Part shown: one piece after another, positions 1 to 57,714 of the stretch
How positions within the stretch are numbered: the first letter of the stretch is position 1
How the letters are laid out: every line of letters starts with the position of its first letter
DNA from: Minisyncoccota bacterium
Lineage (GTDB): Bacteria; Patescibacteriota; Minisyncoccia; Phycocordibacterales; UBA9973
Reading direction: 5' to 3'
Length of the DNA: 57,714 nucleotides
Assembly: GCA_035299545.1 (NCBI GenBank)
Contig: DATGWJ010000020.1
Location: 1 to 57,714, forward strand
Made by a program: the position numbers and the translations under genes
Notes under the pieces: model-generated
Told to the model about the DNA's origin: nothing
The model's database searches: none
Seen by the model: the letters and a program-made list of their open reading frames with translations, nothing else

Positions 1-26
1 GAGAAGACTATTTCATAACCGGTTCG

Positions 27-80
27 TAAAAGAGCAAGGTCTTTCCTCGAATGAGCCCGAGGTAAGTCCTTGCTCTTTTA
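27..80 (-). terminator. Long hairpin at the 3' end of udg (terminator-like)
   Basis: Perfect 13-bp IR 27-39/68-80 plus inner stem CCTCG/CGAGG (45-49/58-62); the arm includes the udg stop codon. Confidence 0.55.
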
Positions 81-659
81 TTTTCCTATCTTTTCTAATG
101 CTTTTGGAATTTTATTGAAATCTTTTATGAGGGTCTCGCGCATTCCGCCGTTGTACAAAGCTGCAGCAGGGTGATAGAGAGGGAAGAATGCTTGCTTACC
201 GAATTCCACTGTAGGTTTAATAAGTAGCTTGCCGTGTATTTCAGAAATTTTATCCGTAGGGAAAAATCGTGTCATAGAATGCCGACCAAGGAAAACAATT
301 AATTTAGGTGAAATTATTTTGAGTTCATTTATCAGCCACTCATTGCAATCTTCTTTCTCCTTTGGTTCGGGGTCGCGATTGTTGGGTGGGCGATATTTTA
401 CTATATTTGTGATGTACACATCAGCTCGTTTTTTGCCTATACCTTCTAGCATCTCATTCAAGAATTTACCTGCAGCTCCGACAAAAGGAATACCTTCTTT
501 ATCTTCATTTTTACCGGGAGCTTCACCTATGAACACAATATCTGCCTCCGCGTTTCCATCTCCAAATACGGCCTGAGTGGCAGTTTTCTTTAATTCACAT
601 ATACAGTTTTCTTTCCAGTAGGCATTAAGCTCGTCTAGCTGTTCCCGTTTAGATTTCAT
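78..659 (-). CDS. udg: Uracil-DNA glycosylase, family 4
   Basis: Motifs GEAPGKNED, YITNIVKYRPPNNRDP, YHPAAALY. Confidence 0.92.
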   Translation of the reverse strand: MKSKREQLDELNAYWKENCICELKKTATQAVFGDGNAEADIVFIGEAPGKNEDKEGIPFVGAAGKFLNEMLEGIGKKRADVYITNIVKYRPPNNRDPEPKEKEDCNEWLINELKIISPKLIVFLGRHSMTRFFPTDKISEIHGKLLIKPTVEFGKQAFFPLYHPAAALYNGGMRETLIKDFNKIPKALEKIGK

Positions 660-665
660 TCTCGT

Positions 666-674
666 ATTTTAGCA
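666..674 (-). promoter_or_regulatory. Extended -10 promoter (TG-C-TAAAAT) 6 nt upstream of the udg ATG; leaderless
   Basis: Minus strand reads TGCTAAAAT-ACGAGA-ATG. Confidence 0.65.
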
Positions 675-703
675 TTTTTATGTATATGTAGTACAATTAC
701 AAT

Positions 704-946
704 ATGAGTAATTTAAAAGATGAAATTATTGGTTGGTATGGTACTGTTGCTATTGTGACAGCTTATGCATTAATAAGTTTTAATATAATTTCTTCCAGCA
801 ATCTTGTATATCAAATATTAAATGCAACAGGAGCTCTGGGGATTGTCTATATTTCTTTTAAAAAGAAAGCATATCAACCTGGGGTTTTAAATATAATCTG
901 GACTGTAATAGCAATAATTGCAATTATTAATATTTTTTTGAATTAA
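704..946 (+). CDS. Small 3-TM membrane protein (CBU_0592/SemiSWEET-like)
   Basis: 80 aa, three hydrophobic helices, IGWYG...YQILNATGA pattern; TACAAT 6 nt before ATG. Confidence 0.7.
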   Translation: MSNLKDEIIGWYGTVAIVTAYALISFNIISSSNLVYQILNATGALGIVYISFKKKAYQPGVLNIIWTVIAIIAIINIFLN

Positions 947-949
947 ATT

Positions 950-1201
950 ATGGAAAATACAAAAGAATGGACAAATGAAGAAGGAAAACTTACTAAAACT
1001 TTTACTTTTAGTAATTTTGTAGAGGCAGTTGATTTCGTGAATAAAATTGTTCCCATTGCAGAAAAAGCAAATCATCATCCTGATGTAGAAATTTTTGGTT
1101 ACAAAAATGTGAAAATTAAGTTATCTACCCACGATGAAGGGGATAAGATTACAGAAAAAGATATTGCACTCGCAAAAGAGATTGATAGTATTTTACTTTA
1201 G
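950..1201 (+). CDS. phhB: Pterin-4-alpha-carbinolamine dehydratase family protein
   Basis: F.F.NFVEAVDFVNKI...AEKANHHPDV...LSTHD motif. Confidence 0.9.
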   Translation: MENTKEWTNEEGKLTKTFTFSNFVEAVDFVNKIVPIAEKANHHPDVEIFGYKNVKIKLSTHDEGDKITEKDIALAKEIDSILL

Positions 1202-2704
1202 TATTTTTATGTCAGCTCCGATGGAGTTTAACCTTTCGGCTATTTCTTCGTATCCGCGATTTATCATATAGACATTTCGTAGAATTGAAGTACCAGGAGT
1301 GCCAAGCATTCCGATGAGTATTATCATAGCTGGGCGAAGTGCTGGAGGGCAGACTACCTGAGCTGGCTTAAGAGTTGTGCCTCCTTGAATATATACTCGG
1401 TGAGGATCAGCAAGAGTAACATCTGCACCAAGACGATTTAACTCAGTGAAATATATTGCACGATTTTCATAAAAGAAGTCATGTATCATTGTTTGACCTT
1501 TTGCCTTTATCGCAATAGGTACAAAGAATGGCAGATTATCAATATTTATAGCAGGGTATTTATTGGCATGAATCTTGTCTGGCAAGGCTTTTAATTTACT
1601 TGGGAAAACTTTTATATCTGCGAGCTTGGTGCGCCCATTATATGAATAATACTTTTCTAGTATTTTATACTTTAGTCCCATTCTTTTTAGCTTTTCTAAT
1701 TCAAGTGCAAGGAAGTCTATAGGGCAACGTGTGATAGTGAGTTCTGAATCTGTCGTAATAGCTGCGGAGATGAACATCATTGATTCGATAGGGTCTTCAC
1801 TGTTACTATATTCAACATCTACATTGATTTCTTTTAATCCATTAACAGTTACTGTAGATGTGCCTAATCCATCAATTTTCACTCCAAGCTTTTCAAGGAA
1901 GAAACAGACTTCTTGGACCATATAGTTGGTACTCATAAAGCTTATGGTAGTTTTACCAGGAACTAATGCTGATGCGAAAAGAATGTTCTCGCAAGCAGTT
2001 TCGCCTGTCTCATACATTACTATTTCTGCAGGTTTTAGTTTGTTTGTAGTAACATCATAACTTTTATTTGTTGTCTTTATTTTTACTCCAAGTTCTTCAA
2101 GTGCGTATACGTGAGCGGATATAGTACGCTTGCCGAGGTTGCATCCGGATGCGTGGGGGATAGAGAATGAAGAAAGTTTATGAATAAGCGGACCAATAAG
2201 CATTAGCACAGAGCGGGTTCTGACTGCGGAGTCAACATTTATTTTATCCAAGGTAAAATTTTCTGGCGGAACAATTTGTACAGAATTACGATCAATCCAC
2301 TTAACTGATACTCCAATACTTTCGAGTATTTCTATTACTCTGTAGACTTCTTCTATGCGAGCGATACCATGCAAAGTAGTCTTTCCTTTATTTAAGATAG
2401 AAGCACAAAGTAAACCGACTGCTCCATTTTTGGAGAAATTAGTTTTAATACTACCACTCAACTTTCTTCCTCCGTTTACTTGGAAATCGATAGAATCGTT
2501 CACTGCGACTATCTGGTGATCGAGAACTTTACTAATTTTAGACAAGAGTTCAGTGGTAAAGTTCTGCTCACCCTTCTCCATACGGGGGATAGAGCTTTGA
2601 GATGTGCCTAACTCCTTCGCAAATGCTTCTTGGGTCATACCACGACGCTCGCGCATTTCCTTTATAAAATATCCTATTTTTTGTTGTTCTGTTTGTTTTT
2701 TCAT
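1193..2704 (-). CDS. murA: UDP-N-acetylglucosamine 1-carboxyvinyltransferase with N-terminal XRE-type HTH
   Basis: N-term IKEMRERRGMTQEAFAKELGTSQSSIPRMEKG; MurA motifs SKNGA, GCNLGKR (catalytic Cys), IDNLP, RGYE. Confidence 0.92.
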   Translation of the reverse strand: MKKQTEQQKIGYFIKEMRERRGMTQEAFAKELGTSQSSIPRMEKGEQNFTTELLSKISKVLDHQIVAVNDSIDFQVNGGRKLSGSIKTNFSKNGAVGLLCASILNKGKTTLHGIARIEEVYRVIEILESIGVSVKWIDRNSVQIVPPENFTLDKINVDSAVRTRSVLMLIGPLIHKLSSFSIPHASGCNLGKRTISAHVYALEELGVKIKTTNKSYDVTTNKLKPAEIVMYETGETACENILFASALVPGKTTISFMSTNYMVQEVCFFLEKLGVKIDGLGTSTVTVNGLKEINVDVEYSNSEDPIESMMFISAAITTDSELTITRCPIDFLALELEKLKRMGLKYKILEKYYSYNGRTKLADIKVFPSKLKALPDKIHANKYPAINIDNLPFFVPIAIKAKGQTMIHDFFYENRAIYFTELNRLGADVTLADPHRVYIQGGTTLKPAQVVCPPALRPAMIILIGMLGTPGTSILRNVYMINRGYEEIAERLNSIGADIKILK

Positions 2705-2718
2705 AATTATCTATTGAT

Positions 2719-2827
2719 TAATGGGCTCATATATTGAAATTTTACGAGTAGGCGTGGGTGCGCCGGAGCAAGCGGTGGCTTGCGGAGAGGGATAAGCGAG
2801 TAAAATTTTAATATATGAGCCCATTAC
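2719..2827 (+). repeat. Dispersed hairpin element, copy 1
   Basis: 27-bp outer stem around core GAGTAGGCGTGGGTGCGCCGGAGCAAGCGGTGGCTTGCGGAGAGGGATAAGCGAG. Confidence 0.9.
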
Positions 2828-2880
2828 ACTTAATAATACTATTGCACATTATATCTCATATATGATATAATTGCAAGTAT

Positions 2881-3936
2881 ATGGTAATACAAGAAAATGT
2901 GGATATTAAAGGGTATTCTACTTTTAAAATAGGTGGGAAATTTAAATATTTTACAGAAGTAGAAAATATAAATGATATAAAGGAAGTTGTTTTGTTTGGA
3001 AAAGAAAAAAATACTCCCTTATTTATATTAGGTGGTGGATCAAATATTATTTTCTCAGACGGGGATTTAAATATTTTAGCCGTAAAGATGGAAATTAAAG
3101 GTTTTGAAATAATAAAAGATACAAATGAATACACTGACATAAAAATTGGTGCGGGTGAAAATTGGGATAAGATTGTAGAGAAAACTGTTTTTATGAATTT
3201 GTGTGGGTTTGAAGCATTGTCCGCAATACCAGGCACTGTGGGGGCAACACCAATACAAAATGTCGGAGCTTATGGAGCTGAAGTTAAAGATACTATTCTA
3301 GAAGTAGAAGCTTTTAATGTAAAACCTGCCAGCCATCCTTCGCAAGGCAATGCAGGCGGGGATAATAAAATTGAAATTCTTTCAAACGAGGATTGTAAAT
3401 TTGAGTATAGAGATAGTATTTTTAAACATGAAGCAAAAGGAAAATATATTATAATTTCTGTTACTTATCGGCTCTATAAAAAACGTCCTACAATACCAGA
3501 TTACCCAGGTGTCAAAAAGTATTTTATAGAAAACAATATAAATAATCCTAGTTTGAATGATATTCGTGAAGCTATTATTTATATTCGTAATGAGAAATTA
3601 CCAAATCCTAAAGATATACCAAATGTAGGGTCATTCTTCAAGAATCCAATAGTGGATAATAGTGTCGCGAGTAGCCTGAAAAAGAAATTTTCTAACGCAA
3701 AATTCTTTAAAGTTGATGAATATTTGACGAAAATTCCAGCAGGATGGCTTATTGAAAATGCAGGATTGAAAGGGAAATCTTTCGGGAAAGTTTCTATTTA
3801 TGACAAGAATGCCTTAGTTTTGGTAAATAAAGAAAATGCCACTTGTGCAGATGTTATATCTGCTCGAGATGAAATAATAAAAATAGTAAAAGAAAAATTC
3901 GGTATTACTCTAGAGCAAGAACCAGAAATAATATAG
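2881..3936 (+). CDS. murB: UDP-N-acetylmuramate dehydrogenase
   Basis: GGGSNI, IPGTVGATPIQNVGAYG, YRDSIFK, NVGSFFKNP, LEQEP. Confidence 0.96.
   Translation: MVIQENVDIKGYSTFKIGGKFKYFTEVENINDIKEVVLFGKEKNTPLFILGGGSNIIFSDGDLNILAVKMEIKGFEIIKDTNEYTDIKIGAGENWDKIVEKTVFMNLCGFEALSAIPGTVGATPIQNVGAYGAEVKDTILEVEAFNVKPASHPSQGNAGGDNKIEILSNEDCKFEYRDSIFKHEAKGKYIIISVTYRLYKKRPTIPDYPGVKKYFIENNINNPSLNDIREAIIYIRNEKLPNPKDIPNVGSFFKNPIVDNSVASSLKKKFSNAKFFKVDEYLTKIPAGWLIENAGLKGKSFGKVSIYDKNALVLVNKENATCADVISARDEIIKIVKEKFGITLEQEPEII
3325..3360 (+). repeat. 36-nt hairpin inserted in-frame in murB (PASHPSQGNAGG)
   Basis: CCTGCC...GGCGGG outer stem with inner CCTT-CGC-AAGG; exactly 12 codons; GC-rich in an AT-rich gene. 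Confidence 0.7.
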
Positions 3937-3947
3937 ATATAATTTTG

Positions 3948-4029
3948 TGCCGGAGGAGAGAATCGAACTCTCACCCCTTGCGAGACACGATTTTGAGTCG
4001 TGCGCGTCTACCAATTCCGCCACTCCGGC
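3948..4029 (-). tRNA. tRNA-Leu(CAA)
   Basis: Cloverleaf: acceptor GCCGGAG/CTCCGGC, anticodon arm CACGA-CTCAAAA-TCGTG, long variable arm; no encoded CCA. Confidence 0.96.
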
Positions 4030-4083
4030 AAACATATGGCTAGTATACCAAAAAATAATTAAAATGCTAGAATAAGCAAATAG

Positions 4084-5220
4084 ATGCAAGATAGAACCCC
4101 GCTTTCATATATACAGATTTCAAAAGAAAACTTGATACATAATATTAAGCAGTTTCGTGATTTACTGAAGGGGCAAACGAAAATTGTTGCTGTTATAAAG
4201 GCGAATGCTTACGGACATGGAGATATAGTTATTGCCCAAATTGCTAGTCCGTTTGTGGATTATTTCCAAGTGGATGATATTGAAGAATATGAAAGAATCA
4301 AAAGTGCCACCAAGAAACCAGTTCTTATCTTGGGGTATTTAAATGAAGAAGGAATAAAAAAAGCGATAAAAACAAAGGCAATAATTTCAGCTTTTGACCT
4401 AGTGCATCTTTTAAAAATAAATCATATTGCTTTATCTTTAAAAACAAAAGCGAAAGTTCACTTGGCTATCGATTCTTATCTAGGAAGAGAAGGAGTAATG
4501 CCATCACAAGTGGAAAATATTATTAAGGAAATTAAAAATTTAAAAAATATTGAACTTGATGGAGTATATTCACATTTTGCAAATATTGAGGACACAATGA
4601 ATTCTACTCATGCGAACAGACAGATAGATACATATCATAAATGTGTGGAAATTTTTAAGAAAAATGGTTTCCCAAAAATTAATACTCACATTTCTGCTAC
4701 ATCAGGAATACTTGTTTATGAGAAGGGGAATAATTTGCACAATTTAGCACGATTGGGAATTGGCCTCTATGGTATGTGGCCAAGTGAACACTTGGGATAT
4801 TTAAATAAAAAGAAAACAAACTTAAAGCCAGTATTAAAATGGATTACGCATGTAGCTCAGGTGAAAGTTCTACCAGCAAATCATCCTGTCGGTTATGGTC
4901 TTACTTATATTACAAAAAAAGCTACAAAAATAGCTGTCATTCCACAAGGTTACTCGGACGGAGTCCCTAGATCTTTATCAAATAATGGTGAAGTGTTAAT
5001 AAAAGGTAAGAGAGCCAAAATTATAGGAAGAGTCGCAATGAATATGATTGTAGTAGATGTCTCAAATATAAAAGATGTAGTGCCAGAAGATGAAGTTGTG
5101 ATATTGGGAAAACAGGGGAAGAATGAGATTACAGCAGAGCAGATTGCAAAAGAATCAGGCACTATAAATTACGAAGCAACGACACGCATAAATGCGTTAT
5201 TACCAAGAATCGTAATGTAA
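4084..5220 (+). CDS. alr: Alanine racemase
   Basis: VIKANAYGHG PLP-lysine motif, GVYSHFA, VGYG, GRVAMN. Confidence 0.96.
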   Translation: MQDRTPLSYIQISKENLIHNIKQFRDLLKGQTKIVAVIKANAYGHGDIVIAQIASPFVDYFQVDDIEEYERIKSATKKPVLILGYLNEEGIKKAIKTKAIISAFDLVHLLKINHIALSLKTKAKVHLAIDSYLGREGVMPSQVENIIKEIKNLKNIELDGVYSHFANIEDTMNSTHANRQIDTYHKCVEIFKKNGFPKINTHISATSGILVYEKGNNLHNLARLGIGLYGMWPSEHLGYLNKKKTNLKPVLKWITHVAQVKVLPANHPVGYGLTYITKKATKIAVIPQGYSDGVPRSLSNNGEVLIKGKRAKIIGRVAMNMIVVDVSNIKDVVPEDEVVILGKQGKNEITAEQIAKESGTINYEATTRINALLPRIVM

Positions 5221-5223
5221 AAC

Positions 5224-5332
5224 AAAAAGAATGGATATATTATTTTATTCCTCCTTAACCCCATTCCTCGCGATTACGCTCGGAACGGCACGCCCCCGCC
5301 CGTCGTCATAAAACAACATATCCATTCTTTTT
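5224..5332 (-). repeat. Divergent member of the dispersed hairpin element (copy 5)
   Basis: 25-bp outer stem (G.U-compatible on minus strand); core GACGACGGGCGGGGGCGTGCCG-hairpin-TGGGGTTAAGGAGG; 109 bp. Confidence 0.7.
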
Positions 5333-5350
5333 AAATACAAGTTTTTTAGA

Positions 5351-5454
5351 AAAAGAACATAATATTGAAAATTTCTGAGTAGGTGTGGGCGCGCCGGAGC
5401 GAGCTTGCGAGCGGAGAGGGATAAGCGAGGAAATTTTTAATACTATGTTCTTTT
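5351..5454 (+). repeat. Dispersed hairpin element, copy 2
   Basis: 26-bp outer stem; core GAGTAGGTGTGGGCGCGCCGGAGCGAGCTTGCGAGCGGAGAGGGATAAGCGAGG. Confidence 0.9.
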
Positions 5455-5467
5455 CAATTTTAACTAT

Positions 5468-5496
5468 TTGCTTTTTTAGATATTTTATAGTACTAT
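5468..5496 (+). promoter_or_regulatory. sigma70-type promoter of rpmG (TTGCTT-17-TACTAT), 6 nt before ATG
   Basis: Direct reading of -35/-10 spacing. Confidence 0.6.
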
Positions 5497-5502
5497 ACTC
5501 GC

Positions 5503-5661
5503 ATGTCACAAGATAGACTTTTCAAATTAGCCTGTACGAAATGCAAGCGCATTAACTATTGGTCAAGCAAGAACAAAAAGCTCGTTACTAGAAAAATTGA
5601 GCTTAATAAGTATTGCAAATGGTGCAAAATTAATACTAAACACAAAGAAGCCAAAAAATAA
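5503..5661 (+). CDS. rpmG: 50S ribosomal protein L33 (Zn-binding CxxC/CxxC form); not in the ORF track
   Basis: MSQDRLFKLACTKCKRINYWSSKNKKLVTRKIELNKYCKWCKINTKHKEAKK. Confidence 0.95.
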   Translation: MSQDRLFKLACTKCKRINYWSSKNKKLVTRKIELNKYCKWCKINTKHKEAKK

Positions 5662-5689
5662 AAATCCCCATTGGGGATTTTTATTTTTT
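5653..5689. terminator. Bidirectional intrinsic terminator between rpmG and tRNA-Trp
   Basis: 17-bp IR AAAAAATAAAAATCCCC/GGGGATTTTTATTTTTT, 3-nt loop. Confidence 0.85.
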
Positions 5690-5692
5690 CTG

Positions 5693-5763
5693 CGGGCGGT
5701 GGAGGAATCGAACCCCCACCAACGGTTTTGGAGACCGTTGTTCTACCACTAAACTAACCGCCC
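5693..5763 (-). tRNA. tRNA-Trp(CCA)
   Basis: Acceptor GGGCGGT/ACCGCCC, anticodon arm ACGGT-CTCCAAA-ACCGT, G73. Confidence 0.96.
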
Positions 5764-5780
5764 TGACAAAGACGAGTATA

Positions 5781-6710
5781 CTATAAATCCGCTTTATTTT
5801 CCAGCAGAAATTCTTTTATCTCTTTTAGTGCTTTTAACTTATCATTTTTTTCTCTTGGATCAATCCAGATAATACTTTTATCACGTTTAAACCACGTATT
5901 TTGTCGTTTGGCGAAATGCCAAATTTCAGCATTCAATTTTTTTAGCATTTCCTCTTTTGTTATTTTTTTCTGCAAATAAAGTGCTACATATTTATATTCA
6001 AGACCAAGAGAATACATTCTTTTCCAAGATAGCCCTTTTCTATGCAATTTCTCCACTTCGTAAACCATCCCTTTCTTCATGCGAGCAAATAAACGAAGGA
6101 GAATTCTTTCTTTTAAAATTTCTGGTGGCACTTTTAGTCCAATTTTCAGAAAGGAGGACGGTTCTCCGAAATGTTGCTTAGAACTATTCTTAATAGAAGG
6201 AACTTTGCCAAGTGATTTGGCTATTTCTATGGCGCGGATTAAGCGAACCTTATTATTTTTATCAATAGTTTTTGCACGAGTAGGATCTAGCTTTTTTAAC
6301 ATTTCAAAAAGTTGTTCTGTTGTTTTTTTAGATAAAGTCTCACGAATTTTTTTATTGGGTGGGACTTCAGGGAAAGTAGTATTATTAACTATCGCATCAA
6401 TATAGAAACCAGTACCACCGCAGACGATAGGCACTTTTCCTTTCTTCGCTATTTCTCCAATTTTTTTAAAAGCTATCTTTTGGAAATCACTTACCGAGAA
6501 AACTTTTGATGGGGAAGTGACATCAAGAAGATGATGTGGAACTCCAAGCATCTCTTTCTTTGTAATTTTCCCTGTCCCTATATTCATGCCTTTATAAACC
6601 TGACGGGAATCAGCAGAAATTATTTCTCCATTTATTTGGTGGGCCACTTCAACAGCGAAGTCACTTTTTCCAATAGCTGTTTGTCCTAAAATTACTATAA
6701 CTTTACTCAT
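5781..6710 (-). CDS. miaA: tRNA dimethylallyltransferase (start moved to ATG 6710)
   Basis: GQTAIGKS P-loop, DSRQVYKGMNIGTGK, GGTGFY, AKRQNTWF; TG-T-TAATAT 7 nt before ATG 6710. Confidence 0.96.
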   Translation of the reverse strand: MSKVIVILGQTAIGKSDFAVEVAHQINGEIISADSRQVYKGMNIGTGKITKKEMLGVPHHLLDVTSPSKVFSVSDFQKIAFKKIGEIAKKGKVPIVCGGTGFYIDAIVNNTTFPEVPPNKKIRETLSKKTTEQLFEMLKKLDPTRAKTIDKNNKVRLIRAIEIAKSLGKVPSIKNSSKQHFGEPSSFLKIGLKVPPEILKERILLRLFARMKKGMVYEVEKLHRKGLSWKRMYSLGLEYKYVALYLQKKITKEEMLKKLNAEIWHFAKRQNTWFKRDKSIIWIDPREKNDKLKALKEIKEFLLENKADL

Positions 6711-6854
6711 ATTTCGCATATTAACATATTTTATGATAAGATAGTGATTACTTGTCCCGTCAGAAATTCTAGATTAAGGGGCATAAAAATAATCGTAATT
6801 TATCAGAATAAATTAAATTCTTATACAAAAAATAATATAAGAATTTCATTCGGG

Positions 6855-7157
6855 ATGGGATTTAAATCATTTATTACAAAACAAGCTCTTCGCATGAAAG
6901 GGGTTTCCTCGGAGCAAGCAGAAAAAATAGCAAAACAATTGGATGAAAATCCAGAAATGGCAGAAAGCTTGAAAGCTCTTGAGGGGAACAAAGAGGTAAA
7001 AGAACTTTTTGAAAAAATTACGAAAGAAATAGAGGAAAAGAAAAAAAGCGGATTAGGAGAACAATATGCTGCTGTCCTTGTGATGAGTAAATATAAAGCA
7101 GAAATAGTTAAACACAAAGAAGCTCTCGCACCACTCATGAACCTCATGCAGAAGTAG
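6855..7157 (+). CDS. Hypothetical helical protein (~100 aa; likely start ATG 6855)
   Basis: MGFKSFITKQALRMKG...; charged helical composition; ends before a terminator. Confidence 0.6.
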   Translation: MGFKSFITKQALRMKGVSSEQAEKIAKQLDENPEMAESLKALEGNKEVKELFEKITKEIEEKKKSGLGEQYAAVLVMSKYKAEIVKHKEALAPLMNLMQK

Positions 7158-7176
7158 AAAGAGATATAAAAATTTA

Positions 7177-7200
7177 AAGGGGTAACTTGCGTTACCCCTT
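7177..7200. terminator. Hairpin between convergent genes
   Basis: AAGGGGTAAC-TTGC-GTTACCCCTT (GCAA tetraloop on minus strand). Confidence 0.8.
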
Positions 7201-7205
7201 GTGGT

Positions 7206-7496
7206 TTATACTTTGTTGATTTTCTTCAAATTAGTGGCAATTGTTTTAATAAGATCGGCTTTGTTACTTGGATTAAGCGTTGACATATCCATCTCACTAG
7301 GAAGACTACCTGAAAAATCCATATAATAAAAATCAGAAATTTTCTTGGCAATGTCAGGATAAATTCTGATTATTTCTTTTGAAATTTCCTCTATAGCCTT
7401 TTTTGTGATTATTGGTTGTTTACCTTCCTTTGTGTAGAGAGAGTAGACAGCGCTTCCATTGAAGCCAGTACTAAAAATGAACATTTCCTCTGCCAT
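7206..7496 (-). CDS. Hypothetical protein (96 aa)
   Basis: Open ORF with protein-like composition, ends at the terminator; no motif recognised. Confidence 0.6.
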   Translation of the reverse strand: MAEEMFIFSTGFNGSAVYSLYTKEGKQPIITKKAIEEISKEIIRIYPDIAKKISDFYYMDFSGSLPSEMDMSTLNPSNKADLIKTIATNLKKINKV

Positions 7497-7577
7497 TTTG
7501 AAAGAATTTTTAAGTTATTTTAAGAATATTATAATACTTTGCCTGTTAGCAAGCAATACCTCGTAATATAAGAGAAG

Positions 7578-7586
7578 TTATCCACA
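7578..7586 (+). promoter_or_regulatory. Consensus DnaA box upstream of the giant fibre gene
   Basis: TTATCCACA, intergenic; the 13-mer AAGTTATCCACAG recurs at 52070-52082. Confidence 0.45.
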
Positions 7587-7657
7587 GAAATACATGATAT
7601 TTATGATTTTTATGCTTATTTTATGGTATAATTTAATGGATTGATGTATTTCAAAGA

Positions 7658-10600
7658 ATGAAATTTATACGACATAAAAAAATAATTAAGATTCTTATTT
7701 CTGTTTTTTTAATATTCTCTTCTAGAATCGTTTTTGCCGTCTGGGATGGTTTGCCTTATAACCCCGGAGAAACAATAAATCCTGAATGTTTACCATCACA
7801 AACAGATTGTGACGTTCTTCCTTCTATTACAACGGAGTCAGATCCATCTTTCTTAGATTGGTTAATTTCTCCAGTATTCACTAGCTCAGCAACGACAAGA
7901 AGTATTATCCCTGAGACAAATGATACTTATACTCTTGGTTCTTTAGATAAAGTTTGGAAAGATTTATTCGTAGGAGCGGGATCTATCTATGTTAATGGAC
8001 AAAAAGTTTTGCAAACCGACCCAAACAATAGTGTTATTGTTTCTGCTGATGATACTCAAAATTTAATTTTCCAAACAACTGGTGGAGCAAATATAGAACT
8101 TAATCCTGCTAGTGGTGGTGGGAACATTCTTTTGAAAAGTAATGTCACTCTTACTGCTGGTAAAACTATTCGAACTTCCGATTTGTCCGCTATTAATTTT
8201 TCAGATGGTATAAATGCTGGTAACATTAAAGTTTCTGGAAATATTATTTCTTCCACTGATACAAACGGAGGAATATCAATTACTCCAAATGGATTGGGTA
8301 ACACTTATGTTACAAATGGTAACTTTGGAGTAGGCACAACATCAGGACTTTCAAAACTTTCTGTGAATGGCGGTCTTCATGTTGGCGGAGATAGCGACGC
8401 GGGAGATAATAATATTTTAGCTGACGGCACCATCACTGCTATTGGGAATATTTCTGGTGCCAATCTTTCTGGGACAAACACTGGCGACAACGCTGTTAAC
8501 TCTCTTTACTCTGGGCTTGCAACATCCAAACAAGATACACTAGTCTCAGGAACAAATATTAAAACAATAAATGGGAATACAGTTTTGGGAAGTGGAGATA
8601 TGTCTATAGGAACTTTCAATCTCCCTGCTTTAACAACTGGCTCTGTTCTTTTCTCTGATGGTTCTACAATTGCGCAAGACAATGCAAATCTTTTCTGGGA
8701 TGATGCAAATAATAGGTTAGGGATAGGGACAACGACTCCAGAATATCGATTACAAATTTCTGATGGAGCAAATGCTTTCTTGTCAGTAGATAGCACAACT
8801 TCACGAGTAAAAGTTGGAAAAAGTTCAGTTACAGCACCAACTAAAACTTTAGATGTTGCTGGAAATATGAATTTTAATGCTGTAGTTGCCCCAACTCTTG
8901 CACAAGTCACAAGTATTGGAGTGGCAGATGGTGGAGCAGGTAGTATTCCAGCAGGAACATATTACTATGGTGTAGAATTTTATACTTCTGATGGAGATAC
9001 AGGGGCAACATACTCCGCTGCTTCTTCTCCAACTATTACCTTATCTGGTCCTTCTAGAGTTAATTTAACTAATATCCCAACATCGACTGATCCTCGTGTT
9101 ATTGGAAGAAAAATTTACAGAAGCCAAGCTGGAACAGTGGGGGATTATTATTTTAGATATAAGATTGCTACAATTGCCGATAATACAACAACAACTTACC
9201 AAGATAATACTACGACTTATGATAGTAGTGATTGGGAGTATAATAAACAAAATACAACAGCAGGTCTTATTTATTACAACACTGGAAATGGTGTTCTTAC
9301 TAAGATGATGCAACTCACTTCCTATGTTACAGCAGCTGGTTCTAATGCATTAGGAAACTTAACTAGAGGGACCACCACGACAGCTTTTGGTTCTGGTGCT
9401 TTAGCGAATGTTACAACAGGAGATTCAAATATGGCTTTTGGTCATTCTGCTGGATTTAATGTTACAACAGGAGTAGCAAATGATTATTTTGGTTATGCTT
9501 CTGGTCTAGGAAACCAAACTGGAACAGGTAATAGTGCCTTTGGTGATAGTTCGCTACGTAATAATACAAATGCATCTTTTTCTGGAAACTCAGCATTTGG
9601 AGATGCTTCTTTATATGCTTTAGCCTCAGGAAATAATTATAACGTTGGAGTAGGATATTATGCTGGTAATGGAGCACAAGCAACGGGAGGAGTTTATCTT
9701 GGATACCAAGCTGGATATCAATCTGGTGGAGTTGGAACAGTAGGAGGTTACAACATAGTTCTAGGTGCTAATAGTGGAACTCTATTGGGTGCTGGGCTTA
9801 GAAATGTGTTAATTGGATATGATGTTGAATTAGCTACTCCTGCTACTAGTGATCAGTTAAATATCGGAAATATAATTTATGGAACAGGTCTAGGAACTGG
9901 TTCAACTCCATCTGCTACAGGAAAGGTTGGAATTGGCACTTCAACTCCAGGGCAGTTGTTGCATGTTAAAGATACAACAAGCGTAGCTACTCCTATGGTT
10001 ATGTTAGAGGGGTACAATCATGTTTTAGGATTAAAAGGACAAACACCATATGCTGAATATTTTAATCCATCTGGAACACGTCTTGGTTGGTTTGGTTATG
10101 GTATAAATGCTAATGATTTATATTTTTCTAATGATGTAGCTGGTAAGCCAATATATTTTGCCACAGATGGTTACACGAATCCTAGAATGACAATTCTAGG
10201 AACTAGCGGTAATGTTGGTATTGGAACAATAACCCCAGGAGAAAAATTAGAAGTAAGTGGTAGTAGTATTGGAGGAATTGTAAAAACAATAATTAGAAAT
10301 ACAGACCTTACAGATTCAGCTAGTGGAGCTGGAATTGTTCTTATCCCAACTACTGCTGGATGGGGTCCTGCGTTATATGCAACTAGAGGTGGATCAGGAG
10401 CTTTGTATTTTGGAACGACAAGTGCCGCAGGTGGTTCTGCTTTTGATTCAGATAAAGTAAGAATGGTTATTTCAAATATGGGGAATGTAGGTATTGGAAC
10501 AACAAGTCCAGTTTCTAATTTACAAGTTTCTCAATCAACAACAGGAGTTGGAACTGTCTCAAACTCTGCGGGTGGAACTACAGTGACCGGAGTTGGAACA

Positions 10601-13600
10601 CAATTCTTAAATACATTTAAAGTTGGAGACACTATCACAATCAACGGAGAGACTGTAACCATTTCTGCTATTGCAAGTAATACATCGATGACAACAGGAG
10701 CAATAACTAATGCCAATTCTGCTGTCGCATATACTCTGGTAGGAGGAGATAGATTTAGTGTAAAAGGAAATGGAAATGTGGGAATTGGAACTTCAACTCC
10801 TAGTTCTCCACTCGAAATATCTTATGCCAGTACTGGAGCGAGTGGTTCTACTGGTTTAGCTATTAATGCAAGTTCCGGTAATGATTCTATTGTCGGATTA
10901 AATGTTGCAGGAACACTTAGGGGTAAATTCCGTGCAGATGGGAATGGTCATTTTGTGATTAGTTCTACTGGCACCGGAGATATTTATTTCAGAGATGATG
11001 ATACTACCACTAATATGATAATTCTTGATAGTGGTAATGTTGGTATTGGAACAACAAGCCCACAATCTCAATTAGATATCCGAGGAGGAACTTCTAGTTT
11101 TGGTACATTGTTATTATCAAGAACACATCCTACTGTTATGGGAACAGATTTTAGATTGGGTTCTGTAAAATTTGGAGGAGAAGATGTAGATAGTGCTTTC
11201 AGCAACTGGAATACCGCTTCAATAAACGCAGAAATAGATTCGACCTGGACCAGTGCAACAGATACTCCAACAAGATTAACATTCTTAACTACACCTGATG
11301 CTTCTGGAACACCTTTAGAGAGAATGAGAATAGATAATGCGGGTAATGTTGGAATTGGAACAACTGCTCCAACATATAAATTAGATGTTAAGGGTACATC
11401 TGCTACTGGTAGTATACGTTCGGATATAGGTTTTGATATTTATCCAGTTCCAGATCCAACTTCGCCAACTGGTGTTGTGAGTGCTGGAGGAAGCGTGGAT
11501 GATGGAGCTCACTGGTATGGAGTAACATATGTTACTGCTATAGGAGAAACTCATGTAAGATATAGTGCAGCCCAGATTACAACAACTACTGGTAATAATA
11601 CTGTTACACTTACAATTCCTACTTCTGCAGACCAACGAGTTACATCAAGAAAAATTTATAGAACAAAAGCTGGTGCTCAGCAATATTACGAGTATTACTT
11701 AGCTACAGTAAATGATAACACTACAACAACATATGTAGATACTGCAGCGGATTCTTCATTAACTGGTTCAGCTGGAATTGTCTACTTTAAACCAAATACA
11801 ACTACAAAAAATATAACTCTAGCAGGGGCAAAAGCATTTACAATAGATTCCAATGCAACTTGGATAGGATTGAATGCTGGTTCCAATATAACAACTGGAG
11901 GTAGAAATACTTTAGTTGGAGTTGGTGCAGGGGCTGCTATAACAACTGGTTCTGATAACCAAGTTTTTGGACATAGTGCAGCAGGTAATATTACTTCTGG
12001 AGGTTCAAATGTGGTTATGGGTTATGGAGCGTTGTATTCTACAAATTCTGGTGGTAACAATACAGCAATTGGACACGACTCTCTTTTCTATAATCAAACT
12101 GGTTCTGGTAATACTGCTATCGGTTCATTCTCTTTATTTGGAACAGGAGGAGTAAATAGTCATAATTACAACACAGCTGTAGGATCTTATTCACTTAATG
12201 CTACTACTACTGGTGGATCTAATTCATCCCTTGGATATTATTCAATTAGAGGAAATACAACTGGAACACATAACTCTAGTCTTGGGTATTTTGCAGGACG
12301 ATATATTGCAGATGGAGTAACAGAAAATACCACAGGTGACTACAATGTCTTCATAGGCTCTAATACAAAACCTTTAGCGGATGATGACCAAAATGAAATT
12401 GTTATGGGGTACAACACAACTGGTAATGGAAGTAATACAGCAACAATCGGGAATAGCTCTATTGTTAGAACTTATTTAACAGGAGTAAATCTAAAAGCTG
12501 GTACAGCCACAGCAGGAACTGCTCCACTTAAATTTACTTCTGGTGCATTACTCACAGCTCCCGAAGCAGGATCAGTTGAATTCTTAAATGATGCATTTTA
12601 TGGAACTATTACAACCGGAGCAGAAAGAAAACAATTTGCATTCACTTCAGACTTAGCAGGATATGTTCCTTATACTGGAGGAACTTCAAATGTTGATATA
12701 GGGGCACACAACTTAATTGTCGATACTAGTACTTTATTTGCAGATGCCACAAATCACAGAGTAGGAATTGGTACAAATAGTCCATTTGCTACCTTAGATG
12801 TTCCTATTGGTACTACTTCTATGTTTGGATATATTGATTCTCCGTTTGTTTCTCTTGGAGAATACCAGAATTTCTTACTCTATACAGAAACTTTCTCTGA
12901 TGCCACATGGGTAAAGACAGATATAGGAACTGTTACAGCTGATTCAGCTACTGACCCAAGAGGTACAACAACTGCTGAAAATATTCCTGCAGGAAGTAGT
13001 GCAACCGCGAATGTAAGCCAAACTATAACAAACTCTACAACAGGAAGTTGGACATTTAGTGTTTACGCGAAAACTCAGTCTGGTACAGGTACGATAAAAC
13101 TAAAAATTGATTCAGATACAGAAACGGGTACAGAATTAACTGTAAATGTTGGTCCTACTTGGAAAAAATATTCAGTTACTCAAAATCTTGCTTCTGCTCA
13201 CACAACAAAAACAGTAAAAGTTATTAGTGGTACGACAGCTATTGCTTTATGGGCATCTCAGCTTGAACCTACAACTTTTGCAAGACCTTATTCTGGAGGA
13301 AGAACAACTACAGCTTTAACAGCATTAACAAGAACAACTCTAATACCATCTGCTTTATCTATATCTGGAGCTGTTACTGGTGTATCCACATTAACTATGG
13401 CGGGAGCCTTTACAGGAGCAACAACTGGAACTTTCTCAAGTAACTTATCTGTAGGTGGTAACTTAGATATAGGTACTACTCTTACAGCGGGAAGGTTGGC
13501 CATGGGCTCAGTTATTATTGGAGCAGATCCTTCTATCTCTCAAAATTCAAGCTTATATATAGCAGGAGGTGTTAGCGCATTTGCTAATCCGTCAGGGTCC

Positions 13601-15172
13601 ACTGTATTTGCAGATGACTTTACTGAAGCAGTGACAACAACTTTGGCAAGTCATACTCCTGTTGGCACAGGAACTTCTTGGACAATGTTAATACAAAATG
13701 GAACTGCAACATTAAGAGCGCAAAATACAGGGAAAGTTGATGTCACTGCTACGTTAGCAGATATGGGTGTCTTATATACAGCAGACGGCACATATACTTC
13801 CGCTGATTACGAAGTAAAAGTAACAGCTTCTGTGATAGATACTTCCGATGACGTTGCAATTATTGCAGCTCGTATTCAAGATGCAAATAATATGTATTTA
13901 TTTAAATTCTCTGGTACAGCAGCTAATAACGTTCTCTATAAGAGAGTTGCGGGAACATGGACAGTTCTAGGTACATCTACAATCGGAGTCACTGCTGGAA
14001 GTATTGTTAAATTACGTGTGACTGGTTCGACTATTACAGCATATCGAGGTGACACTCTTATGATTTCAGCAAGTGATTCAAGTATTACAAATGCTGGTAA
14101 AGCAGGCTTAGGAGCAGGAAATATTACTGTGTCCACAGACGATCCGGATACTACTTGGGATTTAGATGATTTTACTGTCACAAATTATGAGACATCTTTG
14201 AATTCAGCTATCTTTGCTACAGGTAACGTAGGTATCGGAAATACTAATCCTGGGTATGCTCTTCATATCGGAAGTGCTTCAGTTACTGATGCTACAACAT
14301 TGTTACGTCTTCAAGATGCTGATTCAACTTGTGACTTTAATGCGAATACTGGCGCTCCAACTTGCGGTTCTGATTTAACATTGAAGAAAAATATTATTAA
14401 CCAAGTAGATAATTTAAATAAAGTATTATCTCTCAGACCTGTCACATATAATTGGCTAACTGATGCGGACGGGGTTAATATAAAACATGGATTTATAGCT
14501 CAAGAAGTGGAAGAGATTATGCCAGAGCTTGTGACTGAGAGTAAATGGATTGATGGTTCTACGAAGAAATTCTTGCAGACAGCGGGTATGACACCATATA
14601 TTGTCGGAGCTATAAAAGAGATGAATTTGAAGATAGAAGGTATAAATAATTTTGAACTGGATGAAGAAGGTAATGAAATTAAGAATTCTTGGAGAGACAG
14701 CCTGTCTGCTTGGTTTGCAAATGCTGAGAATCGTATAACAAGAATATTTACTGGTGAAATTTGTATAACTGAACCAGGACAAGATCCTGTATGTCTAAAC
14801 AGAACAGAATTGCAGTCATTAAAATCTTTAATTAATGCAAGTTCTTCTACTACTATAATTAATACAAATAATACTAATATTGATACTACTACAGATACAA
14901 ATGTAGATAATACTACCGATGAGGATACAGACACAAACACTAATATAGATACAGGAGTAAATACAAACACTGATACTGATACGAGTATAAATATAGATAC
15001 AAGTACAGATACAACAGATAATACTAATGCGGATACAGTAACTGAAACAGATACAAATGTAGAAAATACAGACACAGACACAAGTGTAGAAAATACACCA
15101 ATAGTTGAAGGTCAAACAGAAAGTAGTGAAGAAAGTGAAGTTACAAATAATACCGATCAAACATCCCTATGA
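7658..15172 (+). CDS. Giant secreted tail-fibre-like adhesin with C-terminal peptidase S74 (intramolecular chaperone) domain
   Basis: Signal peptide; ~10 GNVGIGT repeats; NTA(V/I/F)G..AL repeat blocks; SDLTLKKNI...LRPVTYNW...GFIAQEVEEIMPELV; Thr/Asp/Asn-rich tail. Confidence 0.85.
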   Translation: MKFIRHKKIIKILISVFLIFSSRIVFAVWDGLPYNPGETINPECLPSQTDCDVLPSITTESDPSFLDWLISPVFTSSATTRSIIPETNDTYTLGSLDKVWKDLFVGAGSIYVNGQKVLQTDPNNSVIVSADDTQNLIFQTTGGANIELNPASGGGNILLKSNVTLTAGKTIRTSDLSAINFSDGINAGNIKVSGNIISSTDTNGGISITPNGLGNTYVTNGNFGVGTTSGLSKLSVNGGLHVGGDSDAGDNNILADGTITAIGNISGANLSGTNTGDNAVNSLYSGLATSKQDTLVSGTNIKTINGNTVLGSGDMSIGTFNLPALTTGSVLFSDGSTIAQDNANLFWDDANNRLGIGTTTPEYRLQISDGANAFLSVDSTTSRVKVGKSSVTAPTKTLDVAGNMNFNAVVAPTLAQVTSIGVADGGAGSIPAGTYYYGVEFYTSDGDTGATYSAASSPTITLSGPSRVNLTNIPTSTDPRVIGRKIYRSQAGTVGDYYFRYKIATIADNTTTTYQDNTTTYDSSDWEYNKQNTTAGLIYYNTGNGVLTKMMQLTSYVTAAGSNALGNLTRGTTTTAFGSGALANVTTGDSNMAFGHSAGFNVTTGVANDYFGYASGLGNQTGTGNSAFGDSSLRNNTNASFSGNSAFGDASLYALASGNNYNVGVGYYAGNGAQATGGVYLGYQAGYQSGGVGTVGGYNIVLGANSGTLLGAGLRNVLIGYDVELATPATSDQLNIGNIIYGTGLGTGSTPSATGKVGIGTSTPGQLLHVKDTTSVATPMVMLEGYNHVLGLKGQTPYAEYFNPSGTRLGWFGYGINANDLYFSNDVAGKPIYFATDGYTNPRMTILGTSGNVGIGTITPGEKLEVSGSSIGGIVKTIIRNTDLTDSASGAGIVLIPTTAGWGPALYATRGGSGALYFGTTSAAGGSAFDSDKVRMVISNMGNVGIGTTSPVSNLQVSQSTTGVGTVSNSAGGTTVTGVGTQFLNTFKVGDTITINGETVTISAIASNTSMTTGAITNANSAVAYTLVGGDRFSVKGNGNVGIGTSTPSSPLEISYASTGASGSTGLAINASSGNDSIVGLNVAGTLRGKFRADGNGHFVISSTGTGDIYFRDDDTTTNMIILDSGNVGIGTTSPQSQLDIRGGTSSFGTLLLSRTHPTVMGTDFRLGSVKFGGEDVDSAFSNWNTASINAEIDSTWTSATDTPTRLTFLTTPDASGTPLERMRIDNAGNVGIGTTAPTYKLDVKGTSATGSIRSDIGFDIYPVPDPTSPTGVVSAGGSVDDGAHWYGVTYVTAIGETHVRYSAAQITTTTGNNTVTLTIPTSADQRVTSRKIYRTKAGAQQYYEYYLATVNDNTTTTYVDTAADSSLTGSAGIVYFKPNTTTKNITLAGAKAFTIDSNATWIGLNAGSNITTGGRNTLVGVGAGAAITTGSDNQVFGHSAAGNITSGGSNVVMGYGALYSTNSGGNNTAIGHDSLFYNQTGSGNTAIGSFSLFGTGGVNSHNYNTAVGSYSLNATTTGGSNSSLGYYSIRGNTTGTHNSSLGYFAGRYIADGVTENTTGDYNVFIGSNTKPLADDDQNEIVMGYNTTGNGSNTATIGNSSIVRTYLTGVNLKAGTATAGTAPLKFTSGALLTAPEAGSVEFLNDAFYGTITTGAERKQFAFTSDLAGYVPYTGGTSNVDIGAHNLIVDTSTLFADATNHRVGIGTNSPFATLDVPIGTTSMFGYIDSPFVSLGEYQNFLLYTETFSDATWVKTDIGTVTADSATDPRGTTTAENIPAGSSATANVSQTITNSTTGSWTFSVYAKTQSGTGTIKLKIDSDTETGTELTVNVGPTWKKYSVTQNLASAHTTKTVKVISGTTAIALWASQLEPTTFARPYSGGRTTTALTALTRTTLIPSALSISGAVTGVSTLTMAGAFTGATTGTFSSNLSVGGNLDIGTTLTAGRLAMGSVIIGADPSISQNSSLYIAGGVSAFANPSGSTVFADDFTEAVTTTLASHTPVGTGTSWTMLIQNGTATLRAQNTGKVDVTATLADMGVLYTADGTYTSADYEVKVTASVIDTSDDVAIIAARIQDANNMYLFKFSGTAANNVLYKRVAGTWTVLGTSTIGVTAGSIVKLRVTGSTITAYRGDTLMISASDSSITNAGKAGLGAGNITVSTDDPDTTWDLDDFTVTNYETSLNSAIFATGNVGIGNTNPGYALHIGSASVTDATTLLRLQDADSTCDFNANTGAPTCGSDLTLKKNIINQVDNLNKVLSLRPVTYNWLTDADGVNIKHGFIAQEVEEIMPELVTESKWIDGSTKKFLQTAGMTPYIVGAIKEMNLKIEGINNFELDEEGNEIKNSWRDSLSAWFANAENRITRIFTGEICITEPGQDPVCLNRTELQSLKSLINASSSTTIINTNNTNIDTTTDTNVDNTTDEDTDTNTNIDTGVNTNTDTDTSINIDTSTDTTDNTNADTVTETDTNVENTDTDTSVENTPIVEGQTESSEESEVTNNTDQTSL

Positions 15173-16185
15173 TAAATATTAAAAAAATACTTTATTGTTT
15201 TTTAATATTGTTAACTATTTTCTTTGTAAAGAATTTTGTTCATGCTTCAACAGTAGATGGTACGATTTCTCCTTCTCCGAAGTATGCATTTGGTGAAAAA
15301 TTGGGGTGGATTAATTTTGGGTGTGATAATTGTAATGTTCATATTACAGATACAACTCTTACTGGTTATGCGTGGAGTAAAACTCACGGTTGGATAAATT
15401 TATCTCCAACTAATGGGGGAGTAACAAACAATTGTCTAGGGCAACTAGGGGGTAAAGCATGGTCAAAATCTCTTGGGTGGGTTGATTTTTCTGGTGTCAC
15501 TATAAATGCCTTAGGAAAATTCGAAGGAGTAGCAGGTACACCAGGGACTACAGCAGGAAGGGTAAGTTTTAATTGTGATAATTGTGATGTTTCCACGGAT
15601 TGGCTCCAATGTTCTCTGCGAGAATCTCCAGCTCAAGTTGTGATAAATAGAATATCAGATCAAACTGTTCCTTCTATTTCTGCAGATATTACTATATCCA
15701 ATGAGGGGTTAATTGATACAGAATATCAATACGAATGGTGTGTTGTGTCTGATATAACAAATGCTTGCGGAGGAGGGGATGATGTTTACTATGCTTCTGG
15801 AGCAAAGCTTATTGTGAGTGGGGCAGATTGGAACACAACAAAAACAGCAACTGTCCCAAATATAGGCAATTACTATTTTAAACTTGTAGTTCATTATGGA
15901 TCCAATTATTCTACAGCTTCGCAATTATTCACAGCATCAAACGAAGGCTCTTCATCTGGTGGAGGTGGAGGGGGGACTATCCCAATAAAAGTTACAAGTG
16001 TTTATGACATTGCAGATTTAAACAAAGATACAAAAGTTGATACGATTGACTTCTCAATAATGCTTTATTACTGGAAGAAAACAGGACCATTTTTAAATCC
16101 TTTAGTAGATATTAATAAAGATAATGTGGTTAACTCCGTTGACTTCTCAATCCTGCTTTCACGATGGGGAAATAATAGTATATGA
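15169..16185 (+). CDS. Secreted GWI-repeat protein with C-terminal dockerin domain
   Basis: Repeats GWINF/GYAWS..GWINL/GKAWS..GWVDF; Gly linker; duplicated Ca-loop motifs DLNKDTKVDTIDFSIML and DINKDNVVNSVDFSILL. Confidence 0.8.
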   Translation: MINIKKILYCFLILLTIFFVKNFVHASTVDGTISPSPKYAFGEKLGWINFGCDNCNVHITDTTLTGYAWSKTHGWINLSPTNGGVTNNCLGQLGGKAWSKSLGWVDFSGVTINALGKFEGVAGTPGTTAGRVSFNCDNCDVSTDWLQCSLRESPAQVVINRISDQTVPSISADITISNEGLIDTEYQYEWCVVSDITNACGGGDDVYYASGAKLIVSGADWNTTKTATVPNIGNYYFKLVVHYGSNYSTASQLFTASNEGSSSGGGGGGTIPIKVTSVYDIADLNKDTKVDTIDFSIMLYYWKKTGPFLNPLVDINKDNVVNSVDFSILLSRWGNNSI

Positions 16186-16793
16186 TAAAAAAAATAATTA
16201 AAAACATAAATTTTTCTTTTGTTGCTTTAGTGATAATTCTATCTTTTTTCACAGCTAGAGAATCTTTAGCTTATACGGAAGTTTATTTCCAAGCACCTGA
16301 AGATATTATTCAAAGCGGTGATACTTTTACAGTTCTATTAAAAATATCCTCAAAAGATAAAAAAATTAATGCTATAAATGGAACTATTCTTTACGATAAT
16401 CAATTTTTAAAAGTAAAAAGCATAAATAAAGATAATTCCATTCTTTCTTTGTGGGTTAAGGAACCTACCTATAATAATGAAGAAGGCAAAATAAGCTTAA
16501 TAGGAGGAAGCCCCGAAGGTTTTTTAGGTGAAGGAGGAGAAGTATTAAATATAACTTTCAAAGCAAAAAAAGGTGGTTTAACAAAAATTGGTTACGAAGA
16601 TGTGTTCTCTGTTTTTCTAAATGATGGTAAAGGGACACAGGTGAATCCTTGGTTAAAGCCAATGAATATTAAAATAGAAAATCTGCTTGGAAAGACAACT
16701 TATGCACTTTATACTCTGTCTGTTGTATTTATTTTAATTATTTTATTTATTATAATTAAAAGACGTAAGAAGAATAAAAAAGATGTCGCATAA
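16182..16793 (+). CDS. Cohesin-domain protein with C-terminal TM anchor
   Basis: GDTFTV...INAINGTILYD...SLWVKEP...ITFKAKKGG; C-term hydrophobic helix then KRRKKNKK. Confidence 0.8.
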   Translation: MIKKIIKNINFSFVALVIILSFFTARESLAYTEVYFQAPEDIIQSGDTFTVLLKISSKDKKINAINGTILYDNQFLKVKSINKDNSILSLWVKEPTYNNEEGKISLIGGSPEGFLGEGGEVLNITFKAKKGGLTKIGYEDVFSVFLNDGKGTQVNPWLKPMNIKIENLLGKTTYALYTLSVVFILIILFIIIKRRKKNKKDVA

Positions 16794-18045
16794 TTTTTTT
16801 AAAAATTTAGTTCTAAAGATATTTACGATATTCGTGGTGTCATTTTTCTTATTCGCTCCATCGCGATTATTTGCAGCAAGTTTGTCTATTCTACCAAACC
16901 CCTCAAATATTTCTACTGGTGGAACTACCGTAATGAAAGTTTATGTTAACACTGAAGGTAAATCTATTAATAATGCGGAAGCTGTAATTCAATTCCCAGT
17001 CGATACTCTTCAGGTTGTTTCTATATCAAAAAGTTCATCAATCTTTTCTTTGTGGGTAGAGGAGCCATCTTTTTCAAATATTACAGGTAAAATAAATTTC
17101 AATGGAGGTATCCCAACTCCGGGGTACATTGGAAGTAATGGTTATATCGCATCTATAACTTTCAAGGCAAAAACTGCAGGAGTAGCCCCGATTATCTTCT
17201 TAAGTGGAGCTGTTAGAGAAAATGATGGATTAGGCACAGATATTTTAACTTCTAAGAAAGGAAGTATGATAAATGTCTCTGCCCCTAAGCCAAAAGATAC
17301 AGTAAAGAAAGTTGAGCCAAAAGAAACTGTAGAAAAGAAAGAAGTAGTCGTTGAAGCATTTAAGCCATCAATAAGATTCTTTAGTAACCAAGGAATAGTA
17401 AAATTAGGAGACAACACAACAATTCCTAATACCGACTATTATTCTATTTCTGTGGATGATAATTTGGGTCTTAAGATTGAGACCGACCAACTCCTCGATG
17501 GTGAGTATTATCTTCCTATCTTAGAAGAAGGAGTTCATACTGTAAATATTATATCTTTTGAAAAAAACGGAAAATATAAAGAATCTGTCTTAACATTCAT
17601 GAGTCCACCAGTAATTCCTCCAACTCTTTCATTACAAGCTTATGTTATACCAAAGGGTGACTCTGCAATTATAGAAGGTAAGACAGATTATCCTAGAACA
17701 ACAGTCAATGTAATATTGGAATTAGAAGGCGAAGAAATCGGTAGATATACTCAACAAACGAGAGCTGATGGATCATTCACAGTGAATACAGATCCTATTA
17801 AAAAATCTGGATTAGTAAATATTTGGTCAGAAAATATTGTATCAGAAAATGTGAAAAGTCATCCTTCTGAAAGAATTTATTTGAAAGTTAACGAGCCAAA
17901 AGTTGTTAGGGTAACACTTTCACTTATTTATCCTGTTGTGTTTGTTATGGTTACTCTTATTGCTTTCGCTTTACTGGTTCTAATCTTAGTTTTGATTTGG
18001 CGAAAAATATTCAGACTAAAAGAGACTTCAAAGAATAGAATATGA
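16783..18045 (+). CDS. Cohesin plus Ig-like domain protein with C-terminal TM anchor
   Basis: INNAEAVIQFP...SLWVEEP...ITFKAKTAG; Ig-like IEGKTDYPRTTV...ADGSF; C-term TM. Confidence 0.8.
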   Translation: MSHNFFKNLVLKIFTIFVVSFFLFAPSRLFAASLSILPNPSNISTGGTTVMKVYVNTEGKSINNAEAVIQFPVDTLQVVSISKSSSIFSLWVEEPSFSNITGKINFNGGIPTPGYIGSNGYIASITFKAKTAGVAPIIFLSGAVRENDGLGTDILTSKKGSMINVSAPKPKDTVKKVEPKETVEKKEVVVEAFKPSIRFFSNQGIVKLGDNTTIPNTDYYSISVDDNLGLKIETDQLLDGEYYLPILEEGVHTVNIISFEKNGKYKESVLTFMSPPVIPPTLSLQAYVIPKGDSAIIEGKTDYPRTTVNVILELEGEEIGRYTQQTRADGSFTVNTDPIKKSGLVNIWSENIVSENVKSHPSERIYLKVNEPKVVRVTLSLIYPVVFVMVTLIAFALLVLILVLIWRKIFRLKETSKNRI

Positions 18046-18076
18046 CATTTCTCTTTTATTCTGCTATATTTTAAAA

Positions 18077-19066
18077 ATGTCACTATCAATCGGAATCGTA
18101 GGTTTGCCAAACGTTGGAAAATCAACGCTTTTCAATGCTCTTACAAAGAAAAGTGTACCAGCAGAAAATTATCCTTTTTGTACAATAGACCCATCTGTGG
18201 GCATTGTACCTGTTCCTGATGATCGCTTATGGAAACTTTCAGAATTGTCAAAATCAGCTAAAACAATTCCTGCTGTTATAGAATTCGTAGATATTGCGGG
18301 TCTTGTAAAAGGTGCTTCAAAAGGGGAGGGTCTTGGAAATAAATTCTTAACAAACATTCGTGAAGTTGATGCTATTGCGCACGTTGTACGCACATTTGAA
18401 GATAATTCTGTAATTCACGTAGAAAATAAAGTTAACCCTATGGATGATATTGGAGTTATTAATCTTGAGCTTGTGCTTTCTGACTTCGAAACAGTTTCAA
18501 AAAGAATTACAAATATTTCTAAAGAATTAAAAAAGCATGATAAAGATGCGATTACCGAAGAAGCAATTTTAAATAAATTAATGAAAGTATTTGAAGAGGG
18601 TAAAATGGCAACAGAAGCCAATCTGAGTGAGGAGGAAAAATTTAAAATAAAATCTTTAAATCTACTCACATTAAAACCAATGCTTTATGTTCTTAATACT
18701 TCGGAAGCAGGGGAGAATGTGGATGTGAAGTTGCCGGGAATTTCAGTGAAAGTTGACCCTGTTTTTGAAAAGGGATTTGATGAATTAATTAAAAAAAGTT
18801 ATGAATTACTAGGGCTAGAGACATATTTCACAACAGGAGAAGATGAGACAAGAGCTTGGACTATAAAAAGTGGAAGTACTGCACCTGTTGCTGGGATGGC
18901 TATTCATACAGATTTTAAAGATAAATTTATTCGTGCGGAGGTTGTATACTGGAAAGATTTAATTGATGCAGGTAGTTATGCGGAGGCACGGTCAAAAGGA
19001 AAAGTTAGGACAGAAGGGAAGGAATATATTGTGAAAGATGGGGATGTAGTAGAATTTAAAATTTAA
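18077..19066 (+). CDS. ychF: Redox-regulated ATPase YchF
   Basis: GIVGLPNVGKSTLFNALT, NYPFCTIDP, DIAGLVKGASKGEGLGNKFL, TGS-type C-terminus. Confidence 0.97.
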   Translation: MSLSIGIVGLPNVGKSTLFNALTKKSVPAENYPFCTIDPSVGIVPVPDDRLWKLSELSKSAKTIPAVIEFVDIAGLVKGASKGEGLGNKFLTNIREVDAIAHVVRTFEDNSVIHVENKVNPMDDIGVINLELVLSDFETVSKRITNISKELKKHDKDAITEEAILNKLMKVFEEGKMATEANLSEEEKFKIKSLNLLTLKPMLYVLNTSEAGENVDVKLPGISVKVDPVFEKGFDELIKKSYELLGLETYFTTGEDETRAWTIKSGSTAPVAGMAIHTDFKDKFIRAEVVYWKDLIDAGSYAEARSKGKVRTEGKEYIVKDGDVVEFKI

Positions 19067-19069
19067 AAG

Positions 19070-19177
19070 AAAACAGGGGGTATTCATAAAAATTTCTTCG
19101 CTTATCCCTACCGAATCCTGCCGGATTCGGCGCGCGCCCACACCTACTCAGAAATTTTCATGAATACCTCCTGTTTT
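19070..19177 (-). repeat. Dispersed hairpin element, copy 3 (inverted)
   Basis: 28-bp outer stem; minus-strand core GAGTAGGTGTGGGCGCGCG-CCGAATCC-GGCA-GGATTCGG-TAGGGATAAGCGAAG. Confidence 0.9.
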
Positions 19178-19186
19178 TAAGAAGCT

Positions 19187-19762
19187 ATGCAAAATAATTG
19201 GAAAAAAGCTGAAGAAGTTTTGAAAAAAGATGGGGTAGTGGTGCTACCTACAGATACTTTGTATGGGATAGTTGGCAAAGCTTTATCTAGGAAGACAATT
19301 GAAAGAATTTATGAAATAAAAGGAAGAGATAGGAGTAAGCCATTTATTGTTTTAATTTCTTCATATAAAGATTTAGAAATTTTTGGAGTAAAAATAACAA
19401 AAGAACAGGCCAAAATTTTGCCAAAATTTTGGCCTGGCAAAGTTACTATTATCTTACCTTGTTTATCAAAGAAATTTGAATATTTACACAGAGGTACAAA
19501 GTCTATTGCTTTTCGAATGATAGGTAAGAAAAATCATAGTCTTTCTACTTTGCTTAAAAAAGTTGGTCCACTCGTTGCACCTAGTGTAAATCCAGAAAAT
19601 CTAAAACACGCAGAAACAATAAAAGAAGCTAAAAATTACTTTGGAAACAAAATTGATATTTATCTAAATAGCGGACCAAAAATCGGCAAATCTTCAACTC
19701 TAGCCAAGTTTGAAAATGACAAATTAATTGTTTTACGTCAAGGGCAAGTTAAAGTAAAATAA
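19187..19762 (+). CDS. tsaC: L-threonylcarbamoyladenylate synthase (Sua5/YrdC)
   Basis: PTDTLYGI, IYEIKGRDRSKP, FWPG, APSVNP. Confidence 0.93.
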   Translation: MQNNWKKAEEVLKKDGVVVLPTDTLYGIVGKALSRKTIERIYEIKGRDRSKPFIVLISSYKDLEIFGVKITKEQAKILPKFWPGKVTIILPCLSKKFEYLHRGTKSIAFRMIGKKNHSLSTLLKKVGPLVAPSVNPENLKHAETIKEAKNYFGNKIDIYLNSGPKIGKSSTLAKFENDKLIVLRQGQVKVK

Positions 19763-19801
19763 TGTTCCTAAATAGCCATATTTTTGATACAATAGGGTAT
19801 T

Positions 19802-20830
19802 ATGGAAACAACAACACAAAAGCCATCATTGACTCCAAAGTTCTTCTTTGTGTCAATGGGCGTTATCGTCACTCTTATTACTAGCGTTTCTTCATTATTA
19901 GTTCTTCTATTTGAGACATTGGATCACAAATTCCCAGATGCTCTTAATTCTGTTTATCAATATGGCTATAATACCTATAATTTTGATAAAATTCGTGGGG
20001 CTTTAGCTACTATGATAATAGTTTTCCCAGTCTTTCTTTTATTATCTTTTGTATGGAGAAAAATATGCAAAGGTGATCTAGGTCGTGTGGATGCTATTAT
20101 TCGAAAATGGATGATATATCTAATTCTATTTTTGTCAGGAGTTGTTGTCGTTGTTGACTTGGTTACTTTAGTTAGATATTTTGTTTCTGGAGAGATTACC
20201 AATAGATTCATATTTAAAGTTATTGGCACAGCTGTTGTGGCGCTATTGGTTGGTTTTCATTACTATTTTGAGTTAAAAATTTTCAAATTAATAAATTGGA
20301 AGAAAAGATTTGGTTTAATTACAGGAGCTATTTCTGTATTATTAGTACTAGGAATGATTATCCTAAGTTTTATGGTTATGGGAAGTCCTTCTAAGCAAAG
20401 AGATTTGCGTTTTGATCAAAGACGAGTGGAAGATTTACAAAATATTCAATATCAAGTTATAAATTATTGGCAACAGAAAGAAAAATTACCATCAACTCTA
20501 GCAGAATTAGCTAATCCGATTTCTAGTTACTCTATTCCTGTTGACCCAGAATTTGAGAAGGGAAATAAATATGAATATACACCTAAAGATAAGCTTTCTT
20601 TTGAATTGTGTGCTACATTCGGTGAAGAAATGCAAAAAGGGTGGCAAGAATACGGTAATAGAGTTTATCCAGCATATGATGTAAGTTATTCAGAAAAAGC
20701 TACTTCTGTGGCATATCCATCATATGGGGGAGTGAATGAATCTTGGGACCATGGAGTAGGGCGTACATGTTTTACTCGCACAATTGACACAGATATATAT
20801 CCACCATTTGAAAAAAGAAGCATTAAATAA
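19802..20830 (+). CDS. Multi-TM membrane protein (DUF5671-like) with a C-terminal pilin-like globular domain
   Basis: About 5 TM helices, then R.D..R..DL..IQ...YWQQKEKLP..L..L...PVDP...YEY...FELCATF. Confidence 0.6.
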   Translation: METTTQKPSLTPKFFFVSMGVIVTLITSVSSLLVLLFETLDHKFPDALNSVYQYGYNTYNFDKIRGALATMIIVFPVFLLLSFVWRKICKGDLGRVDAIIRKWMIYLILFLSGVVVVVDLVTLVRYFVSGEITNRFIFKVIGTAVVALLVGFHYYFELKIFKLINWKKRFGLITGAISVLLVLGMIILSFMVMGSPSKQRDLRFDQRRVEDLQNIQYQVINYWQQKEKLPSTLAELANPISSYSIPVDPEFEKGNKYEYTPKDKLSFELCATFGEEMQKGWQEYGNRVYPAYDVSYSEKATSVAYPSYGGVNESWDHGVGRTCFTRTIDTDIYPPFEKRSIK

Positions 20831-20835
20831 ATTTT

Positions 20836-23679
20836 ATGAAATTTTATGACCATAAGAAAATAGAAAAAAAGTGGCAGAACGTTTGGGAGAAAAGTAAAAT
20901 ATATCAAACCCGAAAAGAAGCCAAAGGAAAAAAGTTCTATGGACTTATTGAATTTCCTTACCCATCAGGAGCGGGTCTTCATGTTGGTCATATACGCAGT
21001 AATACTGCTATGGATATTATCTCTCGCAAGCGTCGAATGGAGGGTTACAATGTGCTTTATCCTATTGGTTGGGATGCCTTTGGTTTACCTACAGAGAATT
21101 ATGCTATTAAGACAGGTATTCATCCAGAGAAAGTAACAAAAACAAATACAGACATATTTAGGAAGCAATTGAAATCCGTTGGTTTTGGTTTTGATTGGTC
21201 GCGAGAAATAGATACTTCTAATCCCTCATACTACAAGTGGACCCAATGGATATTCTTACAGATGTTCAAGAAAGGTCTAGCTTACAAGAAAAAAACAGAA
21301 ATAAACTGGTGTACAAAATGTAAAATTGGTCTAGCGAATGAAGAAGTTGTTGGAGGTGTTTGTGAGCGTTGCGGAGGAGCTGTCGTTAAGAAAGAGAAAG
21401 AACAATGGATGCTTGCTATCACAAAATATGCTGACCGATTAGATAAAGATTTGGATGATGTAGATTATCTTGAGAAAATAAAATTAGGTCAGAGGAATTG
21501 GATAGGTAAGTCAGAAGGAAGTGAGATAGATTTTAAAATAAAAAATTCTTCAGAGAAAATAAAAGTATTTACAACTCGGGCGGATACTATTTTCGGAGCG
21601 ACATATGTCGTGCTTGCGCCGGAGCATGAGCTTGTAGAAATTTTAAAATCAAAAATTGAGAATATAAAGGAAGTAGAAAAATACATAAAGGAAATTAAAA
21701 ATAAAACAGATATAGATAGAACAGCAGAAGATAAGGAAAAGACAGGTATTGAATTAAAAGGTATAAAAGCCATAAATCCCGCAAATAATGAAGAAATCCC
21801 TGTGTGGATTGCTGATTATGTGCTTGTGCAATATGGCACTGGGGCTGTAATGGCAGTGCCTGCTCACGATGAGCGAGATTGGGATTTTGCAAAAAAATAT
21901 AATTTACCTATAAAAGTTGTAATTGAACCATATTTTGTAAAAAAAGCTGGATCAGATGCAATAAGAGATAATGAACCTTTTATTGAAAGGAATGCAGTTG
22001 TCTGTGTAGTAAAGCATTGGCAAGAAGAAAAATATCTTTGTTTAAAATGGAAGAAAAATGATTGGCAGGGCTTTGTGGTTGGAGGGATAGAGGGGAATGA
22101 ATCTATTATTAGTGCTGGACAGAGAGAAGTTACTGAAGAGACTGGCTATAAAAATCTTAAATTTGTAAAAAAAATAACAGAAACTATTCACTCAAAGTTT
22201 TATCACGAGATAAAAAAACAAAATAGATTTGCTCACTTCGAAACTTTATATTTTGAATTGAAAAATGATGAAAGAGACGAGATAGCTGAAGAAGAAAAGA
22301 ATATTCATGAAGTTGTATGGGTTCCTAAAAACGATGTTTTAAGTTTTACTCTAAAAGACGAAGATATGAATTATATTTGGAAGCGTTTCATTAAAGAACA
22401 GCCATATATAGATGACGGAATAGTAGGGAATTCGGATAAATTTAATGGATTATCCTCTCTAGAAGCTCAAAAACAAATTACTAAATTTGTTGGAGGTAGA
22501 ATTGTTTCAAAATATAAGCTTCGTGATTGGGTTTTTTCAAGACAGCGTTACTGGGGTGAACCTATTCCAATAATTCATTGTGAGAAATGTGGATATGTAC
22601 CAGTCCCAGAGAAAGATCTTCCAGTTATGTTACCAAAGGTAAAGTCTTATACTCCTACAGACAATGGTGAATCACCACTTGCTGCTATTTCGAAGTGGGT
22701 AAATATTAAATGTCCAAAATGTAAAGGTTCTGCGAAAAGGGAGACAGACACAATGCCGAATTGGGCAGGAAGTTCTTGGTATTATCTACGATATGTTGAT
22801 CCTAATAACAAAAAAGAATTTGCTAGTAAGAAGAATTTAAAATATTGGACACCAGTGGATTGGTATAATGGAGGAATGGAGCACACAACTCTTCATTTAT
22901 TGTATTCTCGTTTTTGGCATAAGTTTTTATACGACTTAAGATTAGTCCCAACAAAGGAGCCATATCAGAAGCGTACTGCCCACGGAATGATTTCAGCAGA
23001 AGGTGGAGAGAAAATGTCTAAGTCGAAAGGGAATACTGTAGATCCAAAAGATATTGTAGAGACATATGGAGCAGATACTTTGCGTGTCTATGAAATGTTT
23101 ATTGGTCCGTTTGACCAGACAGTTGTCTGGAATACGAACAGTATAATTGGTTCTAGAAGATTCTTAGAGAGAGTATGGAAAATATCAGAAAAATTAACTG
23201 ACAATAAAAAGGGTAGTTCATTGATTATTGAACAATTGTTGCATAAAACAATCAAGAAAGTATCTTTGGATATTGAGTCAATGAATTTCAATACTGCTAT
23301 CTCATCAATGATGGTTCTCCTAAATGAAATGGAGAAAAATGAAATAAATAAAAAGGACTTCAAAATGTTCTTGCAAATTCTTTCTCCTTTTGCTCCGCAC
23401 ATCACAGAAGAAATTTGGAATAATTTAGGAGAGAATAAATCAATTCATATTTCTCCATGGCCTAAATGGAATGAAAGTAAAATAGTTGATGAAAAGGTTA
23501 AAATTGCTGTTCAGGTCAATGGTAGAGTACGTGCTGAGATAATGATTACTAAAGATATGACAGAAGAAAGTATTAAAGAAATGGCCTTAAAGGAGAAAAA
23601 TGTGATGACTTGGACAGAAGGCAAAGAAATTAAGAAAATCATATATGTTCCCAATAAAATTATAAACATAGTCGCCTAG
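20836..23679 (+). CDS. leuS: Leucyl-tRNA synthetase with inserted Nudix domain
   Basis: FPYPSGAGLHVGH, DWVFSRQRYWGEPIP, KMSKSKGN; Nudix box at 22081-22146. Confidence 0.97.
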   Translation: MKFYDHKKIEKKWQNVWEKSKIYQTRKEAKGKKFYGLIEFPYPSGAGLHVGHIRSNTAMDIISRKRRMEGYNVLYPIGWDAFGLPTENYAIKTGIHPEKVTKTNTDIFRKQLKSVGFGFDWSREIDTSNPSYYKWTQWIFLQMFKKGLAYKKKTEINWCTKCKIGLANEEVVGGVCERCGGAVVKKEKEQWMLAITKYADRLDKDLDDVDYLEKIKLGQRNWIGKSEGSEIDFKIKNSSEKIKVFTTRADTIFGATYVVLAPEHELVEILKSKIENIKEVEKYIKEIKNKTDIDRTAEDKEKTGIELKGIKAINPANNEEIPVWIADYVLVQYGTGAVMAVPAHDERDWDFAKKYNLPIKVVIEPYFVKKAGSDAIRDNEPFIERNAVVCVVKHWQEEKYLCLKWKKNDWQGFVVGGIEGNESIISAGQREVTEETGYKNLKFVKKITETIHSKFYHEIKKQNRFAHFETLYFELKNDERDEIAEEEKNIHEVVWVPKNDVLSFTLKDEDMNYIWKRFIKEQPYIDDGIVGNSDKFNGLSSLEAQKQITKFVGGRIVSKYKLRDWVFSRQRYWGEPIPIIHCEKCGYVPVPEKDLPVMLPKVKSYTPTDNGESPLAAISKWVNIKCPKCKGSAKRETDTMPNWAGSSWYYLRYVDPNNKKEFASKKNLKYWTPVDWYNGGMEHTTLHLLYSRFWHKFLYDLRLVPTKEPYQKRTAHGMISAEGGEKMSKSKGNTVDPKDIVETYGADTLRVYEMFIGPFDQTVVWNTNSIIGSRRFLERVWKISEKLTDNKKGSSLIIEQLLHKTIKKVSLDIESMNFNTAISSMMVLLNEMEKNEINKKDFKMFLQILSPFAPHITEEIWNNLGENKSIHISPWPKWNESKIVDEKVKIAVQVNGRVRAEIMITKDMTEESIKEMALKEKNVMTWTEGKEIKKIIYVPNKIINIVA

Positions 23680-23734
23680 TTTTATTTATTCTTATTAGGT
23701 ATAATAAGATTATTATTAACTTAATATATAAAAA

Positions 23735-26056
23735 ATGGAATCAAAAAAAGTAGAATTTTTTAATAAGTTATCATTCGCGTCTTTATTATTTACTATATTT
23801 ATAACCCCATTCTTCTTTTTACCCTATATTCCTATTACTCTTGAGGCAGGGAAAGGGTTCTTACTATCAATAGGGGTAACTTTATCTCTATTTTTCTGGC
23901 TCGTTTCAAGACTAGGCGATGGTAAATTTGTAATTCCTAAAGATAAGTTAATATTATTTGCAGGACTCATCCCTCTAGTTTTTTTGATTTCTTCTTTCTT
24001 CTCTTCGTCAATATATAATTCACTTTTTGGTAGTGGTTTTGAAACTGGTACATTCGGGTCAATGTTGATTTTGTTCATTATGCTATTTTTATCTTCTGTT
24101 CATTTCCAATCAGAGAAACGATTGTGGTATTTTATAAAATCTTTACTTGCTGGAGGATTAGTTCTATTTATATTTGAACTTTTAGGTCTATTAATTGATA
24201 CTAGAAGTATTCTTCCTGGGTTTTTCAAAGGTGTAGCATCTGGTAATTTAGTCGGTAGTTGGAATAATTTTGGATTATTAGTTGGGATAATTATCCTTAT
24301 TTCATTACTTACATTAGAATTAATAAAGACAAAAACAACTTTAAAAATAGTACAATACTTCTTAATTGTTGCAGGTATTCTCTTTCTTTTAATTCTTAAC
24401 ATTTCTTTGGTCTGGATACTTGTAGCATTATTTTCAGTAATTATACTTGTATATAGTATTTCTGTTCATCATTCTCAAAGTAAAGATAATCAAAATGAAA
24501 ATAGTAAGAAAGTATTTCCATTTGCTTCATTAATTATAATTTTTATTGCGTTTATATCTTTAATTGGTAATAATTTAATTTCTGGCATTGTTTCTGATTT
24601 TGTAACCATAAATAATCCTGATGTTCGTCCGTCGATTGTAACAACATCACAAATTGCATTTAAATCATTTAAACATAATCCTTTCTTTGGGACGGGTCCT
24701 AATACGTTTATGATGGACTGGAATCTTTGGCAACCTAAAGATATAGCACAAACTGTTTTCTGGAATGTAGATTTTGCTAATGGGTATAGTATGTTACTTA
24801 CATTTGCTGTGACGACTGGATTAGTAGGGTTAATTATATTACTGTTGTTTCTAGTTGTATACGTAGCAAGGAGTATACAGTCTATACGGATTGCTTTGCG
24901 TAGTGGTACTTTGAATTATTTTATAATAGCTACTTTAATGATTTCACTCTATTCTTGGATTTCTGTAGTTCTTTATAATCCAAACATTATAATGTTAATG
25001 CTAGCTTTCTCTTCAAGTGGAGTATTAATAGGAGTATTAGTTTATAAACAGGCAATTCCAGTCAAGGTTTTCTCTTTCTTATCCGATCCACGTAGTAGCT
25101 TCTTCTCTTTGTTAGGTTTAGTCGTTTTACTTGTATCCACAGCTACGTTATCTTATATCTATATTGAAAAATTCACTTCAATTATTTATTTCTCAAAAGG
25201 AATGGTTACAGATAATACTGCAGAATCACTAACAAAATCAGAAAGAATGTTACAGAAAGCATTGTCATTAGATAAGAATGATGTTTATTATCGTGCTTTA
25301 TCACAGTTATATTTGAGTCAGGTTGGATTTTTGATTAATGATAAAACACTTTCCCCAGAGGTATTAAAATCAACTGTTCAGCAAGTTATCAATAGTGCTC
25401 AAGAACAAGCGGGGTTAGCTGTCATGCGTAATCCAAAATTATATACTAACTATGTTAATTTGGGGAATATTTATGGTACTCTAGTTCCTCTCGCCGTCTC
25501 TAATAGCTATGAGAGTGCGATAGCGTCTTATGACAAAGCATTGACACTTGCTCCTAATAATCCGTCTATAGTTTTAGCAAAAGCTTCTCTGGAAATTTCA
25601 AATAAAAATAAAGATAAAGCAAAAGAATATATTAATCAAGCGCTCACAATAAAGCCAAATTATACGGATGCTATTTTCCTTCTAGTTCAAATAGAAACAG
25701 ATGATGGTAATTTGTCTGAAGCTCTTAAATATGCGGAATATGGAGGAGAGGTAGCTCCAAACGATCCAACAGTTTTCTTTAGAATAGGGTTATTACGTTA
25801 TAATAGTAATGATTATAGTGGGGCAGTTTCTGCATTAGAGAAAGCTGTTATTTTGGATAGTAACTATTTAGATGCTCGTTATTTGCTAGGTCAGTCTTAT
25901 AAGAAAGTAGGGCGTAAAAATGATGCATTGATTCAATTTAATATTCTTAATAAAATTCTTCCTCAGAATGAAGATGTTAAAAAAGCAATCGGGCAAATAA
26001 ATGAAACTGTTCCAGAAGGCGATCAACTAAAAACACCATTACAAAACAAAAATTAA
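23735..26056 (+). CDS. Polytopic membrane protein (O-antigen ligase/Wzy_C-like) with C-terminal TPRs
   Basis: About 12 TM helices, PFFGTGPNTF motif, repeated YTNLG/A...P TPR patterns. Confidence 0.7.
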   Translation: MESKKVEFFNKLSFASLLFTIFITPFFFLPYIPITLEAGKGFLLSIGVTLSLFFWLVSRLGDGKFVIPKDKLILFAGLIPLVFLISSFFSSSIYNSLFGSGFETGTFGSMLILFIMLFLSSVHFQSEKRLWYFIKSLLAGGLVLFIFELLGLLIDTRSILPGFFKGVASGNLVGSWNNFGLLVGIIILISLLTLELIKTKTTLKIVQYFLIVAGILFLLILNISLVWILVALFSVIILVYSISVHHSQSKDNQNENSKKVFPFASLIIIFIAFISLIGNNLISGIVSDFVTINNPDVRPSIVTTSQIAFKSFKHNPFFGTGPNTFMMDWNLWQPKDIAQTVFWNVDFANGYSMLLTFAVTTGLVGLIILLLFLVVYVARSIQSIRIALRSGTLNYFIIATLMISLYSWISVVLYNPNIIMLMLAFSSSGVLIGVLVYKQAIPVKVFSFLSDPRSSFFSLLGLVVLLVSTATLSYIYIEKFTSIIYFSKGMVTDNTAESLTKSERMLQKALSLDKNDVYYRALSQLYLSQVGFLINDKTLSPEVLKSTVQQVINSAQEQAGLAVMRNPKLYTNYVNLGNIYGTLVPLAVSNSYESAIASYDKALTLAPNNPSIVLAKASLEISNKNKDKAKEYINQALTIKPNYTDAIFLLVQIETDDGNLSEALKYAEYGGEVAPNDPTVFFRIGLLRYNSNDYSGAVSALEKAVILDSNYLDARYLLGQSYKKVGRKNDALIQFNILNKILPQNEDVKKAIGQINETVPEGDQLKTPLQNKN

Positions 26057-26071
26057 TTTTTTAAATTTTTA

Positions 26072-27760
26072 ATGGTTAATCGTATCATCACATTCCTTAA
26101 TAAAGAATTCCGTGGAGTAAACGAAGCTGCCTTACTACTTGGCGGCTTTGCTTTTTTGTCTCAAATTTTGGGCCTTATTAGAGATAGAACTTTGGCTCAT
26201 GTTGTAGGTGTAGGTCCAGTTCTTGATATTTATTATGCTGCATTTAGAATTCCTGATTTTCTCTACTTATCCATAGCTTCTCTTGCTTCTATTACAGTAT
26301 TAATGCCTTTCTTGGTGGATAAAATAAGTAATGATAATAATGCAACTCTCAAAGCTCGTACTTTTATGAGTAACATTTTCAGTGCTTATCTTATCTTTAT
26401 GTTAATTGCTAGTCTTATTATTGCAATGTTAATGCCAAAGATTTTATCTTATTTAGCTCCTGGTTTTAACGACCATCAACTTACCTTACTGATTACAACT
26501 AGTCGCATAATGTTACTCTCTCCTATACTCATCGGTTTATCTAATTTAATTGGTACTGTTACTCAATTATTTAGGAATTTCCTTATTTTCTCCTTATCTC
26601 CAGTTTTTTATAATGTTGGTATCCTTATAGGTGTTATATTTATTTATCCTAAGTTTGGAGTTTATGGTTTAAGTATCGGGGTCATTATAGGTGCATTTAT
26701 GCATTTCATAATCCAAGTTCCAATTGTTGTAAAGCATAATTTATTCCCTAAATTTACATTTAAAATAAATTGGCACGAAATATTAAATATTGTGAAATTA
26801 TCTGCCCCTAGAACTCTTGCTCTTTCTTGTAATAGTTTAGCTTTCATCTTTTTGATTGCTATGGCTTCGACTCTAAAATCTGGATCAATATCTTTGTTTA
26901 CTTTCGCATACAATCTGCAATCTGTTCCTGTCGGTATAATAGGCATATCTTACTCTGTTGCTGCATTTCCAATTTTAGTGAAATCCTTTTCAATGAAAGA
27001 TATGGATAATTTCTTAGAACAGATAAATTTTGCAGCTCGTCAAATTATATTCTGGTCTCTTCCTCTAATCTCACTCTTTATCGTTCTTCGAGCCCAGATA
27101 GTTCGAGTTATTTTAGGTTCTACTTCTTTCTCTTGGTTTGATACTAGACTTACAGCTGCTTCCATTGCACTTTTTGTTGTATCTTTAGTTTCCCAAGGGC
27201 TAGTACTTTTATTTGTACGAGGATACTATGCTTCAGGTAATACAAAAAAGCCACTTATAATAAATGTATTTTCTTCAGTAATGGTAATTGTCTTTGCAAA
27301 ATTACTAATCTATGTTTTCCAGAACTACCCACAAGTACTTAATCAGATAGAAGTAATATTGAGAGTAAAAGATGTTCCTGGCACTATAATGCTCGCACTC
27401 CCACTTGCGTATGCGATGGGTTCAATTCTTAATTTTGTTCTAATATGGATTCTATTTAAAAAAGATTTCTTCTACGATAAGAAAACTAATCTATCCTCAA
27501 TCTTTTTAGAAAGTGCAGTAGGGGCTGTCTCTATGGGGTTAGTGTCGTATATATCACTCGGATTGTTTGATAATGTTTTTGATATAAATACAGGAGTAGG
27601 AATTTTCCTTCAAGGATTTTTGTCTGGAATTATAGGAATTGTCGTCGGAATAGGGGTTTTGATTATAATAAAGAACAAGGAATTGATGGATGTCTTTAAT
27701 GCTCTTAAGAATAAATTCTGGAGAAACAGAGTTGTCGTTCCAGAGCAGACAGATCTTTAA
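26072..27760 (+). CDS. murJ: Lipid II flippase MurJ (MviN)
   Basis: LGLIRDR, DIYYAAFRIPD, SPVFYNVGI, RAQIVRVIL, RGYYA.GNTKKP. Confidence 0.93.
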   Translation: MVNRIITFLNKEFRGVNEAALLLGGFAFLSQILGLIRDRTLAHVVGVGPVLDIYYAAFRIPDFLYLSIASLASITVLMPFLVDKISNDNNATLKARTFMSNIFSAYLIFMLIASLIIAMLMPKILSYLAPGFNDHQLTLLITTSRIMLLSPILIGLSNLIGTVTQLFRNFLIFSLSPVFYNVGILIGVIFIYPKFGVYGLSIGVIIGAFMHFIIQVPIVVKHNLFPKFTFKINWHEILNIVKLSAPRTLALSCNSLAFIFLIAMASTLKSGSISLFTFAYNLQSVPVGIIGISYSVAAFPILVKSFSMKDMDNFLEQINFAARQIIFWSLPLISLFIVLRAQIVRVILGSTSFSWFDTRLTAASIALFVVSLVSQGLVLLFVRGYYASGNTKKPLIINVFSSVMVIVFAKLLIYVFQNYPQVLNQIEVILRVKDVPGTIMLALPLAYAMGSILNFVLIWILFKKDFFYDKKTNLSSIFLESAVGAVSMGLVSYISLGLFDNVFDINTGVGIFLQGFLSGIIGIVVGIGVLIIIKNKELMDVFNALKNKFWRNRVVVPEQTDL

Positions 27761-27796
27761 CTTTCGTTTTTCGATTCTTTTTGCTAGTATAGGTGA

Positions 27797-29620
27797 ATGG
27801 ATATAAAATTAATTAGAAACTTTTCAATCATTGCCCATATTGACCACGGCAAGAGTACTTTGGCTGACAGAATGATAGAAGTGACGGGAACGATAGAAAA
27901 GCGCAAAATGAAAGACCAAGTTCTCGACTCTATGGAGCTCGAAAGAGAGCGTGGTATTACTATAAAAATGCAGCCAGTCCGTATGGAGTACAAAATGCAT
28001 AATGAAAATTATGTTCTTAATCTTATCGATACTCCCGGGCATATAGATTTCTCTTACGAGGTCTCAAGAGCCCTAAAGGCCGTAGAAGGCTCTATTTTGC
28101 TCGTAGATGCTACTCAAGGGGTGCAAGCTCAGACATTGACCACCCTACAAATGGCACGCGACCAAGGGCTAGTTATCATACCTGTCTTATCAAAGATTGA
28201 TTCTCCTTTAGCTAGAGTGGATGAGATTAAAATGGAGGTAGCAGTGCTTCTTAATATAGACCCAGATACAATCATACTTGTATCTGGTAAAACAGGGGAA
28301 GGAGTAGTGGGTTTGATTGAAGAAATAATAAAAAGAATTCCTCATCCTAAAGAAGAAGATAAATCATTAATCACTTCTGGTACTGGTCGTGCTTTAGTGT
28401 TCGATTTCAAATATGACAATCATAGAGGAGTGATAGTTTATGTTCGTGTTTTTGATGGTTCATTCACAAAAGGTGAATCATTATTATTTGCTGTTTCTTC
28501 TGAAAAATTTATTTCTCTTGAGGTTGGTACATTTTCACCAGAAGAAGAACCTCGATCTTCTATTAGTAGTGGAGAAATTGGTTATATTGTCACAGGTATA
28601 AAAAAGCCGGGCATTGCGTCAGTCGGAGATACTATCACATATTTAAAGAAACCAATGAATGTATTACCTGGATATAAAAATCCTCGTCCAGTGGTTTGGG
28701 CATCTATATATCCTGAAAGTCAGGATGATTTTCCAAATCTTAAACAGGCCTTAGGGCGCCTTCGTTTATCGGATTCATCTTTCTCTTATGAAGAAGAAGC
28801 TTCTGGAAGTCTTGGCCGTGGTTATAGATGTGGTTTCTTAGGAATGCTTCATTTGGAAATAATAACAGAAAGATTGAATCGTGAATTTAATTTACAGCTA
28901 ATTGTAACAATGCCATCTATTACATATAAAGTTTTACTTAGAAATGGAATAGAGAAAATTATTTATTCACCGCATCTTTTCCCAGAAGACGGGGAGGTTG
29001 TAAAAGTTTTTGAACCATGGGTAAATGTAAAAGTGATAACACCATCAGATTATATAAGTTCACTAATGCCATTTCTTTATGATCACGAGGCTATTATTAA
29101 CGGCACTGACAATTTCGGCGATAATCGTTCATCTATTGATTTAGAAATGCCTCTTCGGGAACTTATGCGAAACTTTTTCGATGACTTAAAGAGTATTACT
29201 TCTGGTTACTCTTCTATATCGTACGAGATAGGTGAATACAAAGAAGCTGATGTAGTAAGATTGGATATTATTGTGGCAGATGAAGTAATGCCAGCATTTA
29301 GTAGGGTAGTGTCACGTCGTAAAGTTCAAGATGAAGCTAAGTTGCAAGTAGAAAAACTTAAAGAAATAATTCCAAGACAGCAATTTGCTTTCAAGATACA
29401 AGGAAAAGCTTTAGGTAGAATTATTTCATCTGAATCTGTATCTGCTTTCCGTAAAGATGTTCTTATGCATGGAAGTAAGGTTGTCGGAGGGGGAGACGTA
29501 AGTCGAAAAAAGAAACTTCTAGAGAAGCAGAAAAAAGGAAAGAAAAGAATGCAGTCAAACGCAAAAATAAACATTTCTCATGATGTTTTCTTAAAGATGA
29601 TGAAAGGTATAAATGACTAA
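27797..29620 (+). CDS. lepA: Elongation factor 4
   Basis: AHIDHGKSTLADR, DTPGHIDFSYEV, GFLGMLH, KKLLEKQKKGKKRM. Confidence 0.98.
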   Translation: MDIKLIRNFSIIAHIDHGKSTLADRMIEVTGTIEKRKMKDQVLDSMELERERGITIKMQPVRMEYKMHNENYVLNLIDTPGHIDFSYEVSRALKAVEGSILLVDATQGVQAQTLTTLQMARDQGLVIIPVLSKIDSPLARVDEIKMEVAVLLNIDPDTIILVSGKTGEGVVGLIEEIIKRIPHPKEEDKSLITSGTGRALVFDFKYDNHRGVIVYVRVFDGSFTKGESLLFAVSSEKFISLEVGTFSPEEEPRSSISSGEIGYIVTGIKKPGIASVGDTITYLKKPMNVLPGYKNPRPVVWASIYPESQDDFPNLKQALGRLRLSDSSFSYEEEASGSLGRGYRCGFLGMLHLEIITERLNREFNLQLIVTMPSITYKVLLRNGIEKIIYSPHLFPEDGEVVKVFEPWVNVKVITPSDYISSLMPFLYDHEAIINGTDNFGDNRSSIDLEMPLRELMRNFFDDLKSITSGYSSISYEIGEYKEADVVRLDIIVADEVMPAFSRVVSRRKVQDEAKLQVEKLKEIIPRQQFAFKIQGKALGRIISSESVSAFRKDVLMHGSKVVGGGDVSRKKKLLEKQKKGKKRMQSNAKINISHDVFLKMMKGIND

Positions 29621-29755
29621 TTACTATCTAAATAGTCCAGGGATGTAGAGTAGTATCATACTTATTACTACAAGTATAGATATTATGGCGAATACTCGCT
29701 CCACCCTCTTTTTATTCTTTGTACTAAAATTCATGCTATAATACTAGCACTATTT

Positions 29756-30127
29756 ATGGCGAAAGAAAAGAACAATTACCAGTTTTGGCATTCACCTATT
29801 GTGTTGTTTTTCTTGTTTGCTTTTTTGTTGTTTTTCGGGTATAAAATTATTGATTTACTTAAAATAAATATAGAAACATCTCATAAAAAAGAGGTAAAAC
29901 AATTGGAAATTGATGACCTTAAAAAGAGAGAATTATCCTTGTCTCGAGATATAGCAAAATTGGAAACAGAGGAGGGTAAGGAGGAAATAATAAGAAGTAA
30001 ATATCCAGTTACTAAGCCAGGGGAAAAAATGGTGTCCATAATTGAAGAAGAAGGTAATGTTCCTTTGGAAGACAGTAAAACAAGTCATGGTTTCTGGAAT
30101 TGGTTAAAGAAGGTATTTAATAAATAA
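29756..30127 (+). CDS. Septum formation initiator family protein (FtsB/DivIC-like)
   Basis: Short N-term, one TM, coiled coil, E.IIR.KY...KPGE. Confidence 0.75.
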   Translation: MAKEKNNYQFWHSPIVLFFLFAFLLFFGYKIIDLLKINIETSHKKEVKQLEIDDLKKRELSLSRDIAKLETEEGKEEIIRSKYPVTKPGEKMVSIIEEEGNVPLEDSKTSHGFWNWLKKVFNK

Positions 30128-30131
30128 AGAT

Positions 30132-30328
30132 GCGGAATTAGTTTAGTGGTAGAACTTCTAAAATAGCATAACATGCTATTTTAGTTCCCAAGTTCTGATA
30201 TAAAGTGCGGGATTGGTTTAGTGGTAGAATGCGACCTTCCCAAGGTTGAGACACGAGTTCGATTCTCGTATCCCGCACTTTGTATCAGAAGCAAGCATCG
30301 GGCAGGAGTTCGATTCTCCTATTCCGCA
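30132..30328 (+). pseudogene. Split outer tRNA-Gly-like scaffold (5' half 30132-30155, 3' half 30295-30328)
   Basis: Acceptor GCGGAAT/ATTCCGC, D arm GTTTAGTGGTAGAAC, T arm AGGAG-TTCGATT-CTCCT; anticodon arm interrupted by ~140 nt. Confidence 0.8.
30207..30277 (+). tRNA. tRNA-Gly(CCC), nested in the outer scaffold
   Basis: Acceptor GCGGGAT/ATCCCGC, anticodon arm CGACC-TTCCCAA-GGTTG, T arm ACGAG/CTCGT. Confidence 0.93.
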
Positions 30329-30432
30329 CAAAGTAAAACTCATTAAACTTGACATCTCTGTCAAGAGTGTTAAATTTGACTGCTGTGGTATAATAATAAG
30401 GTAAAAGATTATTATTTAATTAACTTAATATT

Positions 30433-30672
30433 ATGAACAAAGTAACAATTTACAGTACACCAACATGTCATTTCTGCCACATGGCAAAGGACTTTTTTAC
30501 ATCAAAAGGAGTTGTCTATGAGGACTTTGATGTTTCTGCTAATTTAGAAAAAAGAAAAGAAATGCTTGATAAAAGTGGGCAAATGGGAGTTCCTGTTATA
30601 GTGATTGGAGATAAATTAATTGTTGGTTTTAATAAACCTAAAATAGTTGAGCTTCTTGGAATAAAGGAGTAG
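30433..30672 (+). CDS. Glutaredoxin/NrdH-like protein
   Basis: YSTPTCHFCHMAK, GQMGVPVIVIG, GFN. Confidence 0.92.
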   Translation: MNKVTIYSTPTCHFCHMAKDFFTSKGVVYEDFDVSANLEKRKEMLDKSGQMGVPVIVIGDKLIVGFNKPKIVELLGIKE

Positions 30673-30693
30673 TAATTTTCTAAATAATAAAGT

Positions 30694-30728
30694 ATTATAA
30701 AAGCATCCTAATAGGGTGCTTTTATAAT
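30694..30728 (+). terminator. Intrinsic terminator after the glutaredoxin gene
   Basis: 16-bp stem ATTATAAAAGCATCCT/AGGGTGCTTTTATAAT. Confidence 0.75.
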
Positions 30729-30730
30729 TT

Positions 30731-30802
30731 GCCCTCGTAGTTCAATGGATAGAACAGTCCCGTCCTAAGGGATAGATGTAGGTTCGATTCCCGCCGAGGG
30801 CA
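30731..30802 (+). tRNA. tRNA-Arg(CCT)
   Basis: Acceptor GCCCTCG/CGAGGGC, anticodon loop GTCCTAA; T stem has one A.C mismatch. Confidence 0.9.
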
Positions 30803-30836
30803 CTTCAAATAAACCTTTAAAGGTTTATTTGAAGTG
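30801..30836. repeat. Perfect 36-bp spacerless palindrome
   Basis: CACTTCAAATAAACCTTT|AAAGGTTTATTTGAAGTG. Confidence 0.9.
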
Positions 30837-30966
30837 TGTGAGAGTAAACCAACTGCTTGGCTTGCGTGCGGGAATTGAAGACCTTTTCCATGTGAGCTTG
30901 CGAATGGAAAAGGTGTACTGAACCTGTAAGGTTCGATAAGCGTACTCGCGGTCTGGTCGAGGGCAC
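30837..30966 (+). repeat. Structured tRNA-trailing element ending in a copy of the tRNA-Arg 3' end
   Basis: 11-bp IR 30881-30891/30904-30914; GAACCT/AGGTTC hairpin; CGAGGGCAC direct repeat (30795-30803 = 30958-30966). Confidence 0.65.
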
Positions 30967-31005
30967 CTTTTATTTTTGGTCGTAATATGATAATATGTCT
31001 GTAAT

Positions 31006-31305
31006 ATGGATCCGGATTTAAAGAATCTATTAGAAGAGAACCTAAAGCTTAATCAAGAAAACAATGGGTTATTAAAAAAGATCTATAGTATTGAACGTTG
31101 GAGGCAGATTACAAGAGCTTTGTATTGGGTGGTTATTATAGGAGTATCTTTTGGAGCTTTCTATTATATTAAACCGTTTTTAGGCAATTTATTAAATGTT
31201 TATTCTGGGGGTAGTATGAGTGGAATAGAAAATTTAAATCAAATAACTAAAAATCTTAGTGAAAAGGAGCAAATACAAAACTTGTTAAAAACAATAAACG
31301 AATAA
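31006..31305 (+). CDS. Small single-TM hypothetical protein
   Basis: Coiled-coil N-term, one TM, extended -10 just upstream. Confidence 0.7.
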   Translation: MDPDLKNLLEENLKLNQENNGLLKKIYSIERWRQITRALYWVVIIGVSFGAFYYIKPFLGNLLNVYSGGSMSGIENLNQITKNLSEKEQIQNLLKTINE

Positions 31306-31413
31306 GATTTAAGAATAAAATTAGTTCTAATGATACTAGACATACTCAGATAGCTGTTTTGGTAGACAAGCGACGATTTGAAAATAAAAAATATTTAACC
31401 AAACATGTAAAAT

Positions 31414-31486
31414 GCTCAGGTAGCTCAGTTGGTAGAGCGCTCCCCTGAAGAGGGATAGGTCGCCAGTTCGATCCTGGCCCTGAGCA
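31414..31486 (+). tRNA. tRNA-Phe(GAA)
   Basis: Acceptor GCTCAGG/CCTGAGC, anticodon loop CTGAAGA (G37). Confidence 0.95.
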
Positions 31487-31491
31487 CATTA

Positions 31492-31525
31492 AAATTAAAA
31501 CCCCTCTTGCGAGGGGTTTTAATTT
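31492..31525. terminator. Bidirectional terminator between tRNA-Phe and hsp20
   Basis: AAATTAAAACCCCTC-TTGC-GAGGGGTTTTAATTT. Confidence 0.85.
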
Positions 31526-32024
31526 ATATAGATTTAATTTTAAGTTTTGTCTCTCTATTTTTGTCTAACTTTGGAAGTTTGATTATAAGTAGCCCATGCT
31601 TTTCTACTGCTTCAGCTTCTTCTGGATCTATCTCTTCTGGTAGGGAAATAGTTCTTGAGAATGAACCCCAATAAAGCTCTTGAACAAAGTAGTTATCTCC
31701 ATCAATAGATTTATTCTCTTCGCGTTTACCACGAATAGTAATCATATCTCGAGTAATAGTTAGTGAAAGATTATCTGGTTGTACTCCAGCTACCATTGTT
31801 TGCACAATGATATCTGTGGGTGTTTGATATACATCAACAGTTAATTCTGCGTCTAATTCTTCTTCCCACTTTGCTTCTTTGGAGTCATTGTCTTTTGATA
31901 TATGTCGGTCAGATGAATCTGACTTCTTTTTTAAGTCATTAGAGGAAAATTCTTCTTCATTTTCTTCATTATCTTCAAAACGAATACTACCTGTAAGACG
32001 CTCTAAAAACGATTTCTTTTTCAT
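31524..32024 (-). CDS. Hsp20/alpha-crystallin small heat-shock protein
   Basis: VDVYQT, VAGV, ELYWGSFSRTISLP, GLLIIKLPK. Confidence 0.92.
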   Translation of the reverse strand: MKKKSFLERLTGSIRFEDNEENEEEFSSNDLKKKSDSSDRHISKDNDSKEAKWEEELDAELTVDVYQTPTDIIVQTMVAGVQPDNLSLTITRDMITIRGKREENKSIDGDNYFVQELYWGSFSRTISLPEEIDPEEAEAVEKHGLLIIKLPKLDKNRETKLKIKSI

Positions 32025-32749
32025 AATATTATTTCTTTATTAATCACAGGAACTTTTTTACCTATACGTTTTAATTTTTCAAATATAAGTATATTGATAA
32101 TCGTGACAACCCACAAAAATCCAAAAACAGAAAGAAAGTTTTCGCCACTTCCTTTTATTATAAAAAAATTAAAGACACTATGCAAGATAATTGCGCAAAT
32201 TATCCCAAATAAAAGATAAATTAACCTATATTTTTTTGTATAAAATGACAGTCCTAGTGCACTACCTATCATTGCACTTGATATAGCATGGAGTAATGTT
32301 GAACCAAGAAATCTTAAGTTCCCAGTCATCATACCTACAACGGTTCCATCTACACTAAAAGGATTCATTAAGTATAGGACATTTTCAACAGCTGCAAATC
32401 CTAATGCAGTAGCAATGAAATACATAGGGTAATCTATTGGTTCGTCCACATTTCTATTCCCAGAAATTATCACCATAATACCCAAAAATTTAAGTATTTC
32501 TTCGATTGCTGCCCATATGATAATTTGATTACTTTTATTATTGATAAAATTAAGAGAATATTTTTCAATCCAGATAGCTATAAACACTAAAAGTCCTCCA
32601 AGCAAGAAAGAGAGGATTATAAGACCAATTGGTTCTCTTTCATCATTATCTTCTTCTTTAAGCCAGAACCATAACCAAAAGAGTGCTGGTAGTGCTCCAC
32701 TTGCGATTGCTAATAATAATGTGTTTGTATTTTTTAATAAATCTAGCAT
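32021..32749 (-). CDS. PrsW-family intramembrane metalloprotease
   Basis: AAIEEILK, ALGFAAVENVLY, LLHAISS, ILHSVFN. Confidence 0.9.
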   Translation of the reverse strand: MLDLLKNTNTLLLAIASGALPALFWLWFWLKEEDNDEREPIGLIILSFLLGGLLVFIAIWIEKYSLNFINNKSNQIIIWAAIEEILKFLGIMVIISGNRNVDEPIDYPMYFIATALGFAAVENVLYLMNPFSVDGTVVGMMTGNLRFLGSTLLHAISSAMIGSALGLSFYTKKYRLIYLLFGIICAIILHSVFNFFIIKGSGENFLSVFGFLWVVTIINILIFEKLKRIGKKVPVINKEIIL

Positions 32750-32754
32750 GCTAT

Positions 32755-34935
32755 TTATTCACGCACTGGCCACTTTTCTACCATTAATAACTTTTTATCT
32801 GTAGTAGGGAACATACTCCAAATTTCTTCAGTAACAAATGGCATAAAAGGATGAAGAATTTTTATAATGTCACCAATTGTATTCAAGAGGAATTGTTTTC
32901 TAGATAGTTTCTCCTCATCTCTACCTTCGGTAAATATTTTTTTACTTTCTTCTATTATTATATCTGCAAAACGAGCCCAAGTATAGGCATATATTTTTTC
33001 TCCTACGAGGTAGAATTTAAACTCTTCCATCTCTTTGGTTATTTCTTTTATTAAAGAGTCACGCTCTTTTATTAAAGCGACATCTTTCTCTGTATAATTC
33101 TTAAAATCTGCATCAATTTTTACATCATCGGTATTACTTAAGATGAATCTTGTAATATTCCAAAGTTTATTCGCGTAATTCTTGTATGCTCTTATTTTAT
33201 CTTCAGACATTCTACTATCATTTCCTGGTCCTGTGCCTATTATGAGAGACATTCGTACTGCGTCAGCCCCATATTTCTCTGATAGTTCAAGTGGGTCCAT
33301 TGCATTACCAAGTGACTTACTCATTTTTCTCCCTTGCGCATCGCGAACCAATCCATGCATGTATACATTCTTGAATGGTATCTCGTCGAGGAGGTAAGTA
33401 CTCATAAGTATCATTCTAGCAACCCAAAAGAATAGAATATCGTAACCTGTTTCAAGTACATCCGTAGGGTGATAAGTTTTTAAATCAGGAGCATTTAAAT
33501 CTGGCCAACCAAGAGTCGAGAATGTCCAAAGACCTGAAGAAAACCAAGTGTCTAGAGTGTCCTCGTCTTGCGCCCACCCATCTTCCTTTGGTGCCTCGAT
33601 ATTGCAATAGATTTCGTCGCCTTTATACCATACAGGAATTCTATGTCCGTACCATATCTGGCGGGAGATACACCAATCGCGTAGATTTTCTATCCAATTA
33701 TAATAAACTCTTTCAAATCTATCTGGAATTATTTTTATTTCTCCATTTTTTACAACCCCGAGCATCAATTCTTTAAGAGTTTTATTATCTTGGTCTTTTA
33801 TTGGCTTGTTTACATCTATAAACCACTGATTCATAACTTGTGGTTCTATAGTTGCTTCAGTTCTTTCGGCTGTAGCAATATTGTGAGTATAATCTTCAAT
33901 CTTTTCTACTAATCCTTTTGATTCTAATTTTGCAATTATTTTCTCTCTGGCATCTTTTATTTTCATACCAGCAAATTCTCCAGCGATAGGGAGGAGCTTG
34001 CCATATTTATCTATAATTTGCTCTTTATCTAATTTGTGTCTTTCTGCAATTTCAAAATCGACAACAGAATGCCATGGAGTAATTGTCATTACTCCTGTAC
34101 CGAACTCCATATCAATACTTTCATCTTTTATGATAGTAGCGGTAATAGGGCCATTAATCCACTCAAGCTCAATCTTTTGACCATCTTTATATTCTAGATA
34201 TCTTTTATCTTCTGGATGCATTACTACGTATTTATCTCCAAATTTTGTTTCTGGACGAGCAGTACCGATAATAAATGGACCATATTTTAAATAATAGAAT
34301 TTAGTTTTTTCTTCTTTATATACTATCTCATCATCAGAAATAACTGTCTGACCTTTTGGATCCCAGTTCACAATACGATGACCTCTATAAATAAGTCCAT
34401 CTTCGTACATTTTTTTAAATGCAGTGCGGACAGCAAGATTACGCTTATCATCCAGAGTGAAAGCTTCACGAGACCAATCCACAGAAGTACCCATTTTTTT
34501 CATTTGGCTTACTATTGTGTCGTGGCTACTTTTCGCAAATGTATTTACTCGGTTTAGGAATTCTTCGCGACCTAAATCTGTTTTTCTTTTACCTTCTTCT
34601 TTCTCTAAAATTTTTTCAACTTTTGATTGGGTTGCAATTGCAGCATGGTCTGTACCAGGAAGCCAAAGAGTACGCTTGCCTTGCATACGAGCAAAACGAA
34701 CCATAATATCTTCTATGGTAAGCATAGATGCATGGCCAATATGAAGTGTACCTGTCACATTTGGAGGAGGTAGAACCATTGAGAAAGTAGGAGAGTTTAC
34801 ATCTGTAGCTCCTTTTTCAATACAAACATCTGGGTTAAAAAATCCACTTTCTTCCCATATCTTATAAATACGGTCTTCTGTTTCTTTTGGGTCGTATGGT
34901 TTTAAGAATTTCGGATTAATATTAGGTTCATCCAT
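32755..34935 (-). CDS. valS: Valyl-tRNA synthetase, short form (start moved to ATG 34935)
   Basis: PPPNVTGTLHIGHA, DWCISRQIWYGHRIP, KMSKSLGN; ends after the anticodon-binding domain. Confidence 0.96.
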   Translation of the reverse strand: MDEPNINPKFLKPYDPKETEDRIYKIWEESGFFNPDVCIEKGATDVNSPTFSMVLPPPNVTGTLHIGHASMLTIEDIMVRFARMQGKRTLWLPGTDHAAIATQSKVEKILEKEEGKRKTDLGREEFLNRVNTFAKSSHDTIVSQMKKMGTSVDWSREAFTLDDKRNLAVRTAFKKMYEDGLIYRGHRIVNWDPKGQTVISDDEIVYKEEKTKFYYLKYGPFIIGTARPETKFGDKYVVMHPEDKRYLEYKDGQKIELEWINGPITATIIKDESIDMEFGTGVMTITPWHSVVDFEIAERHKLDKEQIIDKYGKLLPIAGEFAGMKIKDAREKIIAKLESKGLVEKIEDYTHNIATAERTEATIEPQVMNQWFIDVNKPIKDQDNKTLKELMLGVVKNGEIKIIPDRFERVYYNWIENLRDWCISRQIWYGHRIPVWYKGDEIYCNIEAPKEDGWAQDEDTLDTWFSSGLWTFSTLGWPDLNAPDLKTYHPTDVLETGYDILFFWVARMILMSTYLLDEIPFKNVYMHGLVRDAQGRKMSKSLGNAMDPLELSEKYGADAVRMSLIIGTGPGNDSRMSEDKIRAYKNYANKLWNITRFILSNTDDVKIDADFKNYTEKDVALIKERDSLIKEITKEMEEFKFYLVGEKIYAYTWARFADIIIEESKKIFTEGRDEEKLSRKQFLLNTIGDIIKILHPFMPFVTEEIWSMFPTTDKKLLMVEKWPVRE

Positions 34936-35009
34936 ATAGGAAATATAGCATTTTTTACTATTTATGACAAAAAAAAGAAGCATTTTAGCTTCTTTTTATT
35001 ATTGAGGCC

Positions 35010-35249
35010 TTAGTTTATTATTCTATTTTTATGAAATACAAAAACTAAAAATAATAAACAGACAGACAGCCAAATTACAGCAATTATGACTTTAGTGCAT
35101 TTTATTATCACTATTGCCATTACTATCTGTGAAGGGTCAAGGACTTTGACAATAAAATGCCATGACGACGACGGCGCAAGACATAATGCTGCCGTCATTA
35201 TACTAAAGCAATAAAAAGCAATCTTTGAATTAGATTTCGTTGTTTCCAT
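35010..35249 (-). CDS. Small hydrophobic hypothetical protein
   Basis: 79 aa, 2-3 hydrophobic segments; TTGACA-17-TATTCT promoter at 35274-35302 (minus). Confidence 0.5.
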   Translation of the reverse strand: METTKSNSKIAFYCFSIMTAALCLAPSSSWHFIVKVLDPSQIVMAIVIIKCTKVIIAVIWLSVCLLFLVFVFHKNRIIN

Positions 35250-35414
35250 ACAATAGGATTTAAAATTTACCTTAGAATACTACTAAAATATAATATTGTC
35301 AATAGTTTAATACAAAGGATTATTTATAAAGATAAATTCCATTGAGCTTTTATAGATTTAATGTTTTTAAGGACTTTTTATTTTTAATTCCGAAATATCC
35401 ATCAAACTAAACCG

Positions 35415-35443
35415 TTGCCAAACTTACTATTTAGTGTTAGTAT
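35415..35443 (+). promoter_or_regulatory. Promoter of the purM-like gene (TTGCCA-17-TAGTAT, extended TG)
   Basis: Direct reading. Confidence 0.55.
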
Positions 35444-35484
35444 CAGCTTAAATTTTGAAATTTAAAATCTAATAATTAAATAAA

Positions 35485-36597
35485 ATGGAAAAACAAATGA
35501 CGTACGAAAGTACTGGTGTTAATTACGCCGATATGGATCCTTTCAAAATTGCTTGTCAAAAGAGAGCAACACTAACCTCGAAAAATGCAAAAAGACTTGG
35601 TTTTGATTCTTTTGAGTGGACACGAGGTGAAAGTGCTTATCTTTTTGATACAGATGGAGCTTATCAAATTTTTGCTCATGTTGAAGAAGGGTTGGGTACA
35701 AAAAATCTTGTTGCGGATGCAATGATGAAAATAACTGGCAAGTCGCATTATGACCATGTGGCTAAGTGTACAATTGCAATGATTGTAAATGATATGATTA
35801 CTCTTGGTGCCTTTCCTGTGTCACTCGCAATGCATTTGGCTGTTGGGAGTTCTGACTGGTTCAAGAATGAAGAAAGAGTTTCTGACCTAATAAAAGGTTG
35901 GGGGGATGCATGCGACGAAGCCGGATGTATTTGGGCAGGAGGAGAGACCCCCACATTAAAAGGAATTATCTACCCTGAAGCATCTTTGCTTTCTGGTTCA
36001 GCTGTGGGCGTTAGAACTATTTTTGCTCCACCTATGGATCCTGATTCAGAATCAATTAAAAACGGCGATGCTATTATTTTCCTTGAATCATCGGGAATTC
36101 ATGCAAATGGATTAACTCTTGCAAGAAAAATTGCCGATAATCTTCCAAAAGGTTATGAGACAGAACTTTCTGATGGAAGAATGTATGGTGAAGCTCTTCT
36201 TGACCCTACTCACATTTATGTGAGATTTATTGAGGAATGTATTAATAGAGATATTTGGATTCATTACGCAGTCAATGTGACCGGTCATGGATGGAGAAAG
36301 CTCATGCGAGCACCTCAACTGTTCAATTATGTAATTGAAAAACTTCCTACACAATTACCGATTTTTGATTTCATTCAGGAACATGGACCAGTGTCCGATG
36401 AAGAGGCATATGGTAATTTGAATATGGGGGCAGGATTTGCGATGTTTGTTTCTCCTGAAAGCGTTGAAAAGCTTTCTCAAATTGAAACAAATTTGAAATG
36501 GTTTGTTGCTGGTTATGTTGAAAAATCTTCAACCAAAAGAGTTGTTATTTTACCTAAGGGTTTGGAATTTAAAGCTGAAACCTTAGCAGTAAGGTAA
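35485..36597 (+). CDS. purM: Phosphoribosylformylglycinamidine cyclo-ligase (AIR synthase), divergent
   Basis: TYESTGV, EEGLGTK, AMIVNDM, GGETPTL, SSGIHANGLTLARKI, LLDPTHIY, VTGHGWRKL, NMGAGF. Confidence 0.85.
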   Translation: MEKQMTYESTGVNYADMDPFKIACQKRATLTSKNAKRLGFDSFEWTRGESAYLFDTDGAYQIFAHVEEGLGTKNLVADAMMKITGKSHYDHVAKCTIAMIVNDMITLGAFPVSLAMHLAVGSSDWFKNEERVSDLIKGWGDACDEAGCIWAGGETPTLKGIIYPEASLLSGSAVGVRTIFAPPMDPDSESIKNGDAIIFLESSGIHANGLTLARKIADNLPKGYETELSDGRMYGEALLDPTHIYVRFIEECINRDIWIHYAVNVTGHGWRKLMRAPQLFNYVIEKLPTQLPIFDFIQEHGPVSDEEAYGNLNMGAGFAMFVSPESVEKLSQIETNLKWFVAGYVEKSSTKRVVILPKGLEFKAETLAVR

Positions 36598-36614
36598 TAC
36601 TGAAGTATTCTTAG

Positions 36615-37748
36615 TTAAAGTTGTAAGTTCCCGTTTGCCTTTAAAGGTAAGCGGGACTTTTTATTTTTGATTCCGAAGTATCCAGCGATAGCTATCATAA
36701 GCGCATTATCACCAGTTAATTCGCGAGAAGGGAAGTGAACTTTTGTTTTTAGTTTGTTTTTCTTAAGAGCTTTTGTCATAATCTCTTGAAGGTATTTATT
36801 TGCGGAAACACCACCTCCAACAATAAGAGTTTTTATTTTATATTCTTTGATTGCTTTTATTGTTTTATGCACTAATGTTTCAACTACCGCATCTTCAAAT
36901 TCACGAGCAATCATTTGTTTTATTCCAACATTCTGTAGAATGTTGGAATGTTTTTTTTCTAAATCACGAATTAAATAAAGTACAGCAGTTTTCAATCCAG
37001 AAAAAGAAAAATCATAATCCTTTGAGTGAATCATAGGACGAGGAAGAATAATAGAAGGCAGGAAATCGCTGACTTCTCTAAGGACCGTCCTTGAAGAAGC
37101 CCCAAAGGACGGTCCTTTAGCGATTTCCTGCCTCTCAATACTAGCCAACCTTGATACTTCAGGTCCCCCAGGGTAAGGAAGCCCAAGCATTCGAGCAACC
37201 TTGTCGAAAGCCTCTCCGCTTGCGTCATCTCTTGTTTGACCTATCTTTTTATACTTCATCCAATCTTTTATAAGGATAAGTTCTGTATGCCCTCCAGAGA
37301 CTAAGAGTGAAAGTATCGGAAATATTTTTTTATTTGTATCTATTATGAAAGTTTTTCCTTTCTTTGGAAAAATAGAAAAGATATGCCCCTCCATATGGTT
37401 CACTGGTACAATTGGGATTTTATATTTATCGTTAATTTCTTTTGCAAAAACTATTCCAGTCCAAAGTGCTGGCTCAAGTCCGGGACCTGTCGTCACAGCT
37501 ATGGCATCTATGTTTTCTATTTTTAATTTTGCTTGTTTGAGAACTTTTTTAAAAATGATTGGCAAATTTTTTATATGTTCTCTTTTTGCAAGAGCAGGGA
37601 AAACACCCCCATATTCTTTGTGGATATCTATCTGGGAAGATATTTCATTACCCAGTATTTTAAATTGTGTCTTTTTGCCTTGCTTTACAGCATTTATTAT
37701 AGCTATTGCTGTCTCATCACAAGAGGTCTCAATGGCCAATATTTTCAT
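36615..37748 (-). CDS. tsaD: tRNA N6-threonylcarbamoyltransferase TsaD (start moved to ATG 37748)
   Basis: LAIETSCDETA, HMEGH, LVSGGHT, DDASGEAFDKVAR, SFSGLKTA, GGGVSAN, TGDNALMI. Confidence 0.96.
   Translation of the reverse strand: MKILAIETSCDETAIAIINAVKQGKKTQFKILGNEISSQIDIHKEYGGVFPALAKREHIKNLPIIFKKVLKQAKLKIENIDAIAVTTGPGLEPALWTGIVFAKEINDKYKIPIVPVNHMEGHIFSIFPKKGKTFIIDTNKKIFPILSLLVSGGHTELILIKDWMKYKKIGQTRDDASGEAFDKVARMLGLPYPGGPEVSRLASIERQEIAKGPSFGASSRTVLREVSDFLPSIILPRPMIHSKDYDFSFSGLKTAVLYLIRDLEKKHSNILQNVGIKQMIAREFEDAVVETLVHKTIKAIKEYKIKTLIVGGGVSANKYLQEIMTKALKKNKLKTKVHFPSRELTGDNALMIAIAGYFGIKNKKSRLPLKANGNLQL
36922..36949. repeat. Palindrome inside tsaD (HSNILQNVGI)
   Basis: ATTCCAACATTCT-GT-AGAATGTTGGAAT; same family as the intergenic 41455-41488 palindrome. 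Confidence 0.8.
37056..37133. repeat. 78-nt (26-codon) hairpin inside tsaD
   Basis: 15-bp perfect outer IR with two AAGGACNGTCCTT units in inverted orientation. Confidence 0.85.
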
Positions 37749-37804
37749 GAAATTACTATACCACAAGGGTTTTTATTTGACTATTTTTATGATATCCTTT
37801 AAGT

Positions 37805-38380
37805 ATGACAAAGAAACATATTATCACCATTGCAGGGAAGTTGGGGAGTGGCAAATCTTCTACTTCAAAAATGGTTGCTAGTTTACTAAGTTATGAACAT
37901 GCTTCTACCGGGGACTTTATGCGTAGAATGGCAGAAGAGAGAGGCATAAAGCTCGATGAGTTAAGTAAGATAGCAGAGACAGATGATTCTGTAGATTTAA
38001 CTATTGATAAGTATACTAAAGAACTTGGAGATAAAAATAATATTGTTATTGATTCAAGATTAGGTTTTTATTTCATTCCAGATTCATTTAAAGTTTTTTT
38101 AGAACTTGATTCCGATATAGCGGCTGAAAGAATTTTAGAAGATAAAAAGTCAAATCCTTATAGACACAATGAAGCATTTGGTTTCAATACGAAAGAAGAA
38201 GTAATGGAAAGTATAAATAATCGTTCATTGAGTGAAAGAAAAAGATATAAAAATTTATATGAAATAGAAGATATTACATCTCATAATAATTTTGATCTAG
38301 TTATCGATACATCTAAAATGCCACTTCACGAAGTTGCGAAGAAAGTTATAGATGAATATTATAATTGGCTAAAAAATTAA
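37805..38380 (+). CDS. cmk: Cytidylate kinase (short AAA/archaeal-type)
   Basis: ITIAGKLGSGKSS, STGDFMRRMAEERG, VIDSRLG, AAERI. Confidence 0.85.
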   Translation: MTKKHIITIAGKLGSGKSSTSKMVASLLSYEHASTGDFMRRMAEERGIKLDELSKIAETDDSVDLTIDKYTKELGDKNNIVIDSRLGFYFIPDSFKVFLELDSDIAAERILEDKKSNPYRHNEAFGFNTKEEVMESINNRSLSERKRYKNLYEIEDITSHNNFDLVIDTSKMPLHEVAKKVIDEYYNWLKN

Positions 38381-38382
38381 TT

Positions 38383-39777
38383 ATGAAAATTTTAAGCGAA
38401 ATATTAGAAGATGTAAATGTTATAGAGAGTCATGGAAACTTGGGATCCAAGGTATCTTCTTTGTCGCTTAACTCAAAAGAGATTGAACTAAATTCTCTAT
38501 TTATAGCACTCGTGGGGAATGTTGTAGATGGGCATATGTTTATAGATGAAGTTATAGAAAGTGGTGCTACAACCATAATCCATGAGAAAGATTTAAATGA
38601 ATACAAGAATGGTATTACTTATGTAAAAGTTGCAGATACTCACAACGCTTTAGGTATTATCGCCAATAACTTCTATGGGGAACCATCTCGCAATTTAAAA
38701 TTAATTGGAGTTACCGGTACAAACGGCAAGACAACAACAGCGACGCTTCTGCATCAACTTTTCCGAGATCTTGGGTATAAAGCTGGGATGATAGGAACAG
38801 TAGTGAACAAGGTGAATGATAAATCTTATGATGCAGTAAGGACAACTCCGGATTCTATATCCTTAAATAAACTTATGGCGGAAATGGTGAATGACGGATG
38901 CAAGTATTGTTTTATGGAGGTAAGTTCTCATGCTGTATCAGAGAAGAGAATAGATGGACTTACATTCTTTGGTGGAATATTCACCAATCTTACTCTGGAT
39001 CATTTGGATTATCATAAGACCTTAGATAATTATTGCAATGCAAAGAAAGCATTTTTCGATATGTTGCCTTCTTCTGGTTTTGCTATTGCAAATATAGATG
39101 ACGCTCGAGGAGAATATATGCTCTCTACAACAAAAGCAAACAAATACACACTAAGCTTAAAGAAGAAAGCAGATTTTAATGAGAGACTAAAAACAAAACT
39201 AATTGGAGAATTTAATGCTTATAATATTCTGGGTATTTATGCTGTCGCAGTGTTACTAGGGCAAGATAAAGAAAAAGTGAAAGAAATAATTGAAAATCTT
39301 GAACCAGTCGCTGGGCGTTTCCAATATATAAAGTCACAAAATGGAATTACTGGAATAGTGGACTATGCGCATACTCCAGATGCTCTAGAGAACGTACTTA
39401 AAACAGTAAATGATTTGAAAGGGAAAGGGAAGCTTATTGCAATTGTTGGTTGTGGCGGTGATAGAGATAAAAGCAAAAGACCAATAATGGCAAAAATTGG
39501 ATACGATATGAGTGACATACTTATTCTTACTTCCGACAACCCTCGCACAGAAAGACCAGAAGATATCCTAAATGATATGCAAAAAGGTTTACCTCTAGAA
39601 GGTGATAAGGTTGAAATAATAGTTGATAGACATTTAGCTATACAAAAAGCCTGCTCGCTCGCGCTCGCAGGCGACTTCATCCTGGTTGCTGGAAAAGGCC
39701 ACGAAACATATCAAGAAGTAAATGGACTCAAAACTCACTTTGATGATATGGAAGAATTAAGGAGATATTTAAAATAA
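38383..39777 (+). CDS. murE: UDP-MurNAc-Ala-Glu:meso-DAP ligase (likely start ATG 38383)
   Basis: GVTGTNGKTT, MEVSSHA, NLTLDHLDYH, VDYAHTPD, SDNPR (mDAP-type motif), AGKGHE. Confidence 0.96.
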   Translation: MKILSEILEDVNVIESHGNLGSKVSSLSLNSKEIELNSLFIALVGNVVDGHMFIDEVIESGATTIIHEKDLNEYKNGITYVKVADTHNALGIIANNFYGEPSRNLKLIGVTGTNGKTTTATLLHQLFRDLGYKAGMIGTVVNKVNDKSYDAVRTTPDSISLNKLMAEMVNDGCKYCFMEVSSHAVSEKRIDGLTFFGGIFTNLTLDHLDYHKTLDNYCNAKKAFFDMLPSSGFAIANIDDARGEYMLSTTKANKYTLSLKKKADFNERLKTKLIGEFNAYNILGIYAVAVLLGQDKEKVKEIIENLEPVAGRFQYIKSQNGITGIVDYAHTPDALENVLKTVNDLKGKGKLIAIVGCGGDRDKSKRPIMAKIGYDMSDILILTSDNPRTERPEDILNDMQKGLPLEGDKVEIIVDRHLAIQKACSLALAGDFILVAGKGHETYQEVNGLKTHFDDMEELRRYLK

Positions 39778-39778
39778 A

Positions 39779-41449
39779 ATGCATTCAGAAACAAGACAAT
39801 GTAATAAATGTAAAGTAGAATTTATTTTAGATCAAGATGAATTGTCTTTCTATGAGAAAATGAAAGTACCTGTTCCCAATGTTTGCCCAGATTGTCGTTT
39901 TGAGATGAGGGCGATATGGAGGAATGAGATGATATTGTATACAGGTCAAACTTGTGGTTTATGCGGTAAAAATATTATCTCGAGATATAATCCAAAACTA
40001 AAATACAATGTTTATTGTTGGAAATGTTATTTTTCTGATAAGTGGAATCCAGATGAATATTTTATAGATTATGATTTATCAAAATATTTTGTTGATCAAT
40101 TTGGAGAATTGTTAAACAAAACACCCAAACTCTCTTTACATATAAGTGAAGTTGAAGGTCTAATAGTGAATAGTGATTATATAAATAGTGCTGGGGGGTG
40201 TAAGAATTGTTACTTTGTTTTTAATACGAGTATTTGCCAAGAATCAATATATTCAAAAGGAATAAAATTATGCACTGAAGTTTCCGATATTTACTACGCT
40301 TTAAATCTTGATCTGTCATATGAATGTGTAAATGTTAATAAATCATCTGGAATTGTTTTTGGTAGTAATTCTGTTGGCTGTGTGGATTCATTTTTTATCT
40401 CAAATTGTAGTGGTCTAACAAATTGTTTTGGTTGTGTAAATTTAAGAAATAAAAGTTATTGTTGGTTTAATGAACAACTTACCCATGATGAATATAAACA
40501 AAAGTTGGAAGAAATACTTGGAAGTTATTCTGGTATAGAGAAAGCTAAAAAAGATTTTGAAAATTTTTGTTTAAAATATCCACACAGGGAAAATAATAAT
40601 CAAAAAACAGTTGATTCAACTGGGGACTATCTTTTTGAGTGTAAAAATGTAAAGAATTCGTTTGAAACAACTAATGGTGAAGATTGCAAGTATGTTTTTT
40701 CTTGTAAGGGACCTAAAGATTCTATAGATGTTACTGGTTGGGCTGTGTCATCTCAACGTCTTTTAAACGCAGTAAGTAGTGCATATTCTTCAAATTTAAT
40801 AGCAGGATTAGGTGTTGAAAATTCTCAAAATGTTTTATATGGTTTTTATATTACTAATTGTGAAGATTGTATCGGATGTGATTCAATAAGTAATAAAAAA
40901 TTCTTTATTCTAAATAAACAATACACAAAAAAAGATTATGAGGAGTTAAAGGAACATATAATTAAAGAACTTACAAAAGATGGAATATATGGATTAATGA
41001 TACCAACAGAACTTTCTCCTTTTGCTTATAATGAAACTATAGCTCAAGATAATATGCCTCTAACCAAAGAAGAAGCTCTTGCTCAAGGTTTTAGATGGGA
41101 AGATGATATTCAGATAACAAAAGGAAGAGAAACATTACAGCCAGAAGAGATTCCTGACCATATAAAAGATGTGCAGGATTCTATAACAAGTAAAATACTA
41201 AAGTGCATTTCTTGCGAAAGAAATTATAAAATTATAGAACAGGAACTACTTTTCTATAGAAAAATGAATTTACCAATTCCTCACAAATGTTTCTATTGTC
41301 GTCATCATGATCGCATAAAAAGGCGAGGCCCATACAAATTCTGGGACCGAAAGTGTGACCACTGTGGTAAAGATATAAAAACAAATTATTCCCCAGATAG
41401 AAAAGAAATAATTTACTGTGAACACTGTTACCAGCAAGAAGTTTATTAA
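39779..41449 (+). CDS. Cys-rich zinc-ribbon/beta-repeat protein of unknown function, paralog 1
   Basis: CNKC, CPDCR, CGLC, CWKC, FGCVNLRNKSYC, C-term CDHC...YCEHCYQQEVY. Confidence 0.85.
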   Translation: MHSETRQCNKCKVEFILDQDELSFYEKMKVPVPNVCPDCRFEMRAIWRNEMILYTGQTCGLCGKNIISRYNPKLKYNVYCWKCYFSDKWNPDEYFIDYDLSKYFVDQFGELLNKTPKLSLHISEVEGLIVNSDYINSAGGCKNCYFVFNTSICQESIYSKGIKLCTEVSDIYYALNLDLSYECVNVNKSSGIVFGSNSVGCVDSFFISNCSGLTNCFGCVNLRNKSYCWFNEQLTHDEYKQKLEEILGSYSGIEKAKKDFENFCLKYPHRENNNQKTVDSTGDYLFECKNVKNSFETTNGEDCKYVFSCKGPKDSIDVTGWAVSSQRLLNAVSSAYSSNLIAGLGVENSQNVLYGFYITNCEDCIGCDSISNKKFFILNKQYTKKDYEELKEHIIKELTKDGIYGLMIPTELSPFAYNETIAQDNMPLTKEEALAQGFRWEDDIQITKGRETLQPEEIPDHIKDVQDSITSKILKCISCERNYKIIEQELLFYRKMNLPIPHKCFYCRHHDRIKRRGPYKFWDRKCDHCGKDIKTNYSPDRKEIIYCEHCYQQEVY

Positions 41450-41454
41450 AAAAT

Positions 41455-41488
41455 AACATTCCAACATTCTCGAGAATGTTGGAATGTT
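41455..41488. repeat. Perfect 34-bp spacerless palindrome between the Cys-rich paralogs
   Basis: AACATTCCAACATTCTC|GAGAATGTTGGAATGTT. Confidence 0.9.
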
Positions 41489-41498
41489 TAAGTAAAAA

Positions 41499-43208
41499 AT
41501 GGAACATAAGGAAGAAAAAAGAATATGTCAGAATTGCAAAAATGAGTTCACTATAGAGCCAGAGGATTTTAATTTTTATGAAAAGATAAAAGTACCAGCA
41601 CCGACTTGGTGTCCGGAATGCAGGCTAATAAGACGCCTTTCATTTAATAATGTATTTTCAATATATAAGCGTAATTGCGGTAAATGTAATGAGTCTATCA
41701 TTTCGATGTATTCACCAGATAAAAAAACAATTGTCTACTGCAATCCTTGTTGGTGGGCAGACAGTTGGGACGGGAGAGAATATGCGATGGATTATAATCC
41801 CAGTAGACCTTTCTTTGAACAGCTTAAGGAGTTAACTGAGAAGACGCCGTATCAGGCAACTAATAGTGGGTATAAAACTCTTATTAATTGTAAATATAAT
41901 AATGGTCTAGGATATTGCAAAGACTGCTATATGATATTCTGGGCAGATTACTGTGAGAATGTTTTTTACTCTGCTATCTTAAATACTTTAAAACATAGCT
42001 CTGATTGTATTCGTGGATATTTTTCTGAACTTTGTTATGAGTCAGTAGGGTTTAGTAGGTGCTATAGAACATTTTTCTCGGACGAATGCGATGATTGCAT
42101 CGATGTTTGGTTTTCTCGAAATTGTTACAATTGCACAAACTGTATTGGATGTGTAAATTTGCGAGGCGAATCAAATTGTATTTTTAATGTCAAATATACA
42201 AAAGATGAATACAAAGAAAAGCTTAAAGAGCTCAATCTTGAATCATGGAAAAGTATTCACAATCTAGAAAAAGAAGCACATAAATTTTGGCTCACGAAAC
42301 CATTCCGAGCATATCATGGACACTCTTTAAATTTAAATGTTACTGGTGACTATGTATATGAATCAAAAAATTCAAAAGAAGGGTATATTTTAAACGGAGC
42401 AGAAGATTGCAAATGGTGCCAATTTATAACAGTAAAGTCGATAAAAGACTGTTATGATTACTCTGGATGGGGAAATGGTGCGGAACTTATATATGAAGTG
42501 TCTGTGGCTGGAGAGGGCGCAAGCAATGTACGATTCTCAGACCAGTGTTGGCCAAACGTTATGAATGTAGAATATTCTATATATGCTAATTCTTGTAAAA
42601 ATTGTTTTGGATGTGTGAATCTTAAAAATAAGGAATATTGTATTTTGAATAAGCAATACACAAAAGAAGAATATGAAAAGCTAAAACAAATAATTATTGA
42701 AAATATAAAAAGAAACCCTTATATAGACAAAAGAGGAAGAACCTGGACATATGGAGAGTTCTTACCATTAGAATTATCACCCTTTGCTTATAATGAAACC
42801 TTAGCAATACAATTTTTCCCAAAAACAAAAGAAGAAATTTTAGAAAAAGGATTTGATTGGTATGAGAAAAAAGATAATCAATATACTATAACAATGAAAG
42901 CGGAAAATCTTCCAGATACTCTTTCTGAAACAGACGATTCTGTTCTGGATGAAATTATTTCTTGTGCGACATGTGGTAAGGCTTATAAATTTGTTTCTGA
43001 GGAACTTAACCTGATGCGAAAGCTCGGAATGCCACTACCTCATTCTTGTTTTAATTGTAGACAACAACTTCGTTTCTCTCATACCAATTTACCTAAGCTT
43101 TATAATAGAAATTGCGATAAATGTGGTATAAAGGTTAGAACCTCATATGCCCCAGATAGACCAGAAGTAATATATTGCGAGAATTGTTATCAGCAGGAAT
43201 TTATTTAA
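41499..43208 (+). CDS. Cys-rich zinc-ribbon/beta-repeat protein of unknown function, paralog 2
   Basis: CQNC, CPECR, CGKC, CNPC, FGCVNLKNKEYC, C-term CDKC...YCENCYQQEFI. Confidence 0.85.
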   Translation: MEHKEEKRICQNCKNEFTIEPEDFNFYEKIKVPAPTWCPECRLIRRLSFNNVFSIYKRNCGKCNESIISMYSPDKKTIVYCNPCWWADSWDGREYAMDYNPSRPFFEQLKELTEKTPYQATNSGYKTLINCKYNNGLGYCKDCYMIFWADYCENVFYSAILNTLKHSSDCIRGYFSELCYESVGFSRCYRTFFSDECDDCIDVWFSRNCYNCTNCIGCVNLRGESNCIFNVKYTKDEYKEKLKELNLESWKSIHNLEKEAHKFWLTKPFRAYHGHSLNLNVTGDYVYESKNSKEGYILNGAEDCKWCQFITVKSIKDCYDYSGWGNGAELIYEVSVAGEGASNVRFSDQCWPNVMNVEYSIYANSCKNCFGCVNLKNKEYCILNKQYTKEEYEKLKQIIIENIKRNPYIDKRGRTWTYGEFLPLELSPFAYNETLAIQFFPKTKEEILEKGFDWYEKKDNQYTITMKAENLPDTLSETDDSVLDEIISCATCGKAYKFVSEELNLMRKLGMPLPHSCFNCRQQLRFSHTNLPKLYNRNCDKCGIKVRTSYAPDRPEVIYCENCYQQEFI

Positions 43209-43211
43209 TTT

Positions 43212-43820
43212 ATGTTATCAGAAAAAATTATTTACATTGGAGTACTAATAAATCTTATATGCTCAATTTGGTATATTCGAGATATTTTTTATTCTAGCAC
43301 TAGGCCGAATCTAGTTTCATTTTTTATTTGGACTATTGCTCCATTTGTCGGTGTTTTCTTGCAATTAAAAGCAGGAGCAGGATTATCTGTATTAGGGACA
43401 TTTATGGCAGGGTTTTTCCCTCTGTTAGTTATTATATTTTCCATAATAAAAGGAAATGCTTTTTGGAAATTAACCAAATTTGATTTTATTTGTGGGGTTT
43501 TTTCTATTTTAGCTCTCATTATATATGTAATAACAAATAAATTAGGAATTTCTATTCTTTTTGCGATATTAAGTGATGGTCTTGCATCAGTTCCTACAAT
43601 TATAAAATCATTTAAATATCCAGAATCAGAAACGCCAGCGATATATCTAGGTGGAATTATAAATAATACTTTGGCTTTGTTGATTATAAGGAATTGGATT
43701 TTCTCTATTTATGCCTTTAGTATTTACTTTATTGTTGTAAATATAATAATAGTATTTTCTATTTATTACAAAAAAATGCTAAGATTGTTAAATCTTGGTA
43801 ATAAACAAATATCCATCTAA
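43212..43820 (+). CDS. Polytopic membrane protein with two PQ-loop/SWEET-like halves
   Basis: About 7 TM; half-repeats YIRDI..TRPN..SF.IW and PTIIKSFKYPESE. Confidence 0.6.
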   Translation: MLSEKIIYIGVLINLICSIWYIRDIFYSSTRPNLVSFFIWTIAPFVGVFLQLKAGAGLSVLGTFMAGFFPLLVIIFSIIKGNAFWKLTKFDFICGVFSILALIIYVITNKLGISILFAILSDGLASVPTIIKSFKYPESETPAIYLGGIINNTLALLIIRNWIFSIYAFSIYFIVVNIIIVFSIYYKKMLRLLNLGNKQISI

Positions 43821-43823
43821 AAT

Positions 43824-45203
43824 ATGCAGAATTATAAACAACAATTTAAGGGCAAGCGTATTACAATAATGGGGTTAGGGCTACTTGGACGTGGTCTTGG
43901 ATATACTAAATTCTTGGCAGAATGTGGGGCTGATTTAGTAGTGACGGATTTAAAAACAGAAGAACAACTTACAACCTCAGTGAAAGCACTAAACAAGTTT
44001 AAGAATATTAAATTTGTTTTAGGAGAACATCGGTTAGAAGATTTTAAAAACAAAGATATGATAGTGAAATCCGCCGGAGTTCCTCTTGATTCCATTTATA
44101 TAAATGAAGCAAGGAAGAATAATATTCCAATTGAAATGGATGTATCCTTATTTGCCAAATGTGCACCTCTAGTTATGATTATCGGAGTTACAGGTACAAG
44201 AGGGAAGTCAATGACTACAGCTTTATCTTACGAAATTTTAAAAGCTAACGAAAAGTTACTAAAAAGGAAAGTTTATATTGGTGGAAATGTGCGAGGTGTA
44301 GCTACTCTTCCTCTTCTTAAAAAAGTGAAGAAAGGGGACATTCTTGTCTGCGAACTTGATTCTTGGCAGTTGCAAGGATTTGGTGAAGCAAACCTGCCTG
44401 ACCGGCAGGCAGGAATTTCTCCACATATTTCAGTATTCACAACCTTCATGCCAGACCATATGAATTACTACAAAAATAGTATGGAAAGATATTTTGAAGA
44501 CAAGGCAAATATTTTTAAATACCAAAATAAAGATGATGTGTTAATTATTCTTCCTGAAATGAAGAAATTAATCAAGAAAGAGGAAGTGAAAGGTAAATTA
44601 GTAATTGCTGATGGGAAAAATGTCAGTGATTGGAAATTCAATGTAAAGGGAGATCACCATAGGAACAATATGGCTTGTGCTGTAGAAGTGGCGAAAGTGC
44701 TCGGTATCCCAGAATCAAAGATAAAGAAAGTAATTTCTAAATTCAAAGACCTAGAGGGACGCCTTCAATATTTAAAGACATACAAAGGTATTAAAATCTA
44801 TAATGATAATAATGCCACAACCCCCGAGGCCACAATCGCCGGTCTTGAAGCATTATCTAAAGATTTCGCAAGGACAGTCCTTGCGAAAAATAAGGTTATT
44901 TTGATTTGTGGAGGGGCGGATAAGGGGCTACCTTTGGATAACTTTGTTAAAATGGTAAATACACACTGTAAAGCTGTGATAATGATTCCAGGAACAGGTA
45001 CAGAGAGATTATTGAAGAGTTATGAACTCAAAGTTAAGAATGAGGTGGGGAAAGAATTAAATGATATAGTGAAGCGAGCAGTAAAAGAATCAAAAAAAGG
45101 GGATACTATTCTCTTTTCTCCAGCTTTCGCATCTTTTGGAATGTTTAATAATGAATACGAAAGAAATGATTTATTTATTAAGATAATTAAAAAGTTGAAA
45201 TAA
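43824..45203 (+). CDS. murD: UDP-MurNAc-Ala:D-Glu ligase
   Basis: GLGLLGRG, GVTGTRGKS, ELDSWQL, PDHMNYY, YNDNNAT, ICGGADK, SPAFASF. Confidence 0.95.
   Translation: MQNYKQQFKGKRITIMGLGLLGRGLGYTKFLAECGADLVVTDLKTEEQLTTSVKALNKFKNIKFVLGEHRLEDFKNKDMIVKSAGVPLDSIYINEARKNNIPIEMDVSLFAKCAPLVMIIGVTGTRGKSMTTALSYEILKANEKLLKRKVYIGGNVRGVATLPLLKKVKKGDILVCELDSWQLQGFGEANLPDRQAGISPHISVFTTFMPDHMNYYKNSMERYFEDKANIFKYQNKDDVLIILPEMKKLIKKEEVKGKLVIADGKNVSDWKFNVKGDHHRNNMACAVEVAKVLGIPESKIKKVISKFKDLEGRLQYLKTYKGIKIYNDNNATTPEATIAGLEALSKDFARTVLAKNKVILICGGADKGLPLDNFVKMVNTHCKAVIMIPGTGTERLLKSYELKVKNEVGKELNDIVKRAVKESKKGDTILFSPAFASFGMFNNEYERNDLFIKIIKKLK
44393..44413. repeat. 21-nt palindrome in-frame in murD (LPDRQAG)
   Basis: CCTGCCTG-ACCGG-CAGGCAGG; precise removal leaves GEA-K-ISPH. 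Confidence 0.8.
44864..44888. repeat. 25-nt palindrome in murD (FARTVLAK)
   Basis: TTTCGCAAGGAC-A-GTCCTTGCGAAA, identical to intergenic 49648-49672. Confidence 0.9.
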
Positions 45204-45204
45204 T

Positions 45205-45447
45205 ATGAAAAAGCTAGAAATTGGGGCGGTGTATAAACATTATAAGGGAACAAAGGCGAAAGTTATTGGAGAAGGGTTACATAGTGAGACGATGGAACCA
45301 CTAGTTTTCTATATTCATCTAGAGGATGGTGGTGTTTGGGCAAGGCCTAAAGAAATGTTCCTAGGAAATGTTATAGTGAATGGGCAAGAAGTAGAAAGAT
45401 TTGAGAAAATAGAACAGGAAATTTTAATAAAGCCAAGTAAGAATTAA
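45205..45447 (+). CDS. DUF1653-family protein
   Basis: YKHYKG...HSETMEPLVFY..L...WARPKEMF. Confidence 0.85.
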   Translation: MKKLEIGAVYKHYKGTKAKVIGEGLHSETMEPLVFYIHLEDGGVWARPKEMFLGNVIVNGQEVERFEKIEQEILIKPSKN

Positions 45448-45448
45448 C

Positions 45449-46792
45449 ATGCAAGATATAGATTTATCAAAAATTAAAAATATACATTTTATCGGAATCG
45501 GGGGGATTGGGATTTCGGCTATTGCTCGTATGATGTTCCACTATGGGAAGACAGTAACGGGGCAAGATATGAACGAAGGCGCAAATATAGATGAACTTCG
45601 TAAGATAGGTCTGTATATTATTACTGGGCAATCCTTTGATTTCATTCCGATAGGGACTGAGCTCATTGTTTATACAATTGCGATAGATACTTATGACCCA
45701 GAGCTTGCAAGTAGAATTAAAAAACAAACAAAGGTACCTGTGCTTTCATATCCGCAAATGCTTGAAATTATAAGTCGCGATAAATACACCGTAGCTGTCT
45801 CAGGTACACACGGCAAGACGACGACTACAGCGATGATTGCACATATATTATCCGATGCGAAGAAAGATCCGACTGTTATAGTTGGAAGTTTATTGATTCC
45901 TCCAAATGCCACCGTTGGACAAGCTGAAAGTAATTTCATTGCTGGCCGAAGTGAATACTTGGTAGTGGAAGCATGTGAGTACAGAAGGTCATTCTTAAAT
46001 ATTCACCCAAAAATTGTAGTGATTACAAATATTGATAATGAACACTTAGATTATTATAAAGACATTAAAGATATTAAAAGCGCTTTTCGGGAATTAGTAA
46101 CAAAAGTTCCTAAAGATGGATACGTGGTATGTAACCCTAACGATGAAAACATAAGTGATGTAGTGAAAGATATTCCAGCAAAAGTTGTAAGTTGGCAAGA
46201 TTACTATGTTGAAGATTTAAAATTAAGGATTCCTGGAAATCATAACAAGAAAAATGCTGCCGCAGCTATGGCTCTTGCTGCTATCCTCGGCGTTGACGTA
46301 GATTCATCAAAGAAGGCACTTCTGGAATTCCGCGGTACTTGGAAGCGCTTTGAATTTAAAGGTAAATTAAAACAAGGCACAATTGTTTACGATGATTACG
46401 CACATCATCCTACGGAAATAGTGGCAACACTGCAGGGCTTTCGGGAGCTATACCCAAAGAGTGAAGGATGGAAATTGACAGTTGTTTTTCAACCTCATTT
46501 GTTTTCCCGAACGAAACTACTATTGAATGATTTTGCAAAAAGTTTCGGAGAGGGAGATCAAGTGATAGTTCTGCCTATCTACTATGCTCGCGAAGAGAAT
46601 GACGGAAGTATTTCTTCTGATATTTTAGCTACAGAAATAAATAAAAATACAAATAATGCAAAATCAATCCATACATTCGAAGAAGCAGAGAAATATCTTT
46701 CAAGTGAAATATCTAATATGGGGCCAAAAGATATCATCATAACTATGGGTGCTGGTGAGGCATCAAAAGTAGGTGACTTCTTGCTTAAATAA
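45449..46792 (+). CDS. murC: UDP-N-acetylmuramate:L-alanine ligase
   Basis: HFIGIGGIGISAIA, VSGTHGKTTT, VVEACEY, DDYAHHPTE, FQPH, MGAG. Confidence 0.96.
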   Translation: MQDIDLSKIKNIHFIGIGGIGISAIARMMFHYGKTVTGQDMNEGANIDELRKIGLYIITGQSFDFIPIGTELIVYTIAIDTYDPELASRIKKQTKVPVLSYPQMLEIISRDKYTVAVSGTHGKTTTTAMIAHILSDAKKDPTVIVGSLLIPPNATVGQAESNFIAGRSEYLVVEACEYRRSFLNIHPKIVVITNIDNEHLDYYKDIKDIKSAFRELVTKVPKDGYVVCNPNDENISDVVKDIPAKVVSWQDYYVEDLKLRIPGNHNKKNAAAAMALAAILGVDVDSSKKALLEFRGTWKRFEFKGKLKQGTIVYDDYAHHPTEIVATLQGFRELYPKSEGWKLTVVFQPHLFSRTKLLLNDFAKSFGEGDQVIVLPIYYAREENDGSISSDILATEINKNTNNAKSIHTFEEAEKYLSSEISNMGPKDIIITMGAGEASKVGDFLLK

Positions 46793-46819
46793 TTATTAAT
46801 ATATGATACAATATTAATA

Positions 46820-47641
46820 ATGAAAAAATATTTTGTTTTTCTATTTATAGTTTTTACTTTTTTATCCCTTAATTTAAAAGTTTTTGCAGATGCTAGCTCT
46901 GGTTTTATTCCAGGGCAGATTTGGTATTCTAACGATAATTTAGTAGCAGGAGAGACTGTAAATATTCACACAGCTGTATGGAATGCTGAAAAGAATTCTA
47001 TATCAGTAAAAGTACAATTCTACGACAAAGATACTATCCTAGGCACTAGAGATATTGTACTGTCTTCTCTTGAGTTAAAAGATGTATACATCCCTTGGAA
47101 AGTAACATCTGGGGATCATACTATTTCTGCAAAAATTACTTCATCGGTGGTTACTATTTCAGGGAAGAAAGAAAATGTTACACTAGAACGTTCTTCAACA
47201 TCTAACGATAAGCAGTTTGTTCCTGTAGTAGCAAAAAATGAAAAGGGGCAAGAAGTAGAAAGTAGTATTGAGAACAAATTGGGAAATGCTGGAGAAAAAA
47301 TAAACGAAATGTTGCCTGAAGAAGTAAGTACTTTTATTAGTGACAAATTTGCTGTTGTAGAAAATTTCCGTGAAGAAAAGAGTGGCCAAGTAGACATAGC
47401 AAAAGAAAAAGCGAATAAAGAAATGGAAGTAATAAAAAGTAGAGAAAAGGAAAATGGCGGTAAGGTGGCCAGTGCAAGCACCGACACTATGAGTGCCACA
47501 GAAAAGCCGATTACATACATAAAGGTATTTTTATTTACTATTTTGTCTTTCATTTTAGCTAGTAAATTTATTTTCTATGGTCTTTTAATAATTATTCTAT
47601 TTCTTATTTTACGCTCTATTTATAGGCGGATAAGGGGTTAA
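46820..47641 (+). CDS. Secreted Ig/CARDB-like protein with C-terminal TM
   Basis: Signal peptide, beta-rich domain (GETVNIHTAVWN...PWKVTSGDHTISAKI), C-term hydrophobic helix. Confidence 0.65.
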   Translation: MKKYFVFLFIVFTFLSLNLKVFADASSGFIPGQIWYSNDNLVAGETVNIHTAVWNAEKNSISVKVQFYDKDTILGTRDIVLSSLELKDVYIPWKVTSGDHTISAKITSSVVTISGKKENVTLERSSTSNDKQFVPVVAKNEKGQEVESSIENKLGNAGEKINEMLPEEVSTFISDKFAVVENFREEKSGQVDIAKEKANKEMEVIKSREKENGGKVASASTDTMSATEKPITYIKVFLFTILSFILASKFIFYGLLIIILFLILRSIYRRIRG

Positions 47642-47684
47642 TAGCTCATTTGTAAACATAAGCTTTTTAAAGTATACTTTGATA

Positions 47685-47948
47685 ATGAAAAGGGCTGTTT
47701 TTGACGTTATTTTGTTTATTTCTGTCTTCACTTTTCCTTGGTGGATTAGTGTTTTACTCTTATTGGTTGGGATGTTTATTTTTAAAAACTTTTATGAATT
47801 TATCATTGCTAACGTCATAGTTTATTCTCTTCATGCAGTACCAGGGGACAGGCTTATCACATCACCGATATTTTATTCTCTCTTGGTTGTAATTATTTAC
47901 ATTGTTATTCAAATTATTAGAGATAATATTATTTTATATAAAAAATAA
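47685..47948 (+). CDS. Small membrane protein (likely start ATG 47685)
   Basis: 3 TM segments; TATACT 6 nt before the ATG; directly upstream of PBP2. Confidence 0.6.
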   Translation: MKRAVFDVILFISVFTFPWWISVLLLLVGMFIFKNFYEFIIANVIVYSLHAVPGDRLITSPIFYSLLVVIIYIVIQIIRDNIILYKK

Positions 47949-47949
47949 A

Positions 47950-49644
47950 ATGAGATTCCATGTCGGTCACAATCGAATAAAAAGGAATATTGATCCAGAT
48001 GAAATTTTTCTAGATTCAAAGAATTTACCAAATTTCAATACTCAGCAATTTGAAGGTAGACTAGAAAAACCAATTCCTAAAACTTCCATAATTAATATAG
48101 GTTTATTTTTTATTGTGGTAGCAGTTATTTTTATTATTCAGACCGTCAATTTACAAGTTGTAAAAGGTGAAGCATATTTTAAAAAAAGTGAAAATAATAC
48201 TCTAGAAAAGAAACCTATTTTTGCTGACAGAGGGCTTATATATGATCGTAATGGAGTCCTTCTTTCTTGGAATACATGGGACAAGGAAGATATAAATAAA
48301 TTGTCTTCTCCAAAAAGAACATATATAGATGAGCCAGGTTTCGGGCTTCTTTTAGGATATGTCAGTGCTCCAGCGAAAGATTCATCGGGGTTTTATTGGC
48401 AAGATAAATTTATTGGCAAAGACGGGGTAGAAAGTTATTTTAATGATAGGCTTACTGGAGAGAATGGAGAACGCATTACTGAGACAGACGTGAAAGGTGA
48501 AGTTCAATCCGAGAATATTGTCTTATTACCTAAAGCAGGGGAAGATCTTACACTTTCTATTGATGCGAAAATTCAAGCGAAAATGTATAAATCAATTTCC
48601 GAAATGGCGAAGAATGTCGGATTCCAAGGGGGGGCAGGAGCAATTATGGATATACATACAGGGGAGATATTGGCGCTTACTAGTTATCCGGAATACAATG
48701 GGAATATTTTATCGGAAGGTGAAGATAGTAAAACTATAAAAGGATATTTCTCTGATAAACGCAAAGTCTTTCTTAATAGAACTGTCTCAGGGCTTTATAG
48801 TCCAGGTTCTATTGTAAAACCATTCTTAGGATACGGAGCATTGGTTGAGAATGTCATTTCTCCAGTGAAAACAATTTTTTCTAACGGTTCTATTTCTATT
48901 CCTAATCCATATTTTCCAGATAAGAAATCTGTGTTCAAAGATCACGGTTCATTCGGCTATGTGGATATGAAGAAGGCTATTGCTGTTTCTTCCGACGTTT
49001 ACTTTTATGAAATTGGTGGAGGATTTGAAAGTCAGAAAGGATTAGGAATTGCAAACATAGATAAATATGCAAAAATTTTCGGAATCGGAGAAAAGACTGG
49101 AATTAATTTAAATGGAGAAAAGGATGGAACTATACCTACTCCTGAATGGAAAGCGAAAACATTCAAAGGTGATATATGGAGAATCGGAGATACTTATAAC
49201 ACTTCTATCGGTCAGTATGGTTTCCAAGTTACACCTCTCCAAATGGTCCGAGCTGTGGCTGGTATTGCAAGCATGGGAACATTTTATACTCCGCATATTA
49301 CACACAATGACAGTAATTTTGAGTCACAAAAGGAAGTTGTCGATGTAGATGAAAATATGATGAAGGTAATACATGAAGGAATGCGAATGGCAGTCACAGA
49401 AGGGACAGCCACAGCTTTGCATTTACCAAACATAGAAGTGGCAGCAAAGTCTGGTACGGCTCAGGTGGGAGTGGGGAATACAAATACCAACTCTTGGATT
49501 GTTGGATTTTTCCCTTATGATAATCCGAAATATTCTTTCGCTCTTGTTATGGAGCGTGGACCCAAAGAGGCCTCTGGAAATGCTACTCGCGTAATGAGTG
49601 AAGTCGTGGATTATATGAGTGTGTATACAGATTATTTAAAATAA
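47950..49644 (+). CDS. mrdA: Penicillin-binding protein 2 (class B; likely start ATG 47950)
   Basis: RGLIYDRNG, GKDGVE, SPGSIVKP (SxxK), SSDVYFY, KSGTAQ. Confidence 0.9.
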   Translation: MRFHVGHNRIKRNIDPDEIFLDSKNLPNFNTQQFEGRLEKPIPKTSIINIGLFFIVVAVIFIIQTVNLQVVKGEAYFKKSENNTLEKKPIFADRGLIYDRNGVLLSWNTWDKEDINKLSSPKRTYIDEPGFGLLLGYVSAPAKDSSGFYWQDKFIGKDGVESYFNDRLTGENGERITETDVKGEVQSENIVLLPKAGEDLTLSIDAKIQAKMYKSISEMAKNVGFQGGAGAIMDIHTGEILALTSYPEYNGNILSEGEDSKTIKGYFSDKRKVFLNRTVSGLYSPGSIVKPFLGYGALVENVISPVKTIFSNGSISIPNPYFPDKKSVFKDHGSFGYVDMKKAIAVSSDVYFYEIGGGFESQKGLGIANIDKYAKIFGIGEKTGINLNGEKDGTIPTPEWKAKTFKGDIWRIGDTYNTSIGQYGFQVTPLQMVRAVAGIASMGTFYTPHITHNDSNFESQKEVVDVDENMMKVIHEGMRMAVTEGTATALHLPNIEVAAKSGTAQVGVGNTNTNSWIVGFFPYDNPKYSFALVMERGPKEASGNATRVMSEVVDYMSVYTDYLK

Positions 49645-49647
49645 TTC

Positions 49648-49672
49648 TTTCGCAAGGACAGTCCTTGCGAAA
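49648..49672. repeat. Intergenic copy of the 25-nt palindrome
   Basis: TTTCGCAAGGACAGTCCTTGCGAAA, 3 nt after the mrdA stop. Confidence 0.9.
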
Positions 49673-49690
49673 ATGAGTCATTTTTTCTCT

Positions 49691-49719
49691 TTGACTTTTA
49701 ATGAAAAAATCGGTATTAT
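49691..49719 (+). promoter_or_regulatory. Promoter of greA-lysS (TTGACT-17-TATTAT)
   Basis: Direct reading. Confidence 0.6.
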
Positions 49720-49760
49720 AAGGGTATTACTAAGGATGAATTTTAAGCTTTAAATACTAT

Positions 49761-50225
49761 ATGGATGAAATAAATTATATAACAGAAGATAAGAAAAAGG
49801 ATTTAGAAGAAGAACTTAACCACCTAAAAACAGTAAGACGAAAAGAGATTTTAGAGTCACTAGAGGCAGCTCGTGCACTTGGTGATTTATCTGAAAATGC
49901 TGAATATCATCAAGCACGTGAAGACCAAGGTAAGACAGAAGACCGTATAAATCAGATAGAGCATATGCTGAAGTCATCTGTGGTTGTGAAGAAGCACTCT
50001 AGTGCTAGTGTTGAGATCGGAACTACTGTAACCGTAAGAAAGGAAAATTCTAAAGATACAGTTTGCTATAGTATAGTCGGGTCTGAAGAAGCTGATATGT
50101 CACTCAATAAAATTTCAAACAAATCACCATTAGGTGAAGCACTTTTTGGCAGAACAAAAGGAGATGTTGTATCTATCAAAACCCCTAAGGGTCTAGTCAA
50201 ATACACTCTTGTTGATATACAATAG
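49761..50225 (+). CDS. greA: Transcription elongation factor GreA
   Basis: ARALGDLSENAEY, IVGSEEAD, ISNKSPLGEAL. Confidence 0.97.
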   Translation: MDEINYITEDKKKDLEEELNHLKTVRRKEILESLEAARALGDLSENAEYHQAREDQGKTEDRINQIEHMLKSSVVVKKHSSASVEIGTTVTVRKENSKDTVCYSIVGSEEADMSLNKISNKSPLGEALFGRTKGDVVSIKTPKGLVKYTLVDIQ

Positions 50226-50230
50226 AGTAT

Positions 50231-51688
50231 ATGGCCTCAATCGAAGAACTACGCGACGCGCGAATTAAAAAGTTAGAAATATTAAAAGAACAAGGGCAAG
50301 ATCCGTACACTGCTCAGTCTTTTCGTACTCATACGATAAAAGAAGTTATAGATGGTTTCGAAATTCTTTCTAAGGATAATAAAGAAGTTACTATAGCTGG
50401 AAGAGTAATGTCTCTTCGAGGTCAAGGGGCGCTTATATTTTTCAATATTACAGATGGTAGTGACTCATTCCAAGGATTAATTAAGAAAGGAGAAATAGAA
50501 GATAATCTCTTTAAGCTTTTTGTTGATGCTATAGATATCGCTGACTTTATAGAAGTTACAGGTACTTTATTTAAAACTAAAACCGAACAACAAACGGTTC
50601 TTGTGAAGAGTTGGAGAATACTTACAAAAGCATTACAACCGCTTCCAGAGAAATGGCACGGTCTCCAAGATATAGAAGAAAAGTTTCGTAAAAGATATCT
50701 TGATATTCTCACTACCGATGAACTTAGAGAGCTTTTTGAAAAGAAAGCAAAATTCTGGGAAGTCACAAGAACGTTTATGAAAGAGCACGGCTTCCTTGAA
50801 GTAGAAACTCCAACTCTTGAAATTACAACAGGAGGAGCAGAAGCAAATCCATTCAAGACGCACCATAAAGATTTTGATGTTGATGTTTATCTTCGTATTT
50901 CAGTCGGAGAGCTTTGGCAGAAGCGCTTGATGTCGGCTGGTTTTCCTAAAACATTTGAAATCGGTAGAGTTTACAGGAATGAAGGAAGTAGTGCAGACCA
51001 TCTTCAAGAATTTACAAACATGGAATTCTACTGGGCTTATGCAAATTATAAAGATGGAATGAAACTCGCAGAAGAACTTTATCAAAAGATTGCGATGGAT
51101 GTCTTTGGGACAACTGTATTTGAGACAAGGGGACACAAGTTCGACCTTGCTGGTTCATGGCCTGTCATAGAATATCGCGAAGAAGTTTTGAAGCAGACTG
51201 GGATAGATGTATTAAAAGCAACAGAGAAAGAAATGAGTGATAAGCTCGATGAAATTCATATTAAATACGAAGGAAACAATCGTGAAAGATTAATGGATAC
51301 ACTTTGGAAATATTGCCGAAAGAATATTGCGGGTCCAGCATTTTTGATACATCATCCTAAATTAGTTTCTCCATTATCAAAAGCATGCGCTGATAATCCT
51401 GAATTGACAGAACGATTCCAAATTATTATCGCCGGAAGTGAAGTAGGGAATGGATTCTCTGAATTGAACGACCCTATTGACCAGCGAGCTCGATTTGAAA
51501 CACAACAGAAATTAATAGAAAAAGGGGACGAAGAAGCAATGATGCCAGAATGGGATTTCGTAGAAATGCTAGAACACGGTATGCCTCCAACTTGTGGTTT
51601 TGGATTCGGTGAGAGATTGTTCTCTTTTATGGTAGATAAACCAGTTCGTGAGACACAACTATTTCCACTAATGAAGCCAAAAGAGTAA
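50231..51688 (+). CDS. lysS: Lysyl-tRNA synthetase, class II
   Basis: FLEVETP, GGAEANPF, YRNEG...HLQEFT, TERFQ, NGFSELNDP, GMPPTCGFGFG. Confidence 0.97.
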   Translation: MASIEELRDARIKKLEILKEQGQDPYTAQSFRTHTIKEVIDGFEILSKDNKEVTIAGRVMSLRGQGALIFFNITDGSDSFQGLIKKGEIEDNLFKLFVDAIDIADFIEVTGTLFKTKTEQQTVLVKSWRILTKALQPLPEKWHGLQDIEEKFRKRYLDILTTDELRELFEKKAKFWEVTRTFMKEHGFLEVETPTLEITTGGAEANPFKTHHKDFDVDVYLRISVGELWQKRLMSAGFPKTFEIGRVYRNEGSSADHLQEFTNMEFYWAYANYKDGMKLAEELYQKIAMDVFGTTVFETRGHKFDLAGSWPVIEYREEVLKQTGIDVLKATEKEMSDKLDEIHIKYEGNNRERLMDTLWKYCRKNIAGPAFLIHHPKLVSPLSKACADNPELTERFQIIIAGSEVGNGFSELNDPIDQRARFETQQKLIEKGDEEAMMPEWDFVEMLEHGMPPTCGFGFGERLFSFMVDKPVRETQLFPLMKPKE

Positions 51689-51797
51689 GACTTAAAAATA
51701 TGTTTGAAATTTCTGAGTAGGTGTGGGCTCGCCGGAGCAAGCGGTGGCTTGCGGAGAGGGATAAGCGAAGAAATTTTAAATATATTTTGAAGTTTTA
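51686..51797 (+). repeat. Dispersed hairpin element, copy 4
   Basis: 29-bp outer stem beginning at the lysS stop codon; core nearly identical to copy 1. Confidence 0.9.
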
Positions 51798-51809
51798 ATT
51801 TTTAATAAA

Positions 51810-52020
51810 AAATAAAAAAGCCGTCTTTCCATGAAAGACGGCTTTTGGGTTCTTTAATATCTAAGAATGGTTCCATTTTCACTGCACTTTCGTATGGAAA
51901 ACAATGCTGGTTTCTGCTGAGGCTTTAGGCGCTCAACCTGTCATTGTCTTATTCTTAGACGGATTCGGCTACTTTTTCAATATTAGCCGGTAAATTAAAG
52001 AACTATATGTGGGAGATTTC
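51810..52020 (-). ncRNA. Candidate orphan structured non-coding RNA (~210 nt)
   Basis: Own promoter and terminator, no credible ORF, five nested stems. Confidence 0.6.
51816..51846 (-). terminator. Intrinsic terminator (probably bidirectional; stronger U-tract on minus strand)
   Basis: AAAAGCCGTCTTTC-CAT-GAAAGACGGCTTTT. Confidence 0.85.
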
Positions 52021-52026
52021 AGGGTT

Positions 52027-52055
52027 ATTCTAGTATAGATGCTAAATTAAGTCAA
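52027..52055 (-). promoter_or_regulatory. Promoter of the candidate ncRNA (TTGACT-17-TAGAAT)
   Basis: Near-consensus -35/-10 with 17-nt spacing. Confidence 0.75.
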
Positions 52056-52072
52056 ATTTTAAATTTTTTAAG

Positions 52073-52081
52073 TTATCCACA
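52073..52081 (+). promoter_or_regulatory. Consensus DnaA box upstream of the mraZ promoter
   Basis: TTATCCACA. Confidence 0.55.
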
Positions 52082-52086
52082 GTTAA

Positions 52087-52152
52087 GTGGGGTATTTTGT
52101 TTGTATTGTGGGTCAAAGTGGTTTATAATATAAGCAAGTGGGATATAGTGGG
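52087..52152 (+). promoter_or_regulatory. mraZ promoter (TTGTAT-17-TATAAT, 52101-52129) with MraZ-type GTGG(G) repeats
   Basis: GTGG(G/T) at 52087, 52108, 52118, 52138, 52148 (~10-bp phase), resembling known MraZ boxes. Confidence 0.75.
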
Positions 52153-52191
52153 AAATCAATTTTTAATCCATTTTTATCTCACAAAACATTT

Positions 52192-52626
52192 ATGCTTATT
52201 GGAGAATACACACATACACTTGATGATAAGAATAGAATGTCATTACCCGTTAAATTCCGAAAGGAGATGGGGAAGAGTGTTGTTGTTGCTCCAGGTTTAG
52301 ATAACTGTCTTTCTATCTTTACGACGAAAGAATGGCAGAAGGTTTCCGAAAAACTTTCTGACTCATCCATGCTCGCAAGTGATAATAGAAGTTTCTCGAG
52401 ATTTATATTTGGTCAAGCTGTGATAGCAGATGTAGACAGTAACGGACGAATATTAATCCCGGAAAATTTGAAGAATCGTTCAGGCCTTACAAGTAAGGTT
52501 GTGGTTATTGGCGTGCAAAATCGTGCAGAAATTTGGAATGAAAAGACATGGAATGATTACAAGAAGAAAGTAGAAACACAGGCAGATGCCCTCGCAGATA
52601 AATTAGGGCAAATAGGAGTTCTTTAA
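52192..52626 (+). CDS. mraZ: Division/cell-wall cluster regulator MraZ (start ATG 52192)
   Basis: MLIGEYTHTLDDKNRMSLPVKFR, DSNGRILIP, VIGVQNRAEIW. Confidence 0.96.
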   Translation: MLIGEYTHTLDDKNRMSLPVKFRKEMGKSVVVAPGLDNCLSIFTTKEWQKVSEKLSDSSMLASDNRSFSRFIFGQAVIADVDSNGRILIPENLKNRSGLTSKVVVIGVQNRAEIWNEKTWNDYKKKVETQADALADKLGQIGVL

Positions 52627-52627
52627 T

Positions 52628-53524
52628 ATGACACATATACCAGTTTTGAAAGATGAATCCATAAAAGGTCTTTCGATAAAAAAGGGAGATGTAATAGTGG
52701 ATGGCACACTAGGTGGAGGAGGACACACATTTGAAATAATAAAACTCTTCCATAAAGATGTGAAAATTATCGGCCTTGATCTAGACATTGATGCAAAGAA
52801 TCGTACGAAAGAAAAAATAGGTGATACGCCATCCTCATTTACTTTTGTGAATAGAGGTTTCCAAGATATCGATAAAGTTTTAAAGGATTTAGATATAGAA
52901 AAAGTCGATAAGATATTGCTTGACCTTGGAATCAGTTCGTTTCAATTAGAAGTAGCAGGAAGGGGATTCTCATTCTTAAAAGATGAACCACTTCTAATGA
53001 CTATGAGAAAAATAGAAATGGACGATATGGATTTAACTGCTCGCGATATTGTGAACACTTGGGATGAAGAAACATTAGCGAATATCATTTACGGTTTTGG
53101 AGAAGAAAAATATTCCAGAAAGATTGCAAAGAAAATTGTTGAACGAAGGAAAGAGAAAGAAATAGAAACAACTTTTGACCTTGTGAAGATTATCGATGAA
53201 GCAGTAGGGAAGAATTATAAAGGAATGCGGATTCATCCAGCGACAAGAACATTCCAAGCATTAAGAATAGCGACAAATAGTGAACTTTCAAATTTAGAGC
53301 AGGTTATAGAAAAAGGTTTTAACTGTCTATCTGCAGGTGGACGTATGGCAATAATTACTTTCCATAGTCTGGAAGACAGAATGGTGAAAAAAGCATTCGT
53401 AGAATTAAAAAAAGAAGGCAGAGCAAATATATTAACAAAAAAACCGATTACACCGAGTGAAGAAGAAATAAAATTAAATCCTCGCTCACGTAGCGCAAAA
53501 TTAAGATTAATAGAAAAAATATAA
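52628..53524 (+). CDS. rsmH: 16S rRNA m4C1402 methyltransferase
   Basis: HIPVL, DGTLGGGGH, DLGISSFQL, HPATRTFQALRI, ITFHSLEDR, RSRSAKLR. Confidence 0.97.
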   Translation: MTHIPVLKDESIKGLSIKKGDVIVDGTLGGGGHTFEIIKLFHKDVKIIGLDLDIDAKNRTKEKIGDTPSSFTFVNRGFQDIDKVLKDLDIEKVDKILLDLGISSFQLEVAGRGFSFLKDEPLLMTMRKIEMDDMDLTARDIVNTWDEETLANIIYGFGEEKYSRKIAKKIVERRKEKEIETTFDLVKIIDEAVGKNYKGMRIHPATRTFQALRIATNSELSNLEQVIEKGFNCLSAGGRMAIITFHSLEDRMVKKAFVELKKEGRANILTKKPITPSEEEIKLNPRSRSAKLRLIEKI

Positions 53525-53530
53525 AATATT

Positions 53531-53854
53531 ATGACAAAAGCAAAAGCAATTACAAATGATATAACACAAAATATAAACACACAAAAAACACTTTTGCGTA
53601 TTCTTATTATCGGTTCTGTTATGCTCTTTTCTGTATATATTTACTTAATAGGCTCTATTACATTCAATGTTATTGCCCGTAAGTCACTAGAAAATACTGA
53701 AGTTGAGCTTAAAAGTCGCGTAAATCAACTAGATTTAGCCTATTTAAGCAGCATCAATAAAATGGATAAGGAATATGCATTATCATTGGGTTTTGTGGAT
53801 GCAAATAATAATATCTTTGCATCACGTGATATTAATCATGTTGCTATTAGATAA
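53531..53854 (+). CDS. ftsL: FtsL-like cell division protein
   Basis: Position between rsmH and ftsI; one TM plus coiled coil. Confidence 0.65.
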   Translation: MTKAKAITNDITQNINTQKTLLRILIIGSVMLFSVYIYLIGSITFNVIARKSLENTEVELKSRVNQLDLAYLSSINKMDKEYALSLGFVDANNNIFASRDINHVAIR

Positions 53855-55560
53855 TGAAATTATCATCATTTCAAATAAGAATAAGATTCGTTATTTTCTC
53901 TATTTTTGTCGTGGCTCTTATTCTTATAACTCGTCTATTCTTTGTCCAAATTATACATAGAAATTTATATATAGACCGTGCTGATAAACAATATATAACT
54001 CCATCGAGCAATATTTTTAATCGTGGTGGAATATTTTTCTCTAAAAAAGATGGTTCGCTTGTTACGGCTGGAACAGTTGTTTCTGGTTTTAAATTAGCGA
54101 TAGTTCCTAAAGATATAGTAGACGTAGAAGATGCATATACTAAACTTGATCCATATATGGAGATGGACAAGGAGGTATTCTTAGCGAAAGCTTCAAAGAA
54201 GAATGATCCATATGAAGAAATTGCAAAAGGGTTATCCAAAGAGCAAATAACTGAAATAGAAAATTTAAAAATTAAAGGAGTTTCTATTTATAAAGATAAA
54301 TGGCGTTTCTATCCAGGGAATAATCTTGCTTCTCATACTATAGGATTTCTGGCTTATAAGGGGGATACTTTATCTGGGCAGTACGGGTTGGAACGTTTTT
54401 ATAATGCTACTCTCTCGAAGCCAGAAGATGAAGCATATGTTAATTTCTTTGCTGAAGTTTTCTCTAATATAAGGGATACAATTTCTAATACTAACAAAGG
54501 AGACGTTATTACGACCATTGAACCAGTAGTTCAATATAATTTAGAAAAAGAATTAACTGAAACTTTAGAAAAATGGCACGCTGATCAAATAGGAGGAATT
54601 GTTATGAATCCTGAAACAGGGGAAATTTACGCAATAGCTGGAATGCCCGACTTTGATTTAAATAATTTTAAAAGTGTAACAGATGTTGGAGTTTATCGTA
54701 ATCCAATTGTAGAAAACGTTTTAGAATTTGGATCAGTGATAAAGCCATTAGTCATGGCAGCAGCTATTGATAAAGGGGTAGTGACTCCAGAAACTACTTA
54801 CTTCGACGCGGGGCATGTGATTGTAGATAAAAAAACAATAAATAACTTTGACAAGAAGGGCCGTGGAACAGCAACAATGCAAGATGTACTCGACCAATCA
54901 TTAAATACTGGAATGGTGTTTATTGAAACTAAACTTGGTCATGATTCTTTCCGTACTTATATGAAATCTTATGGGATAGGTGAGAAGACAGGTATTGATC
55001 TTCCAAATGAGACCTCAGGACTTATAAAAAATTTAGAAAGTCCACGTAATCTTGAATACGCGAATGCTTCCTTCGGTCAGGGAATTGCTCTTACTCCAAT
55101 AGAAGCAGTGAGAGCGTTCGCTATTCTTGCGAATGGTGGCAAACTAGTGACCCCTCATTTAGTAAAAGAGGTAAAATATGAAAATGGATTTTCTAAAAAA
55201 ATGGAATATCCTTTTATTAAAGAAAATCTACTTAAAAAAGAATCCACAGACACAGTTACTAAAATGCTCGTTCATGTGTTTGAATCGTATGATAAAGGAG
55301 TACATAAAATGGATAACTATAGCATCGCCACAAAAACAGGTACTGCACAAGTGGCAAGAGAGGACGGAAAGGGATATTATACAGATAGGAATACACATTC
55401 CTTTTTCGGTTATTTCCCCGCATATGAACCGAAATTCTTAGTCTTCTTATTCCTTAAAAACCCAAAAGAAGTAAAATATGCCTCACAGACACTCATTCCG
55501 CCGTTTGAAGATATTACTAAGTTTATTCTGAATTATTATAATGTTCCTCCCGATAGATAA
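53854..55560 (+). CDS. ftsI: Class B penicillin-binding protein (FtsI/PBP3-like)
   Basis: RGGIF, GQYGLE, EFGSVIKP, SLN, KTGTAQ; dcw position. Confidence 0.88.
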   Translation: MKLSSFQIRIRFVIFSIFVVALILITRLFFVQIIHRNLYIDRADKQYITPSSNIFNRGGIFFSKKDGSLVTAGTVVSGFKLAIVPKDIVDVEDAYTKLDPYMEMDKEVFLAKASKKNDPYEEIAKGLSKEQITEIENLKIKGVSIYKDKWRFYPGNNLASHTIGFLAYKGDTLSGQYGLERFYNATLSKPEDEAYVNFFAEVFSNIRDTISNTNKGDVITTIEPVVQYNLEKELTETLEKWHADQIGGIVMNPETGEIYAIAGMPDFDLNNFKSVTDVGVYRNPIVENVLEFGSVIKPLVMAAAIDKGVVTPETTYFDAGHVIVDKKTINNFDKKGRGTATMQDVLDQSLNTGMVFIETKLGHDSFRTYMKSYGIGEKTGIDLPNETSGLIKNLESPRNLEYANASFGQGIALTPIEAVRAFAILANGGKLVTPHLVKEVKYENGFSKKMEYPFIKENLLKKESTDTVTKMLVHVFESYDKGVHKMDNYSIATKTGTAQVAREDGKGYYTDRNTHSFFGYFPAYEPKFLVFLFLKNPKEVKYASQTLIPPFEDITKFILNYYNVPPDR

Positions 55561-55562
55561 TT

Positions 55563-56864
55563 ATGAAAAAGATTTTTAAAAATATAATTGTTTTAATAAT
55601 TACTTGGCAAGCAAAATTAATTCTTGCAAGATATAATCCTAAAATAATAGCGATTACCGGCTCTGTCGGTAAAACATCTACTAAAGATGCTATTTTCGTT
55701 GTGCTATCTAAATTTAAAACAGTTCGAAAGAGTGAGAAAAGCTTTAACAGTGAGATAGGTCTACCTCTCACTGTCCTTGGTGCGCCAAACGGCTGGGATG
55801 ATCCATTTATTTGGCTTGAAAATGTAATTCGCGGATTTCATTTAATATTATTTAAACAGCCATACCCAGAATATTTAGTATTAGAGATTGGAGTAGGGAA
55901 ACCAGGAGATATGAAAAAGAACGTTACTCCTTGGCTTCGTCCAGATGTTGTTGTTGTAACTCGTTTCCCTAATAAGCCAGTTCATGTCGAATTTTTCGGG
56001 TCAGCTGAAAAAATAATAGAAGAGAAGAGTGCACTAGTTGGAGCTCTTAAAAAAGGAGGAATACTTATTCTTAATCATGATGATGAAAAAGTTTATTCTT
56101 TGCACGAGAAATCAAATGAAAGAACAGTATCTTTCGGAATGAGTGAAAATTCTACTTATCATTCTATGTATCCTACTTATCTATACACCGAGCGAAATGG
56201 AATTAAAGTTCCAAATGGTATTAATTTTAAGTTAGAGTATGAAGGTCATACCTTCCCAGTAATGCTACCGAATATTCTAGGTATGCATAATATTGGCCAA
56301 GCCTTGGCTGCTATCGCTTGCGCAAATGAGCTTGGATGTGATTTACTTCTATCTATTAATGCTGTAAGTGAATATATTACTCCTCCTGGACGACTATCTC
56401 TTATTGAAGGTATTAATGACTCTATGATAATAGATGATACTTACAATTCTTCTCCTGTTGCTATGGATGCTGCAATAATAGTACTTCACGACATAGAAGC
56501 AAAAAGAAAGATTGCCGTACTCGGCGATATGCTTGAGCTAGGAAAGTTCACAGATGAGGAGCATATAGCTGTTGGTCATAAGATTGCCAGCGTAGCAGAT
56601 TTGCTTGTAGTAGTAGGACCAAGGGCAAAGCTGATAGCAGAAGGAGCTCTGGAGAAAGGATTCCAGCAAAATAATATTTATTCTTTTGATTCATCGAAAA
56701 CTGTAGCCAAGTTCTTAGAAGGAATAATAGAAAAGGGTGATGTTGTATTAATGAAAGCCTCACAAGGAGTGAGATTAGAGCGTGCGGTAGAAGTGATAAT
56801 GAAGCATAAAGAACAGAAGAGAAAGTTGCTCTGCCGACAAGATAAAGAATGGCAGAATAGATAA
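55563..56864 (+). CDS. murF: UDP-MurNAc-tripeptide:D-Ala-D-Ala ligase
   Basis: ITGSVGKTSTK, FNSEIGLP, IDDTYNSSP, VLGDMLELG, KASQG. Confidence 0.95.
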   Translation: MKKIFKNIIVLIITWQAKLILARYNPKIIAITGSVGKTSTKDAIFVVLSKFKTVRKSEKSFNSEIGLPLTVLGAPNGWDDPFIWLENVIRGFHLILFKQPYPEYLVLEIGVGKPGDMKKNVTPWLRPDVVVVTRFPNKPVHVEFFGSAEKIIEEKSALVGALKKGGILILNHDDEKVYSLHEKSNERTVSFGMSENSTYHSMYPTYLYTERNGIKVPNGINFKLEYEGHTFPVMLPNILGMHNIGQALAAIACANELGCDLLLSINAVSEYITPPGRLSLIEGINDSMIIDDTYNSSPVAMDAAIIVLHDIEAKRKIAVLGDMLELGKFTDEEHIAVGHKIASVADLLVVVGPRAKLIAEGALEKGFQQNNIYSFDSSKTVAKFLEGIIEKGDVVLMKASQGVRLERAVEVIMKHKEQKRKLLCRQDKEWQNR

Positions 56865-56895
56865 AAAATCCCCGTAATAAAATTACGGGGATTTT
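56865..56895. terminator. Bidirectional terminator between murF and prs
   Basis: AAAATCCCCGTAAT-AAA-ATTACGGGGATTTT. Confidence 0.85.
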
Positions 56896-56903
56896 GTTTG
56901 TTG

Positions 56904-57713
56904 TTACAACCTTTTTAAAATTTTAAATAAATAAGAAGCGAACTGTGGAGCAAGTGTGATGTCGAATATGCTTCCACCAGTCCTTTTGTCGTATCCGCGG
57001 GTGATTGTGTTGGTCATTATTATTTTTTTGAAAGGATTCAAATAAAATAATTTATTCCTCCAACCCAAAGTTAGAACCGCGTGAGTTGCCAGCAAGAAAA
57101 TTGATTTCACTTCACACTTTTGAAGCATACGAGCTGTTTCGTTTGCTGTGCCGCCGGAAGCTACTTCATCTTCAATCATTATCATAATCTTGTCGGTTAC
57201 GAGCTCAGGAGTTATGTGATATAACTCTTCGAAATGATAATATTCCCTGAACTCTTTGGATAGATTTTCCAATATTTCTTCTTTATCCTTAACAATGGAA
57301 GTTTCTCTGTTGTATTCTCTGTTTTTAAGGTTAAATATAACAGGACACCGAAGAATACGAGCTATGTTTACAGCTCTAGGTATGGAGCCAGCATCGGGAG
57401 CATATATTCTTGCTATGCTCATATTTTCAGACGGGATATATGTCTGAATAGTGTTGGCAAACTGCATAGATGGGTCGATCTCGTGAAATTTAATATCATA
57501 ATCTTCACAATATTTTGCCATCTTGTTCGAATGAGGAGTAGCCACCAGTAATTCATTCACACCGCAAACGCTTAGCAGGTGAATAATTTTCCTCAACCGC
57601 TGGATTTCATCTGGCTTTGCAATTTTCCTGGACCACTTTTCTTTATCATCTTCAGTCATTATTGGGTCTTGTCTGCGGTTCCAGAGAAAGGGGAGCACTG
57701 CAATGATATGGCG
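56904..57713 (-). CDS. prs: Ribose-phosphate pyrophosphokinase-like protein, 5' part outside the window
   Basis: Frame stays open to the window edge (RHIIAVLPFLWNRRQD); APDAGS, IEDEVASGGT, ATHAVL, TNTI. Confidence 0.7.
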   Translation of the reverse strand, partial: RHIIAVLPFLWNRRQDPIMTEDDKEKWSRKIAKPDEIQRLRKIIHLLSVCGVNELLVATPHSNKMAKYCEDYDIKFHEIDPSMQFANTIQTYIPSENMSIARIYAPDAGSIPRAVNIARILRCPVIFNLKNREYNRETSIVKDKEEILENLSKEFREYYHFEELYHITPELVTDKIMIMIEDEVASGGTANETARMLQKCEVKSIFLLATHAVLTLGWRNKLFYLNPFKKIIMTNTITRGYDKRTGGSIFDITLAPQFASYLFKILKRL

Positions 57714-57714
57714 G

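Follow-up and report, generated by a model that had tools for sequence, protein, structure and literature searches.

The four stretches flagged in the window (the whole 57,714-nt stretch of DNA under analysis) are copies of an apparently undescribed family of palindromic hairpin repeats of ~105-112 nt from one genus of ultra-small CPR bacteria, here termed family 1. On balance, we favour the view that family 1 represents genus-restricted palindromic repeats that most resemble the selfish Rickettsia palindromic elements (RPE) and the REP sequences, in which the tip of the hairpin would be recopied, one strand would be the folded one, and use as a terminator would be frequent. The whole hairpin is gained and lost as a unit, it is inherited vertically over long periods while its arms drift by compensated changes, and it has flipped, either as a whole unit or in its tip.

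Copies in the window and architecture of the hairpin

The copies, one diverged relative and one neighbouring terminator are located as follows:

2719..2826, plus strand: copy c1, with 5' arm 2719-2748, core 2749-2796 and 3' arm 2797-2826
5224..5332, minus strand: diverged sister-family hairpin of the same architecture, with the minus-strand core GACGACGGGCGGGGGCGTGCC...GGGGTTAAGGAGGA
5351..5454, plus strand: copy c2, with 5' arm 5351-5379, core 5380-5425 and 3' arm 5426-5454
19070..19177, minus strand: copy c3, with minus-strand 5' arm 19177-19147, core 19146-19101 and 3' arm 19100-19070
51686..51797, plus strand: copy c4, with core 51718-51765 and arms beginning at the lysS stop codon (51686-51688)
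51817..51846, plus strand: intrinsic terminator of lysS, not part of the element, GCCGTCTTTC-CAT-GAAAGACGGC and then TTTT

The two halves of the core, GAGTAGGYGTGGG and AGGGATAAGCGA, occur exactly four times each in the window, at these positions and on these strands, and 0.6 matches to GAGTAGGYGTGGG are expected there by chance; the four copies with a shared core reported in the preliminary description of this DNA are thus borne out. Each copy folds as one long hairpin (-35 to -55 kcal/mol, z = -4.9 to -10.7 against shuffles), and in all four the core-sense strand is 8-18 kcal/mol more stable than its complement.

The unit consists of a 30-bp stem and an apical core of roughly 46 nt. Stem statistics were collected for 64 copies from 13 genomes, with positions counted outward from the core. 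Pairing between the two arms of a copy is at least 95% up to position 22 and 77-89% up to position 29, and it is at background (about 0.45) at position 31; because of this collapse, the stem can be regarded as constant at 29-30 bp, in agreement with the constant stem length proposed earlier, since pairing ends at 30-31 bp. The division of the stem into a shared inner and a locus-specific outer part also stands, but not the lengths given for these parts, which are ~19 and ~10 bp instead of ~10 and ~17 bp. Similarly, the outer arms do differ by locus, but they are not completely unrelated, as orthologues and a few paralogues share them. In the 64 copies, the 5' arm is conserved at positions 4-19 (consensus ATATATTGAAAATTTCT) and locus-specific at positions 20-30, where it becomes A-rich at the end.

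Among 28 distinct copies, the inner stem is 99.4% paired and 8 of its 12 pairs have changed on both sides; none of 500 shuffles matches the observed pairing and covariation, and slid controls pair at 31-51%. Mismatches at stem positions 4-19 of the 64 copies are strongly skewed (38 G.T vs 3 A.C, at no fewer than 7 positions and on both arms), whereas those of the distal stem are unbiased (G.T to A.C, 19:19). The skew in the inner stem implies that the core-sense strand folds alone and is the strand whose fold matters, which supports the strand-specific folding postulated at the outset; the G.U-type wobble described as conserved is likewise seen, as a G.T within TTGAAA/TTTTAA, in all four window copies.

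The junction of stem and core is formed by a G-C pair plus tandem G.A/A.G, in place of which sub-family 1b has plain Watson-Crick pairs (ATCC/GGAT, ATCG/CGAT). A subset of copies possesses a symmetric GAA/GAA purine loop at stem positions ~23-26, followed by an outer helix of 3-6 bp. At the apex lies an asymmetric, purine-rich loop (5' UAGGYGUGGGCGCG, 3' (AG/U)AGGGAUAAG) that is nearly invariant across species and is topped by a variable hairpin, P2. The P2 stem changes by compensated substitutions (GCAAGC/GCUUGC, CCGAAUCC/GGAUUCGG, GCCC/GGGC, CUCCGAC/GUCGGAG). Tandem G.A is frequent in P2, and the hairpin is capped by a GAA, CUUG or GNNN loop. The core of c1 reads TAGGCGTGGGTGCGCC-GGA-[GCAAGC GGTG GCTTGC]-GGAGAGGGATAAG, the P2 of c2 is the commonest variant of the genome (GC-GA-G[CUUG]C-GA-GC), and the P2 of c3 is CCGAATCC-GGCA-GGATTCGG.

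Two other interpretations of the arms were rejected. Apparent direct repeats (GAAG, AGCGAAGCA), considered as a target-site duplication, are the two sides of the symmetric GAA/GAA loop closed by G-C, and no target-site duplication was recognised. A leader peptide spanning the 5' arm (ATG/TTG AAA ATT TCT GAG TAG) was ruled out, c4 being off frame by one base, and reading of the arms revealed no evident internal promoter.

The gene context of the copies, for which gene names are Pfam assignments, is diverse. Copy c1 is flanked by two divergently transcribed genes, an HTH-fused murA that starts at 2704 on the minus strand and murB, which starts at 2881 on the plus strand. Since the palindromic operator/promoter tatctcatatatgatataattgcaa shared by murA-murB falls between c1 and murB, c1 lies by its position inside the 5' leader of murA, in antisense orientation, and no T-run follows the hairpin. 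At the site of c1, metagenome orthologues have only 11 nt; the murA leader of one metagenome orthologue contains a family-1 copy that is flipped relative to c1 and has other distal arms, and that of another contains a hairpin of a different family. The arrangement of murA, carrying an N-terminal HTH domain, divergent from murB and with the highly conserved tatctcatatatgatataattgcaa operator between them (2828-2880; metagenome loci L121-L137), suggests that the pair is autoregulated by the fused HTH domain of murA.

Copy c2 follows alr, which ends at 5220, and precedes rpmG, which starts at 5503; it is in sense orientation to both genes. The sister-family hairpin lies 18 nt from it in the opposite orientation, with a second copy of this sister family at 18136-18248 of contig C22. 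Copy c3 occupies the spacer of ychF-yrdC(sua5) in antisense orientation; in most relatives that keep this adjacency, the two genes overlap or are 0-32 nt apart, with no palindrome between them. Copy c4 is sense to lysS and upstream of its intact intrinsic terminator, and relatives with the same lysS type have a plain terminator only, directly after the lysS stop. As the terminator is retained downstream of c4, its loop was not the insertion site of c4. The reported split into two sense and two antisense copies is therefore accurate, with c2 and c4 in the first group and c1 and c3 in the second. The lysS gene itself (50231-51688) is of two types in the genus: eight genomes including the host share at least 80% identity over the C-terminal 114 residues, and the remaining lysS genes have only 38-49% identity over the same residues, which suggests that some members of the genus have acquired a foreign lysS in place of their own.

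Across 52 copies, the hairpins between co-directional genes are antisense in 20 cases and sense in 8, and a further 11 and 9 are found between convergent and divergent genes, respectively. A replication-strand bias is absent, with 9 copies concordant and 11 discordant with the GC skew. Family-1 sites are found after stop codons, within operons, in 5' leaders and in frame within genes. Two genes, trxB and an ORF with only a sub-threshold HTH_DeoR match, have a copy on each side, and neither encodes a mobility enzyme.

A run of at least four T residues after the hairpin is present in 34 of the 53 directions that receive gene transcription, as compared with 27 of the 61 others (p = 0.04), and in other species the ftsZ-trxB and nusG-rplK spacers have plain terminators or other hairpin families at the same spot. 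Judging from these positions and T-runs, many copies probably act as, or replace, intrinsic terminators. Termination is not the defining role of the family, because c1 is in a 5' leader without a T-run and c4 stands ahead of a separate terminator.

Distribution, insertion and inheritance

Searches of the host genome (746 kb, 33 contigs, 34% G+C) with a regular expression and with nhmmer --max identified exactly 20 intact copies; nhmmer --max returned only 20 full-length matches, with no decayed family-1 relics in the host genome. The earlier proposal of a dispersed REP-like element is supported. A first pattern scan of 36 other genomes of the genus found family 1 in 12 of them, with 1-15 copies each, and a later sample added two genomes. 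Roughly one in three species of the genus are carriers, and further copies are present on metagenome contigs of relatives. A covariance-model scan of relatives, suggested in the preliminary description, was combined with a pattern scan, and each was run over 401 genomes from 223 genera of the order. In these scans, family 1 is confined to one genus, except for a single copy in one genome of another family of the order. Mapped onto a trxB tree, the carriers are scattered and require 8 changes, a fit not superior to that of shuffled labels; of two sister species, one may have family 1 and the other lack it. The sole copy outside the genus (locus L239, G428:C1:425284-425348) has arms (CAGAACCTTCCTGAAAAAAATC) similar to those of the in-frame uvrB copies described below, and it could represent either an ancient shared insertion or a horizontal transfer.

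Scanning of the whole window against Rfam at gathering thresholds gave five tRNAs only and no match for the element, and a permissive scan of c1 gave only chance matches with E above 2; the earlier conclusion that the element is not a riboswitch is supported by this lack of a matching Rfam family. In the literature, we found no account of these elements in Patescibacteria. Exact-protein look-up provided no closer strains of the host, and the best match in the metagenome scan had 71% identity.

Copies inserted in frame within genes mostly belong to sub-family 1b, are found in both orientations and keep the reading frames open. They are distributed among genes and genomes as follows:

uvrA: the host genome, with orthologous copies in G008 and G020
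uvrB: G008, G004 and G031
murB: G008, G004 and G020
tgt: G020
putative mnmA: G036
one further gene: G033

Empty and filled alleles were aligned codon by codon inside these coding genes. For uvrB and murB, the host alleles are empty and the filled alleles of relatives are longer by 99-114 nt, corresponding to both arms plus the core; uvrA is filled in the host and empty in G026 and G016 (..NVFLGQTKTRLNIVDL..). The empty alleles of all three genes contain neither arm, and at most 2-3 nt of the conserved codons join the outermost helix of the filled ones. The comparison of orthologous empty sites, also suggested earlier, thus identifies the whole hairpin as the insertion at uvrB, murB and uvrA. 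At the same position of uvrA, G004 has a family-2-like core.

The core sense strand is open in one frame only, with TAG and TAA in the other two, and the pyrimidine-rich antisense strand is without stops, which fits the excess of antisense copies among the in-frame ones. The peptides recurring within genes are NRRRGRA..GISDF (sense) and KNRLSLPRP..ARAHTYDF (antisense). Three host genes, tgt (C22 7961-9256), putative mnmA (C21 10891-12087) and the gene at C30 5237-5893, contain other palindromic inserts, exemplified by a doublet of AAGGACNGTCCTT in tgt, at codon positions where relatives hold family 1. These sites are hot spots for mutual replacement of hairpin elements inside proteins.

Once established, copies are inherited. 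The arms of the orthologous murB copies in three species (ACCCGC/GCGGGT, GCCCGC/GCGGGC and ACCAGC/GCTGGT) are related by compensated double substitutions, and homologous arms with compensated changes at orthologous sites mean that the arms were inherited and not made anew. Family 1 is likewise present between ftsZ and trxB in G000 (flipped), G004 and G020, with the related distal arms AAACACGGC, AAAGCAGGC and AAGACAAGC; flips at orthologous sites are thus seen both here and in the murA leader. A different kind of relatedness is observed for three paralogues, on the 3' side of an unknown ORF on contig C2, in nusG-rplK and in rpmE-prfA, which share full arms, a GAA/GRA loop and the outer helix. 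Full arms common to three unrelated loci imply that whole hairpins can duplicate to new sites; no empty version of the palindrome of this trio was found in the host genome. TA flanks are present at two of the three recent copies.

The tips follow another pattern. Nine copies in the host genome carry an identical P2 on unrelated arms, and 43 of 66 copies have their nearest P2 match in another copy of the same genome. Distal arms are equally similar within genomes and between them, at the background value of 0.43. The orthologous copies in uvrA, murB and ftsZ-trxB bear the P2 or core type of their own genome. This match of tips to same-genome paralogues instead of the orthologues of sister genomes indicates that the tip evolves in concert within a genome.

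Mechanism and competing explanations

In the reading that we favour, the tip would be recopied repeatedly from one copy to another, through gene conversion of short tracts or through template switching, for which the 19-bp inner stems and the invariant loop could serve as homology. Together with selection on the fold, such recopying would produce a near-invariant core on locus-specific-looking arms and leave no decayed copies. The element would act as a folded core-sense single strand, either as ssDNA in mobilisation or repair or as RNA when transcribed, and the T-runs ending about two thirds of the copies that receive transcription would make these copies probable terminators. The copying enzyme may be a RAYT-like HUH transposase of the genus acting in trans, or else an unrecognised protein.

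Several observations are difficult to reconcile with this scheme. No transposase is tied to family 1. Except for one trio, paralogues have no distal arms in common, so that either recent transposition of the whole unit is rare or the arms arise otherwise. The sharp 30-bp limit of the stem is not accounted for by simple drift, and an AT-rich homology of ~19 bp would be a short substrate for recombination of the RecA type. A host function could instead be the reason why the internal loop does not vary across species.

The search for a mobilising enzyme covered proteins with the Y1_Tnp domain (PF01797), which are 215-260 aa long and present in 36 of 41 genomes of the genus, at 1-5 per genome. The only Y1_Tnp/RAYT-like gene of the host (contig C2, 25799-26470, Pfam E = 1.3e-8) is 20 kb away from the nearest family-1 copy and is flanked by a simple 23-nt palindrome, TTTCGCAAGGACWGTCCTTGCGAAA, which is found at ~11 loci in the genome. 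This palindrome and the Y1_Tnp gene form a classical REP-RAYT arrangement in a CPR genome; two copies of TTTCGCAAGGACWGTCCTTGCGAAA are inside the window, at 44865-44887 and 49649-49671. Each RAYT-like gene examined in the other genomes of the genus is also flanked by its own palindrome and not by family 1, the carrier genome G036 has no Y1 match, and the numbers of Y1 genes do not track family 1. A co-occurring HUH/RAYT transposase, which it had been suggested to look for, is thus without a link to the family, as the widespread Y1 genes flank other palindromes and their counts are untied to it. The statement that the window contains no mobilising enzyme is correct, and no parent IS for family 1 was found. 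The GTAG of the core (in GAGTAGG), the REP head motif, is no more than a lead.

A first alternative, improbable in our judgement, is that the mobile unit comprises the core and ~19 bp of the inner stem only and is copied into the dyad of pre-existing hairpins, for example bidirectional terminators or other palindromic repeats, so that the distal arms belong to the locus and one family can take the place of another on the same scaffold. The concerted tips, with P2 and core types that are unlike those of orthologues and like those of paralogues, are expected under this explanation, as is the restriction of strand-biased mismatches (38:3, against 19:19 distally) to the inner 19 bp. The distal 10 bp of many copies resemble the stem of a bidirectional terminator (an A-run, 4-8 GC-rich bp and a T-run), and different core families occupy the same sites in different species, both in spacers (nusG-rplK, ftsZ-trxB, dnaK-dnaJ) and at codons of uvrA, tgt and putative mnmA. 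In particular, the family-2-like core in uvrA of G004 sits on arms like those of the family-1 copies of G000 and G008 (GRAGCAGGA...TCCTG). However, GRAGCAGGA arms recur at unrelated loci, so that shared arms need not mean a shared scaffold, and the sisters G020 (family 1) and G063 (family 3) have wholly different arms at one site, which means replacement of the whole hairpin. The empty alleles in coding genes are also without the distal arms, and c4 is beside the lysS terminator and not within it. Finally, plain hairpins of the host genome have stems of 19-33 bp, and filling them would give arms far in excess of the constant 30 bp.

This alternative can be extended to a more specific proposal, likewise doubtful, in which family 1 and its sister families are apical hairpin-tip cassettes, and a structure-specific enzyme would read the invariant purine-rich loop on one folded strand, transfer copies of the cassette between hairpins, home at a dyad and measure a stem of ~30 bp. 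If true, it would explain the interchangeable cores, the concerted tips and the absence of decayed copies, and would represent a new kind of mobile unit.

We consider it unlikely that family 1 is a host-selected structured RNA, in which the loop and the 30-bp helix would be bound or processed in transcripts (a dsRNA-binding protein and RNase III are examples), or would terminate transcripts or stabilise their 3' ends, and copies would be kept for the regulation of neighbouring genes. Such selection would be consistent with an internal loop that is invariant across species on a covarying P2 and stem, with two features typical of RNA, namely tandem sheared G.A pairs and a CUUG tetraloop that has a G-C closing pair, and with the tolerance of G.T wobbles on one strand only. 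The absence of decayed copies, the location of copies at terminator positions and the enrichment of T-runs toward incoming transcription point in the same direction. Nevertheless, the gene context is not fixed, the orientation is mixed and leans to antisense (20 vs 8 in co-directional pairs), orthologous copies are flipped, and in-frame copies exist in five housekeeping genes in both orientations. The presence or absence of the whole family also varies between sister species, and the C-G-closed GAA triloop (GCGAAGC) is characteristic of stable mini-hairpins of DNA, which counts against an RNA function.

The mechanism offered in the preliminary description, in which insertion of a small core is accompanied by copying of ~10-17 nt from one flank into the inverted arm, would suit the constant stem length with its sharp end at 30 bp, the different distal arms of paralogues and the start of the c4 5' arm at the lysS stop (where TAAGACTTAAAAA is weakly like the post-stop TAAGATACAAAAAA of a relative), but it is very improbable and already largely refuted, because the whole hairpin is the indel and neither arm pre-exists in the empty alleles of uvrB, murB and uvrA (with at most 2-3 nt of codons in the outermost helix), the murA-murB and ychF-yrdC sites of relatives are 0-30 nt long with no arm-like sequence, orthologous arms are inherited and changed by compensation, and complete arms are common to three paralogues.

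Relation to known repeats and other hairpin families

Among known repeats, family 1 is most suitably placed with the palindromic repeats of the RPE/REP kind, as a variant of these. RPE are palindromic repeats of ~100-150 bp in a small genome, they are also intergenic, and their copies are common to related species. To our knowledge, no transposase is known for them. RPE are found as in-frame insertions in unrelated housekeeping genes (PMC10969869). Family 1 is similarly of the ~100-150-bp class and located both in frame in conserved genes (inserts of 99-114 nt) and between genes. In contrast to RPE, whose copies are alike over the full length, family 1 is conserved in the tip and inner stem only, with an outer stem that varies by locus, and its tips evolve in concert within a genome; it is also found in CPR/Patescibacteria and is unrelated in sequence.

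REPs carry a conserved GTAG head. Family 1 has GTAG 5' of the conserved part (in GAGTAGG), and both are dispersed and strand-specific and fold as single strands; RAYT-like Y1 genes are common in the family-1 genus (36 of 41 genomes). However, REPs are extragenic sequences of 20-40 nt with a conserved stem, usually present in hundreds, whereas family 1 is ~108 nt long, has 20 copies per genome and is partly intragenic. Conservation in family 1 is found in the apical loop and inner stem, below which the outer stem is variable. A RAYT is flanked by its own REPs, whereas the RAYT-like gene here is flanked by TTTCGCAAGGACWGTCCTTGCGAAA and not by family 1.

Repeats of the Correia (CREE/NEMIS), ERIC and SPRITE type, which are MITEs, can be substrates of RNase III or RNase E or can be terminator-like (PMC10969869). 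They share with family 1 a length of ~100-150 nt, long inverted ends, co-transcription with neighbouring genes and folding into hairpins, but they have conserved terminal inverted repeats and, for Correia, TA duplications, whereas the termini of family 1 are its least conserved part and no duplication was recognised. With regard to MITE features, the inner 19 bp act like inverted repeats and the true termini are variable. For integron attC sites, the folded shape of one strand is likewise more decisive than the sequence, and the length is similar (57-141 nt). These recombination sites, however, have a variable tip and carry their conserved boxes at the stem base, the reverse of family 1, which is accompanied by neither an integrase nor a cassette array.

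The genomes of CPR/Patescibacteria are tiny and are thought to be poor in mobile DNA; the host carries several families of long hairpin repeats, which take terminator positions and even coding sequence of DNA-repair and cell-wall genes. Family 1 displays an unusual division of labour between a near-invariant, genome-homogenised tip and a stem that is fixed in length and free in sequence. It provides a tractable case for the spread and upkeep of palindromic repeats without a transposase, as in Rickettsia, and for the supply of terminators to streamlined genomes. For genome annotation, these elements yield spurious small ORFs and inflate conserved proteins by ~35 residues.

In total, 166 long inverted repeats were identified in the host genome. 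The genome has 63 plain hairpins with stems of at least 19 bp, mostly bidirectional terminators. In addition to family 1, at least four families combine a conserved core with long, AT-rich stems that vary, and one of these families has ~12 copies. Depending on the species, the nusG-rplK, ftsZ-trxB and dnaK-dnaJ spacers are either empty or occupied by a plain terminator or by family 1, 2 or 3, and sister species can differ in the occupant. The ~12-copy family has a core of ~60 nt (GGCGTGCGCAAGCC..GAGCAATGAGGAAATTTC..ATCCGGAC) on variable stems of 15-32 bp, with examples at C10:32828, C11:2640, C21:58748, C24:81597, C26:37599 and C29:19702, and in other species it is found in the ftsZ-trxB, nusG-rplK and dnaK-dnaJ spacers used by family 1.

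Follow-up and report, generated by a model that had tools for sequence, protein, structure and literature searches.

The short palindromes lying within conserved enzyme genes of this Minisyncoccota genome are a genuine phenomenon of the type described for Rickettsia palindromic elements (RPEs) and REPs. In the window, the 57,714-nt stretch of DNA analyzed here, and elsewhere in the genome, they are probably copies of dispersed REP-like hairpin families (F1, F2 and F3) which were pasted into coding DNA or over loop-coding stretches and survived where tolerated, with F1 probably moved by a RAYT-like transposase. The first-pass annotation of the window had proposed that conserved enzymes contain, in frame, several families of short palindromes, as is the case for RPEs. 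Indeed, nucleotide-level comparison shows that orthologs lack the inserts, whose sequences recur elsewhere.

In-frame palindromes in murB, murD, tsaD and tsaC

A 36-nt GC-rich segment of murB (positions 3325–3360, + strand, reading PASHPSQGNAGG) is a clean in-frame insertion of 12 amino acids that is unique among 12 orthologs, being absent from the 11 others. The element is an imperfect palindrome with the ends CCTGC...GCAGG and holds the octamer TCGCAAGG, which also makes the F1 arm. While the insertion was found where it had been annotated, its description as a hairpin fared less well: the fold is weak (z -0.5, with 58 of 200 shuffles folding equally well) and the element is a singleton, lacking relatives in 41 genomes.

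Both hairpins annotated in murD were confirmed. The first is an F2 copy of exactly 21 nt (CCTGCCTGACCGGCAGGCAGG, positions 44393–44413, + strand) reading (N)LPDRQAG. Orthologs have GCAAA|AATTT at this site with nothing between, and the net difference of exactly +21 nt equals the hairpin. This copy has an 8-bp stem (z -5.4) and shares its frame and orientation with five other coding F2 copies. The second is an F1 copy (TTTCGCAAGGACAGTCCTTGCGAAA, a 25-mer at positions 44864–44888, + strand) which reads FARTVLAK, adds a net 24 nt and folds with a z of -7.7. Most orthologs lack it, and in four other species this codon is occupied by different hairpins; the closest relative found is only ~80% identical in MurD. 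As annotated, the second murD copy has an intergenic twin at positions 49648–49672 (no strand assigned), just 3' of the stop codon of the PBP gene, which is identical to the murD 25-mer (z -6.7). No target-site duplication was found at the murB insert or at the GCAAA / AATTT junction of the first murD site, and an identity as MITEs was rejected on this basis.

The 78-nt hairpin of tsaD was likewise confirmed, at positions 37056–37133 (- strand), reading RQEIAKGPSFGASSRTVLREVSDFLP. It is a compound structure in which 15-nt outer arms (AGGCAGGAAATCGCT / AGCGATTTCCTGCCT), partly overlapping ortholog-alignable sequence, enclose two AAGGACNGTCCTT cores that form a REPIN-like F1 doublet (AAGGACCGTCCTT - 12 nt - AAGGACGGTCCTT). 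The fold is strong (-31 kcal/mol, z -9.1) and the loop is hypervariable, with close congeners having either nothing or other GC-rich hairpins at this site. Additionally, a tsaD palindrome annotated at 28 nt is present as an F3 copy at ~36920–36953 (- strand, reading KHSNILQNVGIK), with arms identical to those of six other F3 copies, but it causes no length change relative to congeners. Close congeners have a similar peptide of the same length (NPNILENINIK), and the segment is missing from more distant orthologs. This is the only copy for which orthologs hold the same peptide without the palindrome. A T8 run follows this hairpin on the + strand. Its intergenic twin at positions 41455–41488 (no strand assigned), also previously annotated, shares 94% identity with the tsaD 32-mer and is terminator-like, consisting of an A-run, a 15-bp stem and a T-run (z -8.0).

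In AlphaFold models of MurD and TsaD, the inserts are the only internal segments of low confidence, with pLDDT <50 at MurD residues 192–195 (F2 insert) and 351–353 (F1 insert) and at TsaD residues 220–232 (78-nt insert). The F3 segment of tsaD is modelled with high confidence. Elements suspected in miaA and murC were not borne out, as neither gene holds a family copy or an outlier hairpin and the Pfam match of miaA has no extra residues.

A further hairpin, in tsaC (positions 19406–19436), takes in the codons for the universal motif FWPG and persists, with compensatory changes, in three other genomes (G006, G009 and G003). Three cases do not fit simple insertion: in tsaC and for the F3 copy of tsaD the length is that of the orthologs, and an F1 copy in dapF takes the place of a loop while adding just 3 nt net.

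Repeat families across the genome

F1 (TTTCGCAAGGACNGTCCTTGCGAAA, a 25-mer), F2 (CCTGCCTACCGGACAGGCAGG, a 21-nt module in a size class of 19–21 nt) and F3 (~34 nt) are all short imperfect palindromes repeated genome-wide, and the same family sequences are found in both coding and intergenic DNA. The genome contains 20 F1 core sites, 10 F2 copies and 7 F3 copies (14 F3 arms). In thirty second-order Markov simulations, the corresponding expectations were 0 for F1 cores, 0 for F2 and 0.1 for F3 arms, and reversed-pattern controls gave 0–1 matches. Over-representation, the check proposed with the annotation, is therefore far above chance for all three families. Folding of each window element as single-stranded DNA gave z scores of -5 to -9 against shuffles, save for the murB element. 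We assign virtually no probability to the explanation that GC-rich Gly, Ala, Pro and Arg codons simply happen to make short palindromes. Some of the flagged GC-rich stretches are ordinary conserved motifs (LAPEH in leuS and an Ala-rich helix in murC), and the murB element folds no better than shuffles. For F1, F2 and F3, however, an artefact of chance or composition is ruled out by the simulated counts, the reversed-pattern controls and the exact match of indel to hairpin at the first murD site.

The 20 F1 sites of this genome compare with 0–4 in the 15 congeners searched, and the F1 pattern search found 0 sites in nine genomes from other genera of the same order. F1 termini read TTTCGC.../...GCGAAA, with variable flanks. 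Five core doublets with spacers of 10–12 nt were found; in each, complementary bases at the centre (C/G or T/A) identify the cores as inverted. F2 and F3 are distributed patchily across species, and identical 21- and 26-mers of these families occur in genomes whose proteins are ~70–75% identical. F3 and single F1 copies are mostly intergenic and F1 doublets mostly coding; the long repeat families (~100 nt) are nearly all intergenic.

F2 is the most strictly constrained family in reading frame and orientation. All six full coding copies are read in one frame, as LPTGQAG, and seven of the ten copies are coding. The 21-nt variants occur in coding sequences only (7) and the 19-nt variants outside credible genes only (3; Fisher P = 0.008). 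All ten copies, including those between genes, point the same way with respect to local gene direction and GC skew. No partner gene was found for F2, and neither F2 nor F3 lies beside a RAYT-like gene in any genome checked. A conserved target tetranucleotide was not evident at six F2 sites. The main F2 variant contains GTAG internally, at the loop/arm junction, which may be coincidence.

Hosts also include GatB, ArgRS, TGT, DapF, KsgA, UvrA, UvrB and UvrC, the last three together accounting for 5 of ~24 coding copies. The clustering in peptidoglycan and tRNA-modification genes noted at first arose because one window alone was viewed; genome-wide, the hosts are functionally diverse (aminoacyl-tRNA synthetases, GatB, DNA repair, rRNA and tRNA modification, and metabolism). 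The inserts add loops of 7–26 amino acids to the host enzymes, as in GatB, which is 7 residues longer than PDB 3al0 at its insert. Additionally, the hairpin-insert phenomenon is genus-wide: other species carry other hairpins in the same loops of murD and tsaD.

F1 and a RAYT-like transposase gene

F1 hairpins lie directly upstream and downstream of a gene for a RAYT-like Y1/HUH transposase (C2:25781-26470 of this genome). The gene contains the only match to Pfam Y1_Tnp in the genome (C2:25970-26242; score 36 bits, cut-off 23). The protein scored 40.6 bits with NCBIfam REP_Tyr_transpos, for which the cut-off is 80, and one source labels a homolog 'REP element-mobilizing transposase RayT'. An H-F-H motif and two Tyr residues are invariant in the family, which has thousands of homologs across Parcubacteria. 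No solved structure was retrieved for the protein by sequence search.

The same arrangement of F1 and a RAYT-like gene is found in two other species, G015 (at the ortholog) and G011. Of seven other RAYT-like loci examined, three (two in G004 and one in G013) are flanked on either side by a hairpin of their own; at the others, a strong hairpin was present on only one side or absent. The bracketing of the only Y1/HUH gene by F1, together with the same layout in two other species, argues that F1 is a REP-like element with a putative cognate enzyme.

Origin of the inserts and relation to known elements

We propose that hairpin copies would be pasted into coding DNA, in some cases over a loop-coding stretch, and would survive only where the frame is kept, no stop codon is introduced and the site is a tolerant surface loop, where they are presumably neutral, selfish passengers. 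The motor for F1 would likely be the single RAYT-like Y1/HUH transposase, whose gene F1 brackets in the layout of a REPtron. This enzyme would act on the hairpin folded as single-stranded DNA, a mode of action that fits both the precise insertion of F2 in murD without target duplication and the strand bias of F2. The inserts are most likely just translated and give short, flexible stretches with many Gly, Ser, Pro, Thr, Ala and Arg residues. Since every copy is in frame and stop-free, ordinary read-through is the simplest reading.

Mobility by other means, through another structure-specific nuclease (a stand-alone GIY-YIG protein or DUF559) or host repair capturing hairpin oligonucleotides, is possible but rather unlikely. 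Such a mover would suit the observations that F2 and F3 are never neighbours of a RAYT-like gene in the genomes checked, that F2 abundance across genomes is unrelated to the number of these genes, and that some events are replacements rather than clean insertions. It does not, however, suit the tie of F1 to the RAYT-like gene in three species. GIY-YIG-linked mini-hairpin elements were rejected as an identity: UvrC is the only GIY-YIG match in this genome, which has 10 F2 copies without a stand-alone GIY-YIG gene, whereas G015 has four small GIY-YIG genes without F2. It is improbable that the hairpins arose in place, with template switching (quasi-palindrome correction) or gene conversion perfecting them in existing coding DNA, without insertion and perhaps for a useful RNA or DNA structure. 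The tsaC hairpin, at ortholog length and with its compensatory changes, the tsaD F3 copy, the overwritten loop in dapF and the partly ortholog-alignable outer arms of the tsaD 78-mer all point in this direction. Such an origin nevertheless gives no account of clean insertions of exactly the hairpin, of identical 21–25-mers at unlinked loci and in other species, or of F1 being linked with a transposase-like gene.

We also regard as quite doubtful that the inserts are selected modules which provide new loops to the protein, pause translation, stabilise the mRNA or, as internal terminators, block antisense transcription. The single heptapeptide frame of F2 in 6/6 copies, the repeated hits on the same murD and tsaD loops in different species and the covariation-conserved tsaC hairpin would be expected of such modules, as would the T8 following the tsaD F3 hairpin on the + strand, an arrangement shared with the terminator-like intergenic copies. 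Yet the inserts are lineage-specific and not found in the nearest orthologs of these enzymes, the same loop is filled by different sequences in different species, the inserts model as disordered, and the hosts are functionally unrelated. Beyond the proposal that dispersed hairpins are pasted in and tolerated, we tentatively raise a 'coding lifestyle', in which REP-like hairpins in nearly 90% coding genomes might have been shaped to be translatable (multiple-of-three length, stop-free in five or six frames, flexible loops). They might insert strand-specifically as single strands and persist preferentially in essential enzyme genes, because removal there needs a precise in-frame deletion. If so, the 21-nt F2 'LPTGQAG' would be the smallest mobile protein-coding module known, and the repeat hits at identical murD and tsaD codons and the uvrABC excess would reflect a real target preference, beyond tolerance.

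RPE-1 elements are roughly 100–150 bp long. The elements described here are 21–25 nt singly and 36–78 nt as compounds, and are set apart from RPEs by this size and by their ultra-small host, a member of the Paceibacterota (CPR, the Candidate Phyla Radiation; Nomurabacteria by the names of its nearest homologs), a phylum unrelated to Rickettsiales. They also differ in that one family, F1, has a cognate transposase-like gene. The resemblance lies in palindromic repeats found between genes and in frame in housekeeping protein genes, adding peptide segments, with several families in one reduced genome and several inserts possible per gene, as for RPE-1 to RPE-8 (Ogata et al. 2000, 2002, as summarised in PMC3733652) and the Wolbachia palindromic elements.

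Similar to REP/REPIN elements with their RAYT (REP-associated tyrosine transposase) genes, of which intragenic examples are described (Di Nocera et al. 2013, PMC3733652), the families are short palindromes (20–40 nt). F1, and only F1, brackets a single-copy Y1/HUH gene, and its cores occur as inverted doublets with a short spacer, the tsaD doublet folding into a longer hairpin. In contrast, F1 lacks the conserved GTAG or CGTC tetranucleotide found at one end of REPs (PMC3733652), copy number is in the tens rather than hundreds, F2 and F1 doublets are mostly coding rather than extragenic, a RAYT partner is lacking for F2 and F3, and the RAYT-like protein is a distant member, above the Pfam cut-off but below that of NCBIfam. 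Single-strand transposition of the IS200/IS605 type offers further parallels in the hairpin as the structure presumably recognised, the missing target-site duplication (murD F2) and the orientation bias (10/10 for F2). The elements differ in carrying no transposase and in being shorter than any IS by a factor of ten, and no conserved target tetranucleotide was seen at six F2 sites. The GC-cluster or 'byp' elements of yeast mitochondria are short GC-rich mobile hairpins in the protein genes of a compact genome that is very rich in AT. The elements here likewise are short GC-rich hairpins invading protein genes of an AT-rich, compact genome, but byp elements disrupt the reading frame and the ribosome passes over them, whereas these copies keep the frame and are stop-free.

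In-frame palindromes are thus known from Rickettsia and other bacteria but are apparently undescribed in CPR and at such small size; we found no paper describing in-frame palindromic invasion in the Candidate Phyla Radiation. Invasion of essential genes in this manner, so far known mainly from Rickettsia, Wolbachia and a few REP-rich bacteria, is hereby extended to that radiation, with one family (F1) tied to a RAYT-like gene widespread in Parcubacteria. The 21-nt F2 unit, strict in orientation and frame, provides a compact test system for hairpin DNA movement and filtering, and the inserts are natural markers for tolerant loops in MurB, MurD, TsaD and GatB. They explain much of the puzzling length variation in core CPR enzymes such as MurD, a variation with consequences for annotation, alignment-based phylogeny and structure prediction across these lineages. 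Among 120 orthologs at 70–80% identity, MurD ranges from 429 to 494 amino acids (mostly 441–494) and insert peptides recur. One murD gene of G013 holds five hairpin inserts, and the peptide PEGK(S/N)TSNGAG is common to MurD of G013 and MurB of G010.

In-frame hairpins in genes of the window

The presence of REP-like hairpins in frame within essential enzymes of a CPR bacterium is well supported as a real phenomenon. The genome under study comprises 746 kb in 33 contigs at 34% GC, and was assigned to the CPR/Patescibacteria because its nearest MurD homologs are labeled Candidatus Nomurabacteria or Paceibacterota. The window is its contig C20, ∼86–90% of which is covered by long ORFs. Among these, Pfam identified murB (2881–3936, +), alr (4084–5220, +), miaA (5781–6719, −), tsaD (36615–37766, −), murD (43824–45203, +), murC (45449–46792, +) and a PBP gene (47902–49644, +).

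Other genes of the window have features of their own. The leuS gene (20836–23679) encodes a leucyl-tRNA synthetase with a NUDIX domain (residues 388–506) inserted after the editing domain, and the ORF at 1193–2704 (−) fuses an N-terminal HTH_3 DNA-binding domain to a MurA-like enolpyruvyl transferase (EPSP_synthase fold). Two neighboring paralogs of ∼560 aa each (39779–41449 and 41499–43208) lack a Pfam match and have repeated Cys motifs of the NCFGCVNL type in common (direct repeats D2, D8).

The first-pass annotation had reported palindromes in murB, murD and tsaD, and we found every one of them in place. They comprise the murB insert (3325–3360; CCTGCCAGCCATCCTTCGCAAGGCAATGCAGGCGGG) and members of three short GC-rich hairpin repeat families, F1, F2 and F3. 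In murD, site 1 is an F2 copy (44393–44413; CCTGCCTGACCGGCAGGCAGG) and site 2 an F1 copy (44864–44888; TTTCGCAAGGACAGTCCTTGCGAAA), the latter identical to an intergenic 25-mer directly after the PBP gene (49648–49672). In tsaD, site 1 is a 78-nt element (37056–37133) whose 15-nt outer arms enclose two AAGGACNGTCCTT cores, while the 28-nt palindrome (∼36920–36953; AACATTCCAACATTCTACAGAATGTTGGAAT) is an F3 copy with a 94% identical twin at 41455–41488. Folded as single-stranded DNA, the elements reached z of −5 to −9 relative to shuffles, with the exception of the murB element (only −0.5). An Rfam search of the window, at the gathering threshold and at E ≤ 1, returned tRNAs only. Two further genes previously put forward as probable hosts, miaA and murC, contain neither a family copy nor an outlier hairpin, and the GC-rich parts of both encode ordinary conserved motifs. 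Stretches of high GC in leuS and in a murE/F-like ligase (39650–39675) were also rejected, showing no length change against Pfam profiles.

Alignments of the host proteins and their DNA drew on orthologs from as many as 40 related genomes, and the proposed indels appeared as clean gains in murB (36 nt) and murD (21 and 24 nt). The murB product reads "VK-PASHPSQGNAGG-DNKIE" versus "IKRG-NISTI" in 11 orthologs, and its insert has no relative among 41 genomes. At murD site 1, where orthologs read GAAGCAAA|AATTTC, exactly the 21-nt hairpin lies between the flanks, which show no target duplication. At murD site 2, G004, G003, G012 and G013 each carry another hairpin at the same codon. Site 1 of tsaD is a hypervariable loop that is empty in G015, G021 and G022 and holds other GC-rich inserts in G023/G003, G008, G016/G019, G017 and G024; the insert of G008 is a member of a ∼100-nt family also present in the genome under study. 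Additionally, the F2 copy in gatB is a clean 7-aa insert relative to Thermotoga GatB. The earlier impression that the inserts fall in variable loops agrees with AlphaFold models of MurD and TsaD built with ortholog alignments (mean pLDDT 85). In MurD, pLDDT falls below 50 only at 192–195 and 351–353, which are the two inserts, and the sole internal segment below 50 in TsaD (220–232) lies within the 78-nt element.

Some palindromes involve little or no change in length. The 28-nt tsaD palindrome had also been taken for an indel, a reading that fails since close congeners have an equal-length peptide there (HSNILQNVG vs NPNILENIN); the segment is modeled with high confidence and is missing only from more distant orthologs. 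In dapF, the F1 copy took the place of a stretch coding for a loop and added only 3 nt net. In tsaC/Sua5 (19406–19436, +), CAGGCCAAAATTTTG-C-CAAAATTTTGGCCTG forms a perfect palindrome of 31 nt in a segment equal in length to that of orthologs; the codons for the universal FWPG motif lie in the right arm. Compensatory changes (TTTTG/CAAAA to TTCC/GGAA) preserve the hairpin in G006, G009, G003 and G005; on these comparisons, it may represent a conserved structure within the gene. At the 3′ end of tsaD, which is shortened relative to orthologs, the + strand reads as a strong hairpin followed by TTTTTATTTTT within the last tsaD codons (36619–36666); in this reading it resembles an intrinsic terminator serving the convergent, AIR-synthase-like gene at 35485–36597.

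Repeat families and their host genes

The F1 core, AAGGACNGTCCTT, occurs at 20 sites in the genome versus 0–4 in 15 congeners, either singly or in inverted pairs (doublets) with a 10–12-nt spacer; its full form is TTTCGCAAGGAC[A/T]GTCCTTGCGAAA. F2 (CCTGCC-loop-GGCAGG) has 10 sites and F3 (AACATTCCAACATTCT-nn-AGAATGTTGGAATGTT) 7 copies. Second-order Markov simulations produced 0, 0 and 0.1 occurrences for F1, F2 and F3, respectively, and reversed-pattern controls gave 0–1 matches (25–41 genomes), bearing out the idea of multi-copy motif families. Three further families, two ∼100 nt and one ∼55 nt long, lie almost entirely between genes in this genome, and neither these nor F1, F2 and F3 have an Rfam match.

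In the window, ∼100-nt composite hairpins are found at 2719–2827, 5351–5454, 19070–19177 and 51686–51797, each with a near-invariant GC-rich core (GAGTAGGTGTGGGCGCGCC...AGGGATAAGCGA) within locus-specific, self-complementary AT-rich stems. The genome has ∼20 of them, including an in-frame copy in uvrA (contig C22:13697–13772), and they likewise lack an Rfam match. A separate ∼90-nt structured repeat lies directly 3′ of tRNA-Arg (30864–30953) and has ∼8 genome copies, several adjoining tRNA genes.

Coding copies reside in MurB, MurD, TsaD, GatB, DapF, TGT, TatD, a methyltransferase, PepN, a class V aminotransferase, phosphoglucomutase and UvrC, and UvrA and UvrB have two each. ArgRS combines an F2 copy with a possible half F1 core, and another possible half F1 core lies in a class II aminoacyl-tRNA synthetase; the GC-rich hairpin pair in KsgA is unclassified. 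The hosts are thus varied, and the clustering in peptidoglycan and tRNA-modification genes noted in the window is not general. Of the ∼24 coding copies, 5 fall in uvrABC, which accounts for ∼1% of the coding sequence (post hoc Poisson P about 4e-6); the same was noted for intragenic REPs of other phyla by Di Nocera et al. (PMC3733652). The two uvrB inserts, identical or nearly identical 52-nt hairpins at different sites (C22:9891–9942 and C22:10278–10329), read as GGKRSDLKGAQG(Q/E)SLRS.

Many insert peptides recur among 120 MurD orthologs, and one murD, in G013, has five hairpin inserts. The peptide PEGK(S/N)TSNGAG is common to G013 MurD and G010 MurB, and three lineages that do not form sister groups in a tree carry an F2-like LP.RQAG insert at one and the same MurD site. 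One 13-aa insert acquired a second insertion in some lineages, giving a 21-aa version. Insertion at the hairpin tip is unsupported there because the second insertion sits beside the first hairpin, outside its loop.

A RAYT-like gene and the proposed filtering of copies

Pfam Y1_Tnp (IS200-like, HUH) has one match in the genome, a RAYT-like gene encoding 223–229 aa on contig C2 (25781–26470). Directly upstream, beside a TATAAT box, lies an F1 hairpin preceded, another 50 nt away, by an additional half-copy, and a further F1 hairpin follows directly downstream. This is a REPtron arrangement. The ∼90-nt upstream module (C2:25690–25783; half F1, spacer, full F1 with extended stem) recurs at C2:30947–31027 and C24:3159–3249, both intergenic and without a transposase gene. 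The protein scored 40.6 bits against the NCBIfam "REP-associated tyrosine transposase", below the cut-off of 80. It has thousands of 60–75%-identical Parcubacteria homologs, one called RayT by its source, and H-F-H and two tyrosines are invariant in the family; no solved structure was found by phmmer or by profile.

Hairpins also accompany related loci. The G015 ortholog is flanked on both sides by CGATGCGCAAGGACGGTCCTTGCGCATCG-type hairpins, and both F1 cores of G011 flank its RAYT-like gene. Seven other RAYT-like loci were examined in G004 and G013: three are bracketed by a distinct hairpin of their own, which in one case also occurs within the gene, and the remaining four have a strong hairpin on just one side or lack one. 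In one G004 locus (L088, G004:C2:4700–6500), the cognate hairpin CAGCCACCAGTC-G-GACTGGTGGCTG appears three times: upstream, in the gene's own CDS and downstream. No RAYT-like gene lies beside F2 in 25 genomes, and F3 likewise adjoins none in the genomes checked. A stand-alone GIY-YIG nuclease does not fit as the mover, since the genome has no such gene.

The six full coding F2 copies, found in GatB, TatD, ArgRS, MurD, a methyltransferase and aminopeptidase N, are all oriented alike and begin at the third codon position, reading xLPTGQAG or xLP(D/G)RQAG. The 21-nt F2 variants are all coding (7/7) and the 19-nt variants all lie outside credible genes (3/3; Fisher P = 0.008). Read directly off the sequences, 6/6 frames are stop-free in F1 and F3 and 5/6 in F2. 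All ten F2 copies point the same way with respect to the direction of local genes and to GC skew; since these include intergenic copies, the bias is not due only to the peptide encoded. Such patterns of length, frame, stop codons and orientation point to a filter and to strand specificity. No target-site consensus was evident at six F2 sites beyond a purine-purine dinucleotide preceding the element. We infer that F1 was moved by the RAYT-like enzyme, with selective filtering afterwards. For F2 and F3, hairpin copies would have been selectively filtered after insertion; the enzyme is proposed for F1 only.

Comparison with known palindromic elements

A full-text literature search on RPE or palindromic in-frame insertion in Patescibacteria or CPR found nothing relevant. 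The kind of phenomenon is already known from palindromic elements and intragenic REPs: the suggested parallel with Rickettsia palindromic elements holds, in that Rickettsia/Wolbachia elements and intragenic REPs behave in a functionally similar manner (PMC3733652). The F1-RAYT pairing and the inverted F1 doublets match REP/REPIN systems. In contrast to REPs, F1 lacks the GTAG/CGTC end tag and has a low copy number, F2 and the F1 doublets are mostly coding, and F2 and F3 are without a partner gene. The elements described here further differ in their phylum and in their very small size.

Follow-up and report, generated by a model that had tools for sequence, protein, structure and literature searches.

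How does a bacterium with a genome below 1 Mb fasten a very large fibre to its surface? Little is known about how CPR/Patescibacteria construct the structures by which they contact other cells; phage-like fibres and giant surface proteins have often been noted in these organisms, but not the way in which they are mounted. The question is raised by a four-gene locus in a window of 57,714 nt (the whole stretch of DNA analysed, contig DATGWJ010000020.1 of assembly GCA_035299545.1, to which all coordinates refer). The organism is an ultra-small, monoderm-like CPR/Paceibacteria bacterium. A preliminary description had read the locus as a fibre, a dockerin protein and two cohesin proteins forming a cellulosome-like surface assembly. 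In the analysis presented here the cohesin-dockerin pair apparently fastens a fibre, and not enzymes, to the membrane, and the locus hints at how ultra-small cells mount fibres that may grip other cells.

The four-gene locus and its products

The locus consists of four ORFs on the + strand, at 7658-15172 (2504 aa), 15169-16185 (338 aa), 16182-16793 (203 aa) and 16783-18045 (420 aa), which encode in this order an S74 fibre, a GWI/Ig-like/dockerin protein, a small cohesin protein and a large cohesin protein. Consecutive genes overlap by 4 nt (ATGA), 4 nt (ATGA) and 11 nt, and all four translations begin with a signal-peptide-like segment. An extended -10 promoter element, TGGTATAAT (7624-7632, + strand), can be read from the sequence 25 nt ahead of the start codon of the fibre gene; it stays a candidate, as a consensus scan for promoters and terminators did no better than on shuffled sequences and gave no excess of promoter-like sites. 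The locus is flanked by housekeeping genes (alr, miaA, ychF, a Sua5/TsaC-like gene and leuS). Genes for a capsid, a tail, a terminase or an integrase are absent from these flanks, and the position of the locus between miaA and ychF is conserved in relatives. Whole-genome HMM searches of the assembly (746 kb, ~0.75 Mb, 95.8% complete, which could hide a further dockerin) detected one dockerin and two cohesins, all of them in this operon. No dockerin or cohesin turned up elsewhere in the genome, so their grouping here is more than chance. Pfam detected neither a glycoside hydrolase domain nor a CBM domain in the four proteins.

The fibre gene (7658-15172, + strand; ORF, translation, Pfam and PHROG) encodes a signal peptide, an N-terminal Cys motif, a long Gly/Thr/Ser-rich shaft with seven G(N/K)(V/I)G(I/V)G repeats, an S74 chaperone, a Cys-Cys module and a low-complexity tail. 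It matches a tail-fibre family (4e-12) and a tail-spike family (8e-7) in PHROG, and no enzyme domain was found in it by Pfam or PHROG. The signal peptide (aa 1-27, ...RIVFA|VW, 7658-7738, + strand), read directly from the translation, ends in a likely SPase I site, and all 11 N-complete orthologous fibres have a small residue at -3 and Ala at -1. Cleavage would occur after Ala27; an uncleaved signal peptide might itself anchor the fibre. Next comes a conserved motif, WDGLPYNPGETINPECLPSQTDCDV (aa 29-53, with Cys44 and Cys51; 7742-7816, + strand), delimited by alignment and regex scans, which we propose as a putative docking site for the GWI domain. The Peptidase_S74 (PF13884) intramolecular chaperone domain lies at 14369-14536 (+ strand; aa 2238-2293), scores 54.1 bits in Pfam against a cut-off of 22, and was also recovered in the whole-genome HMM search. 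At its start it carries an intact Ser-x5-Lys (SDxxxK) catalytic motif, S2238-D-L-T-L-K2243 (14369-14386, + strand). The region behind the chaperone (14756-15169, + strand), defined by alignment of fibre C-termini, comprises a conserved Cys-x9-Cys module (14756-14812) and a Thr/Asp/Asn-rich low-complexity tail (14843-15169), both of which are probably released along with the chaperone. The translation contains no C-terminal TM helix and no LPXTG, and a PDB sequence search returned a useful relative for neither the N-terminus nor the C-terminus of the fibre.

The genome encodes a second S74 fibre, on contig C12, with no known GWI partner. An SGNH-esterase-like segment forms part of this fibre, and the genes that come after it encode peptidoglycan-binding beta-helix proteins.

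The second gene (15169-16185, + strand) encodes a secreted protein of 338 aa, characterized by Pfam Dockerin_1, an AlphaFold2 model and its orthologues. Its GWI-repeat beta domain (15247-15618, + strand) follows the signal peptide and holds three to four (Y)AWS..GWI(N/D)F repeats in the translation; an Ig-like middle domain (15619-15954, + strand), a Gly-rich linker (15955-15999, + strand) and a C-terminal two-loop dockerin (16000-16182, + strand) come after it. Dockerin_1 (PF00404) matches aa 282-329 with 30.2 bits against a cut-off of 22.9 in Pfam, and with 32.3 bits in the whole-genome search. The dockerin has the duplicated loop-helix layout expected of type I, with two EF-hand-like loops, DLNKDTKVDTID and DINKDNVVNSVD, each followed by DFSI(M/L)L..W. 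About 70 full-length orthologues of the protein were found, and both dockerin segments are kept in 53 orthologues. The AlphaFold2 model (mean pLDDT 87.9, above 90 in the GWI part) predicts beta domains at aa 31-143 and 155-257, disorder at aa 263-277, and helices at aa 292-300 and 323-331. When the full-length model was compared by Foldseek with PDB and BFVD, it matched Ig-like domains only, with no match for the fold of the GWI domain. With a 12-sequence alignment as input, the GWI domain alone was modelled poorly (pLDDT 60.4), and a PDB search with that model had no significant hit (best E 1.4). Conserved Trp and Gly repeats abound in the GWI domain, as do Cys pairs; NCBIfam and PHROGs gave no matches for this gene or for the two cohesin genes.

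The small cohesin protein (16182-16793, + strand, 203 aa; Pfam and translation) is made up of a signal peptide, a cohesin domain (16272-16676), a TM helix (16701-16757) and a KRRKKNKK tail. Its match to Cohesin (PF00963), at aa 44-144, scores 43.8 bits against a Pfam cut-off of 24.1. The large cohesin protein (16783-18045, + strand, 420 aa) has a signal peptide, a divergent cohesin (16876-17286), a K/E/P-rich linker, a stalk of ~200 aa and a TM helix (17923-18000). The score of this second domain in the cohesin HMM, 22.5 bits, is just under the cut-off of 24.1; its identity to the cohesin of the small protein is 34% (E 5e-15), and because of this homology we count it as another cohesin, of a more divergent kind. 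The protein, stalk included, shares 43-44% identity with large cohesins of other families. A PDB sequence search for the cohesin found no useful relative (best E 0.23). In the translations of both cohesin proteins a C-terminal hydrophobic helix is followed by a K/R-rich tail.

These results confirm the observations of the preliminary description, which had reported four genes overlapping at their stop and start codons, a giant fibre with no visible membrane anchor, a secreted GWI-repeat protein with a two-loop dockerin, C-terminal TM anchors on both cohesin proteins and the absence of glycoside hydrolases. The HMM check that it had asked for placed S74, Dockerin_1 and the first cohesin above the Pfam cut-offs, whereas the second cohesin stands by its identity to the first and not by its own score.

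The cassette and its cargo across Patescibacteria

A triad of a cargo-Ig-dockerin gene, a small cohesin-TM gene and a large cohesin-stalk-TM gene was found tightly packed in 78 Patescibacteria loci, which are phylogenetically related, and whose counts therefore overstate independence; the preliminary description had named a synteny survey in CPR as a check. The two junctions of the triad are an overlap or a gap of no more than 15 nt in 69/78 and 75/78 loci, respectively. In a phylum-wide sample of 401 genomes, 67 encode the P0004-type cohesin, and at one locus (L084) both cohesins are fused into one protein. The cargo ranges from 327 to >5000 aa, the dockerin carriers in relatives being FN3, MG2 or fibre-adaptor proteins, and at 68 of 73 loci the domain ahead of the dockerin is Ig-like. 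Since the same Ig-dockerin module forms the C-terminal end of FN3- or MG2-rich proteins of 738 to 5194 aa in relatives, it can be regarded as a probable general C-terminal tether for large surface proteins. Taken together, the comparison supports a predicted role of the cohesin-dockerin set as a dedicated, non-enzymatic surface-anchoring cassette.

When the cargo is of the GWI type, a fibre is its regular neighbour. All 13 GWI-type dockerin loci have an adjoining fibre, upstream in 9 and downstream of the cohesins in 4, and the shared N-terminal Cys motif is present in 11/11 N-complete fibres beside GWI-dockerin genes; a fibre with this motif was found at 0/80 cassette loci with other cargo. 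An HMM of the fibre C-terminus gave the same division, with hits at 6/6 GWI loci versus 0/80 others in 1.16 Mb searched (Fisher 2e-9, a value that ignores relatedness). Shaft length ranges from 754 to 2504 aa among these fibres, yet the fibre-specific N-terminal motif is conserved. There are also GWI domains without a dockerin, which are anchored directly in the membrane, and these adjoin S74/GNVGIG fibres at 8/10 order-level loci and at 11 of the 15 best class-level loci; no recognisable fibre lies nearby at the other 4 of these 15, nor at most weaker matches. A directly anchored GWI protein and the large cohesin of a GWI-dockerin cassette share a C-terminal multi-TM module, with 41% identity (E 3e-87). 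This common membrane module is a fusion/fission link between the two arrangements, and the cohesin-dockerin joint would thus replace a covalent link. A class-level covariation of N-motif type with GWI type was dropped from consideration, as a TM-type GWI (L153) is paired with a dockerin-type N-motif.

Gene adjacency can stem from co-regulation instead of contact. The preliminary description had cast the dockerin protein as the adaptor of the fibre, and comparative genomics (the 13/13 versus 0/80 loci, the two gene orders and the common membrane module) speaks for it: the data support a predicted role of the small protein as an adaptor tied to the fibre.

A proposed assembly and its alternatives

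With slightly better than even confidence, we read the four genes as one surface assembly in which the fibre is tethered to the membrane via the adaptor and a cohesin-dockerin joint. The two cohesin proteins would be type I membrane proteins that show their N-terminal cohesins outside the cell, one near the membrane and the other on the stalk of about 200 residues. Into one or both of these the C-terminal dockerin of the adaptor, with its Ca loops, would plug, while its N-terminal GWI-repeat domain would hold the base of the fibre, probably via the 25-residue Cys motif that removal of the signal peptide would expose. For the fibre the most likely fold is a trimer, assembled under the guidance of its C-terminal S74 chaperone, which would then cleave itself off at Ser2238 and expose the distal tip. 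The outcome would be a long phage-tail-fibre-like filament on a non-covalent membrane tether, most plausibly binding another cell or surface. We infer every binding step, the trimerisation, the self-cleavage and the adhesive function from sequence and comparison, and the same applies to the attachment of the fibre to a host and to the episymbiosis of the organism. The preliminary description had suggested modelling the GWI domain with the fibre termini; the conserved N-terminal motif is the likely contact, because the S74 domain probably removes the C-terminal end of the fibre.

It has to be asked whether the GWI-Ig-dockerin protein might itself be the cargo, for example a lectin-like or wall-binding protein on a real cohesin-dockerin anchor, with a separate mount for the fibre (a signal anchor that stays uncleaved, or another partner) and the adjacency reflecting co-expression of surface components. 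The Trp and Gly repeats and Cys pairs of the GWI domain do resemble many carbohydrate- or wall-binding repeats, unrelated cargo sits directly on the dockerin in other cassettes, and some GWI loci have no detectable fibre. We nevertheless regard this reading as unlikely, for the adjacency is found in two gene orders at all 13 loci and at none of the 80 with other cargo, it remains where the GWI domain has its own TM anchor, and the N-motif is conserved in spite of the wide range of shaft lengths.

A smaller chance is given to the GWI protein being a membrane-tethered extracellular assembly or export helper for fibre folding and trimerisation, from which the finished fibre would be released or passed to another structure. 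In phages, an assembly-factor gene commonly follows the fibre gene, the tight coupling by the ATGA overlap would give matched synthesis, and the GWI protein is always tethered to the membrane, the site of secretion. Such fibres, however, come with a built-in intramolecular chaperone (of the S74 or another IMC type), and a transient helper has no obvious need for a stalked non-covalent socket conserved phylum-wide.

We give little credence to the fibre being a free secreted agent, such as a depolymerase or a bacteriocin-like trimer, with no functional relation to the cassette. The fibre has no anchor, and the contig C12 fibre, with its SGNH-esterase-like segment and the peptidoglycan-binding proteins encoded after it, suggests that enzymatic fibres exist in this genome; yet no enzyme domain was found in the fibre of the four-gene locus, the association with GWI is statistically specific, and the translational coupling of fibre and adaptor is conserved in a same-genus relative (G008). 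A prophage or tailocin remnant in chance juxtaposition with the cluster, to which the S74 domain and the PHROG tail-fibre and tail-spike matches might point, is scarcely credible and was rejected on the Sec-type signal peptide of the fibre, the conserved miaA-ychF location and the alr, miaA, ychF, Sua5/TsaC-like and leuS flanks without contiguous phage structural genes.

Carried further, the tethered-fibre reading leads to a broader one that we hold to be possible and, with all its parts taken together, doubtful. The GWI-repeat domain may be a previously unrecognised 'fibre socket' for chromosomal phage-derived trimeric fibres, and this socket may be the cell-surface receptor of the N-terminal base of the fibre, the partner that is missing for Bdellovibrio MAT (mosaic adhesive trimeric) fibres. 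In Patescibacteria the mount would be modular, with a GWI domain that is continuous with a multi-pass membrane module in some proteins and linked to it through a cohesin-dockerin joint in others, and fibres, giant FN3 adhesins and MG2 proteins would be exchangeable on a pair of membrane sockets of two heights.

The locus and its relatives offer a testable wiring diagram (fibre N-motif to GWI, Ig-dockerin to cohesin, cohesin to membrane), each part of which is small and soluble enough for expression and assay. It would widen cohesin-dockerin biology from enzyme scaffolding to the mounting of adhesive fibres, and it nominates the GWI domain as a candidate for the surface partner of MAT-like fibres. 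The fusion/fission evidence points to a natural case of a covalent linker swapped for a plug-and-socket joint, which may be of interest for protein engineering.

Relation to known systems

In a cellulosome many carbohydrate-active enzymes attach by their dockerins to a multi-cohesin scaffoldin, which usually has a CBM, and in surface anchoring of the Acetivibrio/Clostridium thermocellum type a dockerin-bearing scaffoldin or enzyme sits on the cohesins of anchoring scaffoldins. The present locus resembles this anchoring in its C-terminal two-loop dockerin (PF00404), in cohesins (PF00963) carried by cell-bound proteins and in a predicted extracellular non-covalent plug and socket. The Ig-like module ahead of the dockerin is reminiscent of the X-module of type II X-dockerins, which packs rigidly against its dockerin and contributes to cohesin binding; in the AlphaFold2 model a flexible, low-confidence Gly-rich linker (aa 263-277) lies between the Ig-like module and the dockerin. 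A classical cellulosome was rejected, as there are one dockerin, two single-cohesin proteins and, in the four proteins, neither a tandem-cohesin scaffoldin nor glycoside hydrolases or CBM; the term cellulosome-like, used in the preliminary description, fits the joint and neither a multi-cohesin scaffoldin nor an enzyme complement. The cohesins are anchored by C-terminal TM helices instead of SLH domains or sortase, they are very distant in sequence from solved cohesins (the best PDB E of 0.23), and the cargo is a fibre adaptor, or giant FN3/MG2 surface proteins in relatives.

With phage fibres and tailspikes that have a C-terminal chaperone (endosialidase K1F, T5 pb1), the fibre shares S74, G-N-V-G-I-G-type repeats and PHROG similarity. 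Phage fibres are attached by their N-terminus to an adaptor or baseplate protein; here there is no phage context, a signal peptide is present, and the proposed 'baseplate' would be a membrane-tethered cohesin-dockerin assembly.

A closer parallel is provided by the MAT fibres of Bdellovibrio bacteriovorus, which include an S74 subgroup (Caulton et al., 2024, PMC10769870). MAT proteins are surface-displayed and self-cleave at an SDxxxK motif, and they share a conserved, beta-rich N-terminal domain (about 130 aa) for which no partner on the cell surface is known (PMC10769870). Like them, the present fibre is chromosomal, Sec-secreted and phage-tail-fibre-like, with an S74 end bearing the SDxxxK motif, a conserved N-terminal region straight after the signal peptide and variable distal parts, and an orientation with the N-terminus to the cell and the tip outward is proposed for both. 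Compared by description only, the conserved N-terminal element differs, being ~25-35 aa here with a Cys pair; the neighbouring gene encodes a candidate partner, the GWI domain, and the organism is a monoderm-like CPR bacterium.

Another dockerin-bearing envelope protein of a CPR bacterium is SEML1_0315 of the Saccharibacterium Southlakia epibionticum, which was reported to be essential (Wang et al., 2023, PMC10633639) and is discussed there with regard to host-cell adhesion. It belongs to a different class, and that paper mentions no cohesin partner or operon for it (PMC10633639). A literature search for cohesin or dockerin in CPR, Patescibacteria or Parcubacteria returned passing mentions only, and a Pam-pilus preprint mentions neither. 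Non-cellulosomal cohesin and dockerin modules have been reviewed (Peer et al., 2009, as cited in PMC10066038). Within the literature searched, the proposed fibre-mounting cassette is an undescribed variant of non-cellulosomal cohesin-dockerin anchoring.

Gene content and context of the operon

The operon spans 7658-18045 of the window and consists of four co-directional ORFs encoding the S74 fibre P0001 (7658-15172, + strand, 2504 aa), the putative adaptor P0002 (15169-16185, +, 338 aa), the small cohesin P0003 (16182-16793, +, 203 aa) and the large cohesin P0004 (16783-18045, +, 420 aa). ORF calling bore out the stop/start overlaps claimed for these genes in the preliminary description (ATGA, ATGA and 11 nt, in gene order). 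Housekeeping genes flank the operon (alanine racemase, miaA, ychF, a Sua5/TsaC-like gene and leuS) and no phage genes were found in its flanks within the window; this gene context rules out a prophage remnant. A GC-rich hairpin with a perfect 10-bp stem (7177-7200, AAGGGGTAAC-TTGC-GTTACCCCTT) sits upstream of the fibre gene, between small unannotated ORFs at 6744-7157 (+) and 7206-7496 (-), and looks like a candidate bidirectional terminator. In the leucyl-tRNA synthetase ORF (20836-23679, +, 947 aa), aa 388-506 match the NUDIX domain (PF00293, 44.1 bits); the match lies past the editing domain and within the synthetase, which is an unusual insertion.

P0001 matches Peptidase_S74 at aa 2238-2293 (54.1 bits, Pfam), and S2238-DLTL-K2243 corresponds to the catalytic SDxxxK motif known from S74 chaperones (as given in PMC10769870); PHROG matches show a resemblance to tail-fibre and tail-spike phage families. 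Its translation starts with a signal-peptide-like segment and lacks both a C-terminal helix and a sortase signal, in keeping with the earlier view of a giant S74 fibre with no visible membrane anchor. Only six cysteines occur in its 2504 residues, as three closely spaced pairs, each of them kept in most orthologues.

The adaptor P0002 is a modular protein. Its signal-peptide-like start, a Dockerin_1 match at aa 282-329 (30.2 bits, Pfam) and a pair of EF-hand-like loops (DLNKDTKVDTID and DINKDNVVNSVD), both running into near-identical DFSI(M/L)L..W helices, agree with its description as a secreted GWI-repeat protein with a two-loop dockerin. The AlphaFold2 model (53 orthologues as input, mean pLDDT 87.9) resolves both dockerin helices and predicts a beta-rich GWI-repeat domain (aa 31-143), an Ig-like sandwich (aa 155-257) and a disordered Gly linker (aa 263-277). 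Foldseek searches of the models against PDB and BFVD gave no informative structural match for the GWI fold. About 70 full-length orthologues with the GWI-Ig-dockerin order (327-379 aa) are present in public data.

The HMM check matched S74, Dockerin_1 and the cohesin of P0003 (aa 44-144, 43.8 bits, Pfam), while P0004 scored 22.5 bits, slightly under the Pfam cut-off of 24.1. Since the first 155 residues of P0004 share 34% identity with P0003 (E 5e-15) and the protein shares 43-44% with the "large cohesin" found in other families, we assign it by homology as a divergent cohesin on a stalk. Both translations show a signal-peptide-like start and a C-terminal hydrophobic helix followed by a basic tail, as proposed for two cohesin proteins with C-terminal TM anchors.

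Distribution and cargo of the cohesin-dockerin cassette

Genome-wide HMM searches of the incomplete assembly (746 kb, 33 contigs, 95.8% complete; the window is contig C20) found exactly one dockerin and two cohesins, all within the operon. Pfam detected neither a glycoside hydrolase nor a CBM in the four proteins, and the earlier statement that glycoside hydrolases are absent stands for them. Every sequence feature reported in the preliminary description was confirmed. Relatives were searched with a large-cohesin alignment, one genome per species (154 relatives; 80 loci fetched; ORF starts set at the first in-frame start codon). The synteny survey proposed earlier, a domain scan of these and further loci, gave one arrangement in 78 loci: a carrier with an Ig-like domain and C-terminal dockerin, then a small cohesin-TM protein, then a large cohesin-stalk-TM protein. 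These genes are tightly packed, with a gap of at most 15 nt or an overlap at the first junction in 69 and at the second in 75 of the 78 loci, which are phylogenetically related and not independent. Where one triad gene was missing, the contig end had been reached in most cases. Complete dockerin carriers range from 327 to 5194 aa, the longest with 13 FN3 domains and another of 837 aa with MG2 domains; many further ones exceed 3000 aa and run past the 10-kb flank. In a phylum-wide sample, P0004-type cohesins were found in 67/401 genomes and 62/320 genera, many outside the class of the window. Because of this constant arrangement, the varied carriers, the wide distribution and the confinement of the genome's sole dockerin and cohesins to the operon, we conclude that the cohesin-dockerin set is a cassette dedicated to anchoring, found across the phylum, whose cargo can be exchanged. 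A cellulosome is rejected, given one dockerin and two cohesins in this genome and no GH or CBM in the four proteins.

Record names of the fetched loci include Paceibacterota, Nomura-, Zambryski-, Falkow-, Wolfe-, Niyogi-, Doudnabacteria and similar, plus generic MAG labels. Many loci of this Paceibacteria-type cassette lie in MAG records titled "uncultured Candidatus Saccharibacteria" or even "Gammaproteobacteria", probably unreliable labels rather than a wider host range.

Two cohesins per dockerin could provide two display heights, allow one trimeric fibre to engage several adaptors, or accept additional cargo. In locus L107 (1-11029) a single small and large cohesin pair lies between two dockerin proteins, an MG2-type carrier upstream and, downstream, an S74 fibre with a GWI-dockerin adaptor just before ychF; this layout suggests that one socket pair is able to serve two cargos. 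One 865-aa ORF of L084 (6790-9387, +) has the two cohesin domains in tandem, at aa 25-161 and 318-456, and is either a natural small/large cohesin fusion or an assembly frame error.

Association of fibres with GWI proteins

Thirteen phylogenetically related GWI-dockerin loci were examined. The fibre gene (754 to 2504 aa) is immediately upstream in nine (the window, L016 of the same-genus genome G008, L027, L028, L105, L107, L108, L109 and L110) and immediately downstream of the cohesins in four (L034, L035, L104 and L106). In all 11 fibres with an N-terminus inside the contig, the signal peptide is directly followed by the motif W-[DNS]-[GN]-x-[PS]-[YF]-x-P-G-x3-N-P-[ED]-C-L-P-[ST]-x3-C-D-V. 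The fibre ends in an S74 chaperone in 12/13 loci. Beyond the cap, most fibres (not L027) have a conserved Cys-x(2-9)-Cys module, and a low-complexity tail follows. The N-motif was found in 0/80 cassette loci with other cargo; an HMM of the fibre C-terminus matched 0/80 such loci (1.16 Mb) versus 6/6 GWI loci (Fisher 2e-9, uncorrected for relatedness).

The exception among the caps, the N-motif fibre of L109 (5292-9209, +), lacks S74 and contains GADYAEYF in its C-terminal cap, which presumably resembles a Peptidase_G2-type intramolecular chaperone; a gene for a 248-aa TM protein separates this fibre from the adaptor gene. The genome under study (G000) has a second S74 fibre on contig C12 (L121, 8786-10816, -), with its N-terminus beyond the contig end and an SGNH/GDSL-esterase-like segment (GDSTSA...GLNDL). 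Downstream of this fibre lie two paralogous proteins of 930 and 818 aa (5968-8760, - and 3453-5909, -), in which a peptidoglycan-binding-like N-terminal repeat is combined with beta-helix-like repeats.

The GWI domain was found in 67/401 genomes across the class, and relatives also carry it at the N-terminus of dockerin-less proteins of 250-1337 aa (the smallest 250 and 285 aa), most with predicted TM segments of their own. Among ten order-level loci an S74 fibre is directly upstream in six (L112, L115, L116, L118, L119 and L120) and downstream in two (L113 and L114), and these fibres have a related N-motif, PGE(T/I)L(N/D)PxC.PG...C.V. At class level an S74/GNVGIG-type fibre adjoins the GWI gene in 11 of the 15 best-scoring loci; weaker matches are mostly without one. 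GWI proteins of this dockerin-less type support the fibre link independently. The directly anchored GWI protein of L112 ends in a multi-pass membrane module of ~360 aa, which shares 41% identity (E 3e-87) with the module that ends the large cohesin of the L105 GWI-dockerin cassette. Seen as fusion/fission, GWI-[membrane module] of one lineage corresponds to the pair GWI-Ig-dockerin and cohesin-stalk-[membrane module] of another. This argument suggests that the adaptor dockerin pairs with the large cohesin and that the GWI domain must be fixed to the membrane for its task. The conserved module, in which several TM segments alternate with CarboxypepD_reg-like beta domains and which carries the motif WGTVYDSVTKQPLDP, recurs behind a cohesin or a GWI domain at L105 3898-6087, L112 10014-11864, L013 259-2097, L113 1243-3054 and L116 9673-12975.

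Proposed assembly and known systems

We propose that, on export, the fibre probably loses its signal peptide after Ala27; this site conforms to the -3/-1 rule in all N-complete orthologous fibres. The fibre would then trimerise under control of the S74 domain, which would probably go on to cleave at Ser2238 and so free the chaperone together with the Cys-Cys module and the acidic/Thr-rich tail. The adaptor would hold the conserved N-terminal fibre motif with its GWI domain and plug its dockerin into a membrane cohesin. Binding at each step, trimerisation and cleavage are all inferred from gene context and from what is known of these protein families. Phage fibres and Bdellovibrio MAT fibres suggest, by analogy, that the fibre may adhere to another cell. 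Possible alternatives are that the adaptor is itself the cargo and the fibre is mounted in another way, that the adaptor acts as a transient assembly platform, or that the fibre is released.

The tethered fibre proposed here can be compared with Bdellovibrio MAT fibres, which are surface-displayed and whose conserved N-terminal domain is proposed to bind some element of the cell surface (PMC10769870). Non-cellulosomal cohesins and dockerins are generally known (Peer et al., 2009, as cited in PMC10066038), a dockerin protein of a Saccharibacterium has been reported as essential (PMC10633639), and an adhesin role has been suggested for the dockerins of giant Omnitrophota proteins (PMC10066038). 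The searchable literature yielded no description of the three-gene cassette, the GWI domain or the GWI-S74 fibre link; measured against it, the cohesin-dockerin joint is of a known kind and the cassette variant is new.

Follow-up and report, generated by a model that had tools for sequence, protein, structure and literature searches.

The window, the entire 57,714-nucleotide stretch of DNA analysed here, belongs to a metagenome-type assembly (G000) of 746 kb in 33 contigs with a low G+C content, from a host taxon known only as a Patescibacteria-like genus. G000 contains 40 tRNA genes and a tmRNA gene. At positions 30132–30328 of the window, with bacterial-type genes (LepA, MurJ and ValRS) around it, lies a complete tRNA-Gly(CCC) gene enclosed between the two halves of another. 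The components of this nest are as follows.

30132–30156, forward strand: outer 5′ arm, GCGGAATTAGTTTAGTGGTAGAACT, corresponding to positions 1–26 of a resident tRNA-Gly(CCC) (acceptor 5′ strand, D arm and nucleotide 26)
30157–30184, forward strand: a T followed by a hairpin of 12 perfect pairs (30158–30169 with 30173–30184) and loop AAC
30185–30192, forward strand: fossil anticodon loop, TTCCCAAG (TTCCCAA followed by G), from the resident gene and carried within the putatively mobile interior
30193–30206, forward strand: left inverted repeat (IR-L), TTCTGATATAAAGT, which pairs with 30277–30290 and lengthens the inner acceptor stem by 14 bp
30207–30277, forward strand: complete inner tRNA-Gly(CCC) (ARAGORN; Rfam tRNA, 66.2 bits, E = 3e-12)
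30277–30292, forward strand: right inverted repeat (IR-R, 30277–30290, ACTTTGTATCAGAA) and a GC linker (30291–30292)
30293–30328, forward strand: outer 3′ arm, AAGCATCGGGCAGGAGTTCGATTCTCCTATTCCGCA, corresponding to resident positions 37–73

Comparison with the intact genes described below identifies the outer halves as the 5′ and 3′ ends of a resident tRNA-Gly(CCC) gene. The 3′ half spans the last two bases of the anticodon loop, the anticodon-stem 3′ strand, the variable loop, the T arm, the acceptor 3′ strand and the discriminator, and the interior—136 nt in all—stands in place of resident positions 27–36 (GGTGCTTCCC), with the hairpin where the anticodon-stem 5′ strand, GGTGC, would be expected. 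Having no anticodon arm, the resident gene is dead. ARAGORN calls the inner gene only and not the outer halves; this is the sole tRNA-Gly(CCC) gene in G000, and it is presumed to be functional.

There is no ORF in the interior, which encodes neither an endonuclease nor a recombinase, and 66 nt of it (the hairpin, fossil loop and inverted repeats) correspond to neither tRNA allele. Its two ends have a TTCT.A.ATA motif in common, a loose match recognized by eye. C30292 opens a CAAG (30292–30295) that repeats positions 30189–30192, and this (C)AAG repeat is a possible target duplication of 3–4 bp. The inner and outer tRNAs also have stretches in common, such as GTTTAGTGGTAGAA and GTTCGATTCTC.

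Each of the pieces listed in the first-pass annotation was found at, or within 1–2 nt of, the place assigned to it. The hairpin (CTAAAATAGCAT / AAC / ATGCTATTTTAG, 30158–30184) is perfect as described, with 12 of 12 positions paired, and the inner tRNA is complete. The stems of the outer halves had also been called perfect, which holds for the acceptor stem (7/7 pairs) and the T stem (5/5); in the D stem all four pairs form, but one of them is U·G. Similarly, the inverted repeats around the inner tRNA do form 14 pairs, but one of these is G·U; IR-R starts at the inner discriminator, A30277. Among the 40 tRNA genes of G000, only this one has its acceptor stem extended by 14 bp; the others have 5 bp or fewer.

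The 197-nt RNA has a predicted folding energy of −75.8 kcal/mol, compared with −46.6±3.8 kcal/mol for shuffled sequences (z = −7.75), and none of 200 shuffles folds as well. The only Rfam matches in the window at the gathering threshold are tRNAs, and the same is true around the site at E ≤ 10. No second cassette was found in the 746 kb of G000 in searches allowing up to five mismatches in the hairpin and up to three and two in the two IR junctions; the remaining matches in the genome are short A+T-rich 12- to 16-mers, apparently chance recurrences. We rejected the idea that the hairpin belongs to a genome-wide palindrome family, as G000 has no other copy, and the idea that the hairpin or IR-L is a promoter for the inner tRNA, as a promoter scan found none.

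The resident gene and its alleles

The locus was surveyed in 88 genomes of the genus, G000 and 87 congeners (designated by G numbers; metagenome contigs are L250–L253). In 73 of the 88 the gene order is LepA, an FtsB-like gene and tRNA-Gly(CCC), with a glutaredoxin gene and tRNA-Arg(CCT) usually coming next. An intact outer-type gene occupies this place in G111, G024, G069, G105, G071, G023, G035 and G078. In G111 and G024 it reads GCGGAATTAGTTTAGTGGTAGAACT-GGTGC-TTCCCAA-GCATC-GGGC…, and the sequence of the empty site is …GAACTGGTGCTTCCCAAGCATC…. Over all 61 positions the window arms are identical to the G111 gene; the 5′ arm (25/25) is also identical to the genes of G024 and G069, and the 3′ arm accounts for the remaining 36/36. 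These intact genes bear out the proposal, made from the window alone, that an outer tRNA-Gly(CCC) was disrupted in the anticodon arm and its place taken by an incoming tRNA of identical anticodon.

The inner tRNA has counterparts too, being identical over all 71 nt to a stand-alone gene at the same locus in G004 and G028. Sister genomes often have different tRNA-Gly(CCC) alleles (G105 and G033, G035 and G090, G071 and G113), and stand-alone inner-type genes match the cassette variant of their own clade; those of G027 and G033, for example, are one base away from the inner tRNA of the nest in G074. From these patterns we infer that many stand-alone inner-type genes are consistent with collapsed nests. 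The alleles of G019 and G073, which combine an outer-type acceptor with an inner-type body, were considered as products of such collapse; they differ by one compensated pair only, which is no evidence for it, and the candidate was dropped.

Recurrence of the nest in related genomes

Further nests were sought by searching the genus and by a pattern scan of metagenomes. A pattern scan of genome contigs with a 15-nt query returned at least 120 chance matches, and the sole relevant one was the G074 contig JBAXNK01 (‘bacterium ELA477’). Together with the window, four congeners and four metagenome contigs—nine independent assemblies—contain the whole nest or a portion of it, with identical junctions. 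The eight further copies are as follows.

G074: complete nest
L250 and L251: complete nests
L252: complete nest; the outer D loop contains a further palindromic insert
L253: contig begins inside the hairpin
G026: left part only, with a tRNA-tail module in place of the right part
G031: right part only
G096: nest with decayed arms

The nine sequences align without gaps, and the same right junction is present in G074, G031 and L250–L253. In this ungapped alignment 97% of cells pair in the structure described above, compared with 36–51% when the partners are slid by 1–3 columns. The fossil loop is found in all copies and is drifting, being TTCTCAAG in G074, TTCCCGAG in G026, TCCCCAAG in L253 and TTGCTAGA in G096.

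An assembly chimera of two co-occurring tRNA-Gly(CCC) alleles might be suspected from the metagenome-type assembly in 33 contigs and from the stretches that the two tRNAs have in common. It is effectively refuted, since 66 nt of the interior are foreign to both alleles and since eight other independent assemblies show the same architecture and junctions, with substitutions of their own and with different arms.

The arms of the nests are of several types. Those of the window and G026 are G111-type, whereas L250, L251, L253 and G031 have G023-type arms (GCGGTCG…/…GCGGGTTCGATTCCCGCCGACCGCA); compared with the G023/G035/G078 allele, L250 is identical at 61/61 positions, L251 at 60/61 and L253 at 36/36. 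The arms of G074 match a G071-type allele at 58/61 positions. The 3′ arm of L252 is nearest to the G072 allele (2 of 36 positions differ), and its 5′ arm is, apart from the extra insert, like the G111 type. Each of these arm types is also found intact in other genomes. With an interior of identical junctions in at least three resident allele types, the cassette has entered resident genes more than once, by at least three independent insertions, a number that rests on arm alleles and not on a resolved phylogeny.

Interior and flanks differ greatly in their conservation. Among the window, L250, L251 and L252 the interior—compared over 137 nt, comprising 50 nt to the left of the tRNA, the tRNA itself and 16 nt to its right—is 95.6–98.5% identical, whereas the flanks (300 nt upstream and 450 nt downstream, largely coding) are mostly 55–70% identical. 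The 66 non-tRNA nucleotides show a single difference between the window and L250, and T30157 with the hairpin is identical (28/28) in L250, L251 and L252. The closest hosts are those of the window and L251, with flanks of 81–85% identity, and yet their arms are of different alleles, differing in paired fashion at 12–13 of 61 positions. Filled and empty alleles occur at one site among relatives (filled in the window, G074 and L250–L253; empty in G111, G023, G071 and others). When the filled L253 is compared with the empty G023, the downstream flank is 82% identical over 404 nt, and the first 53 nt, beginning exactly at CAAGCATC, are identical. Nests are scattered on trees of both the LepA and the FtsB-like proteins. 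We take the interior conservation, the filled and empty pair and the scatter on the trees to indicate repeated recent entry and not a single old insertion.

The interior was not found in 400 genomes of 223 genera in the same order, and is known from this genus only. Comparison of the locus in sister genomes, which the first-pass annotation had proposed, thus turned up both intact outer genes at the same place and recurring nests in congeners, and by this distribution the cassette is not a one-off scar. Of the three origins that had been offered, a tRNA moving as an inverted-repeat-flanked cargo comes closest, although the unit that the copies have in common is the whole 136-nt interior and not the flanked tRNA alone.

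The outer arms are frequently in decay. G026 lacks the 3′ arm; in G031 the 5′ arm is gone and the 3′ arm has three unpaired changes; in G096, 11 of 25 positions of the 5′ arm are changed and the hairpin is broken; in G076, G077 and G079 only IR-L-like traces are left; and most genomes with an inner-type gene have no arms at all. As older copies lose their arms, the outer halves are evidently not a maintained product, and the suggestion of a nested precursor whose processing leaves paired outer halves finds no support as a maintained function.

In a second explanation there was one ancient insertion that has since been inherited vertically and kept because the nested precursor is functional, for instance with the outer frame guiding processing or expression of the inner tRNA or with the paired outer halves acting as a split tRNA-like RNA. 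Several observations suit it: the unit folds as a tRNA-like frame with two helices (at the z score given above), the outer acceptor and T stems are fully paired in complete copies, there are two-sided changes in the hairpin and inverted repeats, the inner tRNAs of G074 and the window each resemble stand-alone genes of their own clades, and, as nothing promoter-like lies directly upstream, the tRNA may rely on read-through followed by processing. We nevertheless regard it as highly improbable. The arms of complete copies represent three functional alleles that are intact in other genomes, the closest hosts differ in their arms, close relatives have filled and empty sites with nests scattered on both trees, arms are lost or decayed as just described, and the outer halves when joined give no anticodon arm.

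The pairing data themselves can be divided in two. Of the complete nests, four have uninterrupted arms (window, G074, L250 and L251); in these, all of the outer acceptor and T-stem pairs hold, while the identity of the pairs varies by allele type; because the arms match intact alleles, these apparently compensatory changes are differences between functional alleles and not evolution of a split RNA. In the hairpin, pair 29/51 is changed on both sides in G074 and pair 36/44 in both G074 and G096, and the inverted-repeat pair 67/154 is A-U in the window, G-C in L251 and L252, and a mismatch in four other copies. Two-sided changes of this kind could reflect selection on RNA or DNA structure, and either a dedicated enzyme or inner-tRNA processing could depend on the structures. 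The motif ATGC, read initially as a remnant of the anticodon-stem 5′ strand, belongs instead to the hairpin: in G074 it is ATAC and is compensated within the hairpin and not with the 3′ arm, so that we also rejected a rebuilding of the anticodon stem from ATGCT in the hairpin and AGCAT in the 3′ arm.

How the cassette might move

We think it likely that a 136-nt non-coding cassette, with a tRNA-Gly(CCC) of another allele, interrupts the resident gene in the DNA itself and has moved repeatedly, probably by homology-directed copying, a route favored here over transposition on the strength of anatomy and distribution. Cassette-bearing DNA would enter a cell that has an intact resident gene, and homology-directed repair or recombination, with the two tRNA arms providing the homology, would copy the interior in. 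The transfer unit would then be set by homology to the target, with everything between the donor arms being copied into the intact gene. Every copy has the same hairpin and fossil loop and lacks the same ten resident bases, and it is from this that the homology-directed route is drawn; a transposon with ends of its own would leave GGTGC-TTCCCAAG at the left of new insertions, and none was seen, which argues for a unit defined by homology.

The founding cassette could have arisen by insertion of the inverted-repeat-flanked tRNA with a 3–4 bp (C)AAG duplication (30189–92 and 30292–95) and, as a separate step, by insertion of the palindrome that forms the hairpin. Palindromes are common in these genomes, with the extra insert of L252 as an example. 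Following insertion, the arms would be free to decay or to be deleted, leaving finally a stand-alone inner-type gene. At the RNA level, the transcript would have the inner acceptor stem lengthened to 21 bp, and ordinary tRNA end-processing enzymes would free the inner tRNA from it.

Some observations do not sit easily with homology-directed copying. The uninterrupted homology common to all outer alleles beside the junctions is about 19 nt on the left and 10–11 nt on the right, at or below the usual need of RecA-type recombination, and the 5′ arm of G074 has kept a local variant that lies only 7 nt away from the junction. A D-arm variant typical of the G074 clade is present in the inner tRNA of that genome, which also fits long vertical residence. 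Nor would the two-sided changes in the hairpin and inverted repeats be required by a simple view of a scar that is copied. Neither an enzyme nor a vector that could account for movement was found: viral contigs and phage and plasmid records yielded no cassette (the phage and plasmid records gave ordinary tRNA-Gly matches only).

The main competitor to homology-directed copying is dedicated site-specific transposition or recombination, in which an enzyme acting in trans—the single HUH Y1 transposase of G000, its single tyrosine recombinase, or one encoded elsewhere—recognizes the hairpin or inverted-repeat ends together with the anticodon-arm DNA of outer-type genes. The junctions are identical in nine copies, both ends of the unit form hairpins with a 14-bp inverted repeat around the tRNA, and there are the possible (C)AAG duplication and the loose end motif; G000 does have one Y1_Tnp gene (C2:25970-26242, 36 bits) in addition to one tyrosine recombinase gene, and the very short homology arms also speak for an enzyme over RecA-type recombination. 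Against this, each insertion must remove exactly the same 10 resident bases, the unit must carry a copy of the loop of its own target (TTCCCAAG) and then let it drift, and there is a single cassette in G000, unlike MITEs, REPs and IS200-derived repeats. Insertion of the IS200/IS605 type is not known to delete or duplicate target bases, which likewise counts against such an enzyme. We therefore consider this explanation unlikely. An anticodon-loop integrase model was also rejected, the order of the pieces not fitting B-O-P′ ... P-O-B′.

Beyond the copying itself, a tentative and rather doubtful extension is that the cassette might be a self-propagating, gene-less homing unit that knocks out the resident tRNA-Gly(CCC), makes the cell depend on the copy it brings and spreads between species. 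A nuclease or some other factor active on outer-type but not inner-type anticodon-arm DNA (or RNA) might assist it; the mosaic of alleles at the locus would then reflect repeated sweeps, and many stand-alone inner-type genes would be collapsed nests.

Comparison with known systems

tRNA genes are classic landing sites of mobile DNA. The invaders of tRNA genes known to us are integrase carriers that repair the gene with a partial copy, or self-splicing introns. The nest invader would be of another kind: a 136-nt non-coding unit, present in several alleles and several species, whose sole cargo is a full replacement of the gene that it destroys. A full-text literature search turned up no account of bacteria in which one tRNA is nested in the gene of another. 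If confirmed, the nest would represent a minimal route for the horizontal spread of a tRNA allele that supplants its competitor, a concrete intermediate of tRNA gene turnover that helps to explain the patchiness of alleles at the locus, and a natural case of gene replacement guided by short homology arms in the ultra-small genomes of the CPR. It would also carry a warning for annotation, namely that orphan halves adjoining a tRNA can be informative as fossils.

MITEs resemble the nest in being small and without an ORF. The 14-bp inverted repeats around the tRNA, with a candidate target duplication of 3–4 bp, may be a further resemblance, though all copies of the nest have 36 additional nucleotides in common to the left of the inverted repeats and outside them (T30157, the hairpin and TTCCCAA). 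The nest differs in being single-copy in each genome, in having a single target and in carrying a presumably functional tRNA.

The tRNA-tail modules of Patescibacteria are likewise small non-coding units tied to tRNA genes, and they leave a second tRNA 3′ end downstream. They lie behind tRNA-Gly(CCC) in G004, G016, G036, G022 and G026, and behind tRNA-Arg(CCT) in the window, and are structured units in which the 3′ end of a neighboring tRNA is repeated, in antisense and in sense, on the two sides of a conserved core that has a GTAA-loop hairpin; Rfam has no family for those in the relatives. The nest lacks both the core (…GGTGTACTGA-hairpin(GTAA)-…CGTACTCGCGGT…, as recognized by eye) and any antisense repeat of a tRNA tail; its position is in the anticodon arm and not at the 3′ end, and it carries a whole tRNA.

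Split, permuted and multi-intron tRNA genes have reportedly been described in Archaea, among them the split tRNAs of Nanoarchaeum and the tri-split tRNA-Gly of Caldivirga. In these, as in the nest, the halves are apart in the DNA and flanking complementary sequences extend the stem near the end of the tRNA, and the tri-split case is also a glycine tRNA. The host of the nest, however, is a bacterium, as judged by its LepA, MurJ and ValRS neighbors, and the halves are unconserved and cannot give a decoding tRNA; in the predicted fold there is no 3-4-3 bulge-helix-bulge at the nest junctions.

Integrative elements in tRNA genes (prophages, ICEs and genomic islands) are said to include a class located in the anticodon loop (Williams 2002), the gene being restored with a 3′ part borne by the element. 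The nest is similar in its target and in its position in the anticodon arm, in compensating the damage with tRNA sequence that it brings, in displacing the resident 3′ part downstream and in its recurrent site-specific insertion among relatives. It differs in size and content, as the 136-nt unit has no integrase or ORF and the sole tyrosine recombinase of G000 is on another contig. It also brings a whole tRNA and not the missing part, so that the resident 5′ part is stranded as well; it has no att-type direct repeat beyond 3–4 nt; and ten resident bases are replaced, with the working gene being separate and not a hybrid.

Group I introns and other homing insertions share with the nest a position in the anticodon region of a bacterial tRNA gene and the occurrence of filled and empty alleles among relatives. 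As with homing insertions, conservation is much higher inside the nest than in its flanks, the pattern expected from copying via exon homology. The nest is, though, too short for a group I intron and has no ribozyme core, and no Intron_gpI or other intron family was found by cmscan at E ≤ 10 in positions 29700–30900. Splicing could not restore a working tRNA, because nucleotides 27–36 are gone from the arms, and function is instead rescued by a second complete gene. In contrast to insertions associated with homing endonucleases, we know of no endonuclease for the nest. On this comparison, the nest appears to work most like a homing insertion combined with the integrative elements that compensate for damage to a tRNA gene, but it would be gene-less in itself and would bring a whole second gene as its cargo.

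Allele classes at the tRNA-Gly(CCC) locus

The locus comprising LepA, an FtsB-like gene and tRNA-Gly(CCC) was surveyed in 73 genomes of the genus, and the tRNA alleles were sorted into classes by their anticodon stems. At least four classes (CGACC/GGTTG, GGTGC/GCATC, TTTGC/GCAAA and CGTCC/GGATG) occupy this one locus with a patchy distribution, and mosaic alleles are present in three genomes (G072, G103 and G017). The two main classes are both found at the same locus in other families too (G044 and G043). When genomes G105 and G033 are compared, the flank is identical from 2 nt past the tRNA gene; the tRNA-Gly(CCC) gene is exchanged without its flanks.

One further genome, G005 (L024 / L062), carries at this locus an outer-type gene (an allele resembling the resident, split gene) whose anticodon is read as ACC. 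The 3' half is perfect, and the several changes all lie in the 5' half (GAGGAATTAGATTAGTTGTAGAAATGGTTCTTACC…); either the gene is decaying or the assembly is poor near a contig end.

Structured modules behind tRNA genes

The window contains a structured non-coding unit, here called a tRNA-tail module, behind its tRNA-Arg(CCT) gene:

30804-30966, tRNA-tail module behind tRNA-Arg(CCT)

Within it the T arm of the tRNA is copied in antisense (GCGGGAATTGAA) and the tRNA tail in sense (…CGAGGGCAC). It also contains hairpins, one with a GTAA loop, and a conserved stretch (GGTGTACTGA…CGTACTCGCGGT). This module and those that lie behind tRNA-Gly(CCC) in congeners constitute one family, and a search of Rfam returned no family for the modules. 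Elsewhere in the genome that owns the window (G000), three tRNA genes have a module in the 140-260 nt downstream:

Contig C5, 2866-2950, tRNA-Leu(TAA)
Contig C7, 15700-15772, tRNA-Arg(GCG)
Contig C17, 360-444, tRNA-Tyr

Each of the three is composed of an antisense acceptor, an antisense T arm, the conserved core and a sense tail, and each is re-matched to its own tRNA; at least ten tRNAs of this genome have their own 3' end duplicated 110-260 nt downstream.

Modules at the tRNA-Gly(CCC) locus do not always match the tRNA in front of them. In G004 (L004, 1580-1716) the sense tail GATTCCCGCTACTCGCAC closes a module behind an inner-type tRNA (one resembling the tRNA of the cassette), and this tail is that of the third allele class, as in G063 and G025, not that of the tRNA now preceding it. 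In both G035 and G063 the antisense arm of the module is matched to the inner-type tail, not to the tRNA now present. The modules thus preserve a trace of former occupants of the locus.

Partial and degenerate tRNA genes

Short 5'-end copies, without a matching 3' piece, lie upstream of two tRNA-Lys genes in G000:

Contig C6, 5249-5324, minus strand, tRNA-Lys(CTT), copy ~74 nt upstream
Contig C7, 7239-7312, tRNA-Lys(TTT), copy ~69 nt upstream

Both correspond to the first 12-13 nt of the tRNA, offset by about one tRNA length, and may be relics of a former gene copy. The tRNA-Arg(CCT) gene of G022 (L018, 2145-2400) is degenerate, with an Rfam score of 27 bits that is below threshold. Behind it come a palindrome and a core resembling that of the modules (…GCGAAAGGTGTACTGACCCTGTAAGGGTCG…), and the gene may be interrupted at this point.

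Palindromic inserts and candidate enzymes

A 15-nt pattern scan, which is prone to chance matches, identified a hairpin directly after 16S rRNA-like sequence in a Candidatus Moraniibacteriota MAG (L143; JAUSGT010000002.1, ~2820-2910). Its stem (ATCCCGCACTTTGT / ACAAAGTGCGGGAT) has the same 14 nt as the cassette (G074/G026 version) at the point where the tRNA-Gly acceptor end meets the inverted repeat, a likeness that may be coincidental.

The nest-bearing metagenome contig L252 (Ga0209538_1039004) has an extra insert of ~35 nt in the outer 5' arm; relative to the match at 955, it lies ~85-120 nt upstream. Two small hairpins (CCGACCAGAGTCGGACTCCGACGTGAGGTCGGAG) make up this insert, which sits within the D loop of an outer gene that was already disrupted and is one case of the palindromic mini-insertions that are common in these genomes. 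G000 encodes a single gene of each of two enzyme types:

Contig C29, 11965-12486, tyrosine recombinase (146 bits; ORF of 312 aa)
Contig C2, 25970-26242, HUH Y1 transposase-like gene (Pfam Y1_Tnp, 36 bits; ORF of 246 aa)

The Y1_Tnp gene is a candidate for the agent that acts on this genome's many palindromic inserts.

Follow-up and report, generated by a model that had tools for sequence, protein, structure and literature searches.

A probable structured RNA gene of a new family, back-to-back with mraZ in a Candidatus Paceibacteria genus

The minus-strand stretch that lies between lysS and mraZ (positions 51810-52055 of the window, i.e. of the whole stretch of 57,714 nucleotides that was analysed) is very likely a non-coding RNA gene with its own promoter and terminator, to judge from its sequence signals. 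Fold, homologues and covariation make it highly probable that the gene is genuine and that its structured RNA belongs to a new family. Overall, the unit is best explained, with a probability of roughly 0.6, as an independently transcribed gene for a structured non-coding RNA that would act in trans, bind a partner and be coupled to MraZ and DnaA.

The gene signals on the minus strand and the extent of the unit were as follows:

Promoter, 52055-52027, minus strand: sigma-70-type, with -35 TTGACT (52055-52050), a 17-nt spacer and -10 TAGAAT (52032-52027)
5' leader, 52020-52004, minus strand: unpaired, GAAAUCUCCCACAUAUA, from predicted folds and comparison of upstream sequences
Structured core of 155 nt, 52003-51849, minus strand: from the 5' strand to the 3' strand of helix P1, from the covariance model and the fold
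Intrinsic terminator, 51846-51816 with a U-tract to 51806, minus strand: 14-bp stem containing six G-C pairs, 3-nt loop, then TTATTTTTT

The promoter TTGACT-17-TAGAAT has 10 of 12 consensus matches and was the best site of the region in a promoter scan. A start at ~52020 was derived from the position of the -10 element, and the predicted minus-strand transcript, of about 211 nt, runs from ~52020 to ~51810. The terminator is bidirectional: the hairpin is recognisable as one on the plus strand as well and is thus common to the RNA unit and the convergent lysS (50231-51688, plus strand), which together with mraZ forms the nearest genes. The leader GAAAUCUCCCACAUAUA is particular to the copy in the window (hereafter the window copy), and other members of the family begin about 4 nt 5' of P1. 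Within the unit, the ORF list contained no minus-strand ORF of 30 or more amino acids, and comparison of the homologous sequences revealed no ORF common to them. The sequence-only reading of this DNA had ascribed to the unit its own minus-strand promoter and terminator and no credible ORF, and this was borne out by the 10/12 site at 52055-52027, the 14-bp hairpin at 51846-51816 and the lack of any ORF kept across the homologues.

The predicted secondary structure was compared with a background of shuffled sequences (200 shuffles). The 216-nt unit folds with -59.9 kcal/mol and a z-score of -5.87, which none of the 200 shuffles equalled. With the terminator removed, the core reached a z-score of -4.29 on the minus strand (again equalled by 0/200 shuffles), against -2.13 on the plus strand. 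Eight helices (P1, P2a, P2, P3, P3a, P3b, P4 and P5) form two nested three-way junctions. Those delimited in the window copy are listed here, with A5 and A7 denoting the two alignments described below:

P1, 51997-52003 (GUUCUUU) with 51849-51855 (AAAGAAC), minus strand: seven pairs that never vary in A5 and A7
P2a, 51993-95 with 51963-65 (AUU/AAU), minus strand: flanks P2
P2, 51966-51989, minus strand: hairpin CGGCUA/UAGCCG with the 12-nt loop L2, AUAUUGAAAAAG, at 51983-51972
P3, 51951-51960 (GUCUAAGAAU) with 51859-51868 (AUUCUUAGAU), minus strand: ten pairs, nine of them compensatory in A7
P3a, 51942-48 with 51900-06 (GACAAUG/CAUUGUU), minus strand: arm that encloses P4, from minimum-free-energy folds and A7
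P4, 51932-37 with 51916-21 (GUUGAG/CUCAGC), minus strand: loop CGCCUAAAGC
P5, 51871-51899, minus strand: hairpin UUCCAU/AUGGAA, whose loop holds C-GAAA-G, a GNRA-type tetraloop, at 51886-51893

The sequence of P1 is identical in six members and is lengthened to 10 bp in the window copy (51849-58/51994-52003). Compensatory changes were seen in five of the six stem pairs of P2, the sixth pair existing solely in the window copy, and its loop follows the consensus AUAnUrAAAAAG in six members. The P3a/P4 arm recurs at the same place in every member's separate minimum-free-energy fold. All the main stems that had been proposed from the letters alone (corresponding to P1, P3, P5, P3a and P2) are present in the minimum-free-energy fold of the window copy, and the multibranch character claimed for it takes the form of the two nested three-way junctions, in both the fold and the alignment. 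One detail was revised: the helix inside the stem 51901-06/51942-47 of the P3a arm is better described by GUUGAG/CUCAGC (P4) than by GGTT/AACC.

Homologues were obtained solely through synteny and structure-aware searches; BLASTN of the unit against 60 related genomes returned no match. Five clear relatives and one divergent relative were found, all in the slot between the lysS terminator and the mraZ control region. The clear relatives are four species representatives of the Paceibacteria genus (G015, G031, G097 and G099) and the metagenome contig L059, and the divergent one is G030. L059 came from a metagenome scan based on LysS. Its unit agrees with the window copy in its ends (GTTCTTT...AAAGAAC) and hairpin loop, and its long stem covaries; the slot of G031 holds another such unit. 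A covariance model, R1, was built from three sequences (the window copy, L059 and G031), and G015 was recovered with it. A pattern scan of one genome per species, covering 185,579 species, identified L156 (= G097) and L160 (= G099), whose records are titled Candidatus Paceibacteria/Paceibacterota; only members of the genus were retrieved. The unit of G030 has the same boundaries and helix order and an AUAGGGG motif, is without the L2 motif, and is missed both by R1 and by the rebuilt covariance model, R2. The core of the window copy scored 131 bits with R1 and 96 bits with R2.

Every member is convergent with lysS, and the terminator directly follows the RNA and is itself followed by the end of lysS. 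A TTGACT-16/17-TAnAAT promoter lies 5' of the RNA in L059, G015, L156 and L160 and is not evident in G031; in G015, two ORFs are inserted between the RNA and mraZ. Pairwise identity among members is merely 38-64%, and the window copy is the most divergent of the clear members, with 38-55% identity to the others. It is missing the L4 loop UAAGUAAAC common to the other members and has CGCCUAAAGC there; at J5/3, where the others have the motif AUAGUGGG or AUAAGGG, it has only CC. The C-GAAA-G loop of P5 is also present in L059 and G030. The window copy nevertheless has the features by which the family is recognised: P1 as GUUCUUU...AAAGAAC with the terminator after it, the L2 hairpin, the long P3, and the position on the minus strand, where the unit is bounded on one side by the lysS terminator and on the other by the TGTG(G/C)ATAAC box in the control region of mraZ. 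The description of the unit as an orphan held as far as Rfam is concerned, but it belongs to a small family with five clear relatives and one divergent one, and the syntenic homologues between lysS and mraZ that this description had called for were found within the genus. Its placement of the DNA among Parcubacteria was also right, to judge from the record titles of the relatives.

Covariation was evaluated on a model-made alignment (A5) and on a hand-built structural alignment whose letters were checked against the sequences (A7). In A5, 91% of cells were paired, compared with 40-51% in slid controls, and 12 pairs had two-sided changes; P1 was invariant, and two-sided changes occurred in 5/5 pairs of P2 and 7/9 pairs of P3. 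A7 comprises 46 pairs in the eight helices, with 98.4% of cells paired (slid controls 42-47%) and compensatory changes in 36 of the 46 pairs, and none of 500 shuffles attained any of the measures, although a set of just six or seven sequences makes these covariation statistics weak in absolute terms. Because A7 was adjusted manually to the structure, over-fitting in AU-rich sequence is possible for the short helices P2a, P3b and P5 (3-4 bp); P2, P3, P3a and P4 are solid helices. Every helix other than the invariant P1 has compensatory changes. The wobble pairs in A7 amount to 15 G-U and no A-C, and the pairing is thus kept on the promoter-sense strand only.

Rfam 15 was searched at several levels. 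At the gathering score, the whole window yielded five tRNAs only; at E<=10, the region 51650-52200 gave only chance matches, driven by the terminator hairpin and far below the gathering scores; and the five homologous loci had no match at the RNA. The earlier failure to recognise SRP RNA, RNase P, tmRNA, 6S or a common riboswitch by their hallmark motifs was thereby upheld, as no Rfam family matches any member. Taken together, these comparisons support the view that the RNA represents a small, previously undescribed family with members in a single Candidatus Paceibacteria genus only.

Individual candidates were considered separately. For 6S RNA (RF00013), neither the region nor the genome gave a match at E<=10, and in place of a rod with a central bubble the fold is branched; the unit resembles 6S RNA in its size, strong promoter and independent gene, but differs in lacking a covariance-model match and in not being universal in its clade. 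SRP RNA (RF00169, RF01854) did not match either, and in the apparent CAGGU...AGCAG likeness the AGCA lies inside a perfect 6-bp stem, with no GNRA loop. The genome's own tmRNA is located elsewhere (contig C24, 70553-70963, ARAGORN). A T-box (RF00230) or lysine riboswitch (RF00168) was suggested by the adjacency to lysS, the AAAAAAG loop and UGGG in J5/3. These elements regulate lysyl-tRNA synthetase or lysine genes, and likewise combine a multi-helix junction with an A-rich loop containing AAA/AAG. The RNA described here, however, is not in the lysS leader but downstream of and convergent with lysS, has no model match at E<=10, and is without T-box sequence or a conserved antiterminator; the AAAGA/UCUUU pairing of the window copy is missing from other members, and the suggestive motif is not found in all of them. 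A decayed small-ORF gene was rejected since members share no ORF and the small ORFs of the slot in other species are heterogeneous. An integron attC site or MITE does not fit, as GTTCTTT deviates from the core GTTRRRY (RYYYAAC) and no genome has more than one copy of the unit, and a pattern scan of IMG/VR for a viral or mobile origin gave five matches, all with chance-level model scores of 19-22 bits. GGA motifs, as in a CsrA-type sponge, are frequent in G015 and not in the window copy. Pseudoknots between L2 and J5/3 or between L2 and L4 were sought, and the only candidates were AU-rich 4-mers, unconvincing and not the same from one subgroup to the next.

In the course of these searches, the signal recognition particle was also surveyed. 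No SRP RNA (RF00169, RF01854) was detected in this genome or in 40 relatives of the order. This genome has no Ffh M domain (PF02978, SRP_SPB) and no ORF with a DTAGR motif, and a true SRP54-type GTPase (PF00448) was found in none of 31 genomes, which gave only P-loop matches of ~20 bits, whereas 14 of 14 control genomes scored. By these profile and motif searches, the whole SRP pathway (Ffh, FtsY and 4.5S RNA) may be missing from this order of Paceibacteria.

Several described RNAs offer partial parallels. Like oxyS/oxyR, gcvB/gcvA and sgrS/sgrR of enterobacteria, the unit is a stand-alone small RNA gene with a sigma-70 promoter and an intrinsic terminator, which diverges from a regulator gene, in this case mraZ, with regulator sites in the intergenic region between the two. 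OxyS, GcvB and SgrS are simple, seed-driven, Hfq-dependent antisense regulators; the RNA here has no sequence or structural homology to them, possesses eight covarying helices, and its control by MraZ is inferred. The raiA motif RNA and other motifs of the Rfam 'Gene; sRNA' type from the Breaker/Weinberg screens likewise measure about 150-200 nt, have a covarying multi-junction fold with conserved loop and junction nucleotides, and carry their own promoter and terminator without an associated ORF. In contrast to these, the present family has no Rfam 15 match and is limited to one genus, to ~5% of its species and to a single fixed hypervariable slot. The mraW RNA motif (RF01746) is also a structured RNA beside the start of the dcw cluster. 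In the division/cell-wall cluster of Actinobacteria it forms part of a 5'-UTR, on the strand of the operon itself, whereas the RNA here lies on the opposite strand, has its own terminator and lacks a covariance-model match to that motif.

The region separating the RNA from mraZ contains the following elements:

Shared control region, 52072-52152: DnaA box and five GTGG-type MraZ boxes
DnaA box, 52073-52081, plus strand: TTATCCACA, perfect, ending 16 nt upstream of the -35 element of the RNA
MraZ boxes, 52087-91, 52108-12, 52118-22, 52138-42 and 52148-52: GTGG/CCCAC, phased at 10 nt

The MraZ box has been described as GTG(G/T) with 6-nt spacers and a 10-nt period (PMC12957436). Strong conservation over the ~110 nt that precede mraZ was seen at about 40 loci of the genus. 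The control region that the RNA had been said to share with the division operon is real in this sense, its DnaA box and MraZ boxes being kept across the genus. For mraZ, the ORF list gives a GTG start at 52138 (162 aa), and relatives align only from residue 13-19 onwards; from this alignment the gene most likely begins at the ATG at 52192 (144 aa, MLIGEYTH...), which makes the intergenic region 503 nt long. Within the genus, MraZ proteins share 75-95% identity, and their gene is usually preceded by lysS.

Directly beyond the DnaA box the sequence turns variable. Elsewhere in the genus, the slot contains the lysS terminator alone, or a divergent promoter with a small ORF and a terminator (many species), or a non-coding unit (few). 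The small ORFs encode 43-101 aa, belong to several unrelated types, have a divergent promoter similar to that of the RNA and share its orientation. In the slot after TGTGGATAAC at loci L022-L062, one ORF subgroup ends in ..EID.M.V and another shares ..INL.PVK..LE.QS.Y.KAK... In three RNA-bearing species (L165/L132 = G031, L156 and L160), TGTGCATAAC replaces the DnaA-box sequence TGTGGATAAC beside the RNA promoter. On the other side, between the lysS stop and the shared terminator and outside the RNA, 51707-51785 is a GC-richer copy of a dispersed repeat of ~75 nt. At least nine further copies with 85-90% identity are present in the genome (e.g. 2746-2816, 5369-5442 and on contigs C11, C13, C21 and C29), and a partial match lies at 19089-19157 of the window.

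To describe the distribution of the family, R2 was run over 93 species representatives of the genus, and the RNA was present in five (this genome, G000, and G015, G031, G097 and G099), with one copy per genome and always at the lysS-mraZ slot. In about 400 other genomes of the order, heavily pre-filtered before the R2 search, nothing credible was found, the best matches reaching 28-29 bits over 60-80 nt. An exact-protein look-up with MraZ for near-identical strains returned no record. The family may be larger than seen here, given that only one metagenome scan was made, with LysS as the query. Such rarity and patchiness (5/93 species) mark the RNA as an accessory gene and not as a conserved partner of the division operon.

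A tree of MraZ and RsmH places four carriers in a well-supported clade of eight members, together with four non-carriers, and L059 and G030 elsewhere, and it requires at least five gains or losses of the RNA. Grouped by similarity, the RNAs form L059/L160/G015 and G031/L156, with G000 alone, which conflicts with that tree. Because the RNA groups disagree with the tree of the flanking genes, the promoter-RNA-terminator unit behaves like an exchangeable accessory cassette; judged by these sequence comparisons, it appears to have been exchanged between lineages as one of several alternative cargoes of the slot. Two LysS types, with about 40% identity between them, also occur at the locus. The LysS of this genome is 77-88% identical to those of G020, G030, G032 and L052-L062. 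With the LysS of most other species it shares only about 35-45% identity, even though the MraZ of those species remains ~90% identical. The LysS types are patchily distributed on the MraZ and RsmH tree, which suggests xenologous replacement or recombination. Together with the off-tree RNA groups, the patchy LysS types point to the lysS-mraZ region as a recombination hot spot. At L160 (positions 4291-7060, G099), a lysS frame of 645 aa precedes a 208-aa ORF, and the usual LysS C-terminus (..FFPIMKPRE) is encoded separately after it, beside the RNA terminator, an arrangement that may reflect an insertion within lysS.

As regards function, the RNA would work in trans as a folded particle, a role as mRNA, as leader in cis or as simple antisense RNA being less likely. 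A fold this elaborate, with two junctions, conserved loops and a P1 of invariant sequence, leads us to infer a folded particle that recognises a partner, most likely by binding a protein or a small ligand (or another RNA) through the conserved loops and P1. Its synthesis is probably coupled to the control of the division operon by MraZ and DnaA, as suggested by proximity alone, i.e. by a promoter 16 nt from the DnaA box and adjoining the MraZ box array. Co-control with the division operon is plausible by analogy with small RNA genes that diverge from the gene of their regulator. The three members with the mutated box TGTGCATAAC speak against this coupling. As a specific mechanism, the trans-acting, partner-binding and MraZ/DnaA-coupled RNA is put forward only tentatively. 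In a bolder and rather doubtful version, the complex-folded RNA belongs to a new functional class, as a ribozyme or as a sensor of a ligand or protein, and would be an RNA counterpart of the small-protein genes that occupy this divergent slot, controlled by MraZ and DnaA, in other species. If true, it would be an exchangeable accessory module of ultra-small episymbiotic bacteria, either tuning their division or growth or forming a conflict system.

Among the rival explanations, a base-pairing small RNA acting in trans deserves the most weight, while still being unlikely. Its seed would be the L2 sequence AUAnUrAAAAAG or the C-rich CUCCCAC of the window copy's leader, and its targets would be mRNAs, possibly of division or cell-wall genes. 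A stand-alone promoter/terminator unit divergent from a transcription-factor gene, as in oxyS/oxyR and gcvB/gcvA, the retention of L2 in six members and a terminator hairpin at the 3' end, typical of small RNAs, are all consistent with it. Eight covarying helices with two junctions are, however, far more elaborate than usual in seed-type small RNAs; the leader motif is missing from the other members and the L2 motif from G030, and L2 consists of A and U only, so that matches in a genome of such AT-richness are uninformative. Action in cis is considerably less probable. The unit would then insulate the mraZ operon from lysS read-through, or act as a lysS antisense through regulated read-through of the shared terminator, in keeping with its constant convergence with lysS, the bidirectional terminator common to both, and the like orientation of all cargo of the slot, small ORF or RNA. 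Insulation, though, needs no conserved and covarying fold of 150 nt, and species with an empty slot cope without the unit; a conserved antiterminator (AAAGA/UCUUU being absent from other members) and a T-box or lysine-riboswitch signal at E<=10 are both lacking.

The rarity and the cassette-like behaviour of the unit could also be explained by an element that is selfish or neutral. A small mobile or selfish DNA element, with GTTCTTT...AAAGAAC as its terminal inverted repeats and hairpins at the DNA level without an RNA function, would account for the patchy distribution, the conflict of the RNA groups with the phylogeny of the flanks and the invariant end sequences, in a genome rich in small palindromic and dispersed repeats, one of them 60 nt away (51707-51785). 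We regard it as very improbable: each genome has one copy, invariably at the lysS-mraZ slot, the supposed repeats are inherited together with a promoter and a terminator located beyond them, the 15 G-U and no A-C pairs show pairing kept on one strand only, viral contigs scored no better than chance, and the ends do not fit the attC core GTTRRRY. Least credible of all is a highly divergent housekeeping RNA (6S or SRP RNA) missed by the Rfam models. It is true that neither RNA is detectable in this genome, nor SRP RNA in 40 relatives, but presence in 5/93 species of the genus is incompatible with a housekeeping role and effectively refutes it; moreover, nested three-way junctions are neither the 6S rod nor SRP helix 8 with its GNRA loop and AGCA internal loop, and the SRP proteins themselves seem to be absent, no SRP_SPB or true SRP54 domain having been found.

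The preferred reading thus remains that of an independently transcribed, structured RNA gene. Bacteria of the Candidate Phyla Radiation have tiny genomes and, to our knowledge, their regulatory RNAs are almost wholly uncharted. Here a genome of 746 kb retains a 155-nt RNA of eight helices, and the maintenance of the fold at 38-64% identity argues for a specific molecular function. The value of the finding is limited by the narrow distribution of the family; the seed alignment and covariance model are now available for finding further members in metagenomes. Lying back-to-back with mraZ, with the DnaA and MraZ boxes in common, the RNA provides a testable handle on how accessory regulators may be coupled to cell division in these organisms.
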